This document shows, piece by piece, positions 1-64,000 of a stretch of 64,000 bases of DNA. Below the pieces are notes generated by a model. The model was not told the DNA's origin, made no database searches, and saw only the letters and a program-made list of their open reading frames with translations. The stretch comes from a virus (taxonomy: Duplodnaviria > Caudoviricetes): IMG/VR virus record IMGVR_UViG_3300037400_003220, positions 1-64,000 of that record; one strand, 5' to 3'. A program made the position numbers and the translations under genes. Every line of letters starts with the position of its first letter. Positions within the stretch are counted from its first letter, which is position 1.

Positions 1-1243
1 TTATGTAAAATAATTCTACCCCATTTTCTTTACACAATTTATTTTTTTTAACATCTCGTTCAATAGTTTTACTAAAATATTCGTTAATTTTATTTTCATC
101 CGTTGTATTCCACCATTTTTTATTAGAAAAATGTTGCTCACCCTGAAATTCAATGCCAACATTATATCTTGGGAGATAAAAATCTAATTTCATTGGATTT
201 TCATAAACGAGCCAATTGAACATTTTTTGTTGTTCATATTCAATATTATTATTTTCTAAAAATTGTTTAATTTTTCTTTCCCCCTTACTTTCTTTACAAA
301 ATGGGCATCCTTGGCCAGAAATGTGGCTATGTGGCGTTTGCCAGAACTCTCCATGTTCTGGACAAATTATACAAACTTTGGTTGCAGAATTTACATAATT
401 TACTTTTGAATAATCATATCTATCACTATGTATTTTTTTTGCTTTCTCAATAAAATTTTCTTTACTGTCTTTTAACTTTTCCGAAATTTTTGAATGTGCA
501 CAAATAGGGCATCCTTGCCCATTAATATGTTTAATTGGTGTTTGCCAGAATTCTCCATGCTCAGGGCAGATTATACAGACTTTTGTATCAGAATTTACAT
601 AATTTACTTTTGAATAAACATATTTATATCTATGGATATTATTTGCGCGCTCTAGGAAATTTTCTAGAGAAATTTTATTTTTTTTGTTTGCACATTCTGG
701 ACAGCCACTACCTCTTAAATGAGAACTTGGCGTTTGCCAGAATTCTCCATGCTCTGGACAGATTATACAGACTTTTGTATTACTATCCTTATATTCAACT
801 TTTGAATAATCGTATTTATCGTTGTGAATCTGCCTTGCTTTATCAACAAATTTATTCGTATTATAATATTTATTACCACAAAGTTTACAACCTTGCCCAG
901 CCAAAAAGGCATATGCTACTTTCTCAAAATCTCCATGTATAGGACATGTCACAATTACCTTATCCGTCCATTTTGTGCATCTGACTTTATCATAAGTATA
1001 TTTTTCGCCATATAATTTCTTCGCTCTTTCTATAAAAATATCTTTTGTACATTTTTGGTTAGCGTTCTTAAATCCTCTTAAAAGTTGTTGCGGAAAAATA
1101 AAAATATCTTTTCCATTTTTATCGGTTATTGTTATTTTTGTTCTATAATTTACATAAGTAGTTTTTTCATAACTGTACAAATCTCCATATTTTTCCTTTA
1201 ATTTTCCAATAAATTCTTCTGTAGTTATCTTTTTCCCGCTCAT
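1..1243 (-). CDS. DUF723-type zinc-ribbon-repeat homing nuclease with C-terminal PD-(D/E)xK/Vsr-like domain (3' end runs off the window)
   Basis: Not in the ORF track; translated by hand from ATG 1243: MSGKKITTEEFIGKLKEKYGDLYSYEKT...VTCPIHGDFEK...GQGCKLC. Further CPEHGEFWQTP repeats follow and the end reads ERDVKKNKLCKENGVELFYI. Paralogous to 31036..32382. Confidence 0.8.
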   Translation of the reverse strand, partial: MSGKKITTEEFIGKLKEKYGDLYSYEKTTYVNYRTKITITDKNGKDIFIFPQQLLRGFKNANQKCTKDIFIERAKKLYGEKYTYDKVRCTKWTDKVIVTCPIHGDFEKVAYAFLAGQGCKLCGNKYYNTNKFVDKARQIHNDKYDYSKVEYKDSNTKVCIICPEHGEFWQTPSSHLRGSGCPECANKKNKISLENFLERANNIHRYKYVYSKVNYVNSDTKVCIICPEHGEFWQTPIKHINGQGCPICAHSKISEKLKDSKENFIEKAKKIHSDRYDYSKVNYVNSATKVCIICPEHGEFWQTPHSHISGQGCPFCKESKGERKIKQFLENNNIEYEQQKMFNWLVYENPMKLDFYLPRYNVGIEFQGEQHFSNKKWWNTTDENKINEYFSKTIERDVKKNKLCKENGVELFYI

Positions 1244-1331
1244 ATTATTATTTTTTCTTGGTGTAAAAATATTTATTTATATATATAAATATGTATAACT
1301 TTTAAAAACAACAAAAAATATAGAAAAAAAT

Positions 1332-1718
1332 ATGAATTTCTTTATATGTTCTAATAGTGTTTTACCACGTCTTAGGGTGGAATTAGCCTACGATGGCAGA
1401 TTTGAATTTATGAAAACCTCACACTTCTACGCTGCGATTCAAAACGCTGACGTAACCTTTTCCATGTGGGATGACCACGATGTACTAAAAATTGCTGACG
1501 CCCCATGCAATATCGTTTTAACTGATCAAGACAGTTGTGATGAAAGATATATCATTGAATATGCGTGGAATAAAAGAGATACAAAAACACCTGGCCAATA
1601 TAGAGGGCGTTTTACTATAACATTCAAAGACGACTTATACGAATTAGGTCATGAATATGATGGGGGAGATTTAATAATGCCAATATACGAGGATTTGACA
1701 ATCTTTATTAAGCCGTAA
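1332..1718 (+). CDS. BppU-N-like Ig-fold baseplate/structural protein
   Basis: EYAWNKRDTKTPGQYRGRFTITF resembles the BppU N-terminal domain signature; late-type motif upstream. Confidence 0.55.
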   Translation: MNFFICSNSVLPRLRVELAYDGRFEFMKTSHFYAAIQNADVTFSMWDDHDVLKIADAPCNIVLTDQDSCDERYIIEYAWNKRDTKTPGQYRGRFTITFKDDLYELGHEYDGGDLIMPIYEDLTIFIKP

Positions 1719-2070
1719 TACTTGGTGGAATACAAAAGCGAGAATTTAATCCTTTGTCTTTAGCATATTTATAGAGAATTTGGCTATCCTTCTTATGATT
1801 CTCAAAAAAGAAAATAGCATTTGCTTTTTCGACAATCTTCTCGTTTCGATATTTAAGAGCATCTTTTCCGTACTTTCCCCATTCTGTCTGGAAAAAGTAT
1901 TTATCTATTTTGTAACGCTCGGTAAACTTATCAATAAATTCGTCACCAGTTGTCAAAATTGTGATACCTTCTCCACGGTCACTAACTGGTTTAAGGACAG
2001 AAATTAATTTCTGACGGACAAATTCATAATTTTCAGTATCTTGTGCACCAATGATAATAATATTAAGCAT
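1708..2070 (-). CDS. SLOG-family protein (DUF2493/YspA-like)
   Basis: IIIIG...EWGKYGKDALKYRNEKIVEKANAIFFF...YAKDKGL pattern. Confidence 0.7.
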   Translation of the reverse strand: MLNIIIIGAQDTENYEFVRQKLISVLKPVSDRGEGITILTTGDEFIDKFTERYKIDKYFFQTEWGKYGKDALKYRNEKIVEKANAIFFFENHKKDSQILYKYAKDKGLNSRFCIPPSITA

Positions 2071-2142
2071 AAATTAACGTGTTTTTAAAATAACACTTGA
2101 AATATACAAAAAATAAATTATATTTACAAAAAAACAAACAAT

Positions 2143-2583
2143 ATGAGCAATAAAAATTATAGAGATGGATATAGGGGGCTAGACAGAGATTTGCTTTTTG
2201 AACAATACTCTGACTATGATTATTTAAAAGAACAGTACCGTAATGGAACACTACAGGGCCTAGATGATTACGAAAGAGAATTACTAGAGTTCTGCCACGA
2301 CAGGGACATGCGTGAGTATTTAAGAGAAAACGTCTGGGAAAAACCTATTGTATTAAACTCAGAAGGTGGGGTAGACTGGAATAAAACCAAGTTCCAGAGA
2401 GGAGGCCAAAGACACGTTATTCCAGAACAACAATATTATCAGCCACAACAACCAGTGTATCAACAACAACCAACATATCAACCTATTCCACAGCAACAAA
2501 TTCCGCCGCAGGTTACTGAACAACGTTTCTATTACTTGTATGACGATGATGGCAACTTGATTGCTGCATTACCAAAGAAATAA
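2143..2583 (+). CDS. hypothetical protein with Gln/Pro-rich linker
   Basis: 146-aa ORF followed by an intrinsic terminator. Confidence 0.7.
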   Translation: MSNKNYRDGYRGLDRDLLFEQYSDYDYLKEQYRNGTLQGLDDYERELLEFCHDRDMREYLRENVWEKPIVLNSEGGVDWNKTKFQRGGQRHVIPEQQYYQPQQPVYQQQPTYQPIPQQQIPPQVTEQRFYYLYDDDGNLIAALPKK

Positions 2584-2608
2584 ACTATCGGAAACGATAG
2601 TTTTTTTT
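2582..2608 (+). terminator. intrinsic terminator
   Basis: AAACTATCG-GAAA-CGATAGTTT hairpin plus T tract right after the stop at 2583. Confidence 0.85.
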
Positions 2609-2619
2609 ATAGCAAAAAG

Positions 2620-2635
2620 TATTTATATATAAATA
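2620..2635 (+). promoter_or_regulatory. late-promoter-like motif, perfect palindrome TATTTATATATAAATA
   Basis: Lies upstream of ATG 2649; one of more than 20 similar copies (see findings). Confidence 0.6.
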
Positions 2636-2648
2636 ATAGGCTATTTTT

Positions 2649-4091
2649 ATGATTACAAGAACATTTTTAGATAAATCAACTACAATTATAGAAGAAACGA
2701 CAAATAACTATGGTTTGCATCCTATTTCAATGTTAAATTATGGCGGTTTGTTGTCTAGAATTATGGTGCACTTTAATCTTGAAAAGGTAAAAGGTCTTAT
2801 TGAAGATAAGACTTATTGCGATGTTTCAAAATTAAAACACATTTTGAGAATGAAGAATTGTGGAAGCGTTAATCCAGAAAAACACAAACAGAAGTTAACA
2901 AGTGCAGATATTAACGGCGTTAAAGAAAGAGCAACTTCATTTAGTGTTATTGCTTTCAAAGTGCCAAAGCATTGGGATGAGGGTGTAGGATTTGATAATG
3001 CAAATGACTTCTGGTTGGTTGGGAAATCTGCCACATCAAAAGACGGGTGTACGTGGTATAACGCAACGAACGAGGAAATGTGGGACGATGAAGGAATCTA
3101 TTCAATAGATACCTTATTTGAAGAATATGAACTATATAAACAGGGTAAAGAATCTATCATTGTTGCCGAGCAACATTTTGATCACGGAAATGAAAATCTT
3201 GAATTAGACTTAACTAACTATGTTAATGACGTTATATTTAACGAGCAAGAAAATTATGGTGTTTGCATTGCATTTGTCCCAACCCTAGAAAACGCATCAA
3301 CAAAACTAACACAATATGTTGGTTTCTTTAATAATAAAACAAATACGATTTTTAATCCAGTACTTGAATCCAGATACGATTGCAATATATCCGACGACAG
3401 AATGTCCTTCGCGTTAGACAAAGAAAATAAAGTTTATTTATACGCTTTTATAAATGGTGCATTAGAAAACTTGGATGAAATTCCTAATTGTGAACTTGAT
3501 TACTCGGTATGCCCAAGCGGTGGTATTGAAATTAACCCAGTCGTTCAACAAGAGAGTAAGGGTATATATTCGGCTGCGTTAAAGTTACCATCTAAGAATT
3601 ATAAAGCAAATAGTATTGTATATGACACTTGGAGTAATTTATCATATAACGGAGAAAAAATAGACGACGCAGAACTTGAGTTTGTAACACATCCTAGAGA
3701 AATATACTTCAATATAGGAAGCAAAGTCATCGAGCCAAAAGAATTAAGCCCAATATTAGTCGGTATTGATGACAACGAAAAAGTAAATATGGGAGAAGAA
3801 AGAATGTTAAAAGTATTCTTCAGAATTCCATACACAAACAGTGATTTTAAATTATGTGATAATTCATGGTATAGAATATATGTAAAAGATGGAGATAGAG
3901 AAGTAACGATTGTTGATTGGGATAAATTACTCAAGATGGACACACACAACTTCTTTATGATTAAAACAAACGAATATGTTCCAACAGAATATCATATAGA
4001 TTTGAAAGCAAAGTTTGGAGATGAAACAAGAATATTTAAGAATCAATTAACCTTCAAAATAGTTTCAAATCAAATGGAACAAGATATGTAA
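2649..4091 (+). CDS. putative virion structural protein (baseplate region)
   Basis: 480-aa ORF with late-type motif, beta-rich composition, near the spike and BppU-like genes; family not identified. Confidence 0.45.
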   Translation: MITRTFLDKSTTIIEETTNNYGLHPISMLNYGGLLSRIMVHFNLEKVKGLIEDKTYCDVSKLKHILRMKNCGSVNPEKHKQKLTSADINGVKERATSFSVIAFKVPKHWDEGVGFDNANDFWLVGKSATSKDGCTWYNATNEEMWDDEGIYSIDTLFEEYELYKQGKESIIVAEQHFDHGNENLELDLTNYVNDVIFNEQENYGVCIAFVPTLENASTKLTQYVGFFNNKTNTIFNPVLESRYDCNISDDRMSFALDKENKVYLYAFINGALENLDEIPNCELDYSVCPSGGIEINPVVQQESKGIYSAALKLPSKNYKANSIVYDTWSNLSYNGEKIDDAELEFVTHPREIYFNIGSKVIEPKELSPILVGIDDNEKVNMGEERMLKVFFRIPYTNSDFKLCDNSWYRIYVKDGDREVTIVDWDKLLKMDTHNFFMIKTNEYVPTEYHIDLKAKFGDETRIFKNQLTFKIVSNQMEQDM

Positions 4092-4093
4092 AA

Positions 4094-4121
4094 AAAAATG
4101 GTGGAGTCATCCGCCATTTTT
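4094..4121. terminator. bidirectional terminator
   Basis: AAAAATGGTGGA-GTCA-TCCGCCATTTTT between convergent genes. Confidence 0.8.
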
Positions 4122-4124
4122 AAT

Positions 4125-4538
4125 TTATTTCTTTATTTCCCAGTTTTTTAATATGAAATGCAGATACGGGTCATTGTCTGGGTCATAGCCACGGTCTGGA
4201 TCATATGTGTAACATAATGAGCCAAAATCAACTTCTAAATCTCCAGTTAAAATTAATAATGCCCTACCATCATTATCAAAAAATCTAGTTATAAAAAACT
4301 CAAGTTCTCTTTCACTTTTATTTTCGTAATAATCTCTTAAAATAGACATTACTTGTCTACTATTACACCATGTCTTGCTAAGAGGTATTTTTATGTCAAC
4401 AAATTCTGGTCTATTTTCTTCAGATTTAAATTTTTCAATCCTTTCGTTTAGATATCCGACAATAAAAAAACCGTTAACAAACTCGCCAGATTTGTAACAA
4501 TTTATTGAACAACCATATATATCTTCCATAATAAACAA
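4125..4538 (-). CDS. hypothetical protein
   Basis: 137-aa ORF with TATTTATA motif upstream. Confidence 0.65.
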   Translation of the reverse strand: MFIMEDIYGCSINCYKSGEFVNGFFIVGYLNERIEKFKSEENRPEFVDIKIPLSKTWCNSRQVMSILRDYYENKSERELEFFITRFFDNDGRALLILTGDLEVDFGSLCYTYDPDRGYDPDNDPYLHFILKNWEIKK

Positions 4539-4543
4539 CTAAT

Positions 4544-5476
4544 TTATATAAATATTATATTTTCATCTAAACTCTCATTAAGTCTAGTTCCATTTTTTAT
4601 TGCATTACCTCTATGAAGTGTTAAAACATTACCTATTTTCTTTAAGAATCTTTTTTCTGATTTATGCAAAAGGTTTATGAATTTTGAATAGTTTAGATTA
4701 AACTTATTATTTAATAGTTTAGTGACTAAATCTTTATCACTATTTTCTACAATTTTAATATCTTTTTTAAATTTAAAATAAGCCTCACAAGTTGGGCTTT
4801 TTATAATATCCGATAATTCGAACAATGGTTTTTCATTGTTAAAAAGATATTGGTATAATCCGTTTACAAACCCGTCTTGTTCAAAAGAATATGAATAATA
4901 TAAAGCCTCTGAAACAATATACTCTAAACTATTTTCATCTACATTACTTCTTATTATGTTATAAGCAATTTCGTAGTTTTTGTCTTTTGGTAACAACTCG
5001 CCAGTAAAAGTCATCTGATAACAATGCTCTAATTCATGTTGTAAATTATCTGCAGAAATTTCTTTTATTAATCCACTAGAAATTGAACATGTATGAAGAT
5101 ATATAAAAAACTTATTTCTTTCAAATAGTGGGCTAGTAGCAGAATTTTTTACAAAATTTTCATATTTTTTAAAGTTTTTATCAAAAGAGCCTTTATCCCT
5201 AAAGTCAATATTAGTTACAGTAATAATTATTTGGTAGTTACATAAAGTAAAACCAGTTATTTCAAACTGTTGTCTATATACATCACTATCATATAAAACC
5301 TTATCCTCCTTTTTAACCTTTTCACTAATAATTTGTATTATTGAATTAGTCAATGAGACGATTTCCGTACTTATTGATAGTTCTTCTTTTATCATTTCAG
5401 AAAGAACATTAGACTTTTCTTGATAAGAAATAATCTCATTTAATTGCTGCTCAGTTATTATTATATTTTTAGACAT
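4544..5476 (-). CDS. HExxH zincin-like metallopeptidase with N-terminal tag
   Basis: LQHELEHCYQ plus downstream EQDGFVNG; N-terminus MSKNIIITEQQLNEII; paralog of 57797..58687. Confidence 0.6.
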   Translation of the reverse strand: MSKNIIITEQQLNEIISYQEKSNVLSEMIKEELSISTEIVSLTNSIIQIISEKVKKEDKVLYDSDVYRQQFEITGFTLCNYQIIITVTNIDFRDKGSFDKNFKKYENFVKNSATSPLFERNKFFIYLHTCSISSGLIKEISADNLQHELEHCYQMTFTGELLPKDKNYEIAYNIIRSNVDENSLEYIVSEALYYSYSFEQDGFVNGLYQYLFNNEKPLFELSDIIKSPTCEAYFKFKKDIKIVENSDKDLVTKLLNNKFNLNYSKFINLLHKSEKRFLKKIGNVLTLHRGNAIKNGTRLNESLDENIIFI

Positions 5477-5480
5477 ATAT

Positions 5481-6446
5481 TTAGTTTATTCTAATATGTT
5501 TACTTAATAATTTTTCACCAAGACCCTTAAACGTCTTTGACGCATCTTCAAATCTCTCTTCATTTGAAACACCCCTGCTATAATCATAGTCTAACGCAGA
5601 GTATTCGCCAGTTCCACTACCATATTTCATATCTAGTTTTTTAGATGCATCATCTGGACAAGGCGGTAAATTTGCATATTTATGTGTATGGCTCTTAAAC
5701 ATTTGTAAGAACATAGTTAGGAAATTTACAAGTTCGTCTCCGTATGGAAGCGCATGTGCCTCTTTTATAATTCTTTTCATTGCCTTTTCATCATCACTGT
5801 CCTCAATCTCTCCATTTTGGTTTGCAAGTATGTCGACCGCGCCATTTCCATTATGTGAAAGTAAATTAACTTCATCGGCAACAATTGATACGCTTGTCGT
5901 ACTATCACTGTCACCGACTTTATTTATCACTGTATCGTGTTCTTTAAGTTTAATATATGCTGGATTTTGTAAATTATACACAAATCCGCTATTATCTAGA
6001 TTAAATTTACGGGCACCACAACGTATTCTCAGATCCTTATCGCCAAGAATAATATCCGTATCTCGTCTGCCATATACAGCGATTTCATCATCGTCGGCAT
6101 ATGAACCATGCGTTCGTGGATTTACGCTTGGTGCCTTAAGCGGGTTAAGATAACTACCATTTAATAATCTGCCAGCACTCGTATAGTGCGAGTCGTAGTT
6201 CATGTTTTGTGGCTGCGAAATGATCGGTCCAACGTAGAAACATTGACTATATTGGTTTTCACTCTCAAGCGTTAAAACAAGGACACTTTCGCCAACTTTT
6301 GGCTTTACGTGAAACATTTTTGGCAACAACGGAAATGCGTCTGTATATCCTTCTTTTCTTGCATCTTTCGGAAGTAATCTAACCTTAATTCTTTCACCAT
6401 CCGCTTCGTCGTAAACATTTTTAACTTCTGCTATGTATAATGCCAT
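5481..6446 (-). CDS. baseplate central spike (gp5/gpV-like)
   Basis: N-terminal OB-fold pattern (AEVKNVYDEADGERIKVRL...PKVGESVLV...FYVGPII) and C-terminal HTH metal-binding tip motif (KSHTHKY). Confidence 0.7.
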   Translation of the reverse strand: MALYIAEVKNVYDEADGERIKVRLLPKDARKEGYTDAFPLLPKMFHVKPKVGESVLVLTLESENQYSQCFYVGPIISQPQNMNYDSHYTSAGRLLNGSYLNPLKAPSVNPRTHGSYADDDEIAVYGRRDTDIILGDKDLRIRCGARKFNLDNSGFVYNLQNPAYIKLKEHDTVINKVGDSDSTTSVSIVADEVNLLSHNGNGAVDILANQNGEIEDSDDEKAMKRIIKEAHALPYGDELVNFLTMFLQMFKSHTHKYANLPPCPDDASKKLDMKYGSGTGEYSALDYDYSRGVSNEERFEDASKTFKGLGEKLLSKHIRIN

Positions 6447-6448
6447 AT

Positions 6449-6898
6449 TTAACCGTTTTTATTTTTATAAATTGAAAAGTCGTGCTCTAATATCGAATTT
6501 TCTAACGAGCCAACTATCTTGTTTATTGTTTCGAGCGCTTCCTTCTTAATGTCTTTCAATTTTAAAACTCTATCTTTTTCTTGTTTCAAAAGAAATTGGA
6601 AAGAAAGAAAACTCTTTTTATTTTTTGACACACCATTTTGTGCCACCTGAAAATCGAGTATGAAACTTCCATCAAATAAATTAGTGTCTTTTATATTATT
6701 ACTAATGCTAGTTTTCAGGCTCCTCTTCATATCATAAATATCTCTATCATAAGTTTCTTTTTCGGTATTTGGAGAAATATACGTTTTCCCTTCGATATAA
6801 ACTACAATAGGATTATTTCTATTCGTCGTACCAATTTTTAATTTAAAATTATTATGGTCGATGTTTTTCTCACTATTACTTCTCTCTTTAGTTGCCAT
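6449..6898 (-). CDS. hypothetical protein
   Basis: 149-aa ORF tightly coupled to the spike gene. Confidence 0.7.
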   Translation of the reverse strand: MATKERSNSEKNIDHNNFKLKIGTTNRNNPIVVYIEGKTYISPNTEKETYDRDIYDMKRSLKTSISNNIKDTNLFDGSFILDFQVAQNGVSKNKKSFLSFQFLLKQEKDRVLKLKDIKKEALETINKIVGSLENSILEHDFSIYKNKNG

Positions 6899-6976
6899 AA
6901 AAAAAATATTTTATTATACTAATAATATAATAAAATATTTTAAAAAGTCAAGTTGCTCATTATTTTTTTTGTATTT

Positions 6977-7171
6977 TTAATCCCAATCATCCTTATATTT
7001 TGGTTTTTTTACTGGTCCCATCTTGCCATGTTTAGGTGCTTTTTTCTTATGCTCATCATCTCTTCTTCTTTTTTCCGTAGCCCACTCTTTATCATAACCT
7101 TCGGCAACTACTCTTTCAAAAGCATTTTTTACACATTCTCTTAACTCTTCCTTTGTGACTTTTGTTTTCAT
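6977..7171 (-). CDS. small basic protein with degenerate tag
   Basis: MKTKVTKEELRECVKNAFERVVAEG followed by a Lys-rich tail. Confidence 0.6.
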   Translation of the reverse strand: MKTKVTKEELRECVKNAFERVVAEGYDKEWATEKRRRDDEHKKKAPKHGKMGPVKKPKYKDDWD

Positions 7172-7261
7172 TTTTGTTTAGTATTTAATCTTTATTATTT
7201 AAATGCCCGTATTGGTCATTTTTATCCATTCTGGGCGAATTATTTACATTGTTAATATATT

Positions 7262-8098
7262 TTAATTTTGGGCCATTAAACTCTCCGTATTTCGCCTGTT
7301 TATCAAACCATTCAATTGTTTACCATTTTGTGTTGTACAACTTTCTTTTATTTTAAAACAAGCATAAGCGAAATCATCTTTATTAATAGTTCCATCTTTT
7401 TCAATTCTGCAATTAGCAAGAGTCTGAAAAACTGGTGAATTTTTAAAATTTTTCCTACCACTATTATAGATTATAGATATACAGGCATCAATAAATCCTT
7501 GTGGATATAAATCCGTATTCTGTAAATATTTTGGCAAAGATTTAAACGCCTCATTCATCTCTTGTTCATAAATTTTAATATCTTCTGCAAATATAGCATC
7601 TGCTTGTTCTTGCGTTATTGATTTAGCACTCTTTAACCACTGCGGATCGTTTCCAGTTATTTTATGCCCCCACCCTATGGTTCTAATTCCTCTAACTTTT
7701 TCTTTTGGAGTTGCAAAATATGGTTCTAATTTGCACTTTTCATAATCTTTTATATGTTCTATTCCTTCTCTAGAAATCTTAAAATTGAGATATATTCTTT
7801 GTTCTATTTTCGGAATAACATCTTCATTTTCAATTTGTGCTATAATCTCCTGCTTTTGTTCTTGACTGACAGGTAAAACATTATTGATGATTGCATATAA
7901 TGAAGTAAATGATATAACGCCCATACTGGCAATGATTGCAGTTCTTCTTGCGAAATCAGAAAACGTCTTACATCCCCTATACAATGTTTGATATACCTTC
8001 TTTAAGTTAATTGATGACTCGTTTAACAACCCAGATCTTGTATATTCAAGCAAAACATAATTAACATATTGTCTCTCAGTTAAATAAACTTTTCTCAT
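7262..8098 (-). CDS. GH24 (T4-lysozyme-like) muramidase with N-terminal tag and hydrophobic segment
   Basis: ISREGIEHIKDYEKCKLEPY...RTIGWGH...ITQEQADAIFAEDI...NRRNTE; N-terminus MRKVYLTERQY...LLNESS. Confidence 0.8.
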   Translation of the reverse strand: MRKVYLTERQYVNYVLLEYTRSGLLNESSINLKKVYQTLYRGCKTFSDFARRTAIIASMGVISFTSLYAIINNVLPVSQEQKQEIIAQIENEDVIPKIEQRIYLNFKISREGIEHIKDYEKCKLEPYFATPKEKVRGIRTIGWGHKITGNDPQWLKSAKSITQEQADAIFAEDIKIYEQEMNEAFKSLPKYLQNTDLYPQGFIDACISIIYNSGRKNFKNSPVFQTLANCRIEKDGTINKDDFAYACFKIKESCTTQNGKQLNGLINRRNTESLMAQN

Positions 8099-8100
8099 AG

Positions 8101-8622
8101 TTACTCATGATATGCTTTAATACCAACCTTATTTCCGTTTTTATCAATTAAATCGTCCACTACTATTCCTGGTTCATTTGCTATTTTAGCCCACAACCCG
8201 CTTATGGCAGAATCAGATTGATTCTCTGACCAATTTTCATCATAAAAAGAACTAACTCTATTTTTAAATAGGCTACAAACTGGATAATCTTGCAAAAGGA
8301 ATGCGAGATAAAGTTTATATGCAATACCAAGTCTTCTTATTTCTTTATTAACATTGATATGTAGTTGATAGTATTGTTCGCCATTAATTTTAACCTCTTC
8401 GGCCAGGAAATTTAGAAATTTTCCATCAATTTCTTTCCCGTCAATAACTGGTGTTAGGTGAAAGAGATTTCTACTAACAGAAACGCCCGCAGGTATCTCG
8501 TTCGAAACTTCAAACTGGATATCTGACGGGTTACAAAAGATTAACTTCTGGATTGAATCATTTTTGTCAATTTCTTCCAAAAGCAACTTAGCCTGTGATT
8601 CTGTTAGAATTACCTTTCTCAT
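8101..8622 (-). CDS. GNAT-fold acetyltransferase-like protein with N-terminal tag
   Basis: Motif-A-like HINVNKEIRRLGIAYKLY; N-terminus MRKVILTESQAKLLLEE. Confidence 0.55.
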   Translation of the reverse strand: MRKVILTESQAKLLLEEIDKNDSIQKLIFCNPSDIQFEVSNEIPAGVSVSRNLFHLTPVIDGKEIDGKFLNFLAEEVKINGEQYYQLHINVNKEIRRLGIAYKLYLAFLLQDYPVCSLFKNRVSSFYDENWSENQSDSAISGLWAKIANEPGIVVDDLIDKNGNKVGIKAYHE

Positions 8623-9530
8623 TACTCATTAACTAGGGTATACTTCAATTCAGCCAATGTTAGAATTGATTCTTTTAATTTAGATTTGTCAAACTCTTTC
8701 TTCGATAAAGACTCTTTCATTGTTGAGAATCTAATTCCTTCTTCCATACTATCCGTATCTTCAATTTTCTCATTTAACAATGAAATGCAGTCATCTTTGT
8801 ATTTGTTGAATAACTCCTCACTATTAGATTCTGATAAATAGCATAATGTTAAATCTCTGATAGCCTCTGTTTCCCAAGGAGTGTCACAAGAAATTGCCTC
8901 ATTCAAATCATTAACCAATTCGGTTTTTGATTTATTATTTGCCTTGTCGTCTACCACATTATCAGAAGTCATATTCTCATTGATATAAGAAACTACATTA
9001 TGAACCTTATTAGTGTGTTCAAATAAATTACTTGCTGTTTTCTTGTTTGTTAATATGTAAGACAAAGATTCGTTGATTTCTTTATTTTCGTTTAACAACG
9101 CATCAAATTCATCTGCGGTAATATTAGATTTAATAACAGCCTCCTTTAAGATCGATTGTAATCTCTTTATACCTTCTTTTAAGGATTTCTTGTCAATGCC
9201 CTCAGAAATTGCAACCATAGATGACACTAATAGACTGGTATCATTAACATGTACTGGTTTCAATGCATTTTCAAATAAGACATACAAAGTTTTTAATTCC
9301 TTGTTTTCCCTAATTGTTTTGATATAATTTGCTACACAATCCTTGTGAGCGTCAAACAACTTATCACTTATACCTTCAAATAAGGATTTAATTTCACCAA
9401 AGCCCAACTTATCTAAATTAGATACTCTTTCCTCAATTTGTTTTGCTCTAATTTGAGAATCAAACGCTTTATTGAAACTCTCTTTCAATTTAATTAAGTC
9501 GTTACTATCTTTTATAATGTTCTTTTTCAT
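8622..9530 (-). CDS. putative prohead core protein
   Basis: Helical protein directly downstream of the portal with many [LIV]xE sites (LKES, LLNE, INES, LNEA, LVNE). Confidence 0.45.
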   Translation of the reverse strand: MKKNIIKDSNDLIKLKESFNKAFDSQIRAKQIEERVSNLDKLGFGEIKSLFEGISDKLFDAHKDCVANYIKTIRENKELKTLYVLFENALKPVHVNDTSLLVSSMVAISEGIDKKSLKEGIKRLQSILKEAVIKSNITADEFDALLNENKEINESLSYILTNKKTASNLFEHTNKVHNVVSYINENMTSDNVVDDKANNKSKTELVNDLNEAISCDTPWETEAIRDLTLCYLSESNSEELFNKYKDDCISLLNEKIEDTDSMEEGIRFSTMKESLSKKEFDKSKLKESILTLAELKYTLVNE

Positions 9531-9559
9531 AGTTCTTTATTTTATATATAAATACTTTT

Positions 9560-12500
9560 TTAGTCTGGTAAAATATCGCTATTGGTGTCATCCTTGCTTA
9601 TTTTTTCCAACTCATTTAATTTAGACATCAACTCTTCATTTATCATAAGGCCTTTGTCTATTATTTGAGGGCGCTCGTAGTGTGGCTCCTTATTTGTTAG
9701 TACCTGCATTTCATATGCTTTAAATACATCTTCATTAGTGTGTTTATTTCCTCTTATAAGGCCTCTACTCATTTTCACCTCTTGTAGTGGAGCACCACCT
9801 CCACCCATATCACCTAAGTCCTCGGTGCCTTCATCTCCCCCAATGTCTCCTCCTTCATCATCTGGACCTCCAATGTCTCCAATATCATCTCCGAAGCCTC
9901 CGTCCATTGGTGGCATTCCTCCACCTCCGCCGCCCATTGGGCCGCCTCCCATTCCATCACCTTCAATTGCGTTGAAGTTGTACTTAGCGCCTGGTTCACC
10001 ATAGATTCTGTCAACCTGCTTGAATAAACCAGTATTCTTTATTATTTGAGATGTTAATTGTAACTCATTTGCGATTGCAGACTCTAATCTTATCTGATTC
10101 AATATATCAGCAATTTCAGCATCTGTTTTACCCAATATTTCTTTCTGTACATCATGCCATGACATCAATGGAATACCTCCGCCCTGTTCTGCTAGTGCTG
10201 TTGAAGCGAGTGACACTCTCTTCGTCATGTTATCCAACTCCATTAATTCTATTTGATTAGATGGGTTGTTTAGTGATAATGTGAAGTTAGTTAAATCATC
10301 AACAAACCCCAATAAATATAAATGGATAATGGCAATCTTGGTTAATTCCATTATGATTGTTTGTTGAATAGAATTAACGGTTCTACTAAATCGAACATCC
10401 ATTAATGATAAGTTTTGACCCTTACCTTGTGCTTCATTGAAGTTTAAGTAAGTTTTAGGAATTTTCAACATTGAAAGTATTTTCTTTTCGAAATATTCAA
10501 TGTCTTCCATACCATTTTGGAAATTGGCACCCTGTAGCGTCTCAATACTTGACGGATCTTGTCCTGGCCTTACTGGAATAAAGTAATCAGTAGAAACATC
10601 AAGATAGTTTTTACGCAAGTCAATTTGGCCAGTTTGTGGATCTACAATAGGAGCACGCTTAAAATTATTTGCAAATTCTTGCAAATATGCTGGTACATCA
10701 GCCTCATCAATGTTACCAACATTTACCTTAAAGATGCGTCTCTCTACGCTTCTTTCTAGTCTGTGTAGGAATATAGCGTCCTCTAACATTGAAAGCATCC
10801 TCCAGTGACGTCTTGCGCCATTAAGATAACTACAGTTGTGTGTAACTATACCATTTGCAAAGAAATTGGAATTATCATTATTTACTGTTATATCATATGT
10901 TTCCATTTCCCCACAATAATTTACAGATTGTACTTTCTCTAATTTAAAGCCATCTTTTTTGCGATTTGAAAAATCATATTTTTTCTCTTGTTTATTAATA
11001 CTTTCATAATAATAGAAATAAAACGTTTCACATCTACTAGTTATTTTAACTCGACCATTATAAGAACTTGAAGTTTTTCCTATTCTATTTCTTGATTTAA
11101 CATTTGATGTCTTATATCCTAACGACTGTATTAATGTTTTAAAATCTTTAATAAGTTCTTCATTTGCCAATTCAATCTGACAACGTAATATTCCGTATTT
11201 ATCAATATTATAAGATCCATCAGCACTCATTAAACCACTTATAAACGCCTTCTTTATTTCATCACTGCATGAATAAACCCAAGATGGTATTCTTTTTTTA
11301 GAAAAACCATCTATAAAGCCCATTCTGTAAAGAACTGTAGCAAGGCTTTTTGAAGATACAATAACTTGTGAGAATTCATTCTTTAAAGATTTATCATATG
11401 GTCTAACATATTTTGGTGTTTTACCAGTTATTTTCTTTAAATAATTAAAGAATTCATTATTCTCAGTATTATACTCTCCAACTGCAAATGAAACCAATTT
11501 TTTATTTGTAATCCATCCATCACCAAGCATAAATCCGAAAAATCTTGCAAAATCATTATCAATAAAATCTGGAATATATTTTGAATAATCATTCCACCAT
11601 TTCATTGTTTTTTGTAAATTACATTCTTCAGACGTTGGGTATTTTTTATCTATTTGAACTACATTATTATGTTTGTTACTGCTATTATCAATTACAAGAA
11701 GGTCACCAATTTTTATGTCTTTTAATTCTTTATATTCCAAAATTTCATTATTAAGGCACAAGAATTTATGATCAGAAGTTGCTTTTATTTCATTATGTCT
11801 TGTTGAAAGTGAATATACTGGTTTAACACCCTTATTTTGCTTCATAGTAACAATTGATGCCTCTTTCTCTTGTGTCTCAACATTAAATGTTAACACAGAG
11901 TCACCAATCTCTATGTGTTTTATTTCTTTATAACCATCTATTGTCTCGATTCTAGAATCAGATGTTATACACCCATATGGTAGGAAAATACTATCCTTAA
12001 TTAATCTGAAGTGTGCAACCTGCCAACTTTGGTAAGGCGTTTGCTCATTATGGCCTTCCCAGATAAATTTAACCTCATCTGGTTTTAGGTTATATAAGTT
12101 AGCAGAAGGAACTGGGCCTCCATATGCATTTTCAATTCCGTTTTCCAGACGCCTCATACTATAAACGTCTAATCTCCTCCAACCAATGATGCCTTCGTTT
12201 TGGTCTATATTTAAAAACATAAATTCGTTACCATATTTGCAAGTATCTCTTGTAATCATTGGCAACATCATCATAATATCAAGCCTATTCACAAATAAAT
12301 CCTCAAGAACCGCTTTAATTCTTTCAGATTTTGAATAGATGTTAAGCATTTTACCCTTCTTTAGAGTTGTCGCCTCTTCGGATAAAATATCCAAACCAGA
12401 GTGTATATCTGGCCACTGATCCATTAGGTCAACGTCTCTGTACATTACTCTAACTTGAGTAGAGCCAGCAAGCGCCGCCATAGAACTTTCGTAACCATTC

Positions 12501-12712
12501 TTTCTCCACTGGTATGAAAGCAATTTTTGTTGTTTTAATTGTAATAATTTTTGATCTCTAGCCTCTTTATTATCAAAAGCATATAACACCTCTGATTGTG
12601 GCATTTGTATATCATAAGATACTGGTTGTCTTCTCGCCTCAGAAGATCCAGCACCCATCGAAATCATAACATTTCTTAAACGTTGAAATACTGTTGGTTT
12701 TTCGTTTGCCAT
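9560..12712 (-). CDS. portal protein (T4 gp20-like) containing an intein
   Basis: YRDVDLMDQWPDIHSGLDILSEE, VAHFRL...PYG/SYLNGARRHWRMLSMLEDAIFLHRLERSVERRIFKVNVGN, EDIEYF; Gly/Asp-rich C-terminal tail. Confidence 0.92.
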   Translation of the reverse strand: MANEKPTVFQRLRNVMISMGAGSSEARRQPVSYDIQMPQSEVLYAFDNKEARDQKLLQLKQQKLLSYQWRKNGYESSMAALAGSTQVRVMYRDVDLMDQWPDIHSGLDILSEEATTLKKGKMLNIYSKSERIKAVLEDLFVNRLDIMMMLPMITRDTCKYGNEFMFLNIDQNEGIIGWRRLDVYSMRRLENGIENAYGGPVPSANLYNLKPDEVKFIWEGHNEQTPYQSWQVAHFRLIKDSIFLPYGCITSDSRIETIDGYKEIKHIEIGDSVLTFNVETQEKEASIVTMKQNKGVKPVYSLSTRHNEIKATSDHKFLCLNNEILEYKELKDIKIGDLLVIDNSSNKHNNVVQIDKKYPTSEECNLQKTMKWWNDYSKYIPDFIDNDFARFFGFMLGDGWITNKKLVSFAVGEYNTENNEFFNYLKKITGKTPKYVRPYDKSLKNEFSQVIVSSKSLATVLYRMGFIDGFSKKRIPSWVYSCSDEIKKAFISGLMSADGSYNIDKYGILRCQIELANEELIKDFKTLIQSLGYKTSNVKSRNRIGKTSSSYNGRVKITSRCETFYFYYYESINKQEKKYDFSNRKKDGFKLEKVQSVNYCGEMETYDITVNNDNSNFFANGIVTHNCSYLNGARRHWRMLSMLEDAIFLHRLERSVERRIFKVNVGNIDEADVPAYLQEFANNFKRAPIVDPQTGQIDLRKNYLDVSTDYFIPVRPGQDPSSIETLQGANFQNGMEDIEYFEKKILSMLKIPKTYLNFNEAQGKGQNLSLMDVRFSRTVNSIQQTIIMELTKIAIIHLYLLGFVDDLTNFTLSLNNPSNQIELMELDNMTKRVSLASTALAEQGGGIPLMSWHDVQKEILGKTDAEIADILNQIRLESAIANELQLTSQIIKNTGLFKQVDRIYGEPGAKYNFNAIEGDGMGGGPMGGGGGGMPPMDGGFGDDIGDIGGPDDEGGDIGGDEGTEDLGDMGGGGAPLQEVKMSRGLIRGNKHTNEDVFKAYEMQVLTNKEPHYERPQIIDKGLMINEELMSKLNELEKISKDDTNSDILPD
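10835..11971 (-). mobile_element. intein with LAGLIDADG endonuclease (379 aa) in the portal
   Basis: PYG|CITSDSRIET...NFFANGIVTHN|CSYL; internal FFGFMLGDGW and FISGLMSADGS motifs. Confidence 0.93.
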
Positions 12713-12785
12713 ATTAAATCATTATATATTATATATTATAAATACCTTTTAACTACTAAAAACTAACAAAATAAGGGATAAAGTA

Positions 12786-12820
12786 AATAAAAAACGGAGA
12801 GATATTTCTACCTCTCCGTA
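12786..12820 (-). terminator. intrinsic terminator
   Basis: CGGAGAG...CTCTCCG stem with an A tract on the + strand, downstream of 12839. Confidence 0.65.
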
Positions 12821-12838
12821 ATAAAAAGTCAAAATAAA

Positions 12839-13417
12839 TTAACTAATGTGTTTTTTAATTGACTCTCTAATAATTCTGTCTAATCTAGACTCTGCAACCA
12901 TTTGTTGTGGATTTTGTTGTCTACGCATCTTATTATGTGCTTGTTGTGCACCAGCCATGCGAGAGCTGAATTTAGCCTTATTCATATCACCTTGAGTAAA
13001 GAAGTCTTGGTTTTGATTATCCTGTTGCATTCCATAACCCTGGTAACGTGTATTAGAACCTCTATTTTGTGCATTTGCATTAGCCTTTTGCATGTATTGA
13101 TCAGATTTCTGTACATACTGATTATACTTTGCACGAAGATTGTTAATTTTTTGTTGCTCTTTAGCGATAACCTCCTGAGATTTTTGAATTTGTGCTTCAA
13201 TGTCTTTTTGTGCATTTTGTGCTGCTCCAGCATTGTAATCTGCAGCCAATTTATTTGCTCTTTGTGCTATACCTTGGCCAGTACTTTGTGCCGCATTTTT
13301 AACACCACCCCAAAGGTTTCCGAAAAAACCTTCATCCATACCCTCTTAGTCCATTACTTCGCTAAGACTTTCACGGATAAGTTGTTTTAATTGTGCTTCA
13401 GTTATTTTCATTTTCAT
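12839..13417 (-). pseudogene. tagged Gln/Asn-rich coiled-coil gene interrupted by an in-frame TAA (13346-13348)
   Basis: From ATG 13417: MKMKITEAQLKQLIRESLSEVMD*EGMDEGFFG..., in frame with the 166-aa ORF 12839..13339, which ends VAESRLDRIIRESIKKHIS. Confidence 0.65.
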
Positions 13418-13486
13418 AATTCGAATTATTTTTTATTATTATTTACTTATTTACATATAAATACTTTTATTGTACTCAAAAGTTCA

Positions 13487-14614
13487 TTAAATTGCTACTA
13501 TTTTTAATGGTTTTGCCGCAAGCACCTTACTCATATTATCTGTTAGTTCGGCGCTCTTCTTCATTATTTCCCATGGTGACATTCTCTCAAGACGCTTTGT
13601 TAATTCATCCATTACATCCTGGTATTCTTTTTCTGCCTGGTTAATTAACATTGTATAGTCCATTTGGGCCTCCGCATCCATAATACCAATCTTGCCACTA
13701 AACTTACCTCGAACCATTGCCAACGTATTTTTTGCTTTAGATATGAATATCTTACGAACAATCGTTTTTGTTGGCTCATTTAATAAATCATATTGTATTT
13801 TATTAAGTGGAATTTGGTCTGGAGTCAGAACGACATTACTATTTTGCCTTCTACACTCATCCGCATCACTTTCAGTTGTGTCATAATAAGTGTACCATAC
13901 TTCGCATCCAACAAGGCTTAAGCCACCGTTGGGTGTAAATGTTTGGCCAAATGTTAATTTAGAACCTGGGGTTGAATAAAGATGTACTATATGTGTTCCT
14001 TCTGGGCCAGCAGTAACTTTAAATGTTAAGTCACCCCTAAGCAATCTAGATTTATACTGTAAATCAGTTGCCATAAATGCAATATCCATTGACTGTGCAA
14101 TATAGAATCCGCCGATAGGACCGTATGATCCACCACCAGCCTGACCGTAACCGCCAGCGAAGCCCAACACATCCAAACCTCCATAATTAGCATATAATGC
14201 TGCCTGCGAGGTTCCTGGATTACACCACATTACATTATTAATTTCTCTACCTGCTGGAATTAGATAGTTTTGCTTGCCTGCTTCAATTTTAAAGAAGTCT
14301 TTCTTTAATTCCCAAGGTCCACGTTGTTGTAAGCCAGCGTCTCTTGAAAACCAATAACTAAAGTCTCTGGACATATCAAGTGTTCTAATAGAAAGAGCAT
14401 AAGCAAGGTCAATATTAGTTAAGTCCTTGCCATATAAAGTAGCCCAATTGTTCTCTATCGCCCAGTTTTGTACCCTCTCCGCATAATCCTCTACGGACAT
14501 GTCCAAAAGATCACATAGTTGAGTATCAAGTAATTCAACCTCCATAAGTGGTGCGCCTAAAGCAGAACGACACTTTCTAAACAAGTCTTGTACTTCTTCT
14601 GTTATTTTCGTCAT
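13487..14614 (-). CDS. neck/head-completion protein (T4 gp13-like)
   Basis: RSALGAPLMEVEL...LLDMSVEDY, ARMVRGKFSG-like LAMVRGKFSGKI, MDYTMLINQAEKE pattern; located near the portal. Confidence 0.75.
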   Translation of the reverse strand: MTKITEEVQDLFRKCRSALGAPLMEVELLDTQLCDLLDMSVEDYAERVQNWAIENNWATLYGKDLTNIDLAYALSIRTLDMSRDFSYWFSRDAGLQQRGPWELKKDFFKIEAGKQNYLIPAGREINNVMWCNPGTSQAALYANYGGLDVLGFAGGYGQAGGGSYGPIGGFYIAQSMDIAFMATDLQYKSRLLRGDLTFKVTAGPEGTHIVHLYSTPGSKLTFGQTFTPNGGLSLVGCEVWYTYYDTTESDADECRRQNSNVVLTPDQIPLNKIQYDLLNEPTKTIVRKIFISKAKNTLAMVRGKFSGKIGIMDAEAQMDYTMLINQAEKEYQDVMDELTKRLERMSPWEIMKKSAELTDNMSKVLAAKPLKIVAI

Positions 14615-14626
14615 AATATTATATAA

Positions 14627-16642
14627 TTAATGATTTTTTATATATTCTACAAATTCATCCCAAGTGTGAATTTCGCCATCCTCATTACTTTCAAAACCAG
14701 TTCCACCTTCTCCAATATAAACGTTATATATTCTACCGTTGTATTCAACTTGGCACATATCATCTTCTTCGTTTATACTAGTTATTGAATCAAAATCAAA
14801 TGGTAAAACTTCCTTATCTGTATGTATGTCAACGTAATTATATTTTCCGTTATTTTTTCTAACTAGAGAGTATCCAGTTAAATTACCATTTACATCGTGT
14901 CCTGTAACTGGTTGTTTTGCATCTTTATATCTACCACTATAAACATATCTATAAATAGCATCAGTGTTTCTATTTATTAACTCAAGAGTCTTTTCATTAA
15001 ATTTTTTCTTGAATGTTCTTCCAGCATCATATGACACAGAATATGGTATAACACATCCAAAATCAAAAGGTAATGCGGCTATAAAATCCCCTCCCCAATT
15101 GTAAATAATTCCTCGTATATTTCTAATGTTATTTGCCGCACAGTATTCCTGCACTTTTTGTGGTCTATGACCAACGGCTTCATACATTCTATAGGCAATG
15201 TCTCTAGGAAGATATTTTAGCAATTGCTCCATAACACTAATTTCTCGTCCGTAAACCAATCTCTGACCTTCACTTTCAAAACATATAAACCCATCAAATC
15301 CACCAATTAATATGCATTTTATTATCACGTCACCATACCAAGTACCCAAAATTTCTTTTGAATATTTTGGGGATATTGAAGAATATGCTCCTTCTCCATA
15401 TACATTGCCATGTTTTCTATTAAAATCACGATGTATCCCAGTCTTAAAAATACTTTCTAAATCTTCCTTATGTGCTACATGATATATGCATGGCAGATTT
15501 CCATTATCTAAATCCTTTTCTGTTGGTATGTCATATTTACCGTAGGATACTTCGTCTAAACTTTCATTTATCTTACCAATCAAATCACCCCAATCATGAT
15601 ACTCACCATCGGATGGGTCTAAAAATCCATTACTTTCTTTTCCATCATAAAAAGCATCATATAGTTTTCCATTATATTCTACCTGGAAATCGCCATCTCT
15701 ATTTATCGCGGTAACAGAATCAAAATCTAATGGCAATAAACACTCACCAGTTTTAGGATCTATGTAATTATACTTCCCATTTTTCTTAATTACAATAGAG
15801 ACCGATTCAACCCCATTACTTGTATTAACCTCGATTGGTCTATACACCTTTTTGAATTGAGAATCAAACCTTTGATTTACGTCAATTTTTGTATTCATTC
15901 TGTGCATGAATTCATCGTAATTAAACCTTCTCACCCAAGTTTTTCCATAATCGGTTGTTGTTTTATAAGGTATTACCGCACTAAAATCGTAAACTACCGC
16001 ACATAGACCATCGTTTCCGCCCGTATATATTGAACCTCTTATGTTGTGCTTTTTAAATATTACGTCGTATTCTCTCCTGTTTATGCGCCCCATATTTCTA
16101 TGAAACATATCTTGCAATAACTGGCATGTTCTTCCTTCGTAATGGTTATTTGCTGCAGAGTCTCTTTGCATTATGTATTCCATGTCTGCCCAAACTCTTT
16201 TAGCGTCTTCACCAAACAAACTAAATACCTGGTCCTTTATTCTATAACGAGAACCATATTTTTTCTTTGCAATTTCACCATTAAATATTAGGAATCTATC
16301 AAATCCACCAATCACCTTATTGCTAACAATTACACTACCATATTTTAATCCCTCTTCTCTCGATGGATCTGGTGTTTTACAGCCTATTATTGCTTGTCTT
16401 AACGACATATTGCAATATACACCATCTCCATACCATGAGCCGTCATTTGATGCACAAAATTGTCTATTGTATCCATTTCTAAATATGCCCTCTATCTGAG
16501 AAGCATGAGCACAGCGATATAACGTTATCATACCACCACCGTCAATATCTTTCTCTGAAGGAATATCATAATCCTTATCGTAACTTCCTTCGAATATAGA
16601 CTCTAAAAGTTTTTTTACGTATATTTTAGATTTTAGTAACAT
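14627..16642 (-). CDS. tandem PARP-like ADP-ribosyltransferase-fold domains, each followed by WG-like repeats
   Basis: TLYRCAH...GSWYGDGVYC and CIYHVAH...GNVYGEGAYS; duplicated KNGKYNYID...LPxDFDSxT; linker KINESLDEVS. Confidence 0.65.
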   Translation of the reverse strand: MLLKSKIYVKKLLESIFEGSYDKDYDIPSEKDIDGGGMITLYRCAHASQIEGIFRNGYNRQFCASNDGSWYGDGVYCNMSLRQAIIGCKTPDPSREEGLKYGSVIVSNKVIGGFDRFLIFNGEIAKKKYGSRYRIKDQVFSLFGEDAKRVWADMEYIMQRDSAANNHYEGRTCQLLQDMFHRNMGRINRREYDVIFKKHNIRGSIYTGGNDGLCAVVYDFSAVIPYKTTTDYGKTWVRRFNYDEFMHRMNTKIDVNQRFDSQFKKVYRPIEVNTSNGVESVSIVIKKNGKYNYIDPKTGECLLPLDFDSVTAINRDGDFQVEYNGKLYDAFYDGKESNGFLDPSDGEYHDWGDLIGKINESLDEVSYGKYDIPTEKDLDNGNLPCIYHVAHKEDLESIFKTGIHRDFNRKHGNVYGEGAYSSISPKYSKEILGTWYGDVIIKCILIGGFDGFICFESEGQRLVYGREISVMEQLLKYLPRDIAYRMYEAVGHRPQKVQEYCAANNIRNIRGIIYNWGGDFIAALPFDFGCVIPYSVSYDAGRTFKKKFNEKTLELINRNTDAIYRYVYSGRYKDAKQPVTGHDVNGNLTGYSLVRKNNGKYNYVDIHTDKEVLPFDFDSITSINEEDDMCQVEYNGRIYNVYIGEGGTGFESNEDGEIHTWDEFVEYIKNH

Positions 16643-18234
16643 TAAATTAATAAATTACGTTTACTGTTATCCATTCTTATCAAGTAAGAAAAAAACGATT
16701 CTGTGACCTGTTCCCTATTGCTCATAACTCTAACACCATTCCTCTTTAATATATCAACAAATGATTCAAAACTATTTTCTTGTATAGCCTCACTAACCAT
16801 TCTGTACTTAGTGTTTTGTTGTTGATTATCTTTATTAATACCAGACAATCTGCTTTCATTAGGTAATAATTCGGTAAACAATGCCCATGATAATCTCGCC
16901 GTCTCATCTGTAAACACTTTACTGTTAAGACGTCTTATATAATCGGTCGTTACATTGCTTTGTAATCCAAGATAAGAACATATTGCAACTGAAACAGCCA
17001 ATGCTATATCGGTTCTTGCCTCGGTAGTAACCTGGTTTAGTTTTTCGGCATTATTGAATGAGTAGTTAAAAATAGCCCTAGCAATTACATCCTCAGTACT
17101 TTCAGTTGCCGTATTTGGCATTTTTATTCCCTCTTTAGAAAGTTTCTTTAATAACCAATCTTTATACACCTCTAAAATTTCAGATTTAAAACCTATCTTA
17201 GCATCAACTCCAGCATTGTCAGAAGTGGCTACGTCAGTGTTATCTTCAGCACCTTGCACTTCACCATTATTTACGTTATCCTTAATACCTATTTTTTCAA
17301 AGAACACATCCTTTTTACCAGGTATTAACTCGGTATCGCTAATATCATATACTTTCTCGTAGTAGAAGTTACTAACACCGTATTTTTTTGTAATTCCCTT
17401 ATTTATACCATGGTCGAATTGTTGCATATTTTCACCTTTTTCTTTAAATTTCTCGTATGCTTCTTTGTATGTCATACCATAGTATTCCTGGGCAATACTA
17501 TCCCTTTGTTCTTTCGTTGCATATATGTAACTTGGCTTGGATACTAAGATGTATTGAGCACCCTGGCGAACAGTTCTATTGAAACACTCAAACCAAGTAT
17601 AAGTGTTTGTTACGAATGTTGCGTCTGGTCTTTGCATTAAAACGTAATTAATGTTTCGATCGCTTAACTCAACACCCTTCATCTCGCCATTTACATTTTT
17701 AGTGTAATAGAATGATTTTTTGATAAGTCTTTTTCTAACTTCTGGATCGTTTATCTTATTCAACATATTTTTCCAGTTCTGAGTCATTACCTCTCTGGTG
17801 TCATTTAACTCTTTACTGGTTGGCATTGACTCAAGGCTTCGATATAATTTATTCTCAAGATATCTCAAATACTCTTCAGTATAGCCGCCTTCTGGATTCT
17901 TTTTTGTTTTAGGCCAACTCTTGCTTTTACTTAATTCTTCTATAATCTTAGGTATAACAGCCTTGAAGTCATCAATTCTATCGGCATTAATTATAATATC
18001 AAGAACAAAATCGTCTCCGTCTTTCGGAGCTACTCCATTATGAGGCCTAACAGTACAAATTTTATTACCGTCAGACGTTTTTGTGTTATTAAAAATCCTA
18101 GTATCTCTAAAATTTATACCAGTAACTGATATAACAATCTCATTATCGTACCTTTGTTTGTCGAATTGTGAAGACAACGCATCTGGTTGTGTGCTCTGAG
18201 CCGTATTTGGTTTTTTTCTTTGTATAATTGCCAT
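16642..18234 (-). CDS. ArdC-like (anti-restriction, ssDNA-binding) domain protein
   Basis: LSDRNINYVLMQRPDATFVTNTYTWFECFNRTVRQGAQYILVSKP matches the ArdC-N pattern; DIALAVSVAICSYLGLQSNVTTDYI resembles the ArdC C-terminal end. Confidence 0.6.
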   Translation of the reverse strand: MAIIQRKKPNTAQSTQPDALSSQFDKQRYDNEIVISVTGINFRDTRIFNNTKTSDGNKICTVRPHNGVAPKDGDDFVLDIIINADRIDDFKAVIPKIIEELSKSKSWPKTKKNPEGGYTEEYLRYLENKLYRSLESMPTSKELNDTREVMTQNWKNMLNKINDPEVRKRLIKKSFYYTKNVNGEMKGVELSDRNINYVLMQRPDATFVTNTYTWFECFNRTVRQGAQYILVSKPSYIYATKEQRDSIAQEYYGMTYKEAYEKFKEKGENMQQFDHGINKGITKKYGVSNFYYEKVYDISDTELIPGKKDVFFEKIGIKDNVNNGEVQGAEDNTDVATSDNAGVDAKIGFKSEILEVYKDWLLKKLSKEGIKMPNTATESTEDVIARAIFNYSFNNAEKLNQVTTEARTDIALAVSVAICSYLGLQSNVTTDYIRRLNSKVFTDETARLSWALFTELLPNESRLSGINKDNQQQNTKYRMVSEAIQENSFESFVDILKRNGVRVMSNREQVTESFFSYLIRMDNSKRNLLI

Positions 18235-18419
18235 AATTAACTACATATTTTCTTATATAATAAATACTTTTTTAATAAGAAAAAGGAACAGAAACGGTTA
18301 AAAATAACCATATTATAAATGTATTTATTGAAAAAACAACTTTTTACATTATTTTTTATAAGTTGAGATATATTTATTACTTCACACAAAAATAAACGAA
18401 GAATAAAATTAAATGATTT

Positions 18420-20300
18420 ATGGTAGACTTTCAAGAACTATCGAAAGAATATATTAAATGTTTTTCGGACCGATCCAGAATATACATGATTCAGAATTAT
18501 CTGAAGACATTTGATGGTACGCAAGGCAAAGAAGTGCCTTTTGAACTATTTCCAAAACAACAAGAGTTGTGCCATGTGCTTGGCGAAAGCGAAAACTCTG
18601 TTGCAACAACTAAATATCGTCAGGCTGGTATTACAACTGTTACTGGCGGATTTATTGCCTGCGATATGTCATTATGTGATAAATCATCACCAAAGACGGC
18701 CTTAATTATCGGTAACACTCTCGACCTTGCTCAGGAAATGTTATTTAAGATACAAAATTTCTTATTACAGATTCCGCTATGGTTCTGGGGCGAAGAAATA
18801 TGGAAACAAGAAGGTGACGATGTTGATATTACTCAACCACCTTCTAATGGTAATATAATATTCAAAAAATGTAATGGTAAAGTTATATTTTTAAAGAACG
18901 GCTGTAAAATTTATGCTCGTTCATCTGGCCCTAACGCATCTCGTGGTATCTCTGCATGTCATTATTTAATTTTTGACGAGACGGCCTTCATTGAGAACGG
19001 TGGTGAGGTATATACATCTGCGCTCCCTACCACATCGTCTGTTAAAGGTAAGGCAATTTTTGTATCAACACCTAACGGTAAAGATCCTCTTTATTACGAA
19101 ACATGTCGTCGTGCCAAACTAAAAGGCACAAAAGATTGGAATGGTTTCGACTTGGTGGAAATGCACTGGTATCAGGATTTGCGATACAATAGACATCTTG
19201 AATGGACTAGAAAGAACCCAGAAACAGGTGAAATTGAAATACAAAAAGAAAAAGTATTAGATGAAAAGGGAACAGTACCATACAATGAAGAAAGATGGGA
19301 ACAACTTATTAAAGAAGGATGGAAGCCACGTTCTCCTTGGTACTTAAGAATGTGCCGTCAGTTTAACAACGATCCTCAAAAAATTGCTCAAGAGTTGGAT
19401 GTATCATTCCTAGGTTCTGATTCTACTGTTGTTGCTCCAGAATATATCGAAATGCAACGCAATTTAAACGTAAGGGAACCACTGTACGTAGATAATATTC
19501 TAGAAGATTTATGGGTATGGAAAGAGCCAATAGAAGGACATAGATATTTAATGTCAATAGATAATTCCAGAGGTAGTTCAGATGACGCTACGGCACTAGA
19601 AATTATTGATATGGACGGTATTAACGATGACGGATTACCATGTGTCGAGCAAGTACTTGAATATAATGGGAAAATGACTGGCGATGCTATTGGAGAACTT
19701 GCATATAAATATGCCATGTGGTATAATATGGCTTATATTATAGTTGAAGATATCGGTGGCTATGGTTCTGCTACATTGTTAACATTAATGAATTTGGGGT
19801 ATTCCAACCTTTATTATGATGACCCGACACTTAAAAAATATACATCTCAAAACGAAGCAACTCCAACACAAGTAACAATTGATGGGCTTCCAGGATTCCA
19901 CAGTAGTTCAGTTCGTTTCCAAATGTTATCAAAATTTGCTAATTTAGTAACAACGAACCAATTTAAAATACGTTCAAAAAGAGTATGTACTGAATTAGAT
20001 ACTTGGATATTTAAAAACGGGCGTATTGACCATAAGGATGGGTGCCATGATGATACACTTACGTGCCTTGCCATGGGGCTATTCGTAATGGAATATTCAT
20101 TAACTAGACAGATCAAAGCAAAATCTTTGGATAATGCAATACTCAGGGCTATGATTCAAGTTAATTCAAGAGTTAATACAGAGCCAAAGAAGGTAAATAA
20201 GCCAATGAAAAGCAACAATCCAGTTCAAATTTTTACAACAAAAGGTGTTAGAGATAGTTTAAGTGAAAAATATCGCGCAAATATGTGGCTTTTAAGTTAA
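18420..20300 (+). CDS. terL: terminase large subunit (T4 gp17-like)
   Basis: Walker A KYRQAGITT, Walker B LIFDETAF, STPNG coupling motif, nuclease HDDTLTCLA. Confidence 0.93.
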   Translation: MVDFQELSKEYIKCFSDRSRIYMIQNYLKTFDGTQGKEVPFELFPKQQELCHVLGESENSVATTKYRQAGITTVTGGFIACDMSLCDKSSPKTALIIGNTLDLAQEMLFKIQNFLLQIPLWFWGEEIWKQEGDDVDITQPPSNGNIIFKKCNGKVIFLKNGCKIYARSSGPNASRGISACHYLIFDETAFIENGGEVYTSALPTTSSVKGKAIFVSTPNGKDPLYYETCRRAKLKGTKDWNGFDLVEMHWYQDLRYNRHLEWTRKNPETGEIEIQKEKVLDEKGTVPYNEERWEQLIKEGWKPRSPWYLRMCRQFNNDPQKIAQELDVSFLGSDSTVVAPEYIEMQRNLNVREPLYVDNILEDLWVWKEPIEGHRYLMSIDNSRGSSDDATALEIIDMDGINDDGLPCVEQVLEYNGKMTGDAIGELAYKYAMWYNMAYIIVEDIGGYGSATLLTLMNLGYSNLYYDDPTLKKYTSQNEATPTQVTIDGLPGFHSSSVRFQMLSKFANLVTTNQFKIRSKRVCTELDTWIFKNGRIDHKDGCHDDTLTCLAMGLFVMEYSLTRQIKAKSLDNAILRAMIQVNSRVNTEPKKVNKPMKSNNPVQIFTTKGVRDSLSEKYRANMWLLS

Positions 20301-20346
20301 TTTTTAACACTCATTAAAGTATTTATTATAAAAATAGGTAAATAAT

Positions 20347-20502
20347 ATGGGATGTGGATGTCATTCAGCCAAAAAGGCTCAACCAGTAAGGCAAATAAAA
20401 AGAACTGCGTCTGATAATAATGCTACCAGAGCAATGATCAGACATACTTATGCTGCAAATCTTAACAAGAAAAGAATAATTAGAAGAAGTATAAGTCACT
20501 AA
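20347..20502 (+). CDS. 51-aa basic microprotein (MGCGC...)
   Basis: Translated by hand: MGCGCHSAKKAQPVRQIKRTASDNNATRAMIRHTYAANLNKKRIIRRSISH*; has its own AAAGTATTTATT motif at ~20317-20327. Confidence 0.65.
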   Translation: MGCGCHSAKKAQPVRQIKRTASDNNATRAMIRHTYAANLNKKRIIRRSISH

Positions 20503-20508
20503 CGAACT

Positions 20509-21279
20509 ATGAACGTAACCTTTGATGAAAAAACGTTTAAATATATTTGTGAATCCATTCTTTGTGAGGCGCAAAACTTAGTGGATAACTTCGCTAGAGT
20601 AGAAAATCTGATGGAGTTTAATTCACCAGATGATTTCTATTTTGTCCAAATAATCAAACGATATAAAGACAATCCAGATGACAATGAGAAGGCACTTGGA
20701 ATTCAAAATGGTACATATCACGGAGGTGCCTGGTATCTTAAATCGTGGAGAATACACTCCGTTGAAGAATTGAGAGCAATAAAGAACGATGTAATAAACG
20801 AGTGTAATAAAAATAATGCAAGGGCATACATTTCGCTAAACAGCCGTTCCGAAACGGAAACAAATAACTATATTAAATTATATGTTTCAAAATTTGCCAC
20901 AGGAGATGCACGAATTGCTCATGCTGGAGATATTGTACCAGGACAGGCAAAAAGTGGCCCAGCGTGGAGAGATACAAGATTAAGATTATTCTTAGATGTA
21001 GACTGTCCTAAAGACCAAACGATATATGGTTATAATATCTGGGACGAAACAAGAGAGATGCTTAAAAAGTACAATATCAGAGTACTAGACGAGTATGAAA
21101 CACCAAGTGGTGGATTGCATATCATACTTGCAAACAAGAACAATAGAAATCTTATTCCATTTAAAAAAGAATTAATGAAATTTGATAATTGGGTTGACAA
21201 ACACTTACAAGCAACAGTTCACCCAAATGAAGATGGAAAAATTATTCTTTACTCAAATGTTAAAACAAAAGGATATTAA
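20509..21279 (+). CDS. archaeo-eukaryotic primase (AEP)-like protein
   Basis: FLDVDC (DxD) and YETPSGGLHII motifs; N-terminus ...YICESILCEA. Confidence 0.55.
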   Translation: MNVTFDEKTFKYICESILCEAQNLVDNFARVENLMEFNSPDDFYFVQIIKRYKDNPDDNEKALGIQNGTYHGGAWYLKSWRIHSVEELRAIKNDVINECNKNNARAYISLNSRSETETNNYIKLYVSKFATGDARIAHAGDIVPGQAKSGPAWRDTRLRLFLDVDCPKDQTIYGYNIWDETREMLKKYNIRVLDEYETPSGGLHIILANKNNRNLIPFKKELMKFDNWVDKHLQATVHPNEDGKIILYSNVKTKGY

Positions 21280-21310
21280 AATAGAGAGTTAAACGCTCTC
21301 TATTTTTTTT
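21278..21310. terminator. bidirectional terminator
   Basis: AAATAGAGAG-TTAAACG-CTCTCTATTT between convergent genes. Confidence 0.8.
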
Positions 21311-22102
21311 CTAGTTAATAACGATATTTCTTTTTATTATTGCTATTGCTTCTGGAGAGATATTATTAAATGTAAAAACGCCAAATTTATAATCTTTATC
21401 TTTATATAATTTAACTTTACCTTTTATTTTATCTAAATCAACCCTTAATACATCATAAGTCCCACCAATGTTATTATTTATTTTTCTAACCATACCCAAA
21501 CTATTGAATAGGTTTTTATCATATCGTGTGCTTAAATAGATTCTATCTGGATATTTAAATTCTGCATTCATAGATTTTGGTACTAAACCGTATTTCATTA
21601 TCCTATTAACATATACGCTAGGCGTTGCATGGTATAAAAAATCATAGTTTTCAAAAATATCGCTCGTTACATCATCACCTCCATAAGTACTTATGAAATT
21701 TAGTACATATTCACTAATGGCCGAGTTAACAATCGGTTCCTCTTTATCCATATAATAACCACATTGTTTCATAAAATTCTTTATATCACCAATTAGTTGC
21801 TTATTAGTTCCAAACGGCAAATAAATACTAACAAGGCCATCAGACACAATAACTCTGCTTTCGTGAATATTAAATTTTCTACAAATAATTCTCTTTACCT
21901 TTTCTATATCATAAGTCATTATTAAAGATTCATCCAAATAGTCATTAGGATCAATAATTTCGTCTCCATCTATGGACTGCCTTTTTAATGGTTTTGAAAC
22001 TAGTTTATTATCATTATATTCTACGACATATTGATTTTTTAAATACTCCTTTATATGTTCTTTAATTAATATTCTTAATTCTTGCTCATTTAACTGTTTC
22101 AT
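21311..22102 (-). CDS. Tpt1/KptA-like ADP-ribosyltransferase-fold protein with N-terminal tag
   Basis: FLYHATP...IMKYGLVP...RIYLST...VLRVD; N-terminus MKQLNEQELRILIKEHIKEYL. Confidence 0.6.
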   Translation of the reverse strand: MKQLNEQELRILIKEHIKEYLKNQYVVEYNDNKLVSKPLKRQSIDGDEIIDPNDYLDESLIMTYDIEKVKRIICRKFNIHESRVIVSDGLVSIYLPFGTNKQLIGDIKNFMKQCGYYMDKEEPIVNSAISEYVLNFISTYGGDDVTSDIFENYDFLYHATPSVYVNRIMKYGLVPKSMNAEFKYPDRIYLSTRYDKNLFNSLGMVRKINNNIGGTYDVLRVDLDKIKGKVKLYKDKDYKFGVFTFNNISPEAIAIIKRNIVIN

Positions 22103-22117
22103 GATATTCTGATTAAA

Positions 22118-23677
22118 CTAATTAGTTTTATTATTTTTCCAAACATATTTTATTAAACCACAATCCCAAATTCTTTTTAAACCTAATTCGTTAGCCATTT
22201 CTGTCTCTGTCATAGTCAACGGGAAACCATATTTTTTATGCATGATTTGTTTTCTAAAATTAAATTTATGGAAACGTTTATATCTATCCAATTTTGGCGA
22301 ATAATACCTATAATCTGGTTTTTCCCACTTGTCGAAGTAAAATCCTAATATATTGTATATATTTTTCTTTGTTGCATTTAGCCATCTGGCATCTAAAAAT
22401 GATTTAATCTCTGTTACATCCTCATGTTTTCTAATAAAATGTTTAAATAAACGCTGTGCAATTCCTTGACAATTATAATTAATATTAGTCGTATATCTAG
22501 TCAGTTCATAAACTCCATTTGAATATTGTTTAAATGACATTAATGCAACTATTTCATCATTATAGTAAGCAGACAAATAAACAGAAGATCCAGCAAAACC
22601 CTGTATATGATATTTTTCTAAAAACTCCTTTGCTATACTAGTTTTAACTTCTTTTATTTCACATTTTCTTGCACCAACATTTGGTTTATCCTTATTAATA
22701 CCTAAGGCATGTCTTATTTTATCTAAAACTAATTCCTTGTGTTCAAGATATTCATCCTCAAAAATCTGAAACAAGGTTATACCAGTTTCATTACATATTT
22801 TTGTTTTTTTATAATGATAATATTTATCTTTAGCAAAATCTTCAGAATGCCACCTTAAACCATTATATTCTATAGCAAAATTATAATTTGGTATATAGAT
22901 GTCTAGTTCTTTTCCATCTAAAACCTTAATATCATGACGTATAACGTTTTCTTCACCAACCAATTTACATACATATAAATATATTTCTTCTTCATTTTTT
23001 GATAATTGATGTCCACACTTAGGGCATCCCTTTCCCTGTAAAAAAAGATCTGGACTTGTTAAGAAAAAACCGTGAGGTGTGCCATCCTGTCCAATTTTAT
23101 TACAAAATATTTTAACTTTAGTTTTGCTATTTTTATAGTCAACACTATCATATGAATATTTTTCTTCGCCGTATAATTCTTTGCATTTCTTAATAAATTT
23201 ATCAGTTGTATATTTTGTGCTCACTACTTGTTTTTTCCTACCAATTAATGGATGTGTGCACCCTTTTAAGTGAGAGTTTGGATCTTGCCAAAACTCTCCA
23301 TATTCATTTCCATTTTCGTCTAAATCATGTGAAATTATTTTAACTTTTGTATGCATATTAACATACTCAACTTGTGAATAGTCTAAATTTTCACCAGCAT
23401 GAACTGCTTTAAACATTTCAATAATCTTATCTTTAGACATTCTTTTTGACTCTGATATGCGTTTGTTCCTTTTTTTGGGATGGCCTTGCCCTTTTAAATG
23501 ATTACAAGGTGTTTGCCAAAACTCACCATACTCATTTCCGTTTTCATCTAAATCATGATCAATTATTTTAACTGGTGTTCTATTGTTAATGTATTCAACC
23601 TCTGAATAATCTAAGTTTTCTCCAACATGCACTAATAATGCCTTATTTATAAATTTTTCTCTATTACTTTTATTCAT
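22118..23677 (-). CDS. free-standing homing-nuclease-like protein (DUF723-like repeats, PD-(D/E)xK domain, GNAT/Mom-like C-terminus)
   Basis: Repeats YSxVEYxNxxTxVKII...GEFWQxP..HLKG; ELDIYIPNYNFAIEYNGLRWH; ELTRY...SFLDARW...YNILGF. Start set at MNKSN (23677). Confidence 0.75.
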   Translation of the reverse strand: MNKSNREKFINKALLVHVGENLDYSEVEYINNRTPVKIIDHDLDENGNEYGEFWQTPCNHLKGQGHPKKRNKRISESKRMSKDKIIEMFKAVHAGENLDYSQVEYVNMHTKVKIISHDLDENGNEYGEFWQDPNSHLKGCTHPLIGRKKQVVSTKYTTDKFIKKCKELYGEEKYSYDSVDYKNSKTKVKIFCNKIGQDGTPHGFFLTSPDLFLQGKGCPKCGHQLSKNEEEIYLYVCKLVGEENVIRHDIKVLDGKELDIYIPNYNFAIEYNGLRWHSEDFAKDKYYHYKKTKICNETGITLFQIFEDEYLEHKELVLDKIRHALGINKDKPNVGARKCEIKEVKTSIAKEFLEKYHIQGFAGSSVYLSAYYNDEIVALMSFKQYSNGVYELTRYTTNINYNCQGIAQRLFKHFIRKHEDVTEIKSFLDARWLNATKKNIYNILGFYFDKWEKPDYRYYSPKLDRYKRFHKFNFRKQIMHKKYGFPLTMTETEMANELGLKRIWDCGLIKYVWKNNKTN

Positions 23678-23830
23678 ACTTAATATTGTTTTATAATAAA
23701 TATACAAATATTTTCAAAAAAGTTAATGTTATCGAAAATAAAAACCATATTTTTTCATGCAAAATAAAATTATACAAACAAAAAATATTGTTTTTTCAGG
23801 CAAAATAAAACTATACAAGTTATACAAACA

Positions 23831-23862
23831 AAAATAGCACCGATTTCTCAGTGCTACTTTTC
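23831..23862 (-). terminator. terminator after the major capsid gene
   Basis: TAGCAC...GTGCTA stem with flanking A tract. Confidence 0.65.
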
Positions 23863-23885
23863 TTAAATACTTGTTAATCAATAGA

Positions 23886-25742
23886 TTAGCGAAGTTCGTC
23901 AATATTCCAAGTTTGAAGTCCATTACAAACCACGGCTCCGTAATAGCGAGAATTCACCATCTTCTTAGCATACCTGGTTATGATGCCCTTCACGGGTGCG
24001 AAGTTAGCAGTGTTGTAAATAGTTGGGGTTAACTGCATTGGTACGTATGGAGCGTAGATGTAACCAGTGTCAAGTAATGAATCACCCTTATGACCCATGA
24101 TTAATGACCAGTGTGGTGAATATGGATCTACATATACTTCATAACGTCCTTGGAGAGAACCAACCTTCTCAATACCCATTGAGTAAGTTACAGCCTCTGC
24201 ATTTGCATCAGATACATGGAAGTACTCAAGGTCATTCAATACTGCAGAAATTTCAGTAGAAACTACGATAAAGTTTGCACCACCACGTAAAGTTGCTTTG
24301 TGAATTTGAGCAGAAATTTGGTTAATCTTAGTCATAAGAGTTTGGTTCCAATCCTTTTGAGTGTAGTTAGTAGAGAATCCTGCTTGACGTCTCCAACCAT
24401 TGTAATCCCACTTTAATTGCCATGGAGAAGCCTTACGAAGGTCTTTCAAGATTTCACGGTCAATTTCAGCAGCAATTTGCTCAGAAAGAATAGCAGTTAA
24501 CTCAGCCTCTGCGTCGATGTTGTGGAAAGCAGCAACGTCTTGTGCAAGTTCAGGAGACCATGTAGCACGAAGTTTTCTTTCTTCAACAGAAACAGTTACA
24601 TCAGAAAGTTTGAATGAAACTTCACCGATTTCAGTTTCCAATTCGAGAGAATCATATTGTGCCCAAGCAACACGGAATAAGTCATCAGCACTCTTACCAG
24701 AAAGAACGCTCTTGTCAACACCAATATAACCGTCAATAGTTTTCTTACCTTCTAAGTCAGTTACAGGTTTAGCAAGATCCAACTCAATAAACATTTTACC
24801 GTCTGCTTCGCAGATGTCACCATATTGTACAAGACCCTTACCATATTGTTGTGCAATAGCGCGGAATCTTACAGGTTCAACAGCCTTAAATGCTGTTGTT
24901 CCACTTACTGAAGGAATTTCCTCTTTAGTAACAACGTGTAATGATGCTAAGAATGCTTCTGTATCCATTTCGCAACCATCAGGGCCGATAAGACGACCAG
25001 CGCCAATGTTAGCAAAACCCTTAACTGCTACAAGGATGTTACGGATAGTACCGTCATTGTGCTCTCTAAGAGTTAATGTATCTGCACTAACGGTTTCGCC
25101 ATTGTGACGTAATTTAGTAGCCTCTAAGTTACCTACTTTGATATGAATTTTACCCTTTGATTGATCGAAAAGGCCATCGTTGTAGAATAAATCATAAAGA
25201 GATTTCTTGAAATATCTAACTACGTCTGGGCCAACAGTCTTACCGCTTTCATCCTCAACGAAATTAACAACTTCGTCTGGAAGATAATAAGTATTAACCT
25301 TCTCGCCAGTTCTGCGGTCGATACCTTCTTTACCCATTAAGCCAAAGTGACTGCCTTCCCATGTCTTATTACCATTTTCTTCAACTTCTTCCCATTTACG
25401 CTCAGAAGTAACAGGAAGGATAAAGAACAATTTACCAATAGGCATGTTCATAGCCTGAACAGATACGATATCATTAGCCAAAAGACGTGAGAATACACGG
25501 CGAACCAATGGGAATACAACAGTTTCGAAAGAACCACTGTTTTGAGCATCGGTAGCCTCGTTTAACATCATGTTGGCCTCGTTCTCATAAAGAGTTGCTA
25601 AGTTATCTTTCAAATAACCATCAAGACCTTTAGTAAAGCCCATACCTTCCCAACGCTCGCGGATGAGTTGACGTGCTTCGGCCTGTTTGCCAGTAGAGAT
25701 ATTACCTACTTGGCCTTCATTTAAAAATTGTAATTTATTCAT
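23886..25742 (-). CDS. major capsid protein (T4 gp23-like)
   Basis: VFPLVRRVFSRLLANDIVSVQAMNMPIG, RKLRATWSPELAQDVAAFHNIDAEAELTAILSEQIAAEIDREI, YAPYVP, TRYAKKMV. Confidence 0.95.
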   Translation of the reverse strand: MNKLQFLNEGQVGNISTGKQAEARQLIRERWEGMGFTKGLDGYLKDNLATLYENEANMMLNEATDAQNSGSFETVVFPLVRRVFSRLLANDIVSVQAMNMPIGKLFFILPVTSERKWEEVEENGNKTWEGSHFGLMGKEGIDRRTGEKVNTYYLPDEVVNFVEDESGKTVGPDVVRYFKKSLYDLFYNDGLFDQSKGKIHIKVGNLEATKLRHNGETVSADTLTLREHNDGTIRNILVAVKGFANIGAGRLIGPDGCEMDTEAFLASLHVVTKEEIPSVSGTTAFKAVEPVRFRAIAQQYGKGLVQYGDICEADGKMFIELDLAKPVTDLEGKKTIDGYIGVDKSVLSGKSADDLFRVAWAQYDSLELETEIGEVSFKLSDVTVSVEERKLRATWSPELAQDVAAFHNIDAEAELTAILSEQIAAEIDREILKDLRKASPWQLKWDYNGWRRQAGFSTNYTQKDWNQTLMTKINQISAQIHKATLRGGANFIVVSTEISAVLNDLEYFHVSDANAEAVTYSMGIEKVGSLQGRYEVYVDPYSPHWSLIMGHKGDSLLDTGYIYAPYVPMQLTPTIYNTANFAPVKGIITRYAKKMVNSRYYGAVVCNGLQTWNIDELR

Positions 25743-25778
25743 AATTGTCAATTATTTTTTTCTTATTTTTTTTTATTA

Positions 25779-27179
25779 TTAATGTCTTTTATTACCTTTG
25801 TAGAGATTTTCCATTCTTTCCATCAAGTTGATACTTGCGTTATCCTTTGGTGAATAGATTTTAGTCTCATTAATTGTTTTTGAAGATTCAGCACTGATTG
25901 TTCTCTCAACAATAGGAGCACCCTTTCTTGTTTCGTTAAGTTCGCGCTTAATAGTATCATAAAGTTGTGTACCCTCGTTTATTGTCTTAACGTTGCTAAA
26001 ACGCTCTACAATACTAGCCTTTTCTTCTTTAGTTGTTGTTTCGTTTACAAGTAAACTTACAACTTTGCCGTAATTGATGTTTAAGATAGCAGCCTCATAA
26101 AGTGCTTTCTTAATTTCAGCAATTTTAGATTTATATTGTTTATTTTCGGCTTGGATTTCCTTGGCCTTGCTGATGATTTTTTTAACACTCTCATTCAATG
26201 GAGAATCAACTTTTAATACTTCTTCTGGGGTATTTGGCCTGTGTTGTTTATGTTTAGTCTTAACTTCTTTTCTTGCAGCCTGAGTTGCAATAGAATCGCC
26301 CTCTTCAAGTGGTTGTTCATCTCCAGTTGGCGCCATACCGCATTCATTAACTTTTTTGTCGAATGGGTCAGAATCGCCATTACCAGCCCAAGGTTTCTTA
26401 GCATCCTTTGGAGCGCCACCGTCCCAGTCGTTAGTTGTCTTAGAGTCGGCTGGTTCTTCCATTGAAAGTCCGTCGATTGGATCTTTGTCTTGATAATTAT
26501 CGGTATAACCTAAATCCTCATTCAAAGCCTCTTCGTCCTCTTCATGTTCACCTTCTTCTGGTTCCTCGTCGTCAAGGTCTATTTCAAATGTAGCCTCTTC
26601 GTCGTCAACTGGCTCCTCGTCAACTGGTTCTTCATCAGCATCAGCGGCATCAGCATCCTCGTCACCTTCGTTACCTAGTTCGATCACATATTCTGCGCCA
26701 GTGTCTTCATCTTCCATAGTGAATGTACCATCGTCTTCTTTCTTAATGAAAATTTGGTCATCATCACCAAGTTTGTTGTACACTTTGAGAGCAGTCTCTC
26801 CGTCCACGCCTGTGAAATCATAATCATTGTCTCCTACCTTGAAATCTTCCATATCAGCCCATTCATCTTCGGCGTCACCCTCTTCAGGTTCTGTCTCGCC
26901 TTCTCCTTCAGCGTCTTCTGCTGGGGTCTCTTCCTCGGCTGGTGTCTCTGGATCCTCCTCGGTTTCAACATCCTCTACTTCAAAACTATCGTCCTCGATA
27001 GGTTCTTCCTCTTTTTCGAGTTTTTCGTCATCTACTGGCTCATCTTCATCCTTGATGAAGTCACTAATAGCCTCATTAACGATACTCTTAAGAGTCTTCT
27101 CTGTGCTTTCTTTTAATGCTTTAGAGATTTGTTCTGCATTAAGTAAAGCCTTTTCTGCCGTATTATTTTTCTTTGCCAT
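25779..27179 (-). CDS. prohead scaffolding protein (T4 gp22-like)
   Basis: Very acidic middle region, C-terminal coiled coil, many [LIV]NE sites, immediately upstream of the MCP. Confidence 0.8.
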   Translation of the reverse strand: MAKKNNTAEKALLNAEQISKALKESTEKTLKSIVNEAISDFIKDEDEPVDDEKLEKEEEPIEDDSFEVEDVETEEDPETPAEEETPAEDAEGEGETEPEEGDAEDEWADMEDFKVGDNDYDFTGVDGETALKVYNKLGDDDQIFIKKEDDGTFTMEDEDTGAEYVIELGNEGDEDADAADADEEPVDEEPVDDEEATFEIDLDDEEPEEGEHEEDEEALNEDLGYTDNYQDKDPIDGLSMEEPADSKTTNDWDGGAPKDAKKPWAGNGDSDPFDKKVNECGMAPTGDEQPLEEGDSIATQAARKEVKTKHKQHRPNTPEEVLKVDSPLNESVKKIISKAKEIQAENKQYKSKIAEIKKALYEAAILNINYGKVVSLLVNETTTKEEKASIVERFSNVKTINEGTQLYDTIKRELNETRKGAPIVERTISAESSKTINETKIYSPKDNASINLMERMENLYKGNKRH

Positions 27180-27315
27180 AATTAATTAATTTGCTATTTA
27201 AAAAGTGCTTATTTTTTATATATAAATATATTTGAATTTTAAAAAGTTGTTTTTTTTGGAAAAAAATTCACAAAAAGTATTATTTTTTTTATGTTTCTAC
27301 TATTTTAAATCAAAA

Positions 27316-28278
27316 TTATTTGATATACATAGCCTTATTACCAAAATCTCCCGCTCTTTCACCACATTCTTGTCGAATTAAATTTGCTAAAATAACCGCA
27401 GCCTTTCTATCAGCAAAACGTGGCTGATAGCCTTCCCATTCGCATTTTTCAATATTAAAAATAAAGTTTTCCGAAGTAAAAGATGGATCTGATACATTAA
27501 TACCCCAAACATTGGTAAATATTGTTAAATTATCAATATTGGAGTGATAAATCTTTTTCCAACTTTTTGCACCTAAATCACTAGCCCTGTTACTTTGCCC
27601 ATATCTTAACATCTTATCATATGCATTTTGCATAGTACTAATGCTTAATTCGTCAAACTCATTTTCATTCAATTTCATATTACTTGAATTAGCCAAGTCC
27701 ATAATTGCCTTGTTTGCTTCTTTAGATGTGGCCTTACCTTCAGTGTAACGTTTCATAACATCAACAAGATGCTCCTGTATACTTTCGCGAATTAATCTAA
27801 CGAGAGTATTTTCGTCAACATGTTTAGGTAAACCCTTTTCTTTTGTTCCAGCGAAGTCTTTTAAATCTTTTTTTGACATGCTATTGGCTATTTTCTTAAT
27901 TTTAGGACTAACATTTTTTGTTTCACCTTTTTTATAAGCGTATGCGGCGCCCATTAATCCTCTCTGTGCTTTAGACACGGCCTTCTCTTTTAAGGATTCA
28001 TCCGTTCTTTGTCTAAATCGACCTACTTCAAACCCGTCCTTAAACTCAATTATTATACCAGTTTCTCCGCGGTTTACAATTTTTTTACCAGTTTCTGTTG
28101 TTAAATAATTTGGCTTTCCGCTTTTATCCCAACATGAACGAACGTGCTCAAATGGGCCTTCTGGTAGAATTAATGCACACAATAAACCATGATCTTCCGT
28201 ACATTCGTATCCATTAGAACCGTTTATAAATGCTGCATCACCTGTATATGGCTGCCCCTTAAAAAATACTTGTTCCAT
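27316..28278 (-). CDS. multi-module protein with a DUF3008-like domain and internal tags
   Basis: KAVSKAQRGLMGAAYAYKKGE...SMSKKDLKDFAGTKEKGLPKHV; flanked by TDESLKE and LVRLIRESIQEH. Confidence 0.6.
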   Translation of the reverse strand: MEQVFFKGQPYTGDAAFINGSNGYECTEDHGLLCALILPEGPFEHVRSCWDKSGKPNYLTTETGKKIVNRGETGIIIEFKDGFEVGRFRQRTDESLKEKAVSKAQRGLMGAAYAYKKGETKNVSPKIKKIANSMSKKDLKDFAGTKEKGLPKHVDENTLVRLIRESIQEHLVDVMKRYTEGKATSKEANKAIMDLANSSNMKLNENEFDELSISTMQNAYDKMLRYGQSNRASDLGAKSWKKIYHSNIDNLTIFTNVWGINVSDPSFTSENFIFNIEKCEWEGYQPRFADRKAAVILANLIRQECGERAGDFGNKAMYIK

Positions 28279-28378
28279 TACAATATTATAGTTTATATTC
28301 TTATTTTATTTGTGTATGTATATATAAATAGTTTTTTAAAAAGAAAAAAGCCACATAAATGTGACTTTTATTCAATTG

Positions 28379-30013
28379 TTAATATAAGTAATCATTTAGA
28401 TATATTTGTTTGTTTTTTATTGGCGGATATAGAACCCGTTTTTGCCCAGTCTTTAACGGTGTTTCTATCTCATCGGAAACGTAAAGTTCCTTTAAACTAT
28501 TCTCTAATTCTTTACTCCACCCTTCTACACTATTGCACATAAATTTAATTTTTGGGTCTACAAGTGCTTTTTGAAATTCATTTTTGTAAATATCATGACT
28601 CCATATTCCTAACCGTATCTCGGAATCAAACACAGGTTTATCGTGTTCGTAGTAGTTAAAATAAACATCTTCTAACACATAACTTTCATTTATTAAATTG
28701 AATTTATCAATGATGACCCGTAATTTGTTAATGTCATACCAATATGGATAATGCGTCGTATAATTAACGTGCGGTAACCCATCTTTATTAAATAATTGTC
28801 TTGTTTTCCACTTATCATGTCTCCAAAAACTTGTAGGGGCTAATTTATTACCTACAAACGATGAACTATGATAATGTGTTTGTAGTATATCAAATAAGGT
28901 AAACGGTTTAATTGCGTACTCGTCATCACATATTGCTACAAAACCAGAATATTTACCCTCATATTTGTCCATCACAGTCACAAATTTATTGAGAATATCA
29001 AGATGTGCATTATATTGCCCATCAACTTTTTTTCTTGATTTACATTTAATAAACTCTACCCACGAGAATTTTTTCTCAAATGTTTCATCATACTCACCAA
29101 TGACAACAAAATGATATTTGAATGTGCAATTCTTTCTCCATAGTGATAACGTCATCTCTAATTCAGTACCTTGCGCGCCACTTTGTTTATATGGTAACAC
29201 AACTAATATTTCGTCTTTCAACGCTTCCATAAGTTCGGTTTTCATACATTTTAATTCTGGGTTGAGTTTAAAAAAGAAATCATCTGTTCTTGAGATTCCA
29301 ATAAAAAAGCCTCTTTTATATTTTTTGTCGACGTATTCTTCCCATGATTTAGTTATGTAATGCCTAACATATATTTTATCAAACACTTCACTTTCTCTGT
29401 CATTTGTGAAATCTGTTCTGCACCATTTACATTGGTCTGAAGGTTGGTGGTTTGTAAAATAATTATTAGGTTTAAATGTGTTCAAATTATAACACGTTTT
29501 TGTATGGAAAATAGGGTTATTATTAACAACACCATTACTTTTATAAGGATATGCCTCAACAACACCGCTATTACGGTAGTTTGGGCGATTGATGTGACCG
29601 CACGCACCATAATTCTCCCATGACATTACAAATGCATCATATCCAGAAAATAATTCAATTGTTTCATTTAAATTATCACACGAAATAAACTCATCCGCAT
29701 CTATAATAAAACACCAATCATATAAATGTTCTTTTTGTATTGAAAGCATTGCGTTTCTGAAATATAATGTTTGAACATTTACTCTGTTTTGTTGTTTTAA
29801 CCTTATCGCTTCACGTTGCTGTATTTCATTCAAAACAGTGTTAATGCTACTCAGAGAAACGCAGTCATACTTATCACATATTTTTTTATGTGATTCGCTA
29901 TCAATATCTTCAAATATGAAAATACGATCAATACCTAGATTAAGGTGATATTGAATCCACTCATCTAGGTATTGATGCTCATTTTTTATTACCGTGCAAA
30001 TACAAATTTTCAT
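28379..30013 (-). CDS. two-domain GT-A glycosyltransferase (GT2/GT92-like N-terminus)
   Basis: CTVIKNEHQYLDEWIQYHLNLGIDRIFIFED, IIDADEF; second domain with ICDDEY. Confidence 0.75.
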   Translation of the reverse strand: MKICICTVIKNEHQYLDEWIQYHLNLGIDRIFIFEDIDSESHKKICDKYDCVSLSSINTVLNEIQQREAIRLKQQNRVNVQTLYFRNAMLSIQKEHLYDWCFIIDADEFISCDNLNETIELFSGYDAFVMSWENYGACGHINRPNYRNSGVVEAYPYKSNGVVNNNPIFHTKTCYNLNTFKPNNYFTNHQPSDQCKWCRTDFTNDRESEVFDKIYVRHYITKSWEEYVDKKYKRGFFIGISRTDDFFFKLNPELKCMKTELMEALKDEILVVLPYKQSGAQGTELEMTLSLWRKNCTFKYHFVVIGEYDETFEKKFSWVEFIKCKSRKKVDGQYNAHLDILNKFVTVMDKYEGKYSGFVAICDDEYAIKPFTLFDILQTHYHSSSFVGNKLAPTSFWRHDKWKTRQLFNKDGLPHVNYTTHYPYWYDINKLRVIIDKFNLINESYVLEDVYFNYYEHDKPVFDSEIRLGIWSHDIYKNEFQKALVDPKIKFMCNSVEGWSKELENSLKELYVSDEIETPLKTGQKRVLYPPIKNKQIYLNDYLY

Positions 30014-30016
30014 ACA

Positions 30017-30876
30017 TTATTCAGACTCAGAAAGACATCCTGCATTATAATAATACGCCCATTGTTCTTCAGCCACATATGCGCCCAAACTACCTTGAGG
30101 TACATAAATATTTAAAACAGCGTCTCCAGGTCCACTTTGATCTCCTGGTACTGCACCAAATGGGTTGTTGCCTACTTCTATTGGCGTTGATGAATGAATT
30201 ACTGCGGTTAATTCATTGCCACCATATTGTGAAAATACTTTAAACGCGTCGTATCCAATATATGTAACACTTTCAGGAATTTCTACATAAGTAAGGCTAT
30301 GACAGTCTAGGAATGCACAATCTCCTATATTGGTTATAGTATCACTTAATTGTACTGTTGTTAATTGTGTTTCATTAATGAATGTTTGATATTCTATTGA
30401 ATTGGCAGTATTACCAAAAACAATAGAAACCAATGGGCTGTCATGTTCATATGATTCATTATTTATTATTGAGTCTTCAGATTCACTTGTTGTTCCATCA
30501 GCATATGTGAATATTGTTTTTGTGAACCGCTACCTGAACCACTTCCACTTCCTGAGCCGCTACCTGAACCACTTCCACTTCCTGAGCCGCTACCTGAACC
30601 ACTTCCACTTCCTGAGCCGCTACCTGAGCCGCCGCCTGCTACATTGATTACTAAATCAACAGAACTCAAACCATCTACGCCGTAGTCAGATGCATTTATA
30701 GTAAAGTTACCATTTTTATCAATTGTGATACTAACAGGTTCATCTTTAATGGTTTTTCCACCCACCATTTTATCAATATCCTCTTGTCTTAATGGGAAAA
30801 TTGATACATTACCAATCGGGGCCTCTTGAATTCCGCCAAAATAGTAATTTTCGTCATTATAATCTATTCTATTCAT
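30017..30876 (-). CDS. Gly-Ser-linker / BspA-type LRR surface protein split by a -1 frameshift near 30515-30529
   Basis: Frame 0 (30876) runs through (GS)n to TAA at 30466. The -1 frame, open from 30529, reads TKTIFTYADGTTSE...SDTITNIGDCAFLDCHSLTYVEIPESVTYIGYDAF. Confidence 0.65.
30527..30627. repeat. 30-bp tandem repeat, three perfect copies plus a partial copy, encoding (GS)n
   Basis: Unit ccgctacctgaaccacttccacttcctgag at 30527, 30557 and 30587. Confidence 0.95.
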
Positions 30877-31035
30877 AATTATTTTGTTTATTTAATCATT
30901 CAACCAAGCATCAAACTTAGAATATTTATCATTTGACTCTTTTATCACTAGTTTGTTATTGTTTTTTTTAGTTAATATTTTTCAATGTATATATAAATAG
31001 TTTTTAATAATAAAAAAATCGCCGTTAAGCGACTT

Positions 31036-32382
31036 TTATTTACTATGATTTCTTATTATATTCTCCAACTCGTTTATTTCATACAGATTATTATTGTATA
31101 TTCCATTGTATATCGGTTTCAAGTAATCTATAGTATCTTTGTTGCTGGCAACATATAATATCTTAACACCATTCTCTTCGCATTCAACATTTTTTGATAT
31201 ATCATATCTAACTTGCTTTATAAATTTATCATCCCCACCAAAATATTTTAGTGGAGCAAAATGTTGCTCACCCTGGCATTCTATTGCTAATTTATATCTT
31301 GGTATGTAGAAATCAAAACTTTTCATCCCTAGCCAATCAAACCTCTTCTGTCTTATAAATAACAATCCTAATTTTTTTAATAACATGTTTACATCTCTTT
31401 CTAAATGGGATTCATTACAATATGGACAAGCATCTCCTCTTGTTATCACATGATTTGGCGTTACGTTAAACTCACCATGCTTTGGGCATATTATAGTGAC
31501 TTTAGTGTTGGAATTTACATATTTCACTTTAGAAAAATCATAATTCAAACCCCTGTAAATATCTTTTAGTTCTTCAATAAAAGTTTCATTACTTTTTCTT
31601 ATTGTATTACCTCTCCTTTCGTCATAACATTTTTGACACCCATGCCCTTGCAGGTGATATAACGGCGTCATAAAAAATGAACCGTGTTTTTGACATATAA
31701 TTTCAACTTTTTTCTTGTTTCCTTGATAATTAACTTTTGAGTAATCATATTTATCACCATGTATTGCGCGTGCTTCAGTAATAAATTGTTCGGTAGTTTT
31801 CTTTTTGCTTTTAAAACACATTGGGCATCTATCCCCACATAAATGACGACTAGGTGTTTGCAAAAATTCACCATGTTCAGGGCAAACTATACATACTTTT
31901 GTTTTGTTATTAATATACTTAACTTTCGAATAATCATATATGCTACCATGCACTTCTCTTGCTCTCTCAATAAAACTTTCAGTTGTTAATTTTTTAACAC
32001 CGCCACAGGCTTGGCATCCATGACCATTTAAAAAATCATTAGCCTTTATTTTGAAATCTCCGTGTATCGGACATGTTATTACAACAGGCTTTGTTATTCC
32101 GTTATATATAGTGTTATTATACGAATATCTATCACCCCATTTCTCTTTACACTTCTTTATAAAAGTCTCTGTTGTGTATTTCAACCTTCTTTTTTCTTTT
32201 GCACAAATAGGGCATCCTCCACCATTAATGTGTGTGTACTGATCTTGCCAAAATTCGCCATGTTCTGGGCATATTATGCACAATTTATCATGGGCCTTTT
32301 TAAATACAACCTTAGAATAATCGTATTTATCTCCATGAATAAATTTTGCTTTTTTAATAAAAATTTCTCGCTTGTCTATCAT
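31036..32382 (-). CDS. DUF723-type zinc-ribbon-repeat homing nuclease (PD-(D/E)xK/Vsr-like)
   Basis: Five CPxHGxF...GCxxC-type repeats; FDFYIPRYKLAIECQGEQH...DISKNVECEENGVKILY. Confidence 0.82.
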   Translation of the reverse strand: MIDKREIFIKKAKFIHGDKYDYSKVVFKKAHDKLCIICPEHGEFWQDQYTHINGGGCPICAKEKRRLKYTTETFIKKCKEKWGDRYSYNNTIYNGITKPVVITCPIHGDFKIKANDFLNGHGCQACGGVKKLTTESFIERAREVHGSIYDYSKVKYINNKTKVCIVCPEHGEFLQTPSRHLCGDRCPMCFKSKKKTTEQFITEARAIHGDKYDYSKVNYQGNKKKVEIICQKHGSFFMTPLYHLQGHGCQKCYDERRGNTIRKSNETFIEELKDIYRGLNYDFSKVKYVNSNTKVTIICPKHGEFNVTPNHVITRGDACPYCNESHLERDVNMLLKKLGLLFIRQKRFDWLGMKSFDFYIPRYKLAIECQGEQHFAPLKYFGGDDKFIKQVRYDISKNVECEENGVKILYVASNKDTIDYLKPIYNGIYNNNLYEINELENIIRNHSK

Positions 32383-32462
32383 ATTTATTTTTCCCTTATT
32401 AATAAATATAATAAAAGCGAGAAAAAGTCAAGACTAATTATGATTTTTTTTGCGGGGATATC

Positions 32463-33188
32463 TTACGAATTTAATAACCACTTATCAAATTTTGAATATT
32501 TATCGTGGTTTTCCAAGACAGTTTCTTTGCCCGTACATTCTTTTGATTCTATAAACGGCTCTAATTCAGAGTCTTCTAACCTTATAATAGCACCAGGTGT
32601 ACTATTTTGTGTAACAACGTCCCAACATACCAGTTCCAGATCATCCCCAACAATTAATTTACCTAATTGTTGTGTAACACTTCCAAGTGCTCTACTTGAT
32701 ACTCCGATTCTTAAACCAGAAATAATCCATTGTGCAACGGTATCAGCAAGGTTAGAACAAATTCCATATCTTCTGAAACCCTCTGTTATAGGTAATTCCA
32801 TTTTGCCAACTAATGTTCTACCCACCCAGTGCAATTCTATAATATTCATACATATTCTTTCGCCATCAATTGCACTTTCTTCTGGGTGATTTAGTTGGCC
32901 ATATGCTCGTCTTTCTTTAATGGCCTGTTGATATTTTTCAACCTCTCTTTTTAATACTGTTTCTGGATATATTCTTCCATTTGCATTCTCAATCCCATAT
33001 TTCTGGAATACTGCAGATACGACGAATGGGCGAGGTAGATCGTGCGCCACCCCACTATTAAAATCGTCGATAGATTCTTTAATTAACTTGTTCTCTTTTG
33101 AGTTAATATCTATAAAACCATCACTTTCAATTAATAGGCCAGTTCCTGTTTGTCCTTTTTTTATTTCAACTAATTGCTCTCTTTTCAT
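32463..33188 (-). CDS. prohead maturation protease (T4 gp21-like)
   Basis: NANGRIYP...YGQLNHPE, IGVSSRALGSV, WDVVTQNSTPGA; start set at MKREQL because the late motif lies at 33222-33229. Confidence 0.92.
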   Translation of the reverse strand: MKREQLVEIKKGQTGTGLLIESDGFIDINSKENKLIKESIDDFNSGVAHDLPRPFVVSAVFQKYGIENANGRIYPETVLKREVEKYQQAIKERRAYGQLNHPEESAIDGERICMNIIELHWVGRTLVGKMELPITEGFRRYGICSNLADTVAQWIISGLRIGVSSRALGSVTQQLGKLIVGDDLELVCWDVVTQNSTPGAIIRLEDSELEPFIESKECTGKETVLENHDKYSKFDKWLLNS

Positions 33189-33254
33189 ATTATACTTCCG
33201 TAAATATTGTTCTACTTTATATATAAATAGTCTTTTGTTCACAAAAACAACAAA

Positions 33255-34886
33255 TTATTTCCTAATATTTCTCCTCACTACACATCTCTTCCTATTTTTA
33301 AATCTTAGATATGTATTATTAAGTGTACTGCTGTTATAAATTTGTGAGTATGGGGTTTCGTTAAGGCTTATTTTTGTTTTTTGTTCTTTATTTGTTTCTA
33401 TTTTTACTTTTGGATCTTGTTTTATCTCTGTTTTTATTATTTTACTTTTATTATTCTTATCGTGAGATAGAGCAACATTGTATAAATCTCTATAGTAAAA
33501 ATCTTCTGTAACCCCAATATCTTTCACACTGATATAAGTTACATTATTATTTGTTTCTTTATTTATTAAAACATGTGTCGTTTGTGACAATCCGTCAAGA
33601 TTATAGTCTATGTCATTTTTTACATATCTACTATATATGCTTTGATTGAATTTTAATTGTTCTCTATTTAAAAAAGTCCTTCTTGGATGTGTTATATGGC
33701 ATAGAGTATTTTCGAGCCTGCGCATTTTTAATTTCAACCCTAAAATATTATCCTCGCATCCCCAACCAATACATAAATTTGAGAAGCCATTTATCTTTGT
33801 AAAATCAGAAGACTTCATAAAATTAAACGCACCAAATCCTTCTAACCTCTTTTCTGTTCTGTCAATTACATATTTTTTACCTTCCGTAAAATGCACTTGT
33901 GCTATTCTATCAAACATTAACAATGGAGAGTTAGTCTTGTTGTATTCATCAATCAAATTTATTTTTTTAGTATTGAAAATATCATTATCTATTAGGCCAA
34001 TCCATTTGGTATCAGAATAGTTAAACGCTATATTAAACAATTGTCCCCTTTTAAAATCAGTTTCATCATCTTGAGTAATAACAATGAATTTTATACCTTC
34101 AAAGTATTCATTGAAGGTTTCATTGAAATTATTTATTACATAATCTATGTTTTTACCGCCTCTATTTGGTATAATAAAAGTAACTTCACTTATGTTGCTA
34201 TGTTGCTCATTTAATGCTTTGTTTAATATGTTATTTATTCTATTTTTTACTTCTTTAATGCCATATTTTCTTGAATACCAACAATGTATACAAAGTTTAT
34301 TTTTGTCATAAAAAATTGTTGTGGCATACATTGTATCACCGTTTAAAACCTGACAATAATCGTCACTAATATCATTTAATTCCATAAAATTCATTTTTAA
34401 CTCATATCTTAAAAAACATAACATTTTGTAATATGGTTCAAATGCGTCACATGACACTGTTTTATTGCTTTCATATAGATCACAAGGAACGGTATATTTA
34501 TTATATTCGGATTCAGATATTTCCCTCATTTTTTTGCACTTAAATACTGTGAAAAATAGATTTGGAACATCATTTCTATGATGGCGCATTAAAGATACAC
34601 CACCATCTGGCATTCCACAAATATCCATGTCATTTTCTTCCATATCATTTATTATGTCAAAAACAGCATTTTCATCATAAATGAAGCAATCTTCATCCAC
34701 AAATACTATATAATCAAATTTATCTTGTAACCTATCATGCAAAAAACATTTCTCCAATAATTTTTTACCATATAAATAATTTCCGCCAAATATATCAATT
34801 GATGGTAATTTTGTTAATTTTGTTTTTTCTAAAACCTCGCGATTAATATAGTTTCTTATAGCGATTATACTTGATTTATCTATCAT
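33255..34886 (-). CDS. two-domain glycosyltransferase (GT-A plus GT7 galactosyltransferase-like)
   Basis: VFVDEDCF; FKRGQLFNIAF...LIDND...GWGCEDN. Confidence 0.78.
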   Translation of the reverse strand: MIDKSSIIAIRNYINREVLEKTKLTKLPSIDIFGGNYLYGKKLLEKCFLHDRLQDKFDYIVFVDEDCFIYDENAVFDIINDMEENDMDICGMPDGGVSLMRHHRNDVPNLFFTVFKCKKMREISESEYNKYTVPCDLYESNKTVSCDAFEPYYKMLCFLRYELKMNFMELNDISDDYCQVLNGDTMYATTIFYDKNKLCIHCWYSRKYGIKEVKNRINNILNKALNEQHSNISEVTFIIPNRGGKNIDYVINNFNETFNEYFEGIKFIVITQDDETDFKRGQLFNIAFNYSDTKWIGLIDNDIFNTKKINLIDEYNKTNSPLLMFDRIAQVHFTEGKKYVIDRTEKRLEGFGAFNFMKSSDFTKINGFSNLCIGWGCEDNILGLKLKMRRLENTLCHITHPRRTFLNREQLKFNQSIYSRYVKNDIDYNLDGLSQTTHVLINKETNNNVTYISVKDIGVTEDFYYRDLYNVALSHDKNNKSKIIKTEIKQDPKVKIETNKEQKTKISLNETPYSQIYNSSTLNNTYLRFKNRKRCVVRRNIRK

Positions 34887-35809
34887 TTCCGAACTCTCTT
34901 TTTTACCACTCTTCTGTTAAATTTATTACTTTTTATCTCAGATATTCCCAAATATATTGACGATAAAACTTGCAAACCATCTTTTGTATTATTTGAACTT
35001 GAGGTGTGTTTTATTCGTCCAGACGCATCACATCCGCTTATTTTGCTGCTGACATAATCAGTAATTTTTATTAGATTTATTTTCATTGCATCCCACTTTC
35101 TTTTAAACTCGGCGTCTGATATCATATATTGTATACCATAGCCATTTTTAATATCGTTTACCCCACGCCTTTTTCGCGCCAGATTTTTCTTAAATAAACA
35201 GAACTCACGATCAATCCATTTTAAATGAAACGATTTTATTACGCCTTCATTCAACGATTTCAATTCTTTTCCGTCATTAAGTACAACATTTGCCATATGT
35301 GCGCCAGGAGTATAAGTTATTGATTTAAAAGTGTCTAATTTAAATAGTGTCATTTTACAGCCGTTAAGTCCCCAAAACACTCCGCCATCACATGACTCGT
35401 GCACGAACTTATTTTTATCTGGAAAATGTTCGCAAATAGTCTCAAACATTTCTTGATTCAAGTAGTTATAACCATCTTTTGCTTTTTCCTCCAGATACTC
35501 TTTTAGCCTACCAGGATAATATATTACTTCATCAAAATCAGAAACAAACATCCATGCATCTTTTTCGTCCTTAAATTCTTTCCATACACGATTTTTAATA
35601 TCTATTATTATTTGGTTGCTTTTAGAACCTCCAGTGTCAAATGTTCTTACTTCAATAAATGGATATTTCTTTAGTAACTCAACGGTATTATCGTTAGATT
35701 GATTATCATATACTATCAATTTGTCAAACCCCATATGTTCAAGATATTTCATAACATATGGAACCATAAGCGACTCATTGTATGTAAAAGTAACTCCGTA
35801 TAATTTCAT
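34883..35809 (-). CDS. GT2/GT92-like glycosyltransferase
   Basis: TYNESLMVPY...LIVYDNQSNDNT, VSDFDEVIY. Confidence 0.78.
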   Translation of the reverse strand: MKLYGVTFTYNESLMVPYVMKYLEHMGFDKLIVYDNQSNDNTVELLKKYPFIEVRTFDTGGSKSNQIIIDIKNRVWKEFKDEKDAWMFVSDFDEVIYYPGRLKEYLEEKAKDGYNYLNQEMFETICEHFPDKNKFVHESCDGGVFWGLNGCKMTLFKLDTFKSITYTPGAHMANVVLNDGKELKSLNEGVIKSFHLKWIDREFCLFKKNLARKRRGVNDIKNGYGIQYMISDAEFKRKWDAMKINLIKITDYVSSKISGCDASGRIKHTSSSNNTKDGLQVLSSIYLGISEIKSNKFNRRVVKKRVRK

Positions 35810-35810
35810 A

Positions 35811-36692
35811 TTAATGTTTTTTTACCACCCTTCTTTTAACTGCCTTAAATTTCATTAATTTATAATTGTTCGTATCAATGCCGTATATTGGACCATACAT
35901 TAATTCCATTGTTGCTTTATTTATTTTTCTCTCTTCTTCCTTGTAGTCAATATTATCATATGCAGTTATGTATTGTTTCCAGAAACCTTCATTAAATTTT
36001 CTAAATGCGTGGCACCCCATTGGTAATTTATTTCCATTTCTTTGATATTGGATGTGTGGAATTTCCTGGAAACTAAACTCTCTACACAGTTCAATCGGTG
36101 CTAGTTTAAAATTAGACTTCAACTGTTGTGTAAAGGCACAATCTTCAAGATTTTTAAACCTAGAAAAATCAGTTTTTTTACACACCTCAATGAAAGGTTT
36201 TATTCTTCTTAAACAGAATCCTCCGTTTCCATTTTCACCATATTTCTCATGCCAAGCAAAGCCAATTAAATGCGGAGCACCAATGTAGTCGTAACCCTTT
36301 TGCGTGAAGTAGTCAAGCCTATCCTCAAATACCCACGCGTCAAGTTGATAAATTACCATGAATTCATACTCAGAAAAGGCATCGTAGAATTGCCATGCCT
36401 CACACATATCTGAATAACTTCTTTGGGATTTGAAAAAAGCATTGTTACAACGAAGTACTGAAAACTCGTAATCAGCAATACTATTGTATTTATTAACATC
36501 CAATGTCATTGGGCAAACTAGTACCAATTCATATTTATCACCAAGAATCTTAACTACTTGTTTTAAAGATTCTGTTTCAAAAAAATTTGGTTCTTGTTTG
36601 TATACTGGAATAGCAATTACACATTTTTTATTGCCTATATTGTTTCCGTGATGTTCTATTTTTGTGTCTATCCATTCAATTCTTGGCCACAT
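35811..36692 (-). CDS. DUF5672-like (glycosyltransferase-related) protein
   Basis: IAIPVYK...IYQLDAWVF...YDYIGAP...NGGFCLR...ED...PMGCH. Confidence 0.7.
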   Translation of the reverse strand: MWPRIEWIDTKIEHHGNNIGNKKCVIAIPVYKQEPNFFETESLKQVVKILGDKYELVLVCPMTLDVNKYNSIADYEFSVLRCNNAFFKSQRSYSDMCEAWQFYDAFSEYEFMVIYQLDAWVFEDRLDYFTQKGYDYIGAPHLIGFAWHEKYGENGNGGFCLRRIKPFIEVCKKTDFSRFKNLEDCAFTQQLKSNFKLAPIELCREFSFQEIPHIQYQRNGNKLPMGCHAFRKFNEGFWKQYITAYDNIDYKEEERKINKATMELMYGPIYGIDTNNYKLMKFKAVKRRVVKKH

Positions 36693-36696
36693 AATC

Positions 36697-37857
36697 TTAC
36701 TCCCCGCCTAATTCACTTTCGGTAAAATAACCATCAACTATTATTTCTTTTTCCTTTCTCTTATCTGCTAAATCCTTTTCAAACGATTGATAGTCTGAAT
36801 CATATTTGATTTTACTCATGATTTTATCCATACCATCTCTACCCAATTTAGTTCCAACCAATACCTCATCCATTAATGTGTTAAATTTCTCATTATCTAA
36901 TGACATTAACTTTTGAAGCAGTTTTTCGGTATAGGTGTCATCAAATTCTTCGCCACATATACTATTCCAAAACACTCGGCCTAAAATCATATAGTATGGT
37001 TCATCCTGTAATGTATCACAGCGATTAACTATATAATCTGCTCGTTTTTCTGGTAACGTGTTAAAAGTTAAAGCCTCAATACATCCGCGAATGGCTTCTG
37101 TTAATAAGAATGGAAATATTATACCTTCAGCAAGAATCTTGATATAATTTGATGAATCATCAACGGAAGTTTCAACATAAGCATCCTGCTGATTGTTATC
37201 ATCTGTTATCTCGTCGTGTTTGATTAATAACAAGTAATTATTAATTTTGATGATCTTTGTATATAAGTAAGGTAACTCCTCGTCTAACTCAAAAATCTCT
37301 TTAACACATTTTGTTAATAAATTGTCTGTTAATTCCAATGCCGCGCCAATTGTAATTGCGTTTGTATAACGTCTTCTAACTTCATCACTATCTTCATCAT
37401 TTATTTCATCAATACTATCATACTCAACTGGTACTTTCGTATCTGGTTTTACATGAAAGTCTTTTGATTGAGGAATAGAAGTTACAAGATTACATTCAAG
37501 TTCCAATTCTTTTCCATTTAATTCAAATAATGACAACACAATATCAGCACAAAGTTTTTCCAACTCTGCCTTAATCTTATTCTCTTTTTTTTGACAAATA
37601 AGGATTAACTTATTAAGTTTGTTCTCAATCTTATCGACTGGAAAATTTGTTATATCGTCTGAAAAAGAACTTACCGCGTTTTCATAAGCCGCCTCTAACA
37701 TGCGCATGATTGCTTCATCTATAAAAGACTTGTCACTTGATAACGGAAATTGCTTATTATGAACAGCATTTATCAGCCAAGAAGGTAATTCTCGGTTGTT
37801 TTCTAATGATTCTTTAATAAGTCTATATTGTTCTTTATTTATGAATATGTTTTTCAT
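36697..37857 (-). CDS. tagged hypothetical (putative head-internal) protein
   Basis: N-terminus MKNIFINKEQYRLIKESLE; lies in the core-protein cluster. Confidence 0.6.
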   Translation of the reverse strand: MKNIFINKEQYRLIKESLENNRELPSWLINAVHNKQFPLSSDKSFIDEAIMRMLEAAYENAVSSFSDDITNFPVDKIENKLNKLILICQKKENKIKAELEKLCADIVLSLFELNGKELELECNLVTSIPQSKDFHVKPDTKVPVEYDSIDEINDEDSDEVRRRYTNAITIGAALELTDNLLTKCVKEIFELDEELPYLYTKIIKINNYLLLIKHDEITDDNNQQDAYVETSVDDSSNYIKILAEGIIFPFLLTEAIRGCIEALTFNTLPEKRADYIVNRCDTLQDEPYYMILGRVFWNSICGEEFDDTYTEKLLQKLMSLDNEKFNTLMDEVLVGTKLGRDGMDKIMSKIKYDSDYQSFEKDLADKRKEKEIIVDGYFTESELGGE

Positions 37858-38156
37858 TTCAAATCTTTCTTTCTAACAGAATAAGAACTCTCTTTTAGAT
37901 ATTTTAACTTTGCTTCTTTTAGTTGCTTCTTGGTAACCGCTTCGCTTATACCAGCATTTTGCCTTAATGAATCAGCCGAAAATCCAACACTCACGCCTTT
38001 TTGTGTGTCAACACCTTGACTTTGTGCCGAGTCAATAGTGTTTTGTGCGGCACTTTTTAATTCTTTTGTCTGTGCAAGTTGCTCATCGCCACTTAATTGT
38101 ATTTCACTTAGCATACACTCTGCTAATTGTTCTTCAGTAAATAAAACTCTTTTCAT
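37854..38156 (-). CDS. small prohead core-like protein
   Basis: MKRVLFTEEQLAECMLSE...ISEAVTKKQLKEAKLKYLKESS; start set at 38156, downstream of the late motif at 38179-38186. Confidence 0.6.
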   Translation of the reverse strand: MKRVLFTEEQLAECMLSEIQLSGDEQLAQTKELKSAAQNTIDSAQSQGVDTQKGVSVGFSADSLRQNAGISEAVTKKQLKEAKLKYLKESSYSVRKKDLK

Positions 38157-38231
38157 AATTAAAACATAATTTTCTTTATATAAATATAAATAAATAAACA
38201 AAAAAGCCTCACTAATGTGAGACTTTTTCTA

Positions 38232-38810
38232 TTATTTAAGACACTTACTAATTGATTCGGCAATCTTTTTTAACTTTTTCTTTGTTACTACATTCTCCTG
38301 CATTGGCATTGTATTTTGTGGTGCTTCTTCTGCTGGTTGTTCAACCTGTTGCTCATCACTTTCTGACTCGTCATCTGCAGGCTCCTCGTTTGATGCCGTA
38401 TTAATTGCCTTAATCACTTCCTTTTTTGTTGCTTCGCTAGCATTTTTTAATGCTGCTTTGACAATCATTTTTGCTGCATACTTGTTAAGACCTTCATCTT
38501 CATTTTCGTTATTGTAGTTGTTTAACGTCGTCGATAATTTGCCAGTTAACTGTTGTATGTATTTTTTTGGGTCTGTATCTTCGTCGGCTTCAACACCAGC
38601 ATCAAAATTTGTATCAAATTGGCTTTGGCCGTTGTCTTGAGACATATCTTCCATTGGTGGCATTCCTCCCTGGTCTTGCATCATTGGGTCTCCGCCCATC
38701 GCCTGAGGGTCCATCGGTGGCATACCGTCCATTGGCATGTCTTGAGGTTGTTGTCCCATACTAGGATCGGTTGGAGGCATCTGTCCTTGGTCTCCGCCAA
38801 CCTTTAGCAT
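38232..38810 (-). CDS. core-like protein, probably the -1 frameshift extension of 38825..40318
   Basis: M/P/Q-rich low-complexity region, then a helical domain; in-frame upstream sequence SLSEGRT runs into the A7 run. Confidence 0.65.
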   Translation of the reverse strand: MLKVGGDQGQMPPTDPSMGQQPQDMPMDGMPPMDPQAMGGDPMMQDQGGMPPMEDMSQDNGQSQFDTNFDAGVEADEDTDPKKYIQQLTGKLSTTLNNYNNENEDEGLNKYAAKMIVKAALKNASEATKKEVIKAINTASNEEPADDESESDEQQVEQPAEEAPQNTMPMQENVVTKKKLKKIAESISKCLK

Positions 38811-38824
38811 GGTTCTACCCTCAC

Positions 38825-40318
38825 TTAGGCTTTTTTTGACTTTTTGCCCTCTTGAAGTCTACTTTTAATACCATCAAGTACTAAATCAACTACTTTCTCG
38901 AAAGGATCGCTGCTACCAATTTTTTGACCGTAAGGTTGTTCACCCTTAGCAGAATCGTCGTTCCAATCTTTCTCAGCAGTACCTGCTAATACTTCTTTGT
39001 TTGCTGGTGTTGACATTGGTTGTTTGCGATAACGTGGATGTTTGCCCCATGCGTCCAATTTTGTAATTTCTTCAGCCACAATTCTATCAATAGCCTCTTT
39101 TAATGTTTCTGGCTTTTTGCATTCGCATTTTTCTTTACCGCATTTTGGACAAACTTCTGCTTTTTCTTCCTTACTTTCGCATTTTCCTTCACAAAGTTTA
39201 TTAACAACAGCATTTGTGATTCTATCTACAGCCTCATTAACCTTTTCGTCGTTCCAACCCTGAACATCTAAACCACCATGAGGGCCATCCATAACTTTAT
39301 CTGGGCCTTCGATTTTAGATTCGATATTCTTTTCCTCACCGTGCATAGCCTTCTCAGTTTCCTCAAACTCTCTAATTAAAGTGTCCAACTCGTCGTTTAA
39401 GAAATCACCATCGCCTAACGGTCCATTATCTGGCTCTACATCTACAATTGGTTCTTCTTCAGTGTTAGCAAAATCCTCTAAATCTTCGTCGGATAATTCA
39501 TCATCACCAACTAATGTATCGGCATTAGCGTCGATATCGTCTGCATGGAAATCATCTGGGTTAAACTCAATCCCTTCATTCATTTTAACAGCCTTTGCCC
39601 CAGTTGGATGTTGGTCAGCAACCCCTTCTCCTTCTAAGTCATCATGAGCATCCTTTGGTTCCTCTGCTGTATCAACTTTCTTTGTTTTCATGGCATCAGA
39701 TTCGAGGTCTTTTTCAACGCCGTCAACTTTAGTGTTGTCATCGGCGCTTTCAACTGTAGCAGTTGCCTTAAGATCTTTGTCAAGTTCAGCCTTTGCTGGT
39801 TCCTCGAATGGGTCGCCTTGCTTAGCAGGATCAGTCGCTTTGCCTTTGCTTTCTGGGTCGCCAGTGTTATCTTTTCCGATGGTTTGTGAATTCTCGAATA
39901 TCTGGTGCATTCTATTCAACTCTTTACGGGCCTCTTCGGTCAAAACAGCCAAATTTTTCTTTCCGCGATTAAAATCAACAACAGAAACATCTTCGTGTTT
40001 ACCATAGGCCTCATTCAAACTAATCATCTTAAGTTCGAGTTGTTTAGTTGCCTCATTGTAACTCTTGTAACCGTTTTCGTTACGATAGTTAAATCCGCCA
40101 ATATACTCGTAAGATTCCGCAAGTTTTTCCTTGCCTTGTTCGGTAGTCATGATATAGTACATGTTACCTTCTTTAAGAATACCGTAAACTTTATTATCAG
40201 CGCCAAGTGTATGATATTCTACTTTGTTACTTCTTTTTGACTCATTTACAGGAACTCTGTACCCCATCAAGTACTGCATTCTATCTAATTGAGAGTCGAA
40301 TTTACTGTTATTTGCCAT
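38825..40318 (-). CDS. prohead core/internal protein
   Basis: Acidic low-complexity stretches and many [LIV]xE sites (VNES, LNEA, MNEG, VNEA, LQEG); late motif at 40362-40369. Confidence 0.65.
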   Translation of the reverse strand: MANNSKFDSQLDRMQYLMGYRVPVNESKRSNKVEYHTLGADNKVYGILKEGNMYYIMTTEQGKEKLAESYEYIGGFNYRNENGYKSYNEATKQLELKMISLNEAYGKHEDVSVVDFNRGKKNLAVLTEEARKELNRMHQIFENSQTIGKDNTGDPESKGKATDPAKQGDPFEEPAKAELDKDLKATATVESADDNTKVDGVEKDLESDAMKTKKVDTAEEPKDAHDDLEGEGVADQHPTGAKAVKMNEGIEFNPDDFHADDIDANADTLVGDDELSDEDLEDFANTEEEPIVDVEPDNGPLGDGDFLNDELDTLIREFEETEKAMHGEEKNIESKIEGPDKVMDGPHGGLDVQGWNDEKVNEAVDRITNAVVNKLCEGKCESKEEKAEVCPKCGKEKCECKKPETLKEAIDRIVAEEITKLDAWGKHPRYRKQPMSTPANKEVLAGTAEKDWNDDSAKGEQPYGQKIGSSDPFEKVVDLVLDGIKSRLQEGKKSKKA

Positions 40319-40390
40319 AATTATTATAATAATTTATTTTAGTTATTTGCATTATTTTTACTATAAATACTTTCTAAAATCTAAAAAATA

Positions 40391-42946
40391 CTACTTTATT
40401 GTATTAATTTTATCAAAAGTTATTCTTTTTAAGTCTACTAACTTACCAATATACCCCAAACGCCTAAGTGTTTTGAATATAATATTACCATTTCCTAGTT
40501 CAGATCCATTCTTTAGTGAATCCTTCCTCATTCCTTTTATTTTATCGAATAAACACTTAACTTTTTTGGATAAAATGTCTAATTTCGCCTCATCTTTTTC
40601 TCCATTACACTCATCTTCTAAAGAGTCAATTTTATCGATAATATTTTTAGTTTTATGTGTTATACATTCTTTATCTAATTTTACTGCGGTGAGATTATCT
40701 CTCTCTGGCTCTCTTAACCATTTGTCTTTCTCTAATGAATATACTCCAGAGGCTGTATGTTCTTCACTCTCATCTTGTACATATAATTCAACTGGATAAC
40801 CGTATATTTTTAAATCTTCGTGTTGGTTATTCCAAATTGTCTTCTTTGAATCGAAATAATCTTTTACAAATTCAACCCTGTCATCAACTTCTTTAAAATC
40901 AACTACAATATGTAGATCGATATCTGAAAATTTACTCCAGTTATAATTTGCTAGACTACCAGTCATAATAATATCTTTTGGCTTGACCCAATTTACTTCC
41001 ATTGAATCAAAGAATGTGTCGGCAATATCTAGCAAACGCAATCTAACTCTTGAGTTTAATTTTCCGTTAATCCAGAATTTTGGATTTAATTGTTTTTGGA
41101 CATCGAATGATTGCAAAACATCGCCCAACTCATTATCATCGACAAACTCATCAATGCTTTCCCTAGTTAAAAATGGTATCGTATTTTTATCCTCGTATTC
41201 CGATACGACGTCATCAAAAGTTTCGTCAATTACATGAATATAGTCGCCATCGTCTCCGAGTAATAATTTTTTCTTATTGTAAAAATCAACCATTTCGTTT
41301 AGTTTCTTTTTCTTTATTTCATTATATTCTGAGAATGGTTTCCTCTGTTTATACCCATCATAAAGCCACTCCCTGAAATCATCTATAGAAACCTCTGTTA
41401 CCTTACCAAGTCCTTTCCATCCTTTATTGTAGTTTGATAGATAAGCCTTTTTTGCTTCTTCTTCTGTTTTAAAGCCAAACATAATTTTAGTTTCATCGAA
41501 TTTACCATTAATTACCTGGTCAATAGCAAATATTGTCTTGCAATCTAAATCCTTACCTAAAAATACATCAACGGCATCGCCATCAACCGCCTTTGTATGT
41601 GTGAAATAACCATAGTCGTTATGCATTAGACATTTCCACGCTTTTCCGTTTTTATCTTTACCTTTTCTATAACTACCCTTTGGGTTTTCTATTGCGATTT
41701 CGAAACCATATATATTAACTCTACCCATCTTATAATTACCTGCCTCTTTCTGTCCTTCTGTTGGGGTTGTATTGGTTTCTTTTCTTGCTTTTTCTAATTC
41801 TTTTTTAATATAAGACAATTGAGATTCTGTTAAATATACCTTTTTAGTGGTCATCATTGAATATTCTTCTTTTATTATTTTATCTAACCATTTTTTTACG
41901 CTTTCTAAATGATTTTTACAATCATCCATATCATAATGCCCGCCATTCTTTTTGAACTCGTCGTCTATAACGGCACAACAAATGTCATCATCCTCCATGC
42001 TTTGAGTATGATATATTTCATAGTCGTCTCCGAAAACTTTTTTTAGAATATGCACATAATGCTCGGCCATTTCAAGCGGTTCCTTGTCCTCACCATAATA
42101 TTTAGGTAATTTACCATCTTTAATCATGTCACGAACTGCTTTTCTTACTTTTTCTTCAAGATTTTTATCCACCGATTCGTTAATCACACTCTCATCTACA
42201 TATCTTAATGCATTGTATTGTGCCATTGGCATTTCTTTCCCATTGCTCATAGTTAATTTCTTTCCTAATAATTTATCCCTTGTAAGTCTAAAATCAGCCG
42301 TCGCCTTACTCTTATCCTGTGGAGACATCATGTGAAGAATAGCCTGCTTTGTATTATCCTCAATTTCGTCATCGCCAGGCATAAAACTATTGTATTCTAT
42401 TAGAGGTCTACTTCCGTTAATAATAAAAATTCGTCTATCAAATAAATGACTATCTCGACATACTTGATATACTATTTCATTTGTTAATTCCATAGGATAT
42501 CTGTTCATATACCAAAAACCAAACACCACACAATTTTGATTAATATATGGTACATCAATTATAAAATATCTACCCTTAATAACAAACTCCTCATCCGCAA
42601 AATCCAAATATTTACCAGTTTTGTAATAGTCTTGATTTATGTACTCATCCTCTCTTTTGTATCCTGTAATATCACTTGGCTTATATCCTCTGTTTGCTAA
42701 ATATTCTTGAACCTCTGGCCTTAACTGATCATGGATACTTCCTGGTTCGCCGTAAAACAATTTATTTTCATTTCTAAATCTTAAATAAACAAAAGGAATC
42801 GCGTTATCTTGCATATAGTCTTGTTGCCCACAGAAAAATATTTCATCTGGGGTATTGAAGTTGTTTTTCGAATTCTCTACTGACAACTTAAACAAATCAA
42901 TCATGTTCTTTCTCTTTTGCTTATCGTTTAATTCTAACTTCTTCAT
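40391..42946 (-). CDS. polyprotein: unknown N-terminal modules, InPase-like domain, Pol-beta-type nucleotidyltransferase
   Basis: EAGNYKMG...IAIENPKGSYR...YGYF...DGDAVDVFLG...FDETKIMFGF; TGSLANYNWSKFSDIDLH...VELYVQD. Confidence 0.75.
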   Translation of the reverse strand: MKKLELNDKQKRKNMIDLFKLSVENSKNNFNTPDEIFFCGQQDYMQDNAIPFVYLRFRNENKLFYGEPGSIHDQLRPEVQEYLANRGYKPSDITGYKREDEYINQDYYKTGKYLDFADEEFVIKGRYFIIDVPYINQNCVVFGFWYMNRYPMELTNEIVYQVCRDSHLFDRRIFIINGSRPLIEYNSFMPGDDEIEDNTKQAILHMMSPQDKSKATADFRLTRDKLLGKKLTMSNGKEMPMAQYNALRYVDESVINESVDKNLEEKVRKAVRDMIKDGKLPKYYGEDKEPLEMAEHYVHILKKVFGDDYEIYHTQSMEDDDICCAVIDDEFKKNGGHYDMDDCKNHLESVKKWLDKIIKEEYSMMTTKKVYLTESQLSYIKKELEKARKETNTTPTEGQKEAGNYKMGRVNIYGFEIAIENPKGSYRKGKDKNGKAWKCLMHNDYGYFTHTKAVDGDAVDVFLGKDLDCKTIFAIDQVINGKFDETKIMFGFKTEEEAKKAYLSNYNKGWKGLGKVTEVSIDDFREWLYDGYKQRKPFSEYNEIKKKKLNEMVDFYNKKKLLLGDDGDYIHVIDETFDDVVSEYEDKNTIPFLTRESIDEFVDDNELGDVLQSFDVQKQLNPKFWINGKLNSRVRLRLLDIADTFFDSMEVNWVKPKDIIMTGSLANYNWSKFSDIDLHIVVDFKEVDDRVEFVKDYFDSKKTIWNNQHEDLKIYGYPVELYVQDESEEHTASGVYSLEKDKWLREPERDNLTAVKLDKECITHKTKNIIDKIDSLEDECNGEKDEAKLDILSKKVKCLFDKIKGMRKDSLKNGSELGNGNIIFKTLRRLGYIGKLVDLKRITFDKINTIK

Positions 42947-43042
42947 TGCAAAACACAATATTCTACATAATAAATATAAATCAAAAACAAAAAAAGGGAA
43001 GATAAACTTCCCAATTTTACTGAATTTTAAGATAATAACTTA

Positions 43043-43426
43043 TTAAACCAATGTTCTTAAGTAATTCCATTTATTTATATTTTGCATGTAGTCGTCCAAG
43101 ATATTCTGTAATCCAGCACATTCTGCGTCGTCACCTACAAAATTCTTAAACTCTATCAAATCTGTTTTCATTTCTTTTAACAACGCATCTAATGTTTTTG
43201 AATTAGGAAGCATAGTCTTTAAATCCCCAATACCAAATCTAGTATCTAATATTCCCATCACACATTCGGATATTTCGTCCTCAACTTTCAATACCTCTTC
43301 ATCAATTTCATCAGTTAATATATGTAAAGCATGATGTGTTGCTGACCAATGAAGCATTTTTAGTTGGGAATGATACCCTTCTAACATGCATAAAAAATCT
43401 ATTGTCTTATTTTTAATATCTTTCAT
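43043..43426 (-). CDS. ferritin/Dps-like four-helix protein (DUF5856-like)
   Basis: LKMLHWSATHHALHILTDE...EDEISECVMG pattern. Confidence 0.6.
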   Translation of the reverse strand: MKDIKNKTIDFLCMLEGYHSQLKMLHWSATHHALHILTDEIDEEVLKVEDEISECVMGILDTRFGIGDLKTMLPNSKTLDALLKEMKTDLIEFKNFVGDDAECAGLQNILDDYMQNINKWNYLRTLV

Positions 43427-43446
43427 ATGTTACTTCTTTTTTTGTT

Positions 43447-44460
43447 TTAATATTCATCTTCATTATTATCAAAACTAACCCATTCTTCATCCTCAAACCA
43501 TTGTAACCACTGATTAATTGTGTCTTCGTCGACCCACTGGAAAATACAGTCTAACATCTGTTGTGCACCAATTCTTTCTTCTACTTGATTCCACTTATCA
43601 ACTATTTCGTTGTCCATTGTCCCTTCATTAAGCGCTCTCATAATACTTTCTTTAATGAGTTGTTTTAATTGGTCTTCTTTAATTGTAGTTTTCTTTGATT
43701 CAACAACATATGATAATGGGTCTTTACCATTAGTGATATATTCCTCTATTCTGTTTGCTATTTTCTGGTAGGTTTGATTCTTGTTGTCTTTTTTAAACTG
43801 TCTCAAAATATCCCTAAATCCAACATTGTGGCCTCCACCTTCTGAACTTCCACCAACCCAGAATGGAATTCTTGCTTGTATTGCTCTTAACACAGCTTCA
43901 TCGTGAATAATTTCATCTGGAGCAATATTTAATGCATCACCTAAGTCTAATAATTTATTCTTGATGAGTTCAAGGTGCTCGTTGTCAAATTTCTTTGTGT
44001 TTTTAAGAATATATTGTATTTCTCTTACTGGGATTCTTATTTTTTGTACGTTATCATAAACATTAGCAAACTCTTCTTTGTTCTTACCAAATCTATTAGT
44101 ATCGGTAAAAATAGCGCCACCAGCAATGTTTTTCTTAGCCAAATACATATCTGTATTTCGTATAAATTGCTGCATTTTCTTAATTGACTCATCTCCTGGA
44201 ACTTCCCTACCGTTAATTAAAAAACGAGTTCTTAAGTCCTCGATGATGTTATTAATAGTATCGACTTGCTTTGGATTTTTATTGTTAGCATCCATTTGTT
44301 TTTGTAAAGCGGTCTTTTTTGCCTTCTTTACTGGTTCTTGCAAGCCTTGTTCAGCGGCTCTCTTCGCCATAATTTCTTTTTTCCTCTGGGCATCCTCCCT
44401 TCTTTGCTGTGCAAATTCGTATTCGTCCCAGCTTGTAAATCTTTCGTTAACGTTAGCCAT
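43447..44460 (-). CDS. hypothetical two-module protein with internal tag
   Basis: VVESKKTTIKEDQLKQLIKESIMRALNEG precedes a short acidic C-terminal module. Confidence 0.65.
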   Translation of the reverse strand: MANVNERFTSWDEYEFAQQRREDAQRKKEIMAKRAAEQGLQEPVKKAKKTALQKQMDANNKNPKQVDTINNIIEDLRTRFLINGREVPGDESIKKMQQFIRNTDMYLAKKNIAGGAIFTDTNRFGKNKEEFANVYDNVQKIRIPVREIQYILKNTKKFDNEHLELIKNKLLDLGDALNIAPDEIIHDEAVLRAIQARIPFWVGGSSEGGGHNVGFRDILRQFKKDNKNQTYQKIANRIEEYITNGKDPLSYVVESKKTTIKEDQLKQLIKESIMRALNEGTMDNEIVDKWNQVEERIGAQQMLDCIFQWVDEDTINQWLQWFEDEEWVSFDNNEDEY

Positions 44461-44553
44461 ATTATATATTTTTCAATTTAAAGCATTATTTTAATTATAA
44501 ATATTGATAAATGGATAAAAAAGATGTATTTATTATAAAATAAAAGTAAAAAA

Positions 44554-46083
44554 ATGTATAGTAAAGCAACATATATAAAACCATATCTTAAAAAGTTCAT
44601 AAGAGTATTGGGTATAGAAAATGTTGGAACACTTAATAAGCCAAAGATGAATGTAGTCTATGCAATACTCGCTAATAATAACATTAGGCCAATTGATAGG
44701 AATAAATATGGTGTACCATTATTTCAGTATAGAGACTTGGATGGATTAAACGATTTGAGTATTTCATATGGATTCCGCAAGTGGAAAGATGACATGTTGA
44801 AAAAAGATATAGAAATGAGCATGAGAGATAATAAAAAAGTACATACACAAAGAAAGCAAAAAAAACCAGATACACAAACAACAATCTCTTTTGTTGACGA
44901 AAGAGATGAACAATTATACGAAAGTTTATTTGGTAGAAAAGTGTATTTCACAGAAAGTCAGATAAAAAATATTGTTGATAAAGAGAAGTACATCGAAAAC
45001 GACTACAATGAAAAGTGGGAGAGACAAGATATAAATTCTGATATATTCAAAACAATTAAATCAAAGTTAGATTTTGATAATAACTCAAATTTAGGCCTTG
45101 CTGATGTAGCAAAAGTTGTTGGAGGAGAGTGTACAGAGCCAGGCGACACACCAAATTATATCGCATTCATTAGAGGAGGTCTTAATGGTAGTGGTGATTG
45201 GAAGGACTATCTGACGGATATGATTACAATTATCAAAAAAATTAATGGTAGTTATATTATTGATTTGGACGTTGATGTACCAGACGACGTATGGACTCTT
45301 AAATTAGGCTTCTATAAAGAAAAATTAAATGAGGGCGCAAGTGGATACGAACCAGAGGATAGTGACTCATACTTCGATTTATGCTATGAGTTGTCTGAAA
45401 ATATATTTGAAGGCTTATTAAAACATATTGACAAAAATCTCAAAGTAAAAAACGACAATGCAATATACACATATCTCGGAATAATCAACCATATGTTAAA
45501 GGTAAATGAGTTACACGCTCCTTTACGTTATGAGAACAAAGATTTAGGCAAGGACGAACGTCTCGGAGTAAAGATAATCAAGAAATGCATAGAAGGATAC
45601 AATTATTTATTTTCGGATAAAAAAGAAAATAGACAGGGGTGGAAAGACTTCAAAGAATATAAACGCAGTCTAACTATACAGTACAAAATTTTCAAAGAAT
45701 TGATGAAAATGTTAAATTATGATTCAGATGTTGATATTGTGTTAACAGAACCATATCATTTAAGGGAATCAAAAAACTTTGTTGAGCCACAAAAAGTATT
45801 GGTTGTTAAAAAATTCTTGGATGATAACTTTGTTAGGGCCGCAATTCCAACAATAGGCGAAGATGGATATTCTAAAACAATATTAATCGTTGGAATGAAA
45901 GGGACTGACGGCCAGGTAAATAGAAATATGTATGCACAGCAACTGTTTGATTTACTACAAGATAAGTTTCAAAATATTTACCTAGATAAAGAAAAACGAG
46001 ATAATTTCTTAAAACGAGTTATGAAAGACTGGTACGATAAGAAAATATCAAAAGACGGTTTATTAAGTGTAAACACATTTTAA
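44554..46083 (+). CDS. hypothetical multi-module protein with internal tags
   Basis: QLYESLFGRKVYFTESQIKNIV, KLNEGAS, HLRESK separate apparent modules. Confidence 0.65.
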   Translation: MYSKATYIKPYLKKFIRVLGIENVGTLNKPKMNVVYAILANNNIRPIDRNKYGVPLFQYRDLDGLNDLSISYGFRKWKDDMLKKDIEMSMRDNKKVHTQRKQKKPDTQTTISFVDERDEQLYESLFGRKVYFTESQIKNIVDKEKYIENDYNEKWERQDINSDIFKTIKSKLDFDNNSNLGLADVAKVVGGECTEPGDTPNYIAFIRGGLNGSGDWKDYLTDMITIIKKINGSYIIDLDVDVPDDVWTLKLGFYKEKLNEGASGYEPEDSDSYFDLCYELSENIFEGLLKHIDKNLKVKNDNAIYTYLGIINHMLKVNELHAPLRYENKDLGKDERLGVKIIKKCIEGYNYLFSDKKENRQGWKDFKEYKRSLTIQYKIFKELMKMLNYDSDVDIVLTEPYHLRESKNFVEPQKVLVVKKFLDDNFVRAAIPTIGEDGYSKTILIVGMKGTDGQVNRNMYAQQLFDLLQDKFQNIYLDKEKRDNFLKRVMKDWYDKKISKDGLLSVNTF

Positions 46084-46110
46084 TGGAATTCGAATGAGTT
46101 CCATTTTTTT
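46082..46110 (+). terminator. intrinsic terminator
   Basis: AATGGAATTC-GAAT-GAGTTCCATT plus T tract. Confidence 0.75.
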
Positions 46111-46120
46111 TGTATATTTG
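46108..46120 (+). promoter_or_regulatory. Bacteroidetes sigma-A-like -7 element (TAnnTTTG)
   Basis: TTTTGTATATTTG before uvrD; identical copy at 48828-48840 before clpX. Confidence 0.6.
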
Positions 46121-46125
46121 TACGT

Positions 46126-48825
46126 ATGAAAGATAAATATATTGTCAAATCTGGTTATAATGAGTTTCCAGCATCTGAATATCAGATAGAAATTTTTAAA
46201 ACAATTGAGAAAGGCGTTAATAATTTGATCATTAATGCTTCGGCTGGTAGTTCAAAAACGACAACTATCGTTAATGCAATTAGATTTATTCCAGAAAAAA
46301 AGAAGATTTTATTCGTTGCATTTAATAAGGATATTGTCGAAAAAATTAGAAGTGAAGCAGAACATAAAAATGTTAATGTATGTACTTTCCACTCTCTCGG
46401 ATTTTCAATTTTGCTCGAACATTTCTCGCGCGCGTGCGAAAACAAGTATATACAAAACCAAGATTTAATAAATATAGATATATATAAATATAATAATTAT
46501 TTGTATAATAATATAGATCTTATAACCAGGTTTAAAGAAACCAATAGTCTGGGGAAGCGCAAAAATTTATACGTTAATAATATTAAAAAATTAATTGATT
46601 ATTGTCGTTATTATTTAGCATTTACTATAAAAGAAATAACTAGAGTAGGAGAATTATACGGAGTTGTACCTATTCGAGACGAATACGAGGTTGTTTGCCA
46701 GATTCTTCTGTGGGGAAAAGAGAATATATCCAGTATTGATTACACCGATATGATTTGGCTTCCAAATGTTCTAAATTTAACCACAAAGTCCAATTTATAC
46801 GATTGGATATTTATCGACGAAGCACAAGATACGTCAATCGCAGAACAGGAATTAGTTGAGCGGTGTTTCAGAAGAGGCACTAAATTTGTGGCCGTTGGTG
46901 ATGATGCGCAATGCCAACCATCTGGCACAAAAATATTAATGTGTGACGGAACTGAAAAAAATATAGAAGATATAAAAATCGGTGATGAAATAGTTACATA
47001 TGCAGATAAAAGTCGCTCTACTTTTATTGGATATAAATGTAGGTATAATATATATAACAGGCGAGTTACTGCTATATCAAACAGGTGCGTCAATAAAACC
47101 ATTCTACTTAAGACTGAGAACGGATTACAAAGTGAATATTCACTAAATCACTTATGTTATGCAAAATTTAACGGAGAAAAATGTAAAAATAAATTTATTC
47201 TTTATTTAATGTGTGATAGTAATAAGTCAAGATTTAGAATAGGGACTACAAGACTATTTAATCCAATATCTATAAATACATTTGGCCTTAAAGCAAGAAT
47301 GAGAAGCGAAAACTGCACCTATGGTTGGATTTTAAATATATATGATGATTTACATAAATGCCACATGGATGAAATATTATATTCTCTAAAGTATGGTATA
47401 CCACAAATAATATTTGAACCAGAAAGAGCGGGAACAAAATCACTAACAAAAGATGATGTTTCTTGGCTTTATAGTAATCTAGGTTATTCAATAAGAGAAA
47501 GAGCAGAGGAATTGCTTACTTTTTTTAATAAAGACATAAATTTTCCGTTTGCAAATCAGTCTTCTTATGAGAAAGACTCAAGGGATTATATGAGAACATT
47601 TGCAGCATGTAACCTCTTTAAAGATATAATGGATGTTAAATATTTTGATAAAGACAAATTAGAGATTAGAACACATGGTAAAAACGGAAAAAAAGATTTA
47701 GTTAGAAAGGGATACTATACAAATATAATAGATTTAAATGTTCTTAATGAACCAAAAAAAGTTTATTCAATCAATGTAGAAAAAGAACATAATTATGTAG
47801 CCGATGGCATATTAACACACAATTGTATCAATATTTGGGCTGGCTCAACTGAAGAAGCAATAGAAAGATTTCAAAAACACCCAAACACAATAACCTGTAA
47901 ATTACCAATATCATACCGCTGTCCAAAGAAAGTTATTGAATTGGCTAAACAATATTCAGATAATATCGTGGCTTATGAAAATGCAATAGAAGGTGAAGTA
48001 AATTATGATGTTTCTATATATGAGCCGAAAAACAATGATATGGTTTTATGCAGAACGACAGCACCGCTTATTGAGTTGCACTTAAACTATTTAAGATGTA
48101 ATAAGAAATCATTTATCAGAGGAAATGAAAACATAAAAGAACGATTTACCGACTTAATAAATTCAACTCAATGTACACTTATTGATAAAAACTGTATAAC
48201 TTCAGATGGTTTAATCCCGAAACTTTATACATTACTATTTGACGAGATTGAAAAATTAAAATTCAATGGGCTAAACGAGGACGATGCTATTACACATCCA
48301 TCTGTTTTACAACTATATGACGATATTGAAGCAATATGTGTTTTGTCCGAAGGATTAACAAGCGTTGATGATTTACTATCAAAAATAAACACAGTATTCA
48401 TGGGTGAGGAAGATGACGCAATAGTTTTGTCAACGGTACATAAGGCGAAGGGTCTTGAGGCTGATAATATCTTCATCTACTATCCATCTCTAATGCCACT
48501 AAAACTCGCAACGAAAGACTGGGAAATTAAAACCGAGGACAATCTAATCTATGTTGCATATACCAGAGCAAAGAAAACACTTAACTTTATGAAAGAAGAT
48601 AAGTATAATCATAGAATGAATGGTTATTTTAATATAGACAAAATGAAAGCCCAATTAAAAACCATTAAAGAGAAAATAGATTACAACAAAGAACTAGGCG
48701 TAACAGAGAAAAATTACGAACAAACACATGAAAAACCAAGAATTAAACTAGGGGAAGAGAACAAAATGCAGGTAAAATTGAACAAAAAAGTTAAGGCTGG
48801 TATAAAAATGCGTGATTTATTATAA
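46126..48825 (+). CDS. uvrD: UvrD/Rep SF1 helicase with an intein
   Basis: ASAGSSKTT, IDEAQD, VGDDAQ|...|CINIWAG, SYRCP, STVHKAKGLEAD, YVAYTRAK. Confidence 0.9.
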   Translation: MKDKYIVKSGYNEFPASEYQIEIFKTIEKGVNNLIINASAGSSKTTTIVNAIRFIPEKKKILFVAFNKDIVEKIRSEAEHKNVNVCTFHSLGFSILLEHFSRACENKYIQNQDLINIDIYKYNNYLYNNIDLITRFKETNSLGKRKNLYVNNIKKLIDYCRYYLAFTIKEITRVGELYGVVPIRDEYEVVCQILLWGKENISSIDYTDMIWLPNVLNLTTKSNLYDWIFIDEAQDTSIAEQELVERCFRRGTKFVAVGDDAQCQPSGTKILMCDGTEKNIEDIKIGDEIVTYADKSRSTFIGYKCRYNIYNRRVTAISNRCVNKTILLKTENGLQSEYSLNHLCYAKFNGEKCKNKFILYLMCDSNKSRFRIGTTRLFNPISINTFGLKARMRSENCTYGWILNIYDDLHKCHMDEILYSLKYGIPQIIFEPERAGTKSLTKDDVSWLYSNLGYSIRERAEELLTFFNKDINFPFANQSSYEKDSRDYMRTFAACNLFKDIMDVKYFDKDKLEIRTHGKNGKKDLVRKGYYTNIIDLNVLNEPKKVYSINVEKEHNYVADGILTHNCINIWAGSTEEAIERFQKHPNTITCKLPISYRCPKKVIELAKQYSDNIVAYENAIEGEVNYDVSIYEPKNNDMVLCRTTAPLIELHLNYLRCNKKSFIRGNENIKERFTDLINSTQCTLIDKNCITSDGLIPKLYTLLFDEIEKLKFNGLNEDDAITHPSVLQLYDDIEAICVLSEGLTSVDDLLSKINTVFMGEEDDAIVLSTVHKAKGLEADNIFIYYPSLMPLKLATKDWEIKTEDNLIYVAYTRAKKTLNFMKEDKYNHRMNGYFNIDKMKAQLKTIKEKIDYNKELGVTEKNYEQTHEKPRIKLGEENKMQVKLNKKVKAGIKMRDLL
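46912..47823 (+). mobile_element. intein (304 aa) in helicase motif III
   Basis: GDDAQ|CQPSGTKI...HNYVADGILTHN|CINI; no LAGLIDADG motif seen inside. Confidence 0.9.
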
Positions 48826-48872
48826 AATTTTGTATATTTGAAATGATAGATACAAATAAAAGGGAAAGTATA

Positions 48873-49970
48873 ATGGCAACGAAAAACAACAGAAAAAAAC
48901 ATTTGCCTACTCCAAAGGAGATCAAGGCATATCTTGATCAATATGTGATCGGACAAGAGGAAACAAAGAAAATTCTTTCAGTAGCAGTTTACAATCACTA
49001 CAAGAAACTCATATATAATTCACAGTATAGTGATATTACGGAACTGGAGAAATCAAACATTATTATAACAGGGCCGACTGGTAGCGGTAAAACATTGTTA
49101 GTCAGGACAATAGCAAAATTACTTGATGTACCGTATTACATTCAGGACTGTACAAAACTTACAGCCAGTGGATATGTTGGAAGTGATGTAGAGGACTGTC
49201 TTGCTGGTCTACTTCGTTCATGTAACTATGATATTCAGCGCGCACAGATGGGAATTGTAATGCTTGACGAGATTGACAAAACAGCAACAAAGGCTGCTGG
49301 CCCATCGATTACCAGAGACGTTTCTGGAGAATGTGTTCAACAATCTCTCCTTAAAATTGTTGAAGGAGATTTAGTCGGTGTGCAACCTCAGGGAGGAAGA
49401 AAACACCCAGAGCAACCACTTACTTATATTGATACGACAAATATTCTATTCATTGCATCTGGCGCATTTGTCGGCATAGAGGATATCGCAAGGAGGAGAC
49501 TTGGCCAAAACAGAATTGGATTTAATCAATCACAAGTTGAGCGCGTTGATAAGGAAAATTTGAAGGATTATATTAACTCTGAAGATATTCGTGAGTTTGG
49601 ATTTATACCTGAGTTTGTTGGACGCTTCCCAATTATTACTACGGTCTCTAAATTGGATAAAGAAAGCCTGAAAACAATTCTTGTAGAGCCAAAGAACTCC
49701 ATAGTGAAACAATATATTGAACTTCTAAGGATGGACAACACAAACCTAGTGTTCGATGATAAGGCAATAGATAAAATTGCAGAGATAGCATTTAACATTG
49801 GCACTGGTGCTCGTGCCTTGAGAAATATCGTAGAAACTGTTATGACCGATATTATGTACGAGGCTCCGTCAAACAGAGAAAAGAAAAAGCCAGAAAAGGT
49901 CGTCGTAACCGAAGAAATTGTCACAGAAAAGACAAATAACAAGTATAGGGCAGTGAAAAATGCTTGCTAA
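48873..49970 (+). CDS. clpX: ClpX ATPase lacking the N-terminal zinc-binding domain
   Basis: GPTGSGKT, GYVG pore loop, LDEIDK, RDVSGECVQQSLLK, GGRKHP, RIGF loop, GARALR. Confidence 0.92.
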   Translation: MATKNNRKKHLPTPKEIKAYLDQYVIGQEETKKILSVAVYNHYKKLIYNSQYSDITELEKSNIIITGPTGSGKTLLVRTIAKLLDVPYYIQDCTKLTASGYVGSDVEDCLAGLLRSCNYDIQRAQMGIVMLDEIDKTATKAAGPSITRDVSGECVQQSLLKIVEGDLVGVQPQGGRKHPEQPLTYIDTTNILFIASGAFVGIEDIARRRLGQNRIGFNQSQVERVDKENLKDYINSEDIREFGFIPEFVGRFPIITTVSKLDKESLKTILVEPKNSIVKQYIELLRMDNTNLVFDDKAIDKIAEIAFNIGTGARALRNIVETVMTDIMYEAPSNREKKKPEKVVVTEEIVTEKTNNKYRAVKNAC

Positions 49971-50001
49971 TACTATTTATGTATTAAAAACAAGCAAAAC
50001 A

Positions 50002-51003
50002 ATGAAAAAATTATTAAGATATTTAAAAATAGCATTCTACTCATTCTTCTATAGTATGAGAAGTGCTGACAAATTACTCGCAACAAGTAACAAGAATGAC
50101 GATTTAGATACTACTGGTGTTGGCGGAGTTGAACAACAGCAAGAACAGGATAGCGTTTGGCAAGACCTTTTGAAGGGTGAAGTAACGGAGAGGGTTAGAG
50201 AGTTGCGCCATGAGATGTATTATGCCGAACGAAAGTCACATGAATACGAATACGCTGGTGGAGGAAACGGCAGAAAGAATACAATGTTTTCATATAAAGG
50301 TAAAGTAGACCAGTCGGACGGTTATAGAGTAAAGATTGTTCAGGCAAACGGTGTTATTCCAACATGTTTAACTGACGCTGGTGTAGTTGTTTATGGAACA
50401 AACTCTGATATCTACAGCGAAAACGTTGATAATATAATCAGAAATAGGCCTAACTCAGAGAAGGAATACAGAATTAAGATTGATAGAGTAGATTACATAC
50501 CAAAATTCAAAATAGAAAATTACATCACAAAGTTAGTTGTTAAAGAGGTTCAAGACGATGTTGTGATGATTGATCTATATGTCAACAAGTATTATAACAA
50601 ATTAGAGGCAACAAGTAAATTATTCCACGCAGAAATGGAGAGAATATATCAAGGAATTGATACAAATACTAATCCTGGAGGAATTTTATACTTCAAACGA
50701 ATACACTTCATTGCTAAAAGTGCATTTGGCGTACCAGACTTAACAGAAGTGTCTTATGTTGATTTCAAATTTGATAATATTCTCGAATATGATGGACACT
50801 ACGTTCTTAAATTCTTTGCCAAGGAGGAAAAACAGGAGGATATGATTGATGAGTTCTATAATGAAGCAACTGCAAAGAAAATTGAGAACAATGAGATGCG
50901 AGAAGGTGCTACTATAAACCTTGCAGATGTAATGGCTACAAGCGATAAAAACAATTACGATGCAAAAGGTGCGCTTGATTTAATTAATAATATGAAGAAA
51001 TAA
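50002..51003 (+). CDS. hypothetical protein with N-terminal hydrophobic/basic segment
   Basis: Long ORF; start set at MKKLLR. Confidence 0.65.
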   Translation: MKKLLRYLKIAFYSFFYSMRSADKLLATSNKNDDLDTTGVGGVEQQQEQDSVWQDLLKGEVTERVRELRHEMYYAERKSHEYEYAGGGNGRKNTMFSYKGKVDQSDGYRVKIVQANGVIPTCLTDAGVVVYGTNSDIYSENVDNIIRNRPNSEKEYRIKIDRVDYIPKFKIENYITKLVVKEVQDDVVMIDLYVNKYYNKLEATSKLFHAEMERIYQGIDTNTNPGGILYFKRIHFIAKSAFGVPDLTEVSYVDFKFDNILEYDGHYVLKFFAKEEKQEDMIDEFYNEATAKKIENNEMREGATINLADVMATSDKNNYDAKGALDLINNMKK

Positions 51004-51069
51004 ATTTTGCTTTATATCCTATCAAAAGCAATTGGTGTCAAAACCAAACCGAAAGATTTAAATTCTTTC

Positions 51070-51101
51070 AAAAAGATGGTGAGTTAATCCTCACCATTTT
51101 C
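51070..51101. terminator. bidirectional terminator
   Basis: AAAAGATGGTGAG-TTAATC-CTCACCATTTT between convergent genes. Confidence 0.8.
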
Positions 51102-51479
51102 TTTTTCATCAGACTCGTTAGTTTCTTGTTTTTCCTGTTCCTCAAGTAATTTCTTTTGTTTCTTTTCTTCTAAAAGTCTGTTAAGTTCTTCAGTTAACTT
51201 TTCTTTACCAAGGTCTTCGATTCTTTCACACTCACACTTCGGTTTAATGTATTTATTTAGTGCTCGGCCGTTAGAACCATCAAGGCCACCTCTTACGAAC
51301 ATAACATAATCATTTACGTCTACATTTTTATATTCGTATGTCGCCCCGTTATTAAAAACTACCCTAAGTATTTTGTAATCATCTACAACATCTTCACATT
51401 CAGAATAGAATACATTACTTGAGTTGTACCAAACCCTATCCAAGCGTTTTTCTTGGTCATAATCTCTGTGTATTATCAT
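51084..51479 (-). CDS. KTSC-domain protein
   Basis: SSNV...LRVVFNNGATYEYKNV...SNGRALNKYIK. Confidence 0.7.
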   Translation of the reverse strand: MIIHRDYDQEKRLDRVWYNSSNVFYSECEDVVDDYKILRVVFNNGATYEYKNVDVNDYVMFVRGGLDGSNGRALNKYIKPKCECERIEDLGKEKLTEELNRLLEEKKQKKLLEEQEKQETNESDEKENGED

Positions 51480-51553
51480 ATTTTTTTGTATATTTAACTT
51501 GATTTATTTAGTATTAAATATATATTTTAAGAATGAAAAGGAAATAGAAAAAA

Positions 51554-54265
51554 ATGGGAAAATCAGAAGTACTTGACAAATATTTTTCAAAAGAACTAAC
51601 TTACGTTTTAGACTATATTATTGATAATGTTCACGAGGATATGCAATTTAATGAGATATCTCCGTACATTTTCTTATATAGTGCCCTAGAGAAACAGGAA
51701 TCAATGCTGTATACGGTGTTGAGTAGTTATTTAATCACTGAGATGATTGATAACATACACGACGAGTTAGTTTCTATGGAACATAAACATAGTCTAAGTA
51801 AAGAAATCGCTGATGTAAATAGGGGCAAGATAAAGCCAGAATTATCAAGAAGTTTAAGGGCATATCTAAATGACTCTTTAATAGATGTTCGCGAAACTGG
51901 TGCCGAGTTAATAAATACAGACCATGTTTTATTATCAATACTACGAGATAACGAAGATCCAGCATATGATAACGATATAATAACCCTATTCAGAGAGTAT
52001 GGGGTCACATATAAAGTATTATTTGGTATTTCTAAAAATTTAAGAGACACATTAAAGACTAACGATAAAAGCCAAAAGACTCCAGACGTGGAACCAGGAG
52101 AAGTAACCAGCAAATCTGATCAAGAAAAGAATAAGACAAAGGAGTTTATCGACGAGTTGGTTAAAAACATAAAGATTATTGATAAGGCGACAAACGGAAA
52201 TGCCAAAACACTTATAATTGGAGGCCCAAGCATTCCACAGGACGAAATAATTAATATGTTAGGCATTGGCGGGCAGACAAAAACAAATACACAAAAGGGT
52301 AATGGAAAGTCAATTCCTTATTGCACCAATATAAATGATCAAGTCAAGAAGAATAAATTTGACGCAATTGTAGGCAGAGAAAAGGAACTAAATGAGATTT
52401 TTAGAGTTCTAGGACGAAGAAAGACTAATAATGCTATATTAGTTGGTGATAGTGGCGTTGGAAAGACACAAATCGTTGTTGGCGTTGCACAAAAGATTCT
52501 CTCTGGAGAAGCGCCGATAATGTTTAAAGATAAGGAAGTTTGGAAATTCAACCCAACAGAGATGCTTGCTGGAACAACACTTAGAGGTATGTTTGAGGAG
52601 CGAATGGTAGCAATGACAAAAGCACTAAAAGACAACAAAAATGCCATTCTGTTTATAGACGACATTGATAATCTATTTGCCGAGAAGACAAAAGGTGATT
52701 ATGATGCTGGCGGCGTAATATCAGAACTGTTTTCAAATGGTGATGTACAGGTAATTGCCACAACAGACTTTAAGGGTTATAAAACATTATGTGACACAAA
52801 TCCTGGTATTTCTAAAAAATTGCAAAAGGTTTCTGTTGATGCATTAAATGAAGATGATACTTATAATATTTTGAAAGATAATAGAAAATATTATGAGGAT
52901 TTCCATAATGTAACTTATTCTGACAGCATACTTAAACTGTGTATTGATCTTTCTAAAAGATATATAACAGAGAAAACACTTCCGTCATCAGCAATTGATG
53001 TAATGGATGAACTCGGCTCATATAAGAAGATGAATAACGACCTAATTAACTCTATTAGATTCAGATATAAGGTACTTGAAGAAATAAAGGAAGCAATTGA
53101 AACCGCATCAAAGAAAGACGATTTTGATAAAGTAAGAGAGTATGGTCAACACGAAAGAGATATTAGATGTGACCTAGCACAATTAGAAGAAGAACAAAGA
53201 TCAAAGAAAAAACTAGAGGTTACAGAAGAAGATTTGTATACCACTATATCACAACACACAAATATCCCGATTGGTAAGTTAAAGAGTTCTGAAAAGACGG
53301 AACTAAGGCATATTGACGAAAAACTAAAAGAGATTATTATAGGTCAAGATGAAGCAATTGATATTGTTTCTAGGGCAATAAAGAGAAATAAGATTGGTTT
53401 ACACCAGAATAATAGGCCGATGGGTTGCTTTATGTTTGTAGGCCAGACTGGTACTGGTAAAACGCTATTGGCAAAGACATTAGCAAAAGAAATATTTGGT
53501 GATGAAAAATATCTAATCAGATTTGATATGTCAGAGTACAATGATAAAACTTCTGTTAATAAACTCATTGGTGCATCTGCTGGATATGTTGGCTATAACG
53601 AAGGTGGATTATTAACCGAGTCTGTGAAGAGAAACAAATACGCCGTTTTGCTTATTGACGAGATTGAGAAGGCGACAGAAGAAATATACAACCTATTCTT
53701 GCAAGTCTTTGATGAAGGGTTTTTGACTGATAATACTGGACAGAAGGTAGATTTTAAAAATACAATTATTATCCTAACATCAAATGTGGGAACAAAGAAG
53801 GCTGGACAGCACAAAGCACTTGGTTTTGCAGCAACAGAAGACGATTCGGTAAAGCACGGAATTATTGAAAAGGAAATTAAAGATAAATTTCCTCCAGAAT
53901 TTATTAACCGCTTGGATGAAATTGTATATTTCAACAACTTAGATGAAGATAACCTAAAAGAGATTATTAAGTTGGAAATGAAAAAACTTGAAGATAGGGT
54001 TAAGAATGTTGGATATTCTATTTCCTATAAAGATGATGTAGTTGATTTTCTACTTAAAAAAATTAAAGATGAGAAAGAATATGGTGCAAGGCCAATTATT
54101 CGAACAATTAGAGATAATATCGAAAATAAAATAACAGACTTAATTATTGATAATTTTAATCCAAATGTTATATTTTCTATAACAGTTAATGGAGACGAAG
54201 TCAAAGTAGAAGAAACTGTTAATATTGTATTTGACAAAGAAAATAATGTATATAAAATAGTTTAA
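51554..54265 (+). CDS. ClpC/ClpB-family double-AAA+ chaperone
   Basis: RRKTNNAILVGDSGVGKT, LFIDDID, GQTGTGKT, GYVGYNEGGLLTE, LIDEIEKA, LGF loop, PEFINRLDE, GARPIIR. Confidence 0.9.
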   Translation: MGKSEVLDKYFSKELTYVLDYIIDNVHEDMQFNEISPYIFLYSALEKQESMLYTVLSSYLITEMIDNIHDELVSMEHKHSLSKEIADVNRGKIKPELSRSLRAYLNDSLIDVRETGAELINTDHVLLSILRDNEDPAYDNDIITLFREYGVTYKVLFGISKNLRDTLKTNDKSQKTPDVEPGEVTSKSDQEKNKTKEFIDELVKNIKIIDKATNGNAKTLIIGGPSIPQDEIINMLGIGGQTKTNTQKGNGKSIPYCTNINDQVKKNKFDAIVGREKELNEIFRVLGRRKTNNAILVGDSGVGKTQIVVGVAQKILSGEAPIMFKDKEVWKFNPTEMLAGTTLRGMFEERMVAMTKALKDNKNAILFIDDIDNLFAEKTKGDYDAGGVISELFSNGDVQVIATTDFKGYKTLCDTNPGISKKLQKVSVDALNEDDTYNILKDNRKYYEDFHNVTYSDSILKLCIDLSKRYITEKTLPSSAIDVMDELGSYKKMNNDLINSIRFRYKVLEEIKEAIETASKKDDFDKVREYGQHERDIRCDLAQLEEEQRSKKKLEVTEEDLYTTISQHTNIPIGKLKSSEKTELRHIDEKLKEIIIGQDEAIDIVSRAIKRNKIGLHQNNRPMGCFMFVGQTGTGKTLLAKTLAKEIFGDEKYLIRFDMSEYNDKTSVNKLIGASAGYVGYNEGGLLTESVKRNKYAVLLIDEIEKATEEIYNLFLQVFDEGFLTDNTGQKVDFKNTIIILTSNVGTKKAGQHKALGFAATEDDSVKHGIIEKEIKDKFPPEFINRLDEIVYFNNLDEDNLKEIIKLEMKKLEDRVKNVGYSISYKDDVVDFLLKKIKDEKEYGARPIIRTIRDNIENKITDLIIDNFNPNVIFSITVNGDEVKVEETVNIVFDKENNVYKIV

Positions 54266-54269
54266 TATT

Positions 54270-54815
54270 ATGAGACAATTAACCGAAAAAGAAGTAGAAG
54301 AGGCAAAGAAGTTTGTGTCAGAAGGCCAATCAGATGAGGTGAAGGATTATCACTACACTGAGCAGGCTAGACAAAGTTATGTATCTGCAGTAAGAAAAGT
54401 TTATGATGGTAAAAATGAAGACATTATCAATCTAATGAATGGCCTCGCAGAAGAGGAAAGAAAGGATAAAGAACGCATCCTTGACGATGCTATTTCCAGC
54501 CTATCACTAATTCCTTACGGATTTGCCAGAATTATAAACGTCATTTTGAATACAACATATACGAACGAAGACTTTAAGGAAGTTGTAAAACAGGACGTAT
54601 TGTCAGCAGCACAGCATCTTAAGTGGTATATTGAAGAAACTCGCGAAGAAAAGAGAAAATTAACGAAGGCAGAAGAAGTTCGCAAGGAAATTGACGAAGC
54701 AAAAGCAATCTTCGAGAAATTAGCGCAAAAGAAAGAAGAACCAAAAGAGGAACCAAAGTTAACAATTTGGCAGAAAATAAAGAGATTTTTCTCTTGCAAA
54801 AAGTGTAATAAGTAA
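54270..54815 (+). CDS. hypothetical protein
   Basis: 181-aa ORF in a tightly packed operon. Confidence 0.65.
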   Translation: MRQLTEKEVEEAKKFVSEGQSDEVKDYHYTEQARQSYVSAVRKVYDGKNEDIINLMNGLAEEERKDKERILDDAISSLSLIPYGFARIINVILNTTYTNEDFKEVVKQDVLSAAQHLKWYIEETREEKRKLTKAEEVRKEIDEAKAIFEKLAQKKEEPKEEPKLTIWQKIKRFFSCKKCNK

Positions 54816-55102
54816 TGCAATACGACCCAAAAGACGTTCCAGCATTTAAGGAGGAGGTATGTAAGGTAACATGCCGAATGAAAGGTAAGTGTATCAATGA
54901 TAATAAAAACGATCATTGGTTCCTTATGTGCCCACACTACCATAGTTGGAAGTTAGGGTATACAAGTTTCGTCTGGGAATTATTAAAATGGCAAGAAGAA
55001 CACCCAGAAGAGATGGAGGAAAAACGCAAGAAAAATTTAGAGTTAGCAAAAAAATTAAAAGAACAAAAGAAAAAAGCAAAGAAAGATGAAGAAAAAGTTT
55101 AA
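54815..55102 (+). CDS. small Cys-containing hypothetical protein
   Basis: CxxxC...C...CPH followed by a Lys/Glu-rich tail. Confidence 0.6.
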   Translation: MQYDPKDVPAFKEEVCKVTCRMKGKCINDNKNDHWFLMCPHYHSWKLGYTSFVWELLKWQEEHPEEMEEKRKKNLELAKKLKEQKKKAKKDEEKV

Positions 55103-56009
55103 GAAGTATAGAGTTATTGGTGATATTCATGGGCGAAAAAATTGGATAGATTTAGTAACACCATTTGACGATGATACTTTGTATATCTTCATTGGAGACT
55201 ATACCGACCCATATTATTACGAAGGTGTTACTCACAAACAAATGATTGAGCAAATTTTACTAATGCTTCAATTCAAGAAAGAACATCCAGATAATGTTAT
55301 TTTACTAGTAGGGAATCACGATCTTCAATATATCGCAGATATTAGAGAAACTAATCGTTATGATTGGTTAAATGCAGCGCAAATATCTAAAATTTTTAAA
55401 GAGAATGAAGAGTTGTTTTATGGCGTTGCTTATCAAATAGGAGAAAAATATCTGGTAACCCATGCAGGTGTAACACTAGATTGGTATCAAAAGTGGATTG
55501 ATTATAAAAAAGATGATTTAACACTAGAAAGATTATGCGAACAAGTTAATGATTTGTGGCACAAGAATAAAGAGGCCTTCGCTTTTAGCAAGTCGGCTAA
55601 AATGAGCGACTATTATGGTTCAAGTTCAACGCATGGCCCATTATGGATACGCCCAACCTCATTGTGGGAGTATAATATTTTTGGTTTTGGAAGCGGTAAA
55701 ATTCAAATTGTCGGCCATACTCGTTTCGAGCATTACAGAGACGAATTTAAGGATTTAGATGGAACTATTGTACCAACTGGAACTCAAAAAGACGAGCCGA
55801 CAGAGGAAATGATTGACCGAGGTTTAGATTACTGGATTAATGATGGCGTGCACGTATGCAAACCAGTATATAACGACAACAATAACGTTGACATCATTCA
55901 GATTGACTGTCTAGAAGCAGAAACAGCATGTGTTGAAATTAATGGAGAGACATTAGAGTGGAAAAAGGTTTTAGTAGAGAATGACAAAACTGCAAAAGAT
56001 AATGGATAA
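55086..56009 (+). CDS. calcineurin-like metallophosphoesterase
   Basis: GDIHG, IGDYTD, GNHD, THAG, GHT motifs. Confidence 0.85.
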   Translation: MKKKFKKYRVIGDIHGRKNWIDLVTPFDDDTLYIFIGDYTDPYYYEGVTHKQMIEQILLMLQFKKEHPDNVILLVGNHDLQYIADIRETNRYDWLNAAQISKIFKENEELFYGVAYQIGEKYLVTHAGVTLDWYQKWIDYKKDDLTLERLCEQVNDLWHKNKEAFAFSKSAKMSDYYGSSSTHGPLWIRPTSLWEYNIFGFGSGKIQIVGHTRFEHYRDEFKDLDGTIVPTGTQKDEPTEEMIDRGLDYWINDGVHVCKPVYNDNNNVDIIQIDCLEAETACVEINGETLEWKKVLVENDKTAKDNG

Positions 56010-56376
56010 TTACTATGATGCACTTACTGCACATAGAATAAAACTAGATATAGTATATAATGAATTAGCCGATATATGGGGCAAAAACAAGAGGCCTAAA
56101 GTAATAAGACTGGCGGATGAAAACGATTACACAACTGGTTACCCAGTGATTTACAACAGAGAAAAATATTACGTAATTGCTCTTGAATTAAAGAAAGACG
56201 AAGTTCTTATTCACTTACAGAATCACAACACGGATATGTTTATTGCAGATGAGATTTGTTGGTATGGAAATCATGACTTAAAAACATTAGTTATTAATGA
56301 GGTGTCAAAGCATTTGGGGTATTTAATTGGTGAAGTAGAGAATGATAATACTAATAATAAAAAAAAAGAAAAGTAA
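56002..56376 (+). CDS. hypothetical protein
   Basis: ORF overlapping the previous stop; start set at MDNYY. Confidence 0.6.
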   Translation: MDNYYDALTAHRIKLDIVYNELADIWGKNKRPKVIRLADENDYTTGYPVIYNREKYYVIALELKKDEVLIHLQNHNTDMFIADEICWYGNHDLKTLVINEVSKHLGYLIGEVENDNTNNKKKEK

Positions 56377-56397
56377 TAGAATATAGGAGATTTTTAA

Positions 56398-57759
56398 ATG
56401 TTGAAAATAGAACATGTAAAAGTATATGACTTGGAAGAGTCAATAGTTGCATCAGGATATGCAATGGGTATATCTTTAGATGATTTTAAAGGTAGAATTG
56501 AAAATTTGAAATATTGGTTATCATTTGATAATTTTTTGCCCGATTTTTTAGATTTTTTTGAAAAACAAAACACTAATATTGGTGAAAATACTCGGCACTC
56601 ATGTATTAAATGCGGTGTAATGAATGGTAATTCTAAATTTAGTGATGGTAATTATTATTGCCGTAGGCATAAAAAACAAATGAAAAATTTAGGGCACACG
56701 ATAGACGACGTTGTTTACACAATCAACGGCTTAACGACTGATATTGATGTTCTAGGTAGAGATAGTGAAGTTAGACGTGTTACTGTAAGCACAATTGATT
56801 TACCTCTTATATTCGGAAATAATTTATCAATAAGTAAATCACAAGGCTATTTGATTGTGAATAATAAAACATTTCAATCGATATTGAAAGAAACAATTAC
56901 GGATGATGATAATATGGTGTTGGATCATATAGACAAAAATGGTTCAAATAATACAAGAGAAAATTTACGCCTTTGTTTATTTAGGGAAAACATGAGAAAT
57001 CAAGGACGAATTAAAGTCAATGACAATATTACTGGCGTTAATTATAAATCAGATATTAAAAGATGGGTTGCTAATATTACATTAAACTATCGTAGTGTTT
57101 ATATTGGCAAATATCGCACTAAAGAAGAGGCTATAAAAGCAAGGTTACAAAAAGAATCAGAAATTTATGGTGAGTTCTCTCCAAATATTGAATTATTTGA
57201 TAAATACAACATACAAAAACCAGAAATATCACATTTACCAGTAGAAAACTATGATTTGATGCTAGCAATAAAAGATTTTAAAAGAATTCTGAAATTAAAT
57301 AAAGCATCGAAAACAAGTGATGTTAAATGCCATGATAATTGGTTAACTGGCGTAAGGGTATCATTTGACTTAATATATCCGCAATATATTAGTCCTGAAT
57401 TGCAAAGGTATCATTGGATTGATATTGTTACGAGTAGTTCAAAAATGCATAGATTAACTAAAATGTCATTAAAAAATTCATGCAATGAATATGTTACTAG
57501 TGAAATAATAGAGAAAGTACAAGGTTATATTGATGAATATAATGCTAATCCAACATATGAATCATTCATGAAAGTACTAAGTAACACACCACTAGGGTTA
57601 CAACTTTTTGAACATATTGACACGAATTACAAACAACTACAAACGATATACTTCCAAAGGAAACACCATAAATTACGCGAGGATTGGGGTGCATTTATCG
57701 AATTTATTGAAAAACTACCATACGCAAAAGAATTAATTATTGGAGAAATAACTGACTAA
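56398..57759 (+). CDS. ThyX-like flavin-dependent thymidylate synthase family protein with in-frame HNH-AP2 nuclease insertion
   Basis: HDNWLTGVRVSFDL...LQRYHW...SSSKMH...TNYKQL...QRKHHKLREDW; insert has DHIDKNGSNNTRENL and an AP2 domain. Confidence 0.65.
   Translation: MLKIEHVKVYDLEESIVASGYAMGISLDDFKGRIENLKYWLSFDNFLPDFLDFFEKQNTNIGENTRHSCIKCGVMNGNSKFSDGNYYCRRHKKQMKNLGHTIDDVVYTINGLTTDIDVLGRDSEVRRVTVSTIDLPLIFGNNLSISKSQGYLIVNNKTFQSILKETITDDDNMVLDHIDKNGSNNTRENLRLCLFRENMRNQGRIKVNDNITGVNYKSDIKRWVANITLNYRSVYIGKYRTKEEAIKARLQKESEIYGEFSPNIELFDKYNIQKPEISHLPVENYDLMLAIKDFKRILKLNKASKTSDVKCHDNWLTGVRVSFDLIYPQYISPELQRYHWIDIVTSSSKMHRLTKMSLKNSCNEYVTSEIIEKVQGYIDEYNANPTYESFMKVLSNTPLGLQLFEHIDTNYKQLQTIYFQRKHHKLREDWGAFIEFIEKLPYAKELIIGEITD
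56581..57222 (+). mobile_element. HNH + AP2 homing-endonuclease module fused in frame (boundaries approximate)
   Basis: CxxC...C..H zinc motif, HNH motif, TGVNY...WVANI...YIGKYRTKEEAIKAR...E.EIYGEFS. Confidence 0.7.
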
Positions 57760-57796
57760 ATGTCGGCTGTTTTTCTATTTATAAAAAAATGAACTT

Positions 57797-58687
57797 ATGA
57801 CAATTAACGAAGTATATAAAAAACGAGTGAACAAGATGATATGTGAGGAGTATGGTATTTCTGACAAACTTCACTATGACATTATACCAAGATTCGTAAA
57901 ACAATTAAAATCAAGTATAAAAAATACTGGTTTTGCAACAAGCACACATTTTAAAGAAGGCGAATTCGAGTTTAATTGTTGTGATGATAAGAATACCATA
58001 TTTAAAGTAAGGTGGCTTGCTTATTTTTTTAATAACATAGACGAGTATAACAACCATGTTAAAAAATACAGTACTGGTCTTAACTATGTTATGTATGACT
58101 TCAAAATGTTTAGACTTACATTATTTTATATAGACGGAAAACCCGTAAATAACGAAATGTATGACACTATTGGCCACGAATTTGAACATGTGTACCAGAA
58201 CATCCTAATGGGAAAACAATTTGGTAATAAAAAAATATATGCCATTGCCATTTCCAATGTATTTTCCAAAAATCGATATGACAGAAATCTTGCCCGTATA
58301 ATATATGCATCAACTAAATCAGAACAAGAAGGATTTATTAATGGTTTTTATAGTCAATTTGTTAATGGTGATTTAAACACATTAGATATAGACAAAGAAA
58401 TCGAAAATTCGGAATGTGGTGTGTGGCTTAAAAATTTATACGATGACTATATGTTCTTAAAAGAACACAACGATGAAAATATGCAGGAGGCAATTAAGAA
58501 ATATAAAAACATTAAAGACTACTACAACTACAAGTATTTCTTATATATGGCAAGAAATGGTATTAAAAATCTTGAGAGAAGAATTGCCAGGTTGACATAT
58601 AAAATTAAAAAAGATATATATATCCATTCAGAGCCAAAACTAAACGAGGATTTCAATCCGCTAAATAATTTTTTTCTAATACAATAA
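57797..58687 (+). CDS. HExxH zincin-like protein, paralog of 4544..5476
   Basis: IGHEFEHVYQ...EQEGFINGFY; own late motif at 57776-57782. Confidence 0.6.
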   Translation: MTINEVYKKRVNKMICEEYGISDKLHYDIIPRFVKQLKSSIKNTGFATSTHFKEGEFEFNCCDDKNTIFKVRWLAYFFNNIDEYNNHVKKYSTGLNYVMYDFKMFRLTLFYIDGKPVNNEMYDTIGHEFEHVYQNILMGKQFGNKKIYAIAISNVFSKNRYDRNLARIIYASTKSEQEGFINGFYSQFVNGDLNTLDIDKEIENSECGVWLKNLYDDYMFLKEHNDENMQEAIKKYKNIKDYYNYKYFLYMARNGIKNLERRIARLTYKIKKDIYIHSEPKLNEDFNPLNNFFLIQ

Positions 58688-58693
58688 AAGCAT

Positions 58694-59455
58694 ATGACGA
58701 TAGAAAAAACTAAATTATTTTTTAGAGACAATTGGAAAAACATACTACTTGTGGTGTTTTTCTTTATAATTATTATACTAGTTATGTCAACAACCTGTAC
58801 AAACCAGAAACTAGGTAAGGCAGAAACAAATATAAAGGCATTGACAGACACACTACACACATATGAATTAAAAAATGGTAAATTATTGTACGAGAAACAG
58901 GGATTTATTGCTGAGAAAAAAGAATTAGAAGAATACATCGGCGTAAAAGAGAAAGAGGTTAAGGAAATCGAAATAAGATTAAAATCAGCCTTAGCAACAA
59001 TTGCAAAACTACAAGGTTTGATTCATGTAGATACCATTCATACAGTAGATAGTGTAGAAGTATTACCAGATAGCACATATAATTGTCATTTTAACTATAA
59101 TGACAGATGGTTAGGGTTAGATGGTGTTACAAGTATACAACTTGACCCGTTCCAATCACATACAATTATAAATAATATTAATATGGAAGTTCCTCTCAAA
59201 GTTGGTACAACGAAAGACGATAAATGGTTTGTTACCTCAGAAAATCCGTATGTCCGATTTACGAGTGTAGAAGGAGCCAACTTAGAGAAAGTAAAAGCAA
59301 AACGTTGGTCTCTTGGTGTTCAGGCTGGTGTAGGCGCAATATTTGGCTACGGTATATCTGGATGTCATGCAGACGGAATTGTTAGAACTGGATGGATTGT
59401 AGGTGCTGGCGGATATGTAGGAATCGGATTAACATACAAATTAATTGAATTTTAA
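58694..59455 (+). CDS. putative spanin-like lysis protein
   Basis: N-terminal TM helix, coiled coil, C-terminal amphipathic beta strands ending YVGIGLTYKLIEF; next to a holin candidate. Confidence 0.5.
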   Translation: MTIEKTKLFFRDNWKNILLVVFFFIIIILVMSTTCTNQKLGKAETNIKALTDTLHTYELKNGKLLYEKQGFIAEKKELEEYIGVKEKEVKEIEIRLKSALATIAKLQGLIHVDTIHTVDSVEVLPDSTYNCHFNYNDRWLGLDGVTSIQLDPFQSHTIINNINMEVPLKVGTTKDDKWFVTSENPYVRFTSVEGANLEKVKAKRWSLGVQAGVGAIFGYGISGCHADGIVRTGWIVGAGGYVGIGLTYKLIEF

Positions 59456-59512
59456 TAAAAAAAAAATTGTATATTTATCGTAAAATAATAAAAATAAAAA
59501 AAATTAAATAAA

Positions 59513-59863
59513 ATGGATATTACAGGAATTTTTAGTGAAGCATTTTGGTACATTGCGCCAATTTTGGTTACAATTACAACCTTTTTGGCTGGTTTATTTA
59601 ACCAGGGTATCGTAGATAAGTTTGTACCAGAACAACATCATGGATGGTTAAAACAAATCGTAGCATGGACAATCGGTGCTGGTGTATCCGTGGGTGCTTG
59701 GGGGTTAAAAGTAATTACTTTTGGTGAGCCAGTCTGGATTGGCGTTATCGCGCTATGCGTAGTAGTTGGTCTTTCATCCAATGGTGTTTACGATGTTCAA
59801 TTTATTAGAAAGTGGATTGAAACTTGGTTTAAGCCAAAACAAAAAATCTCAAATCTAGACTAA
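59513..59863 (+). CDS. putative holin
   Basis: 116 aa with three hydrophobic helices and a basic C-terminus. Confidence 0.5.
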   Translation: MDITGIFSEAFWYIAPILVTITTFLAGLFNQGIVDKFVPEQHHGWLKQIVAWTIGAGVSVGAWGLKVITFGEPVWIGVIALCVVVGLSSNGVYDVQFIRKWIETWFKPKQKISNLD

Positions 59864-59897
59864 ATAATAACTATTTTTAAAAATAATAATTAACAAT

Positions 59898-60113
59898 ATG
59901 AAAAATTGGACTTGGAAACAATGGACGGCACTTGGCCTTATAGTTGCCGTTGTTATAGCAGCAGTTGTATGCCATCTCGTGCAACCTAATGTAACTTACG
60001 CTTGGCTTGAAATAGTATCTGCAGGTACTTTTGTGCTTGGAGGCGTAGCGGGCTTTTTGTTAGGAAAGAGTAATGTTATTAAGGAAAACGAAAAACAATT
60101 ATTAACGGACTAA
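59898..60113 (+). CDS. small two-TM membrane protein
   Basis: Two hydrophobic segments in 71 aa. Confidence 0.6.
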   Translation: MKNWTWKQWTALGLIVAVVIAAVVCHLVQPNVTYAWLEIVSAGTFVLGGVAGFLLGKSNVIKENEKQLLTD

Positions 60114-60793
60114 TGATTAAAATTTGTGCATTATCTGACTTACACGGAGCACTCCCCAAAATTGAGGAGTGCAACGTGGTTTTTATTTGTGGCGACATTT
60201 TCCCACTTGAGATACAAAGGATAAATACAGAGTGTGAAGCGTGGATGAATGGCGAGTTTGCTGATTGGATAGATTCGTTACCATGCGAAAAAGTAATTAT
60301 TATCCCAGGCAACCACGATTTCTTTTACGAAAGAATGGGCTTGACGAAGATATTGAATCTAATAAAAGATAACCCTAAATTAAAAGATAAATTAATATAC
60401 CTTGAGAATTCATCATATGAGTACGAAGGATTAAAAATATTCGGCTGCCCTTGGTGTGACGGACCATGGGGATGGGCTTTTGTAGATAGTACTGGGGAAA
60501 AATATAATCCTATACCAAATTGTGATATATTACTAACGCACCAGCCACCAAGGGTTGAGAAATTGGGATGTTCATATCCAGGCATGATTTACGAGGAGAA
60601 CTGGGGAAGTGAAAAACTAAAACAAAAGATAATCAGTAAAGAAATAAAATACAACTTCTGCGGGCACATACATACTGGCACACACGGAGGAGTTACAATT
60701 CCAGAATGTAAGACGAAATTTTACAATGTATCAATTAAGGACGAGGATTACAAAGTAACTTTTAAGCCCACATATATAGAAATCACTGCATAA
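60113..60793 (+). CDS. metallophosphoesterase
   Basis: SDLHG, CGDIF, PGNHD, THQPP, CGHIH. Confidence 0.85.
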   Translation: MIKICALSDLHGALPKIEECNVVFICGDIFPLEIQRINTECEAWMNGEFADWIDSLPCEKVIIIPGNHDFFYERMGLTKILNLIKDNPKLKDKLIYLENSSYEYEGLKIFGCPWCDGPWGWAFVDSTGEKYNPIPNCDILLTHQPPRVEKLGCSYPGMIYEENWGSEKLKQKIISKEIKYNFCGHIHTGTHGGVTIPECKTKFYNVSIKDEDYKVTFKPTYIEITA

Positions 60794-60808
60794 GCGGTGA
60801 TTTTTTTG
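60782..60808 (+). terminator. intrinsic terminator
   Basis: ATCACTGC-ATAA-GCGGTGAT plus T tract. Confidence 0.75.
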
Positions 60809-60897
60809 ATCAATTTTTTGTATATTTATGACGTATTATTAATTCTGCAGTTTGAAACTGTAGTTTTTATACAATTATTGCAATAAGGTTTTGATAT

Positions 60898-61350
60898 ATG
60901 GAACTGAATAAAGAATATAAACAGATTTTTTTGAACGAAGGTATTTCATACGATACACTAAAAGGTAAGGTAGCCGACAAAGTTGGCTTCACCAATTGGG
61001 GAGATTATGGGCAAAACATGTGTATTGTTACGTTTACAGACAAGACGTTTATCGCACTTGGTGTAACTTATAACAGCGATAGTAAGTGGGAGTCTAGACA
61101 GGATGAACCATTGTTGATAAACGAGCATATTATTCAACCACAGAATTGGAACAGTGGTAATTTTAAATGCCATATGACTGTTATAAATGGCGAAGTCAGA
61201 TACGACCCATATATTAGAATTTTGAGAGATTTTGGAATCTGGAAATTTACCGATGAAGAAGAACTTGCAATTATTGAAAAACAGAAAAAAGACAAGGAAG
61301 ATTATGAATATAAAGAATATCTTCGTCTAAGAGAAAAATTTGAAAAATGA
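60898..61350 (+). CDS. hypothetical protein
   Basis: 150-aa ORF with upstream TTTGTATATTTA motif. Confidence 0.65.
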   Translation: MELNKEYKQIFLNEGISYDTLKGKVADKVGFTNWGDYGQNMCIVTFTDKTFIALGVTYNSDSKWESRQDEPLLINEHIIQPQNWNSGNFKCHMTVINGEVRYDPYIRILRDFGIWKFTDEEELAIIEKQKKDKEDYEYKEYLRLREKFEK

Positions 61351-61877
61351 AAAAAACTGAAAAAATAGTTTTATTTGACCTTGATGATACCCTCATTAAG
61401 AGCAAAGCCAAAATTTATGTATTAAATGATCAAAACGAGGTAATTAAAAAATTAACTCCAGCACAGTATAACCATTACAAATGTAAGAATGGAGAGCATT
61501 TTGACTATAATGAATTTTGCAATGAAGAAATACTCAATAATTCAAAATTTATGAAGTTATGGGAAACACTGAAAGATTTTTATAATGCTGGAATTAACGT
61601 AGGCATCGTAACCGCAAGAGAAGATAAGGAAATGCTTATTCGTTTCTTCTTGAGAAACGGTATGGATATTAATCGATATTTAGTATTTGCAATTGGTGGT
61701 TCAGAGTGCAAATTCAAAGGCCGCATACGAGATAGGAAAAGGCAGGTTATTGAGCACCTGTCAGCAAGAGGATATAAAAATTTCCTATTCTATGATGATA
61801 ATAAAGACAACTTAGACGAGGTTGCTCAAATGCGAGACAGAATAGGTGTTAAAATAAAAACAGTCCAAGTAGTATGA
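61347..61877 (+). CDS. HAD-superfamily phosphatase
   Basis: FDLDDTL, VTAR, FYDDNKDN. Confidence 0.8.
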   Translation: MKKTEKIVLFDLDDTLIKSKAKIYVLNDQNEVIKKLTPAQYNHYKCKNGEHFDYNEFCNEEILNNSKFMKLWETLKDFYNAGINVGIVTAREDKEMLIRFFLRNGMDINRYLVFAIGGSECKFKGRIRDRKRQVIEHLSARGYKNFLFYDDNKDNLDEVAQMRDRIGVKIKTVQVV

Positions 61878-62149
61878 AAAAAAATAAAATAGAAGAAATA
61901 GTAGTCTTTGCCATTAATTCTGAGTTAAAAGAATATAAACGTGCACTTAACCAAGACAAAGAAGGTAAATGGAAGGAAGCCGAATTTAGGGCTGATTTAG
62001 GAATGGACTCGTTAAAAACGGTTGAAGCATTTATGATTTGCGAAAAAGAATGCGGAATAACGTTCACAGATGATGAGATCGTAAAAACAAAAACAGTTGG
62101 AGATTTAATAAATAAAATAGATGAAAAATTAGCAACACATAATGCTTAA
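61874..62149 (+). CDS. acpP: acyl carrier protein
   Basis: DLGMDSLKTVE phosphopantetheine site, ...EKECGITFTDDE...TVGDLI. Confidence 0.8.
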   Translation: MKKNKIEEIVVFAINSELKEYKRALNQDKEGKWKEAEFRADLGMDSLKTVEAFMICEKECGITFTDDEIVKTKTVGDLINKIDEKLATHNA

Positions 62150-63062
62150 AGTATTGTTTCTTATAATGGTATATGATAATCCAATTATCATGAAAGAGTA
62201 TGATATTTTGATGAAGCATTACCAAAAAATAAAAGAGAAGAACCATCTAGATAATTTTGAATTTTATGGTTATACATCTGGGCCAGAAGATGGATATGAC
62301 GAAGAAAAACGGCTATTTTATTTTAATATAGGAATTCCAGAATCATTTTACGCCACATACATTAAAACCCAAAAGATGTTTGAATATGCGGATAAAATGA
62401 TGGATTTTGATGTTGTGTATAGGGCCAACACTTCTACATTTTGTAACATCGTTTTACTAAATGAAGTTATTAAAAATGTTTGGATAGGCAATAATAACAT
62501 ATTAGGCGGCGAGTTGTACTGTAAAAACACACTATTAGGGGATAGGGTTGATATACACTACAAATATGTCAGAGGAAATTCGGTTATTATACCGAGAAAT
62601 CTATTAAAACAAATCTATAGTTTTGACAATAATAAGATTGAAGAAGCAAGAAAAAAAATAATACTAACTGCTGACGACGATATAATTGGATTTATATTTA
62701 AAGATAATAATATTATACGCAAGACTTATTTTCAAGAATGGTTAGACTGTGTAAACATACCAAAACATATATTTGGAAACACAAATAGAGATCCCAATTA
62801 TCTTTATAATTTTATTGCAATTCAGATTAAATCATACACTAATAGAGAAGACGAAATAAACACCCTAAATTACCTGTGCAAGATATTTTATAAATATAAA
62901 TTTAAAAAACAGTATTTAAGTAATGTACTACAATACTACAACGGTAGAAATGTAATATGGATACACCCAAATGTTGGGTATTTTGGAGAGGAAGATAATA
63001 ATGAATATATTCAACTTGGAGTAAACAAGGAAATAATAACACATTTTATAAAAAATAAATAG
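62142..63062 (+). CDS. GT-A-like glycosyltransferase (GT31-like)
   Basis: YIKTQKMF...FDVVYRANTSTF, GGEL...RGNS, ADDDIIG. Confidence 0.5.
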   Translation: MLKVLFLIMVYDNPIIMKEYDILMKHYQKIKEKNHLDNFEFYGYTSGPEDGYDEEKRLFYFNIGIPESFYATYIKTQKMFEYADKMMDFDVVYRANTSTFCNIVLLNEVIKNVWIGNNNILGGELYCKNTLLGDRVDIHYKYVRGNSVIIPRNLLKQIYSFDNNKIEEARKKIILTADDDIIGFIFKDNNIIRKTYFQEWLDCVNIPKHIFGNTNRDPNYLYNFIAIQIKSYTNREDEINTLNYLCKIFYKYKFKKQYLSNVLQYYNGRNVIWIHPNVGYFGEEDNNEYIQLGVNKEIITHFIKNK

Positions 63063-63066
63063 TAAT

Positions 63067-63402
63067 ATGAGTGAAGTAAAAACAATTGGTTCGAAGGAAA
63101 TTAAGACCGATGAACAAAAACAAGAGGAATTGAAGCAACAAAAGATTGCAGAAGCACAAGAGAAGGTCAAGAAAATTGCAGAGAATGAAGTAAAAAGGCG
63201 TTTCAGGACACCATTCTTGCAGGTTTACGATGAAGTGGTTAACAAAAATAAGACTATCGAAGGTTTGATTGAAGAGGTAAATCAAAAGAAAAGCCGAATG
63301 ACGAAATTTGGGCGAGATTACGTAACAGAATTTGAGCCAGATAGGATTAGACAATGGATTGAGGACGAGAAAAAAGGTGAATATTATTATAGAGTAAAAT
63401 AA
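63067..63402 (+). CDS. hypothetical protein
   Basis: 111-aa ORF in the operon. Confidence 0.6.
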   Translation: MSEVKTIGSKEIKTDEQKQEELKQQKIAEAQEKVKKIAENEVKRRFRTPFLQVYDEVVNKNKTIEGLIEEVNQKKSRMTKFGRDYVTEFEPDRIRQWIEDEKKGEYYYRVK

Positions 63403-63779
63403 TGAAAATACTAGATTTATCACTAACATATCACTGGTATGACATGATAGCCTCTGGTGAAAAGAAAGAGGAGTACCGTCAGATAAAGGAATTTTATTGG
63501 AAGCGACTCGTGGATTTAGATTCAATAGGCGGATGTTACAAAGGATGTGTTGATTATTATCAATGGTACAAACCGTGTTTCGAGTGCCATTATATCAAAT
63601 GGAAGCATTATGACGCCGTTCGTTTTCATAGAGGACAAGGAGGAAAAGTATCTATGTTAGTGGAATGTAATGGTATACACATTGGAACAGGCAAACAAGA
63701 GTGGGGCGCTGTACCAGGAGAAATGTATTTTGTAATTAGTTTAGGAAATATATTAGAAGAGAATGGAAGTAAAAATTAA
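63402..63779 (+). CDS. ASCH/PUA-like domain protein
   Basis: LSLTYHWYDMIASGEKKEEYR pattern. Confidence 0.7.
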   Translation: MKILDLSLTYHWYDMIASGEKKEEYRQIKEFYWKRLVDLDSIGGCYKGCVDYYQWYKPCFECHYIKWKHYDAVRFHRGQGGKVSMLVECNGIHIGTGKQEWGAVPGEMYFVISLGNILEENGSKN

Positions 63780-64000
63780 AAAATTAGTAGAAAATGCGGT
63801 AGTTCCGCAATATGCACACGACACTGATGCGGGCCTTGATTTAACCGCCGTGTCAAAAGAAGTTGACGAATATGGGAACATCGTATATCATACTGGGCTT
63901 GCAATAGAAATACCAGAAGGCTATGCTGGATTCCTATTTCCAAGAAGTTCGGTGAGTAAATATAATTTGTCACTTTGCAACTGTGTTGGGGTTATTGACA
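63763..64000 (+). CDS. dut: dUTPase (partial, runs off the window)
   Basis: Translated by hand: MEVKIKKLVENAVVPQYAHDTDAGLDL...YHTGLAIEIPEGYAGFLFPRSS...NCVGVID. Confidence 0.92.
   Translation, partial: MEVKIKKLVENAVVPQYAHDTDAGLDLTAVSKEVDEYGNIVYHTGLAIEIPEGYAGFLFPRSSVSKYNLSLCNCVGVID

Follow-up and report, generated by a model that had tools for sequence, protein, structure and literature searches.

A short peptide tag recurs on about 16 otherwise unrelated late proteins of an uncultured T4-related phage, represented by a 90,892-bp contig whose first 64,000 nucleotides form the window analyzed here. Sequence comparison and the analogy with T4 point, with fair probability, to a propeptide-like role of this tag, which would be a longer equivalent, particular to this lineage, of the T4 capsid targeting sequence (CTS).

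Occurrence of the tag

The tag is 17-25 residues long, follows the pattern M-K-x-[VI]-x-[LI]-[TN]-E-x-Q-L-x-x-[LI]-[IV]-[KR]-E-[SA], often continued by I-x-x-V-L-x-E, and is predicted to form an amphipathic helix. In the window, it was found at the N-terminus of seven ORFs, all on the minus strand (starts at 5476, 8098, 8622, 13417, 22102, 37857 and 38156), internally in four more and in degenerate form in one, and the remaining 27 kb of the contig hold three or four further ORFs with an N-terminal tag (Table 1). C-terminal copies were also observed. An earlier note had claimed a motif recurring at N-termini and between modules of unrelated proteins; all 11 occurrences that it quoted were recovered at their coordinates and in their frames, and pairwise BLAST among the cargo parts revealed no similarity (all E-values >0.1). 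The regular expression [KR].[VILM][VILFY][VILFM]?[TN]E.Q matched the called genes six times against a mean of 0.09 in 2000 composition shuffles, and four times at an N-terminus against 0.001 expected from such shuffles, ratios that are indicative only, as the expression was composed post hoc with the motif already seen. The ending [LIV][LIV][KR]E[SA] was observed 11 times, with 1.3 expected.

Table 1. Tags and head genes on the contig (positions beyond 64,000 lie outside the window).
Feature	Position	Strand	Remarks
N-terminal tag	5426..5476	-	310-aa ORF 4544-5476; HExxH motif in cargo (HELEH, residue 147)
N-terminal tag	8048..8098	-	278-aa ORF 7262-8098; GH24 lysozyme cargo
N-terminal tag	8572..8622	-	173-aa ORF 8101-8622; cargo GNAT-like at motif level only
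Gln/Asn-rich cargo of split gene	12839..13339	-	
Tag-only 23-codon ORF	13349..13417	-	closed by in-frame TAA; late box 13456-13463
Degenerate tag	20509..20577	+	residues 1-23 of 256-aa ORF 20509-21279; ends I-L-C-E|A
N-terminal tag	22052..22102	-	263-aa ORF 21311-22102; Tpt1/KptA-like ART-superfamily cargo
T4 gp23-type major capsid protein (MCP)	23886..25742	-	predicted maturation site M-L-N-E|A after residue 61
Acidic scaffold-like protein	25779..27179	-	directly upstream of MCP; tag-like N-terminal stretch E-Q-I-S-K-A-L-K-E|S
Internal partial tag E-N-T-L-V-R-L-I-R-E-S-I	27781..27831	-	right after DUF3008 domain of 320-aa ORF 27316-28278
Prohead protease, family S77 (T4 gp21-like)	32463..33188	-	PF03420, 6.6e-18
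N-terminal tag	37807..37857	-	386-aa ORF 36697-37857; conserved protein, upstream of protease
N-terminal tag	38106..38156	-	100-aa ORF 37854-38156; conserved, tagged in G001, own late box
Internal tag	41792..41848	-	residues 367-385 of 851-aa polyprotein 40391-42946
Internal tag	43636..43695	-	residues 256-275 of 337-aa ORF 43447-44460
Internal tag G-R-K-V-Y-F-T-E-S-Q...	44932..44991	+	residue 127 of 509-aa ORF 44554-46083
N-terminal tag, beyond window	71375	-	
N-terminal tag, beyond window	90030	-	
Frameshifted tag-only ORF, beyond window	~90174-90264		
N-terminal tag, beyond window	90329	+	

The tag at 13417 is present but does not head an intact gene. In relatives from the same 90% cluster, a Glu codon stands in place of the TAA, and a single tagged protein of 190-192 aa is encoded that corresponds to 13349-13417 plus 12839-13339. 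The C-terminal end of 12839-13339 is a second tag-like peptide, E-S-R-L-D-R-I-I-R-E-S-I-K-K (12842-12892). In 40391-42946, the tag directly precedes an InPase domain (residues 398-528), and an NTase domain lies at residues 652-729; G001, a 242-kb relative with an MCP 73% identical to that of our phage, encodes the NTase module on its own, in a 301-aa gene. An acidic linker leads into the tag of 44554-46083, and the G001 homologue is arranged alike.

Cargo and untagged homologues

The cargo folds proposed earlier were retained in part. GH24, InPase and NTase domains were recovered with Pfam, and an ART fold was assigned to 21311-22102, whereas the GNAT and HExxH identities, which are motif-level or language-model leads only, are probable; family searches with 4544-5476 gave no match. 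The lysozyme 7262-8098 carries a hydrophobic segment (~residues 50-77) ahead of its GH24 domain (residues 118-272; PF00959, 3e-17), and with this membrane-like segment it could instead be an ordinary lysis enzyme.

Two cargo families have untagged homologues. The AF2 model of 21311-22102 places the tag in a helix of its own (residues 6-22), which a disordered tether of ~40 residues connects to a domain that starts at about residue 61 and has a Tpt1/KptA-like fold of the ART superfamily; distant homologues carry no tag and begin with a conserved L-x-E-[GS]. The cargo of 20509-21279 is well folded and tentatively AEP-like, AEP primases being the only structures that match the entire domain. In this family, 58 of 150 representatives begin directly at [IV]-D-N-F-D, and the L-x-E|[AG] end of the tag lies 3-4 residues before this start in tagged members (19 cases). 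Some homologues are proteins of 500-770 aa fused to an ART-like domain, and in polyproteins a tag element joins the ART-like domain to the 20509-21279-type domain.

Head genes and candidate cleavage sites

The phage encodes a T4-type MCP, a portal and an S77 (gp21-like) protease, and its scaffold and MCP genes stand in the same order as T4 genes 22-23. Alignment of the protease with T4 gp21 showed that His101 (N-H-P) and Ser164/165 (G-V-S-S-R-G) are invariant. The [ILV]xE sites that had been claimed for the MCP, scaffold and protease were all found: M-L-N-E|A in the MCP, L-K-E|S in the scaffold, and G-L-L-I-E|S and L-I-K-E|S near the N-terminus of the protease, which retains G-[LI]-L-[IT]-E there, akin to the T4 L-I-E-9 site. 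Within this MCP lineage, M-L-N-E|A, I-L-K-E|A, L-L-N-E|A, L-I-N-E|A and I-V-S-E|A align with the proven T4 gp23 site L-T-E|A. As many as three [LIV]-x-E candidate sites fall within the tag; they are of the same kind as the [LIV][LIV]xE|A of these capsid proteins. The site match alone is weak, since [LIV]-x-E is a common tripeptide (571 in the proteome, 466 in shuffles), and the conserved helix across the first two candidate sites could instead be purely structural.

In T4, CTS propeptides of 10-20 residues are removed by the gp21 (S77) protease from IPI, IPII, IPIII and Alt, as are the propeptides of gp24, gp22, gp67 and gp68, and Alt is cut at ITE-6 and LTE-619 (Mullaney and Black 1996; PMC9026906; PMC5694885; PMC3012670). 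The resemblance of the tag to the gp24 propeptide and the Alt ITE-6 site is one of motif only; its sequence is not significantly similar to the T4 CTS. The T4 N-termini taken from NC_000866 read M-A-K-I-N-E-L-L-R-E-S in gp24, M-E-L-I-T-E in Alt, Q-L-I-A-E-A within gp22 and E-F-I-A-E within the internal proteins.

Late-gene context and relatives

The genes for portal, scaffold and protease have a TATTTATA box 20-55 nt upstream, and the same box precedes the isolated tagged genes 38156, 71375 and 90030 and ORF 13417; from its position, we infer a late promoter. The comparison of tagged and untagged genes by late status, proposed in the earlier note, gave a divided answer. Equal frequency in early or metabolic genes, which had been named beforehand as an argument against the proposal, was not observed: the tag occurs in 9 of 33 late-block genes and in none of 51 plus-strand early or metabolic genes (p = 1e-4). 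Per-gene enrichment of the box in this genome alone was not significant (3/10 tagged vs 23/98), because most tagged genes lie inside operons. In G001, the box precedes 5 of 15 tagged and 29 of 276 untagged genes (p = 0.02).

Related phages also carry the tag: G001 has 16-25 copies, the 484-kb phage LR756508 at least 19, and the cultured Flavobacterium phage immuto three, on gene products 176, 190 and 198, the last of which is encoded between portal and protease. The relatives bear it on different cargo, and cargo differs at syntenic slots of G000 and G001. Among IMG/VR contigs, 11 or 12 true tags were found. The S77 protease is present in 7 of 14 fragmentary contigs and adjoins a tagged gene once, a co-occurrence that lacks a proper base rate, as two clearly false pattern matches also fall in S77-positive contigs. 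As far as sampled, the tag is confined to late units and to lineages with T4-type heads.

Comparison with known systems

The CTS is described as a means by which T4-like phages load varied proteins (PMC9026906, section 2.6). Like the CTS, the tag is a short N-terminal peptide common to unrelated proteins and ending in hydrophobic-x-Glu, in a phage with an S77 protease and a capsid of gp23 type, with similar N-terminal sites in scaffold and protease. In both systems, the cargo is hypervariable between relatives and includes an ART-fold enzyme, and some proteins have C-terminal sites too, as Alt does. However, this tag has 17-25 rather than 10 residues, is predicted to be helical with two or three candidate sites, and lacks significant similarity to M-K-T-Y-Q-E-F-I-A-E. 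It has ~16 carriers in 91 kb here and 16-25 in the 242-kb relative, against a handful in T4; its cargo is mostly enzyme-like, copies occur between polyprotein modules, and it is known from sequence alone.

The polyvalent proteins of phages and conjugative elements (Iyer et al. 2017, PMC5512222) offer a second parallel, with domains predicted to be delivered with DNA: 40391-42946 pairs a polyvalent-type InPase with an NTase, and fusions with an ART-like domain occur among homologues of 20509-21279. Here, in contrast, most domains are encoded by individual genes that each have a tag, and processing is proposed to occur at tag-like linkers by the head-maturation protease rather than by an embedded metallopeptidase (MPTase domain, PMC5512222). 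For the pol-beta NTase domain, PMC5512222 gives conjugative-element polyvalent proteins only, whereas 40391-42946 is a phage ORF. In phiKZ-like giant phages (SPN3US, 201phi2-1; PMC5694885, PMC10052503), a prohead protease related to that of T4 processes many proteins inside the head by cleavage after Glu, as proposed here, and the propeptides of ejection and inner-body proteins have redundant sites, as the tag may, for a diverged gp21 homologue. Those propeptides mostly exceed 100 residues and do not represent a single portable peptide common to many proteins; small residues precede the Glu in their cleavage motif, and these phages form a separate lineage.

Alternative explanations

The tag could serve solely as a helix for assembly of the prohead core or scaffold, its carriers being structural or scaffolding proteins that co-assemble through it and are later degraded or retained, with no injected effectors. 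We regard this as unlikely, even if 36697-37857 and 37854-38156 would fit it well: both are conserved, are tagged in G001, and occupy the slot of T4 core genes 67 and 68, for which reason they look like core components rather than effectors, and 37854-38156 has a weak PHROG match to "virion structural protein". The claim of an injected effector set thus appears too broad for these two proteins. The tag-like stretches in scaffold, protease and MCP propeptide and the tagged immuto gene 198 also agree with a core role. However, the majority of carriers are enzyme-like and vary between close relatives, two cargo families have free-standing untagged homologues, and InPase-type domains are predicted to be injected elsewhere (PMC5512222).

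A general N-terminal amphipathic helix of late proteins acting outside the capsid, in oligomerization, membrane or DNA association, or docking to host or phage factors, with [LIV]-x-E incidental, appears slightly less probable still. The constant spacing of 3-4 residues between the final L-x-E|[AG] and the point where untagged homologues begin argues against it, as do the match of the tag ending to an MCP maturation site homologous to the proven T4 one and the restriction to late units of T4-type-head lineages, as far as sampled; on its side are the hydrophobic periodicity, which extends past the first two Glu residues, the frequency of [LIV]-x-E by composition, and the membrane-like segment of the lysozyme carrier. 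A function of the repeat at the level of DNA or RNA rather than protein, for instance as a linker for cassette exchange by recombination or as an enhancer of translation initiation at late-gene 5' ends, would agree with cargo swapped at syntenic slots and with the tag-only remnants at 13349-13417 and ~90174-90264. This is very improbable, as up to six synonymous Leu codons and four Thr codons are used in conserved columns, pointing to selection on the protein, the peptide is retained in genomes of 29-40% G+C, and copies are also internal and C-terminal.

A proposed model for head loading

The T4-like head-loading analogy drawn in the earlier note is favored by the S77 residues, the gp23-aligned site, the late units, the cargo swaps and the position of the tag end relative to untagged starts, with its effector part narrowed as above. 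If the tag is a CTS counterpart, then late in infection it would confer affinity for the assembling scaffolding core, and the tagged protein would thereby be enclosed as the gp23-type shell forms. The gp21-like protease of the phage would remove the tag at the [LIV]-x-E sites, which match at the sequence level, and may also cut the internal copies joining polyprotein modules. By analogy with T4 IPI-III and Alt, the mature cargo would be retained in the head and probably ejected with the DNA; virion packaging has already been predicted for the InPase domains of polyvalent proteins (PMC5512222). The carriers then seem to form two classes, conserved prohead-core-like proteins near the protease and a fast-changing set of enzymes. 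The latter comprises a lysozyme, an InPase with an NTase and a protein of Tpt1/KptA-like ART fold, along with a tentatively AEP-like protein and others that are probably GNAT and HExxH proteins.

A recurring tag on otherwise unrelated proteins

The earlier note described a peptide motif that recurs at the N-termini of unrelated proteins and between the modules of others, and every quoted occurrence is present and in the stated frame. The N-terminal form of this helical tag was found on seven proteins in the window and on three or four elsewhere on the contig (the whole 90,892-bp record). A regular expression for the first half of the motif gave 6 matches in called genes versus 0.09 expected from 2000 composition shuffles, and 4 versus 0.001 for N-terminal matches, ratios that are indicative only because the expression was composed after the motif had been seen. 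The tag ending [LIV][LIV][KR]E[SA] occurred 11 times versus 1.3 expected. A profile built from the window tags and run on the remaining 27 kb recovered N-terminal tags at 71375 (minus strand), 90030 (minus) and 90329 (plus), together with a decayed copy at ~90174-90264 in which the frame is broken in an A-run. This plus-strand remnant (L015:12174-12264) consists of an ATG, the A-run frame break, a complete tag and a stop after ~31 codons, with a TATTTATT box upstream.

Pairwise BLAST among the tag-stripped carriers detected no similarity between their cargo parts. The conserved tag positions are encoded by up to six synonymous codons and the peptide is retained across genomes of 29-40% G+C; selection therefore acts on the protein and not on the DNA. 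The consensus of 30 tags from several phages is M-K-x-[VI]-x-[LI]-[TN]-E-x-Q-L-[RK]-x-[IL]-[IV]-[KR]-E-[SA]-I-x-x-V-L-x-E.

Head genes and the probable late expression context

The window covers the initial 64 kb of a virus record that consists of one contig of 90,892 bp (~32% G+C), and its head genes are of the T4 type (table below). The best cultured relatives of its major capsid protein (MCP) are those of Flavobacterium phage immuto and Microcystis phage Mel-JY01, at 35-39% identity. When the family S77 prohead protease was aligned with T4 gp21, the histidine of N-H-P and the serine of G-V-S-S-R-G were invariant. The record is probably a fragment of a jumbo phage genome, since a close relative, G001 (MCP 73% identical), reaches 242 kb while rated 68% complete, and proteins of the lineage are also found on contigs of 364-374 kb. 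The head-gene block is interrupted by two genes for HNH-type homing endonucleases, one neighboring the MCP gene and the other the protease gene. Several candidate glycosyltransferase-like genes flank the protease gene.

Features of the head-gene region and positions of the candidate late promoter boxes
Feature	Position	Strand	Match or remark
MCP, T4 gp23-type	23886-25742		phrog_138, 2e-64
Portal, T4-type	9560-12712		
Large terminase	18420-20300		
Prohead protease, family S77	32463-33188		PF03420, 6.6e-18 (above cut-off); phrog_207, 1e-30
HNH-type homing endonuclease	22118-23677	minus	phrog_559, 4e-100
HNH-type homing endonuclease	31036-32382	minus	phrog_559, 2.5e-93
Glycosyltransferase-like genes around the protease gene	28379-36692		
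(A/G)TATTTATA boxes, window	9554, 12744, 13463, 27228, 28330, 30999, 33229, 38186, 40369, 44503	minus	
(A/G)TATTTATA boxes, rest of contig	71401, 90059		before tagged genes 71375 and 90030

The portal, scaffold, protease and several other structural genes are preceded by a TATTTATA box at a distance of 24-52 nt, and the box is also present before the tagged ORFs starting at 38156 and 13417. From its position, the (A/G)TATTTATA box is a candidate for the late promoter of the lineage, and we take it as analogous to the T4 TATAAATA box. Two lone tagged genes, 71375 and 90030, run in the opposite orientation to the otherwise plus-strand 64-91 kb region and are both preceded by the box; the remaining tagged genes are located within late units. 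The carriers may be expressed late, together with the head genes: they account for 9/33 minus-strand late-block genes versus 0/51 plus-strand early or metabolic genes (p = 1e-4). Counted per gene, box presence did not differ significantly in this genome (3/10 tagged genes versus 23/98) and was enriched among tagged genes in G001 (5/15 versus 29/276, p = 0.02).

Resemblance of the tag to head-protease cleavage sites

In T4, propeptides of 10-20 residues, the capsid targeting sequences (CTS), are the route by which all internal head proteins join the core (PMC5694885), with ten N-terminal residues being enough to target IPIII (PMC9026906, section 2.6). Mass spectrometry placed the gp21 cuts in T4 Alt at ITE-6 and LTE-619 (PMC5694885). 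The relevant N-termini in the T4 record are M-A-K-I-N-E-L-L-R-E-S (gp24), M-E-L-I-T-E-L-F-D-E (Alt), M-L-K-E-Q-L-I-A-E-A (gp22), ...Q-L-L-I-E (gp21) and M-K-T-Y-Q-E-F-I-A-E (internal proteins). Compared with this last sequence, the tag shows resemblance at the level of the motif and not sequence homology, and it is longer than the T4 CTS by 7-15 residues; the T4 N-terminus closest to it is the gp24 propeptide.

The head proteins of the lineage carry sites of the same kind (a slash marks a predicted or known cut after Glu). In the alignment of MCP N-termini, the proven T4 gp23 site F-L-T-E/A-E-I-G-G shares its column with M-L-N-E/A in this phage and with I-L-K-E/A, L-L-N-E/A, L-I-N-E/A and I-V-S-E/A in relatives. 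Throughout the lineage the N-terminus of the S77 protease retains G-[LI]-L-[IT]-E, resembling the T4 L-I-E-9 site, and the scaffold-like protein encoded upstream of the MCP has a tag-like start, ...E-Q-I-S-K-A-L-K-E/S. Judged by sequence, the tag appears to end in the hydrophobic-x-Glu motif of the MCP maturation site, and all three of its conserved Glu positions, in [LI]-T-E, [LI]-[IV]-x-E and V-L-x-E, would fit gp21-type specificity. A complex prediction from the scaffold and tag alignments, run without controls, scored 0.00 and weighs neither for nor against binding.

Cargo proteins and their propeptide-like architecture

In the AF2 model of the protein encoded at 21311-22102, the tag is predicted to form an isolated helix (residues 6-22), followed by disorder to residue ~61 and a folded domain. 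The best structural matches of the modeled domain are Tpt1/KptA 2'-phosphotransferases of the ADP-ribosyltransferase (ART) superfamily (Foldseek E = 7.5e-6). The tag is retained in close homologues, whereas distant ones are without it and have a conserved L-x-E-[GS]-L-I as their start.

The tag of the 20509-21279 protein is degenerate in the window and clear in G001. Its family comprises 460 cluster representatives. In the best 150 of them, [IV]-D-N-F-D is the very start of the protein in 58, and another 58 are extended at the N-terminus. The tag accounts for many of these extensions, and in 19 an L-x-E/[AG] element ends at most 12 residues before the domain, most often 3-4. The same element is the linker in polyproteins joining an ART-like domain to a domain of this type. 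A cut at L-x-E/[AG] would yield a protein almost equal in length to the free-standing homologues. The recurrent fusions of this domain (20509-21279, plus strand, and proteins P0062, P0065, P0091, P0103 and P0104) behind an ART-like domain related to 14627-16642 suggest that the two form a functional pair. The 14627-16642 gene itself (minus strand) encodes 671 aa with weak PARP and WG-repeat matches and a short leader ending K-K-L-L-E/S, its G001 homologue starting ...N-I-I-S-E/A; it is possibly a packaged ART of the Alt type whose leader is shorter.

The enzyme folds proposed for the cargo in the earlier note fared unevenly. Pfam supports the GH24 lysozyme, InPase and nucleotidyltransferase (NTase) domains, and Foldseek supports the ART fold on the model. 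For the archaeo-eukaryotic primase (AEP) reading of 20509-21279, Foldseek of the domain model (pLDDT 92) against the PDB gave no clear match, and the only whole-domain VIA-align matches were AEP primases (RepB' Z 7.4, PriS Z 6.8, S-2L PrimPol Z 6.2), at Z values within the range seen for common folds; the matches are suggestive of an AEP-like domain but inconclusive. The readings of 8101-8622 as a GNAT and of 4544-5476 as an HExxH peptidase are leads from motifs and language models. Pfam, PHROGs, NCBIfam and PDB sequence searches returned nothing for these two carriers or for 36697-37857, 43447-44460 and 44554-46083. The GH24 domain of the tagged 7262-8098 (minus strand) is firm; a ~25-residue hydrophobic, membrane-like segment (~50-77) separates it from the tag, and the protein may either be ejected to degrade the wall or serve as an ordinary enzyme of lysis.

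Tags also occur inside proteins. The 851-aa ORF at 40391-42946, located in the late structural block, has a tag directly before a polyvalent-type InPase domain (PF18823, 2.4e-49), which is followed by an NTase (NTP_transf_2, 2.1e-6) that is a separate gene in G001. It also matches a DarB-like PHROG. Iyer et al. predicted InPase domains of this type to be packaged in virions (PMC5512222), and the ORF resembles their polyvalent proteins (Iyer et al. 2017) in having at least two effector-type domains near head/packaging genes; neither Pfam nor PHROGs detected in it a peptidase family corresponding to the embedded peptidase (MPTase) of polyvalent proteins. In 44554-46083 the tag follows an acidic linker, a layout shared by the G001 homologue.

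The tag at 13417 belongs to a 23-codon ORF ended by a TAA (13349-13351, minus strand) and in frame with 12839-13339. The relatives speak against reading it as a free tag peptide or a site of read-through, and both ideas were rejected: proteins of the same 90%-identity cluster have 190-192 residues, with Glu where the window has the TAA. On these sequences, the two ORFs are taken to be a single tagged gene elsewhere, the stop being a nonsense change or a sequencing error. In this genome, the cargo could be made only untagged, from the Met at 13339. The C-terminus of the 12839-13339 protein is a second tag-like peptide, and C-terminal tag copies are present in G001 too; no orthologue of 12839-13339 was found in G001, G002 or the 484-kb uncultured phage LR756508.

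Distribution of the tag in other phages

The profile gave 16 matches at E < 0.3 in G001, and local search ~25, nearly all at Met starts. In LR756508, 19 or more small ORFs begin with M-[KR]-[LI]-[ST]-E-x-[KQ]-L-R-x-I-[VI]-[KR]-E-E-I and are clustered around the MCP gene. The cultured phage immuto has three tagged ORFs (genes 176, 190 and 198), gene 198 lying between the portal and protease genes. Mel-JY01 and two other relatives have none, which speaks for the specificity of the profile.

Scanning IMG/VR with a strict degenerate DNA pattern gave 14 places, 11-12 of them true tags and all in large low-G+C contigs, a count that does not give the prevalence of the tag. An S77 protease was present on 7/14 of these fragmentary records, once directly beside a tagged gene; this co-occurrence is without a proper base rate, because the two clearly false matches also lie on S77-positive contigs. 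A tblastn search of cultured phages with a 30-residue tag gave chance-level matches only, and a 42-residue tag alignment profile run against 5.8 billion proteins gave 52 weak matches, mostly input relatives and almost none with Pfam domains, and thereby yielded no wide survey of cargo. Searching the literature for the tag as letter strings retrieved nothing relevant, and searching on capsid targeting retrieved only T4, phiKZ-like and P1 work; no paper describing the tag was found.

Positions 1-54 kb of the window are syntenic with 135-176 kb of G001, and most tagged cargo is without a counterpart there. The slot between the orthologues of 8622-9530 and 6449-6898 holds tagged genes in both phages, with unrelated cargo. 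This turnover resembles that of the internal-protein genes of T-even phages, which are hypervariable (PMC9026906, section 3.1). Two classes of carrier exist, conserved core-like proteins and a variable enzyme set.

Interpretation and significance

The sequence of the tag does not make it a T4 CTS, but it appears to work like one. We think it fairly probable that the tag is this lineage's own, longer version of the T4 capsid-targeting propeptide and that the S77 prohead protease reads it, and we infer that the tagged proteins are packaged, cleaved and ejected. A broader proposal, which we regard as rather unlikely, is that one portable helical tag marks the whole head-loaded, injected repertoire (15-25 proteins per genome, with rapid turnover) across a large clade of T4-related jumbo phages that have low-G+C hosts and are mostly uncultured. 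That set would include enzymes not known to be injected by phages (an AEP-type primase-polymerase-like protein and a Tpt1/KptA-like NAD-dependent transferase), and the head-maturation protease would also process polyproteins at tag-like linkers. If this broader proposal were true, injected counter-defence arsenals could be read straight from metagenomic sequence.

The cultured tag carrier, Flavobacterium phage vB_FspM_immuto (MW353176), makes the idea directly testable. Should the tag indeed act as the T4 CTS does, dozens of enzyme cargoes would come under a mechanism known from a few small proteins of T4, single-domain tagged genes would be linked to polyvalent proteins, and a natural packaging signal would be available for loading foreign proteins into the heads of non-coli phages. 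A simple sequence rule would then name the proteins brought into the cell by these abundant uncultured phages before gene expression. Proteins injected ahead of expression form the first line in host takeover and counter-defence, and genomes do not otherwise reveal them.

Follow-up and report, generated by a model that had tools for sequence, protein, structure and literature searches.

Escherichia coli dnaX produces its tau and gamma forms through a −1 frameshift on the heptamer A_AAA_AAG, with a Shine-Dalgarno (SD)-like element upstream. Phages also use −1 shifts, as in the tail assembly chaperone genes G/GT of lambda (G_GGA_AAG) and the capsid gene 10A/10B of T7. Shifty stops are an established phenomenon, and bacterial RNA polymerases slip on A tracts of A9–A12 length. 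To our knowledge, no case is known in T4 of targeting through a frameshift fusion to a carrier. On poly(A) tracts, ribosomes have been described to slide and to shift frame (Koutmou et al. 2015, PMC4363877). T4-type prohead proteases cleave after a Glu in a short motif, and the T4 internal proteins bear targeting propeptides that are cleaved (PMC9026906).

The DNA analysed here, referred to as the window, is a stretch of 64,000 nucleotides from the 90.9-kb record of an uncultivated rumen jumbo phage. An earlier note on this DNA had proposed that two adjacent ORFs, here gene1 and gene2, are joined by a programmed −1 frameshift. The site resembles that of dnaX in its slippery heptamer of Lys codons, which is exactly A_AAA_AAG in many relatives, in two predicted products with a common N-terminal part at a set ratio, and in the SD-like GAGGG found about 9–10 nt upstream in the window clade. 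It differs in that the dnaX shift truncates, whereas the gene1 shift would add about 200 residues from the next gene. It also has a zero-frame stop 0–1 codon past the site and no conserved downstream hairpin, and its SD-like element is not conserved, in a phage without SD use.

With lambda G/GT and T7 10A/10B the locus shares a conserved −1 shift near the 3′ end of a morphogenesis gene, with a predicted minor, C-terminally extended form, and the retention of the site across distant relatives despite sequence divergence; two relatives have G_GGA_AAA, close to the lambda heptamer. In contrast to these genes, gene1 and gene2 are a head-module pair that resembles neither gpG/GT nor gp10, the extension is a protein that is conserved and can evolve separately, being free-standing with a leader in some clades, and the junction bears a protease-type motif. 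The likeness to the T4 internal proteins and gp21 lies in a T4-like head with a gp23-like major capsid protein (MCP) and an S77 protease, in acidic, largely disordered proteins with conserved [LIV]xE motifs, the junction included, and in the leader of free-standing gene2, which ends in [LIV]xE and resembles a targeting propeptide (PMC9026906). However, gene1 and gene2 have no sequence similarity to T4 IPI–III, gp22, gp67 or gp68, and their cleavage and packaging are putative. As in poly(A) sliding and shifty stops, iterated AAA Lys codons (A9–A12) stand directly ahead of the stop in relatives, but what is made out of frame here would be a functional, conserved protein rather than a by-product or quality-control substrate, and the window has only A7. 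A literature search found no previous description of the gene1/gene2 frameshift site.

The probable frameshift site in the window

All features described here are on the minus strand. The gene1 ORF (38825..40318) encodes the 497-aa zero-frame product and ends with GGC AAA AAG TCA AAA AAA GCC TAA. The proposed −1 shift site is the heptamer A_AAA_AAA at 38831..38837, in the zero-frame register TC A AAA AAA GCC, and the TAA stop (38825..38827) lies one codon past it. The −1 frame is open from a TAG at 38859..38861 down to 38232. After this TAG it reads T S R G Q K V K K S L S E G R T M, and thereby enters the ATG at 38810 of gene2, a 192-aa ORF (38232..38810) that would form the C-terminal part of the fusion. 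Since the TAG shuts the −1 frame, the shift would be confined to the last ~11 codons of gene1. The linker of seven −1-frame codons, AGC CTA AGT GAG GGT AGA ACC (S L S E G R T; 38811..38831), overlaps the zero-frame stop and contains the L-S-E motif at 38828..38820. The predicted fusion thus has 496 + 7 + 192 = 695 aa.

Each detail of the earlier description was reproduced: the A7 run followed by one codon and TAA, the −1 frame K-K-S-L-S-E-G-R-T opening after the TAG and reaching the downstream ATG, the creation of an [LIV]xE site at the junction, which is kept in relatives, and the position of a GAGGG (38847..38851, Glu-Gly codons of gene1) 9 nt 5′ of the heptamer. The window offers weak evidence by itself, an A7 run being nothing unusual in an AT-rich genome: AAAAAAA has 122 matches on both strands of the 90.9-kb record, and the run alone is not above chance. 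The significance of the A7 run is drawn solely from comparison with the sequences of relatives.

Conservation of the site in related phages

Relatives were recovered from IMG/VR by alignment-based scans; an IMG/VR scan with the gene1 sequence alone found nothing. There are 438 gene1 homologues, all ending with the same K-rich C-terminus, and 203 gene2 relatives in IMG/VR. Well over 100 related phage contigs keep a slippery site together with the −1 register and the junction peptide, and the gene2 start codon is usually absent.

Two samples were scored. The first consisted of 24 distinct junctions with the frameshift layout, found through gene1. The −1 register is present in 22 of these, the exceptions being two variants of a trio of near-identical contigs, in which runs of A10, A11 and A12 put gene2 in −1, 0 and +1, respectively. 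The second, independent sample comprised 62 distinct loci found through the highly conserved gene2 core FDAGVEADEDTDPKKYIQQLTGKLS; at 56 of them an ORF of 100 aa or more is followed by gene2 in −1.

Every one of these 56 loci has an in-register X_XXY_YYZ heptamer within the short overlap. Most are A_AAA_AAA or A_AAA_AAG, and G_GGT_TTT and A_AAT_TTY (A_AAT_TTC, A_AAT_TTT) also occur; G_GGA_AAA was found at two gene1-derived loci. In the lineages without an A run, the other canonical heptamers are likewise in register and adjoin the stop. Relative L030 is an exception, with a non-canonical P-site codon (GTA AAA TAA). The heptamer is 0–1 codon from the stop at 48 of the 56 gene2-derived loci, and the arrangement of the window, heptamer–one codon–stop, is the commonest (35/56). 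No ATG is present within 10 codons downstream of the heptamer and stop at 52 of the 56, and 50 have [LIVM]xE at the junction. The zero and −1 frames overlap by 3–16 codons in 54 of the 55 −1-type relatives scored.

Close relatives (73–95% identity) all have A7 plus GCC TAA. The site, the register and the junction peptide are kept at 41–47% identity, and in the far wider gene2-derived set. The comparison of orthologous junctions, suggested beforehand as a check, was therefore strongly favourable, as relatives retain a slippery site in the −1 arrangement along with the [LIV]xE peptide; the natural occurrence of in-frame fusions of the two genes speaks for the proposal as well. Because relatives preserve these three features, mostly without a gene2 start, the frameshift is very probably real; the same features support the proposal of a 497-aa protein together with a predicted fusion of ~695 aa.

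Selection on the trans-frame peptide and possible independent initiation of gene2

The gene1-derived junctions have the conserved peptide [LIV]xE[GN][RK][KT]xLKV[GP], of which the wider form is [LIV]xE-(G/N/R)(R/K)..LKV. In these junctions the Glu is placed 5 nt past the first base of the zero-frame stop. All 28 aligned sequences have this Glu, mostly with [LIV] two residues ahead, and the alignment has a second invariant hxE preceding the C-terminal tail. At 13 of the 24 junctions there is no ATG, GTG or TTG until 13–19 codons past the junction Glu, and conservation of the peptide at the protein level is seen ahead of any start codon. In pairwise comparison, codon positions 1, 2 and 3 of the −1 frame differed by 0.30, 0.23 and 0.52, and the trans-frame amino-acid identity was 0.63 in the −1 frame versus 0.37 and 0.32 in the other phases. 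Changes in the homologous peptide are synonymous for Arg (AGA/CGT/CGC/CGA/CGG/AGG) and Gly (GGT/GGA/GGC). Both ORFs are under purifying selection.

These observations bear on a reading without recoding, in which the ATG at 38810 is the sole start of gene2, used perhaps through termination-reinitiation after the gene1 stop 14 nt upstream, and the A run is a by-product of the Lys-rich gene1 tail in an AT-rich genome. In addition to the frequency of A7 runs, this reading draws on one clade of relatives in which gene2 is a separate gene, and on the window clade, where all seven junctions have an ATG four codons past the junction Glu with GAGGG at classical SD spacing (38818..38822 in the window, inside the linker). 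Since gene2 has an ATG in this clade, it could be made separately there, additionally or exclusively. However, the S L S E G R T upstream of that ATG is homologous to the peptide conserved at the protein level in start-less relatives, next to a heptamer–stop arrangement that is the most frequent one of the family. SD sequences are not otherwise used by the phage: the window genes have A/T-rich leaders without SD and GAGGG precedes gene2 only, so that it is better read as Glu-Gly codons. The ATG is also enclosed in a predicted hairpin (38756..38812; fold z −2.4 for the 141-nt stretch), which may limit independent initiation of gene2, and relatives with a separate gene2 always add a leader that the window gene2 does not have. 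Synthesis of gene2 from its ATG only is considered improbable.

Candidate stimulatory elements

Since the phage does not use SD sequences and the upstream GAGGG is kept in the close clade only, a role of this element as a dnaX-like stimulator is doubtful. The hairpin at 38756..38812 begins ~19 nt past the A run, too distant for a classical frameshift stimulator; in L033 and L040, two close relatives, its z is about −4, and it is not conserved beyond the close clade. Per-locus folds gave no stem at 5–9 nt recurring across clades, and a comparison with Rfam found no match in the region of the site. Among candidate stimulators, only the adjacent stop codon is widely conserved.

Ribosomal or transcriptional slippage

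If RNA polymerase were to add one A, some of the mRNAs would be in frame and the ribosome would not have to shift. Tracts of A9–A12, on which such slippage occurs, are present in most relatives (the overall span being A7 to A12). The near-identical contigs with A10, A11 and A12 also fit this route, as does the retention of long A runs in the natural in-frame fusions, found in P0122 (693 aa), P0133 (752 aa) and L023. Against it as the main route, the run of the window is only A7, and the −1 relation holds regardless of the length of the run. Polymerase slippage is moreover implausible in the lineages with G_GGA_AAA, G_GGT_TTT and A_AAT_TTC or A_AAT_TTT, where tandem tRNA slippage would be canonical; ribosomal slippage therefore fits these lineages and polymerase slippage does not. 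That transcriptional slippage is the main route is judged unlikely. Contigs from four bovine metatranscriptome runs, of relatives 85–99% similar, span the run and the junction without indels; as DNA carry-over is possible and such contigs are blind to the level of transcription, to rare slipped transcripts, to a single transcript and to the protein product, they were used as evidence neither way.

Although homopolymer length varies among near-identical contigs and in-frame versions are known in relatives, there is hardly any chance of an assembly or sequencing error in a continuous 695-aa ORF, or of a decaying pseudogene, given the same −1 register in dozens of assemblies that are independent and stem from different studies and collections, its presence at non-homopolymer heptamers, the exact A7 plus GCC TAA of the relatives at 73–95% identity, and the purifying selection on both ORFs.

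The gene1 and gene2 proteins and their genomic context

At its N-terminus the gene1 protein has a small alpha/beta domain. A long middle region, acidic and disordered, follows, then a conserved C-terminal domain and a tail rich in Lys. The protein carries conserved VNE, LNE, LTE, IFE and MNE motifs. Its AlphaFold2 model has a mean pLDDT of 57 and is confident only at residues ~31–113. A wide fold search with this model in VIA gave a best Z of 5.8, under the stated noise level of the tool, and no fold was assigned. A PDB profile search with the gene1 alignment returned only matches to designed helical proteins (E ~0.7), and a feature search of the ESM Atlas only unnamed clusters with scores of at most 0.8. 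Scans against Pfam and PHROG found no family for gene1 or gene2, the one PHROG match for gene2 being marginal and uninformative (E 0.0026). Searches of GenBank phages with gene1 (blastn, tblastn) and with gene2 and a distant gene2 relative (tblastn) gave no match, and no cultured relative was found at that sensitivity.

The MCP (T4 gp23-like), the portal and a Peptidase_S77 prohead protease of gp21 type (32463..33242; E 8e-18) are on the same strand as the gene pair, and in relative L052 the protease comes immediately after the four-gene module. From position, composition and motifs, gene1 and gene2 are presumed to belong to the prohead core or to the internal proteins of a T4-like head. The label of prohead core given in the earlier note agrees with these three features; it is not supported by homology, there being no match in Pfam, PHROG, PDB or fold searches.

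Other arrangements of the pair are found in relatives. Some encode ~340-aa proteins in which a copy of the gene1 C-terminal domain is joined to gene2. In one clade, gene2 starts at an ATG of its own with a leader of ~20 aa, which ends in [LIV]xE. A profile HMM of the type-B gene2 leader had non-significant matches only (E above 1) among the window ORFs; a hand-written leader pattern, devised after the sequences were viewed, matches a tag at ORF starts. Derivation of the type-B leader from the C-terminal helix of gene1 was considered and dropped, because the stretch of resemblance is too short for a test and the leader matches the tag on other head-module proteins.

Discussion

A genuine and widely conserved programmed −1 ribosomal frameshift is very likely the best explanation of the gene1/gene2 junction, judging from the comparison of sequences. 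A fraction of the ribosomes translating gene1 would slip back one base on A_AAA_AAA, one codon ahead of the stop, read S-L-S-E-G-R-T and continue into gene2, so that the 497-aa protein and the 695-aa gene1–gene2 fusion would be made at a fixed ratio. In relatives with A9–A12, slippage of RNA polymerase probably supplements the ribosomal shift. As to function, gene2 would be carried into the prohead by gene1 as a passenger, and the gp21-type protease would then free it by cutting the conserved [LIV]xE at the junction; this putative cleavage assumes the specificity of the T4 enzyme, what is seen here being the motif.

More tentatively, and with somewhat less than even confidence, the frameshift could be a packaging device, through which gene2, a leaderless protein of the head interior, enters the prohead only as the −1 extension of gene1 and is freed by the protease at [LIV]xE. 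The sister lineages would have found other solutions: a generic N-terminal leader, duplication of the gene1 C-terminal domain, or an in-frame fusion. The slippery run beside the stop would do the main work, on host ribosomes without SD pairing.

Gene callers split the pair and start gene2 at an internal Met, so that a conserved protein of ~200 residues is mis-annotated at its N-terminus and a product of ~700 residues is missed. In metagenomes of rumen, gut and other origin, hundreds of large uncultivated phages are affected. The gene1/gene2 junction adds a case to the recoding mechanisms already known and leaves their repertoire as it was. It is nevertheless an unusually well-replicated natural experiment, since the same junction occurs with at least five canonical heptamers, with A tracts of 7 to 12, as in-frame fusions and in two kinds of un-fused solutions. 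The site makes it possible to test how a stop beside a slippery run drives −1 shifting, how the work is divided between ribosomal and polymerase slippage, and whether frameshift fusion is a route of capsid targeting in T4-like heads. If the packaging reading is true, recoding in these phages would determine in what copy number a cargo protein is made and how it is targeted to the capsid.

The junction in the window

The 497-residue ORF at 38825..40318 on the minus strand (gene1) ends in GGC AAA AAG TCA AAA AAA GCC TAA, in which an A7 run (38837..38831, minus strand) stands in the X_XXY_YYZ register one codon 5' of the stop. By frame translation, the −1 frame is closed upstream by a TAG (38861..38859, minus strand) and reads from there TSRGQKVKKSLSEGRT, continuously into the ATG (38810) of the 192-residue ORF at 38232..38810 (gene2). 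A shift at the heptamer is predicted to yield a product of 496 + 7 + 192 = 695 residues. The gene1 ending, the A7 register, the −1 opening and the gene2 ATG had been described in an earlier note proposing a probable programmed −1 frameshift, and all were found to be correct when re-read from the window. The window alone offers little proof, as AAAAAAA occurs 122 times on both strands of the 90.9-kb record. The same stretch open in −1 also contains C_AAA_AAG (within GGC AAA AAG, 38841-38850, minus strand), three codons 5' of the main heptamer, as a weaker candidate for slippage.

Junctions of relatives found through gene1

The 438 homologues of gene1 all share its Lys-rich C-terminal end. About 45 loci were retrieved, with three junction layouts. 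Type A, the frameshift layout, comprises 24 distinct junctions with gene2 in −1, save for two A11/A12 variants of one trio. Gene1 ends there in A_AAA_AAA GCC TAA (seven junctions, the clade of the window), NNA AAA AAA AAG TAA, GGA AAA AAA TAA, G_GGA_AAA TAA or a longer A-run. The A_AAA_AAG TAA junction type was confirmed directly at loci L004 and L053. The conserved peptide [LIV]xE[GN][RK][KT]xLKV[GP] follows in type A, its Glu located 5 nt past the first base of the stop. In 13 of the 24 junctions, ATG, GTG and TTG are absent until 13–19 codons past this Glu, so that the conserved peptide could not be made there by ordinary initiation.

Substitutions at the type A junction show the pattern of a −1-frame coding sequence: pairwise differences at codon positions 1, 2 and 3 are 0.30, 0.23 and 0.52, amino-acid identity is 0.63, compared with 0.37 and 0.32 for the two remaining phases, and the junction Arg is encoded by AGA, CGT, CGC, CGA, CGG or AGG. 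The frame-0 ATG often present 3' of the stop is gained or lost as Asn codons of the −1 frame switch synonymously between AAT and AAC.

On the gene1 tree, type B is a single clade that falls within a set of several deep lineages of type A. It has no slippery tail, and its gene2 has its own ATG, in variable frame or 3' of a terminator, and a leader of about 20 residues (e.g. MRITISEKQVLDAIASVLME preceding NRKVLKVG). In type C, a gene of about 340 codons, consisting of a copied gene1 C-terminal domain joined in frame to gene2, lies 3' of the full gene1 and a terminator. Full in-frame fusions of gene1 and gene2 were also found (P0122, 693 aa; P0133, 752 aa; locus L023), and A10–A11 is kept in all of them. 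Near-identical contigs from different samples (L032, L023 and L024, locus position ~4830) carry junction runs of A10, A11 and A12, which place gene2 in −1, 0 and +1; either the slippery tract truly varies within the population, or the differences are homopolymer errors of assembly. Three distant homologues (P0136, P0138 and P0140) are single chains of 470–541 residues with a gene1-like N-terminal domain and the gene2 core, an architecture suggesting that the two parts may ancestrally have been one protein.

An independent sample found through gene2

Querying IMG/VR with the gene2 core FDAGVEADE.DPK.YIQQLTGKL gave 203 relatives, of which 80 were retrieved and 62 were distinct. At 56 of these 62 loci an ORF of 100 aa or more precedes gene2, which is in −1 relative to it, and all 56 have a canonical in-register heptamer within the short overlap: A_AAA_AAA (41 loci), A_AAA_AAG (10), A_AAT_TTT (2), A_AAT_TTC, G_GGT_TTT and A_AAA_AAT (one each). 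The distance from heptamer to stop is 0–1 codon at 48 of the 56, and the commonest layout (35/56) is the window's own, with the heptamer, one codon and the stop. No ATG is present within 10 codons past the stop at 52 of the 56.

Mechanism of the probable shift

Comparison of orthologous junctions, 56 of 62 loci in one sample and 24 junctions in the other, supports the proposed frameshift: the slippery site and its −1 relation are conserved, and the trans-frame peptide is under selection. Judged from these sequences, the gene1–gene2 fusion is very probably made by recoding. In the window, with its A7 run, the shift would be mainly ribosomal, the nearby stop assisting. At the long A-tracts of relatives, polymerase slippage and ribosome sliding (PMC4363877) probably contribute. 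The canonical heptamers other than A-runs found in the same register in some lineages are as predicted by ribosomal tandem slippage and are unexplained by polymerase slippage.

Separate initiation of gene2 at 38810 looks like a secondary route. The approximately 50 credible genes of the window have A/T-rich leaders and no Shine-Dalgarno sequence, pointing to a host that initiates translation independently of SD pairing, for example one of the Bacteroidota; a strong GAGGG precedes gene2 only. Since this GAGGG is also kept in relatives without a start codon, the better interpretation is that it encodes Glu-Gly of the junction peptide. In the clade of the window, the gene2 ATG lies inside a predicted hairpin. 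The other GAGGG, noted earlier 9 nt 5' of the heptamer, is indeed present; as a stimulator it is only a doubtful candidate, being restricted to the close clade and encoding a conserved Glu-Gly.

Programmed −1 frameshifts are well known in phage morphogenesis genes, such as lambda G/GT and T7 10A/10B. The present one differs in concerning another gene pair, in uncultivated T4-like jumbo phages, and no description of a frameshift at this junction was found in the literature.

Genomic setting and possible prohead role

The record is estimated to be 25% complete; relatives are contigs of 340–370 kb, chiefly from rumen and gut metagenomes. The portal (9560..12712), a T4 gp23-like major capsid protein (23886..25742) and a Peptidase_S77 prohead protease (32463..33242) are encoded on the same minus strand as gene1 and gene2, and an InPase/nucleotidyltransferase polyvalent protein immediately upstream of gene1, also on that strand. 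Between the protease and the capsid protein region, the head module is interrupted by a pair of large HNH/homing-endonuclease genes (31036-32382 and 22118-23677, minus strand; PHROG 559, E 1e-93 and 1e-100). No tRNA gene was found in the window.

Neither gene1 nor gene2 gave an informative Pfam or PHROG family, a PDB sequence match or a match among GenBank phages. The AlphaFold2 model of gene1 has a single confident small domain (residues ~31–113), the remainder being disordered or isolated helices, and a fold search with it gave no match above noise. From their location in the head module, their acidic and disordered character, the conserved [LIV]xE motifs and the analogy with T4, the products of the two ORFs, described in the earlier note as prohead core, are plausibly prohead core or internal proteins.

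A leader-like tag, M.K-hhh-[TSN]-E-x-Q-h (h, hydrophobic residue), was found on the structural strand of the window at five predicted ORF starts (4544-5476, 7262-8098, 8101-8622, 36697-37857 and 37854-38156, all minus), for instance MKNIFINKEQY, MKRVLFTEEQL, MRKVILTESQA and MSKNIIITEQQL, and at one internal site, a module boundary near residue 395 of the polyvalent protein (40391-42958, minus). The pattern was written by hand after the sequences had been seen and serves as a lead only. The leader of the free-standing type B gene2 resembles the tag, which is possibly a capsid-targeting propeptide. Another hxE, PMQE in the window, is invariant in the C-terminal tail of gene2 (38232-38300); the basic helix after it, NVVTKKKLKKIAESI, also resembles the tag. 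Many gene2 relatives end in a conserved F.GK.F motif, absent from the window's clade.

T4-type proteases cleave after Glu in [LIV]xE-like motifs, and T4 internal proteins have N-terminal targeting peptides that are cleaved (PMC9026906). The [LIV]xE of the junction is LSE in the window, and [LIVM]xE is present at 50 of the 56 −1 loci found through gene2. All 28 aligned sequences, which cover the three layouts, have the junction Glu, and the S77 protease adjoins gene1 and gene2 in relatives. It is conceivable, if somewhat short of an even chance, that gene1 would carry gene2 into the prohead, with cleavage at the junction releasing it afterwards.
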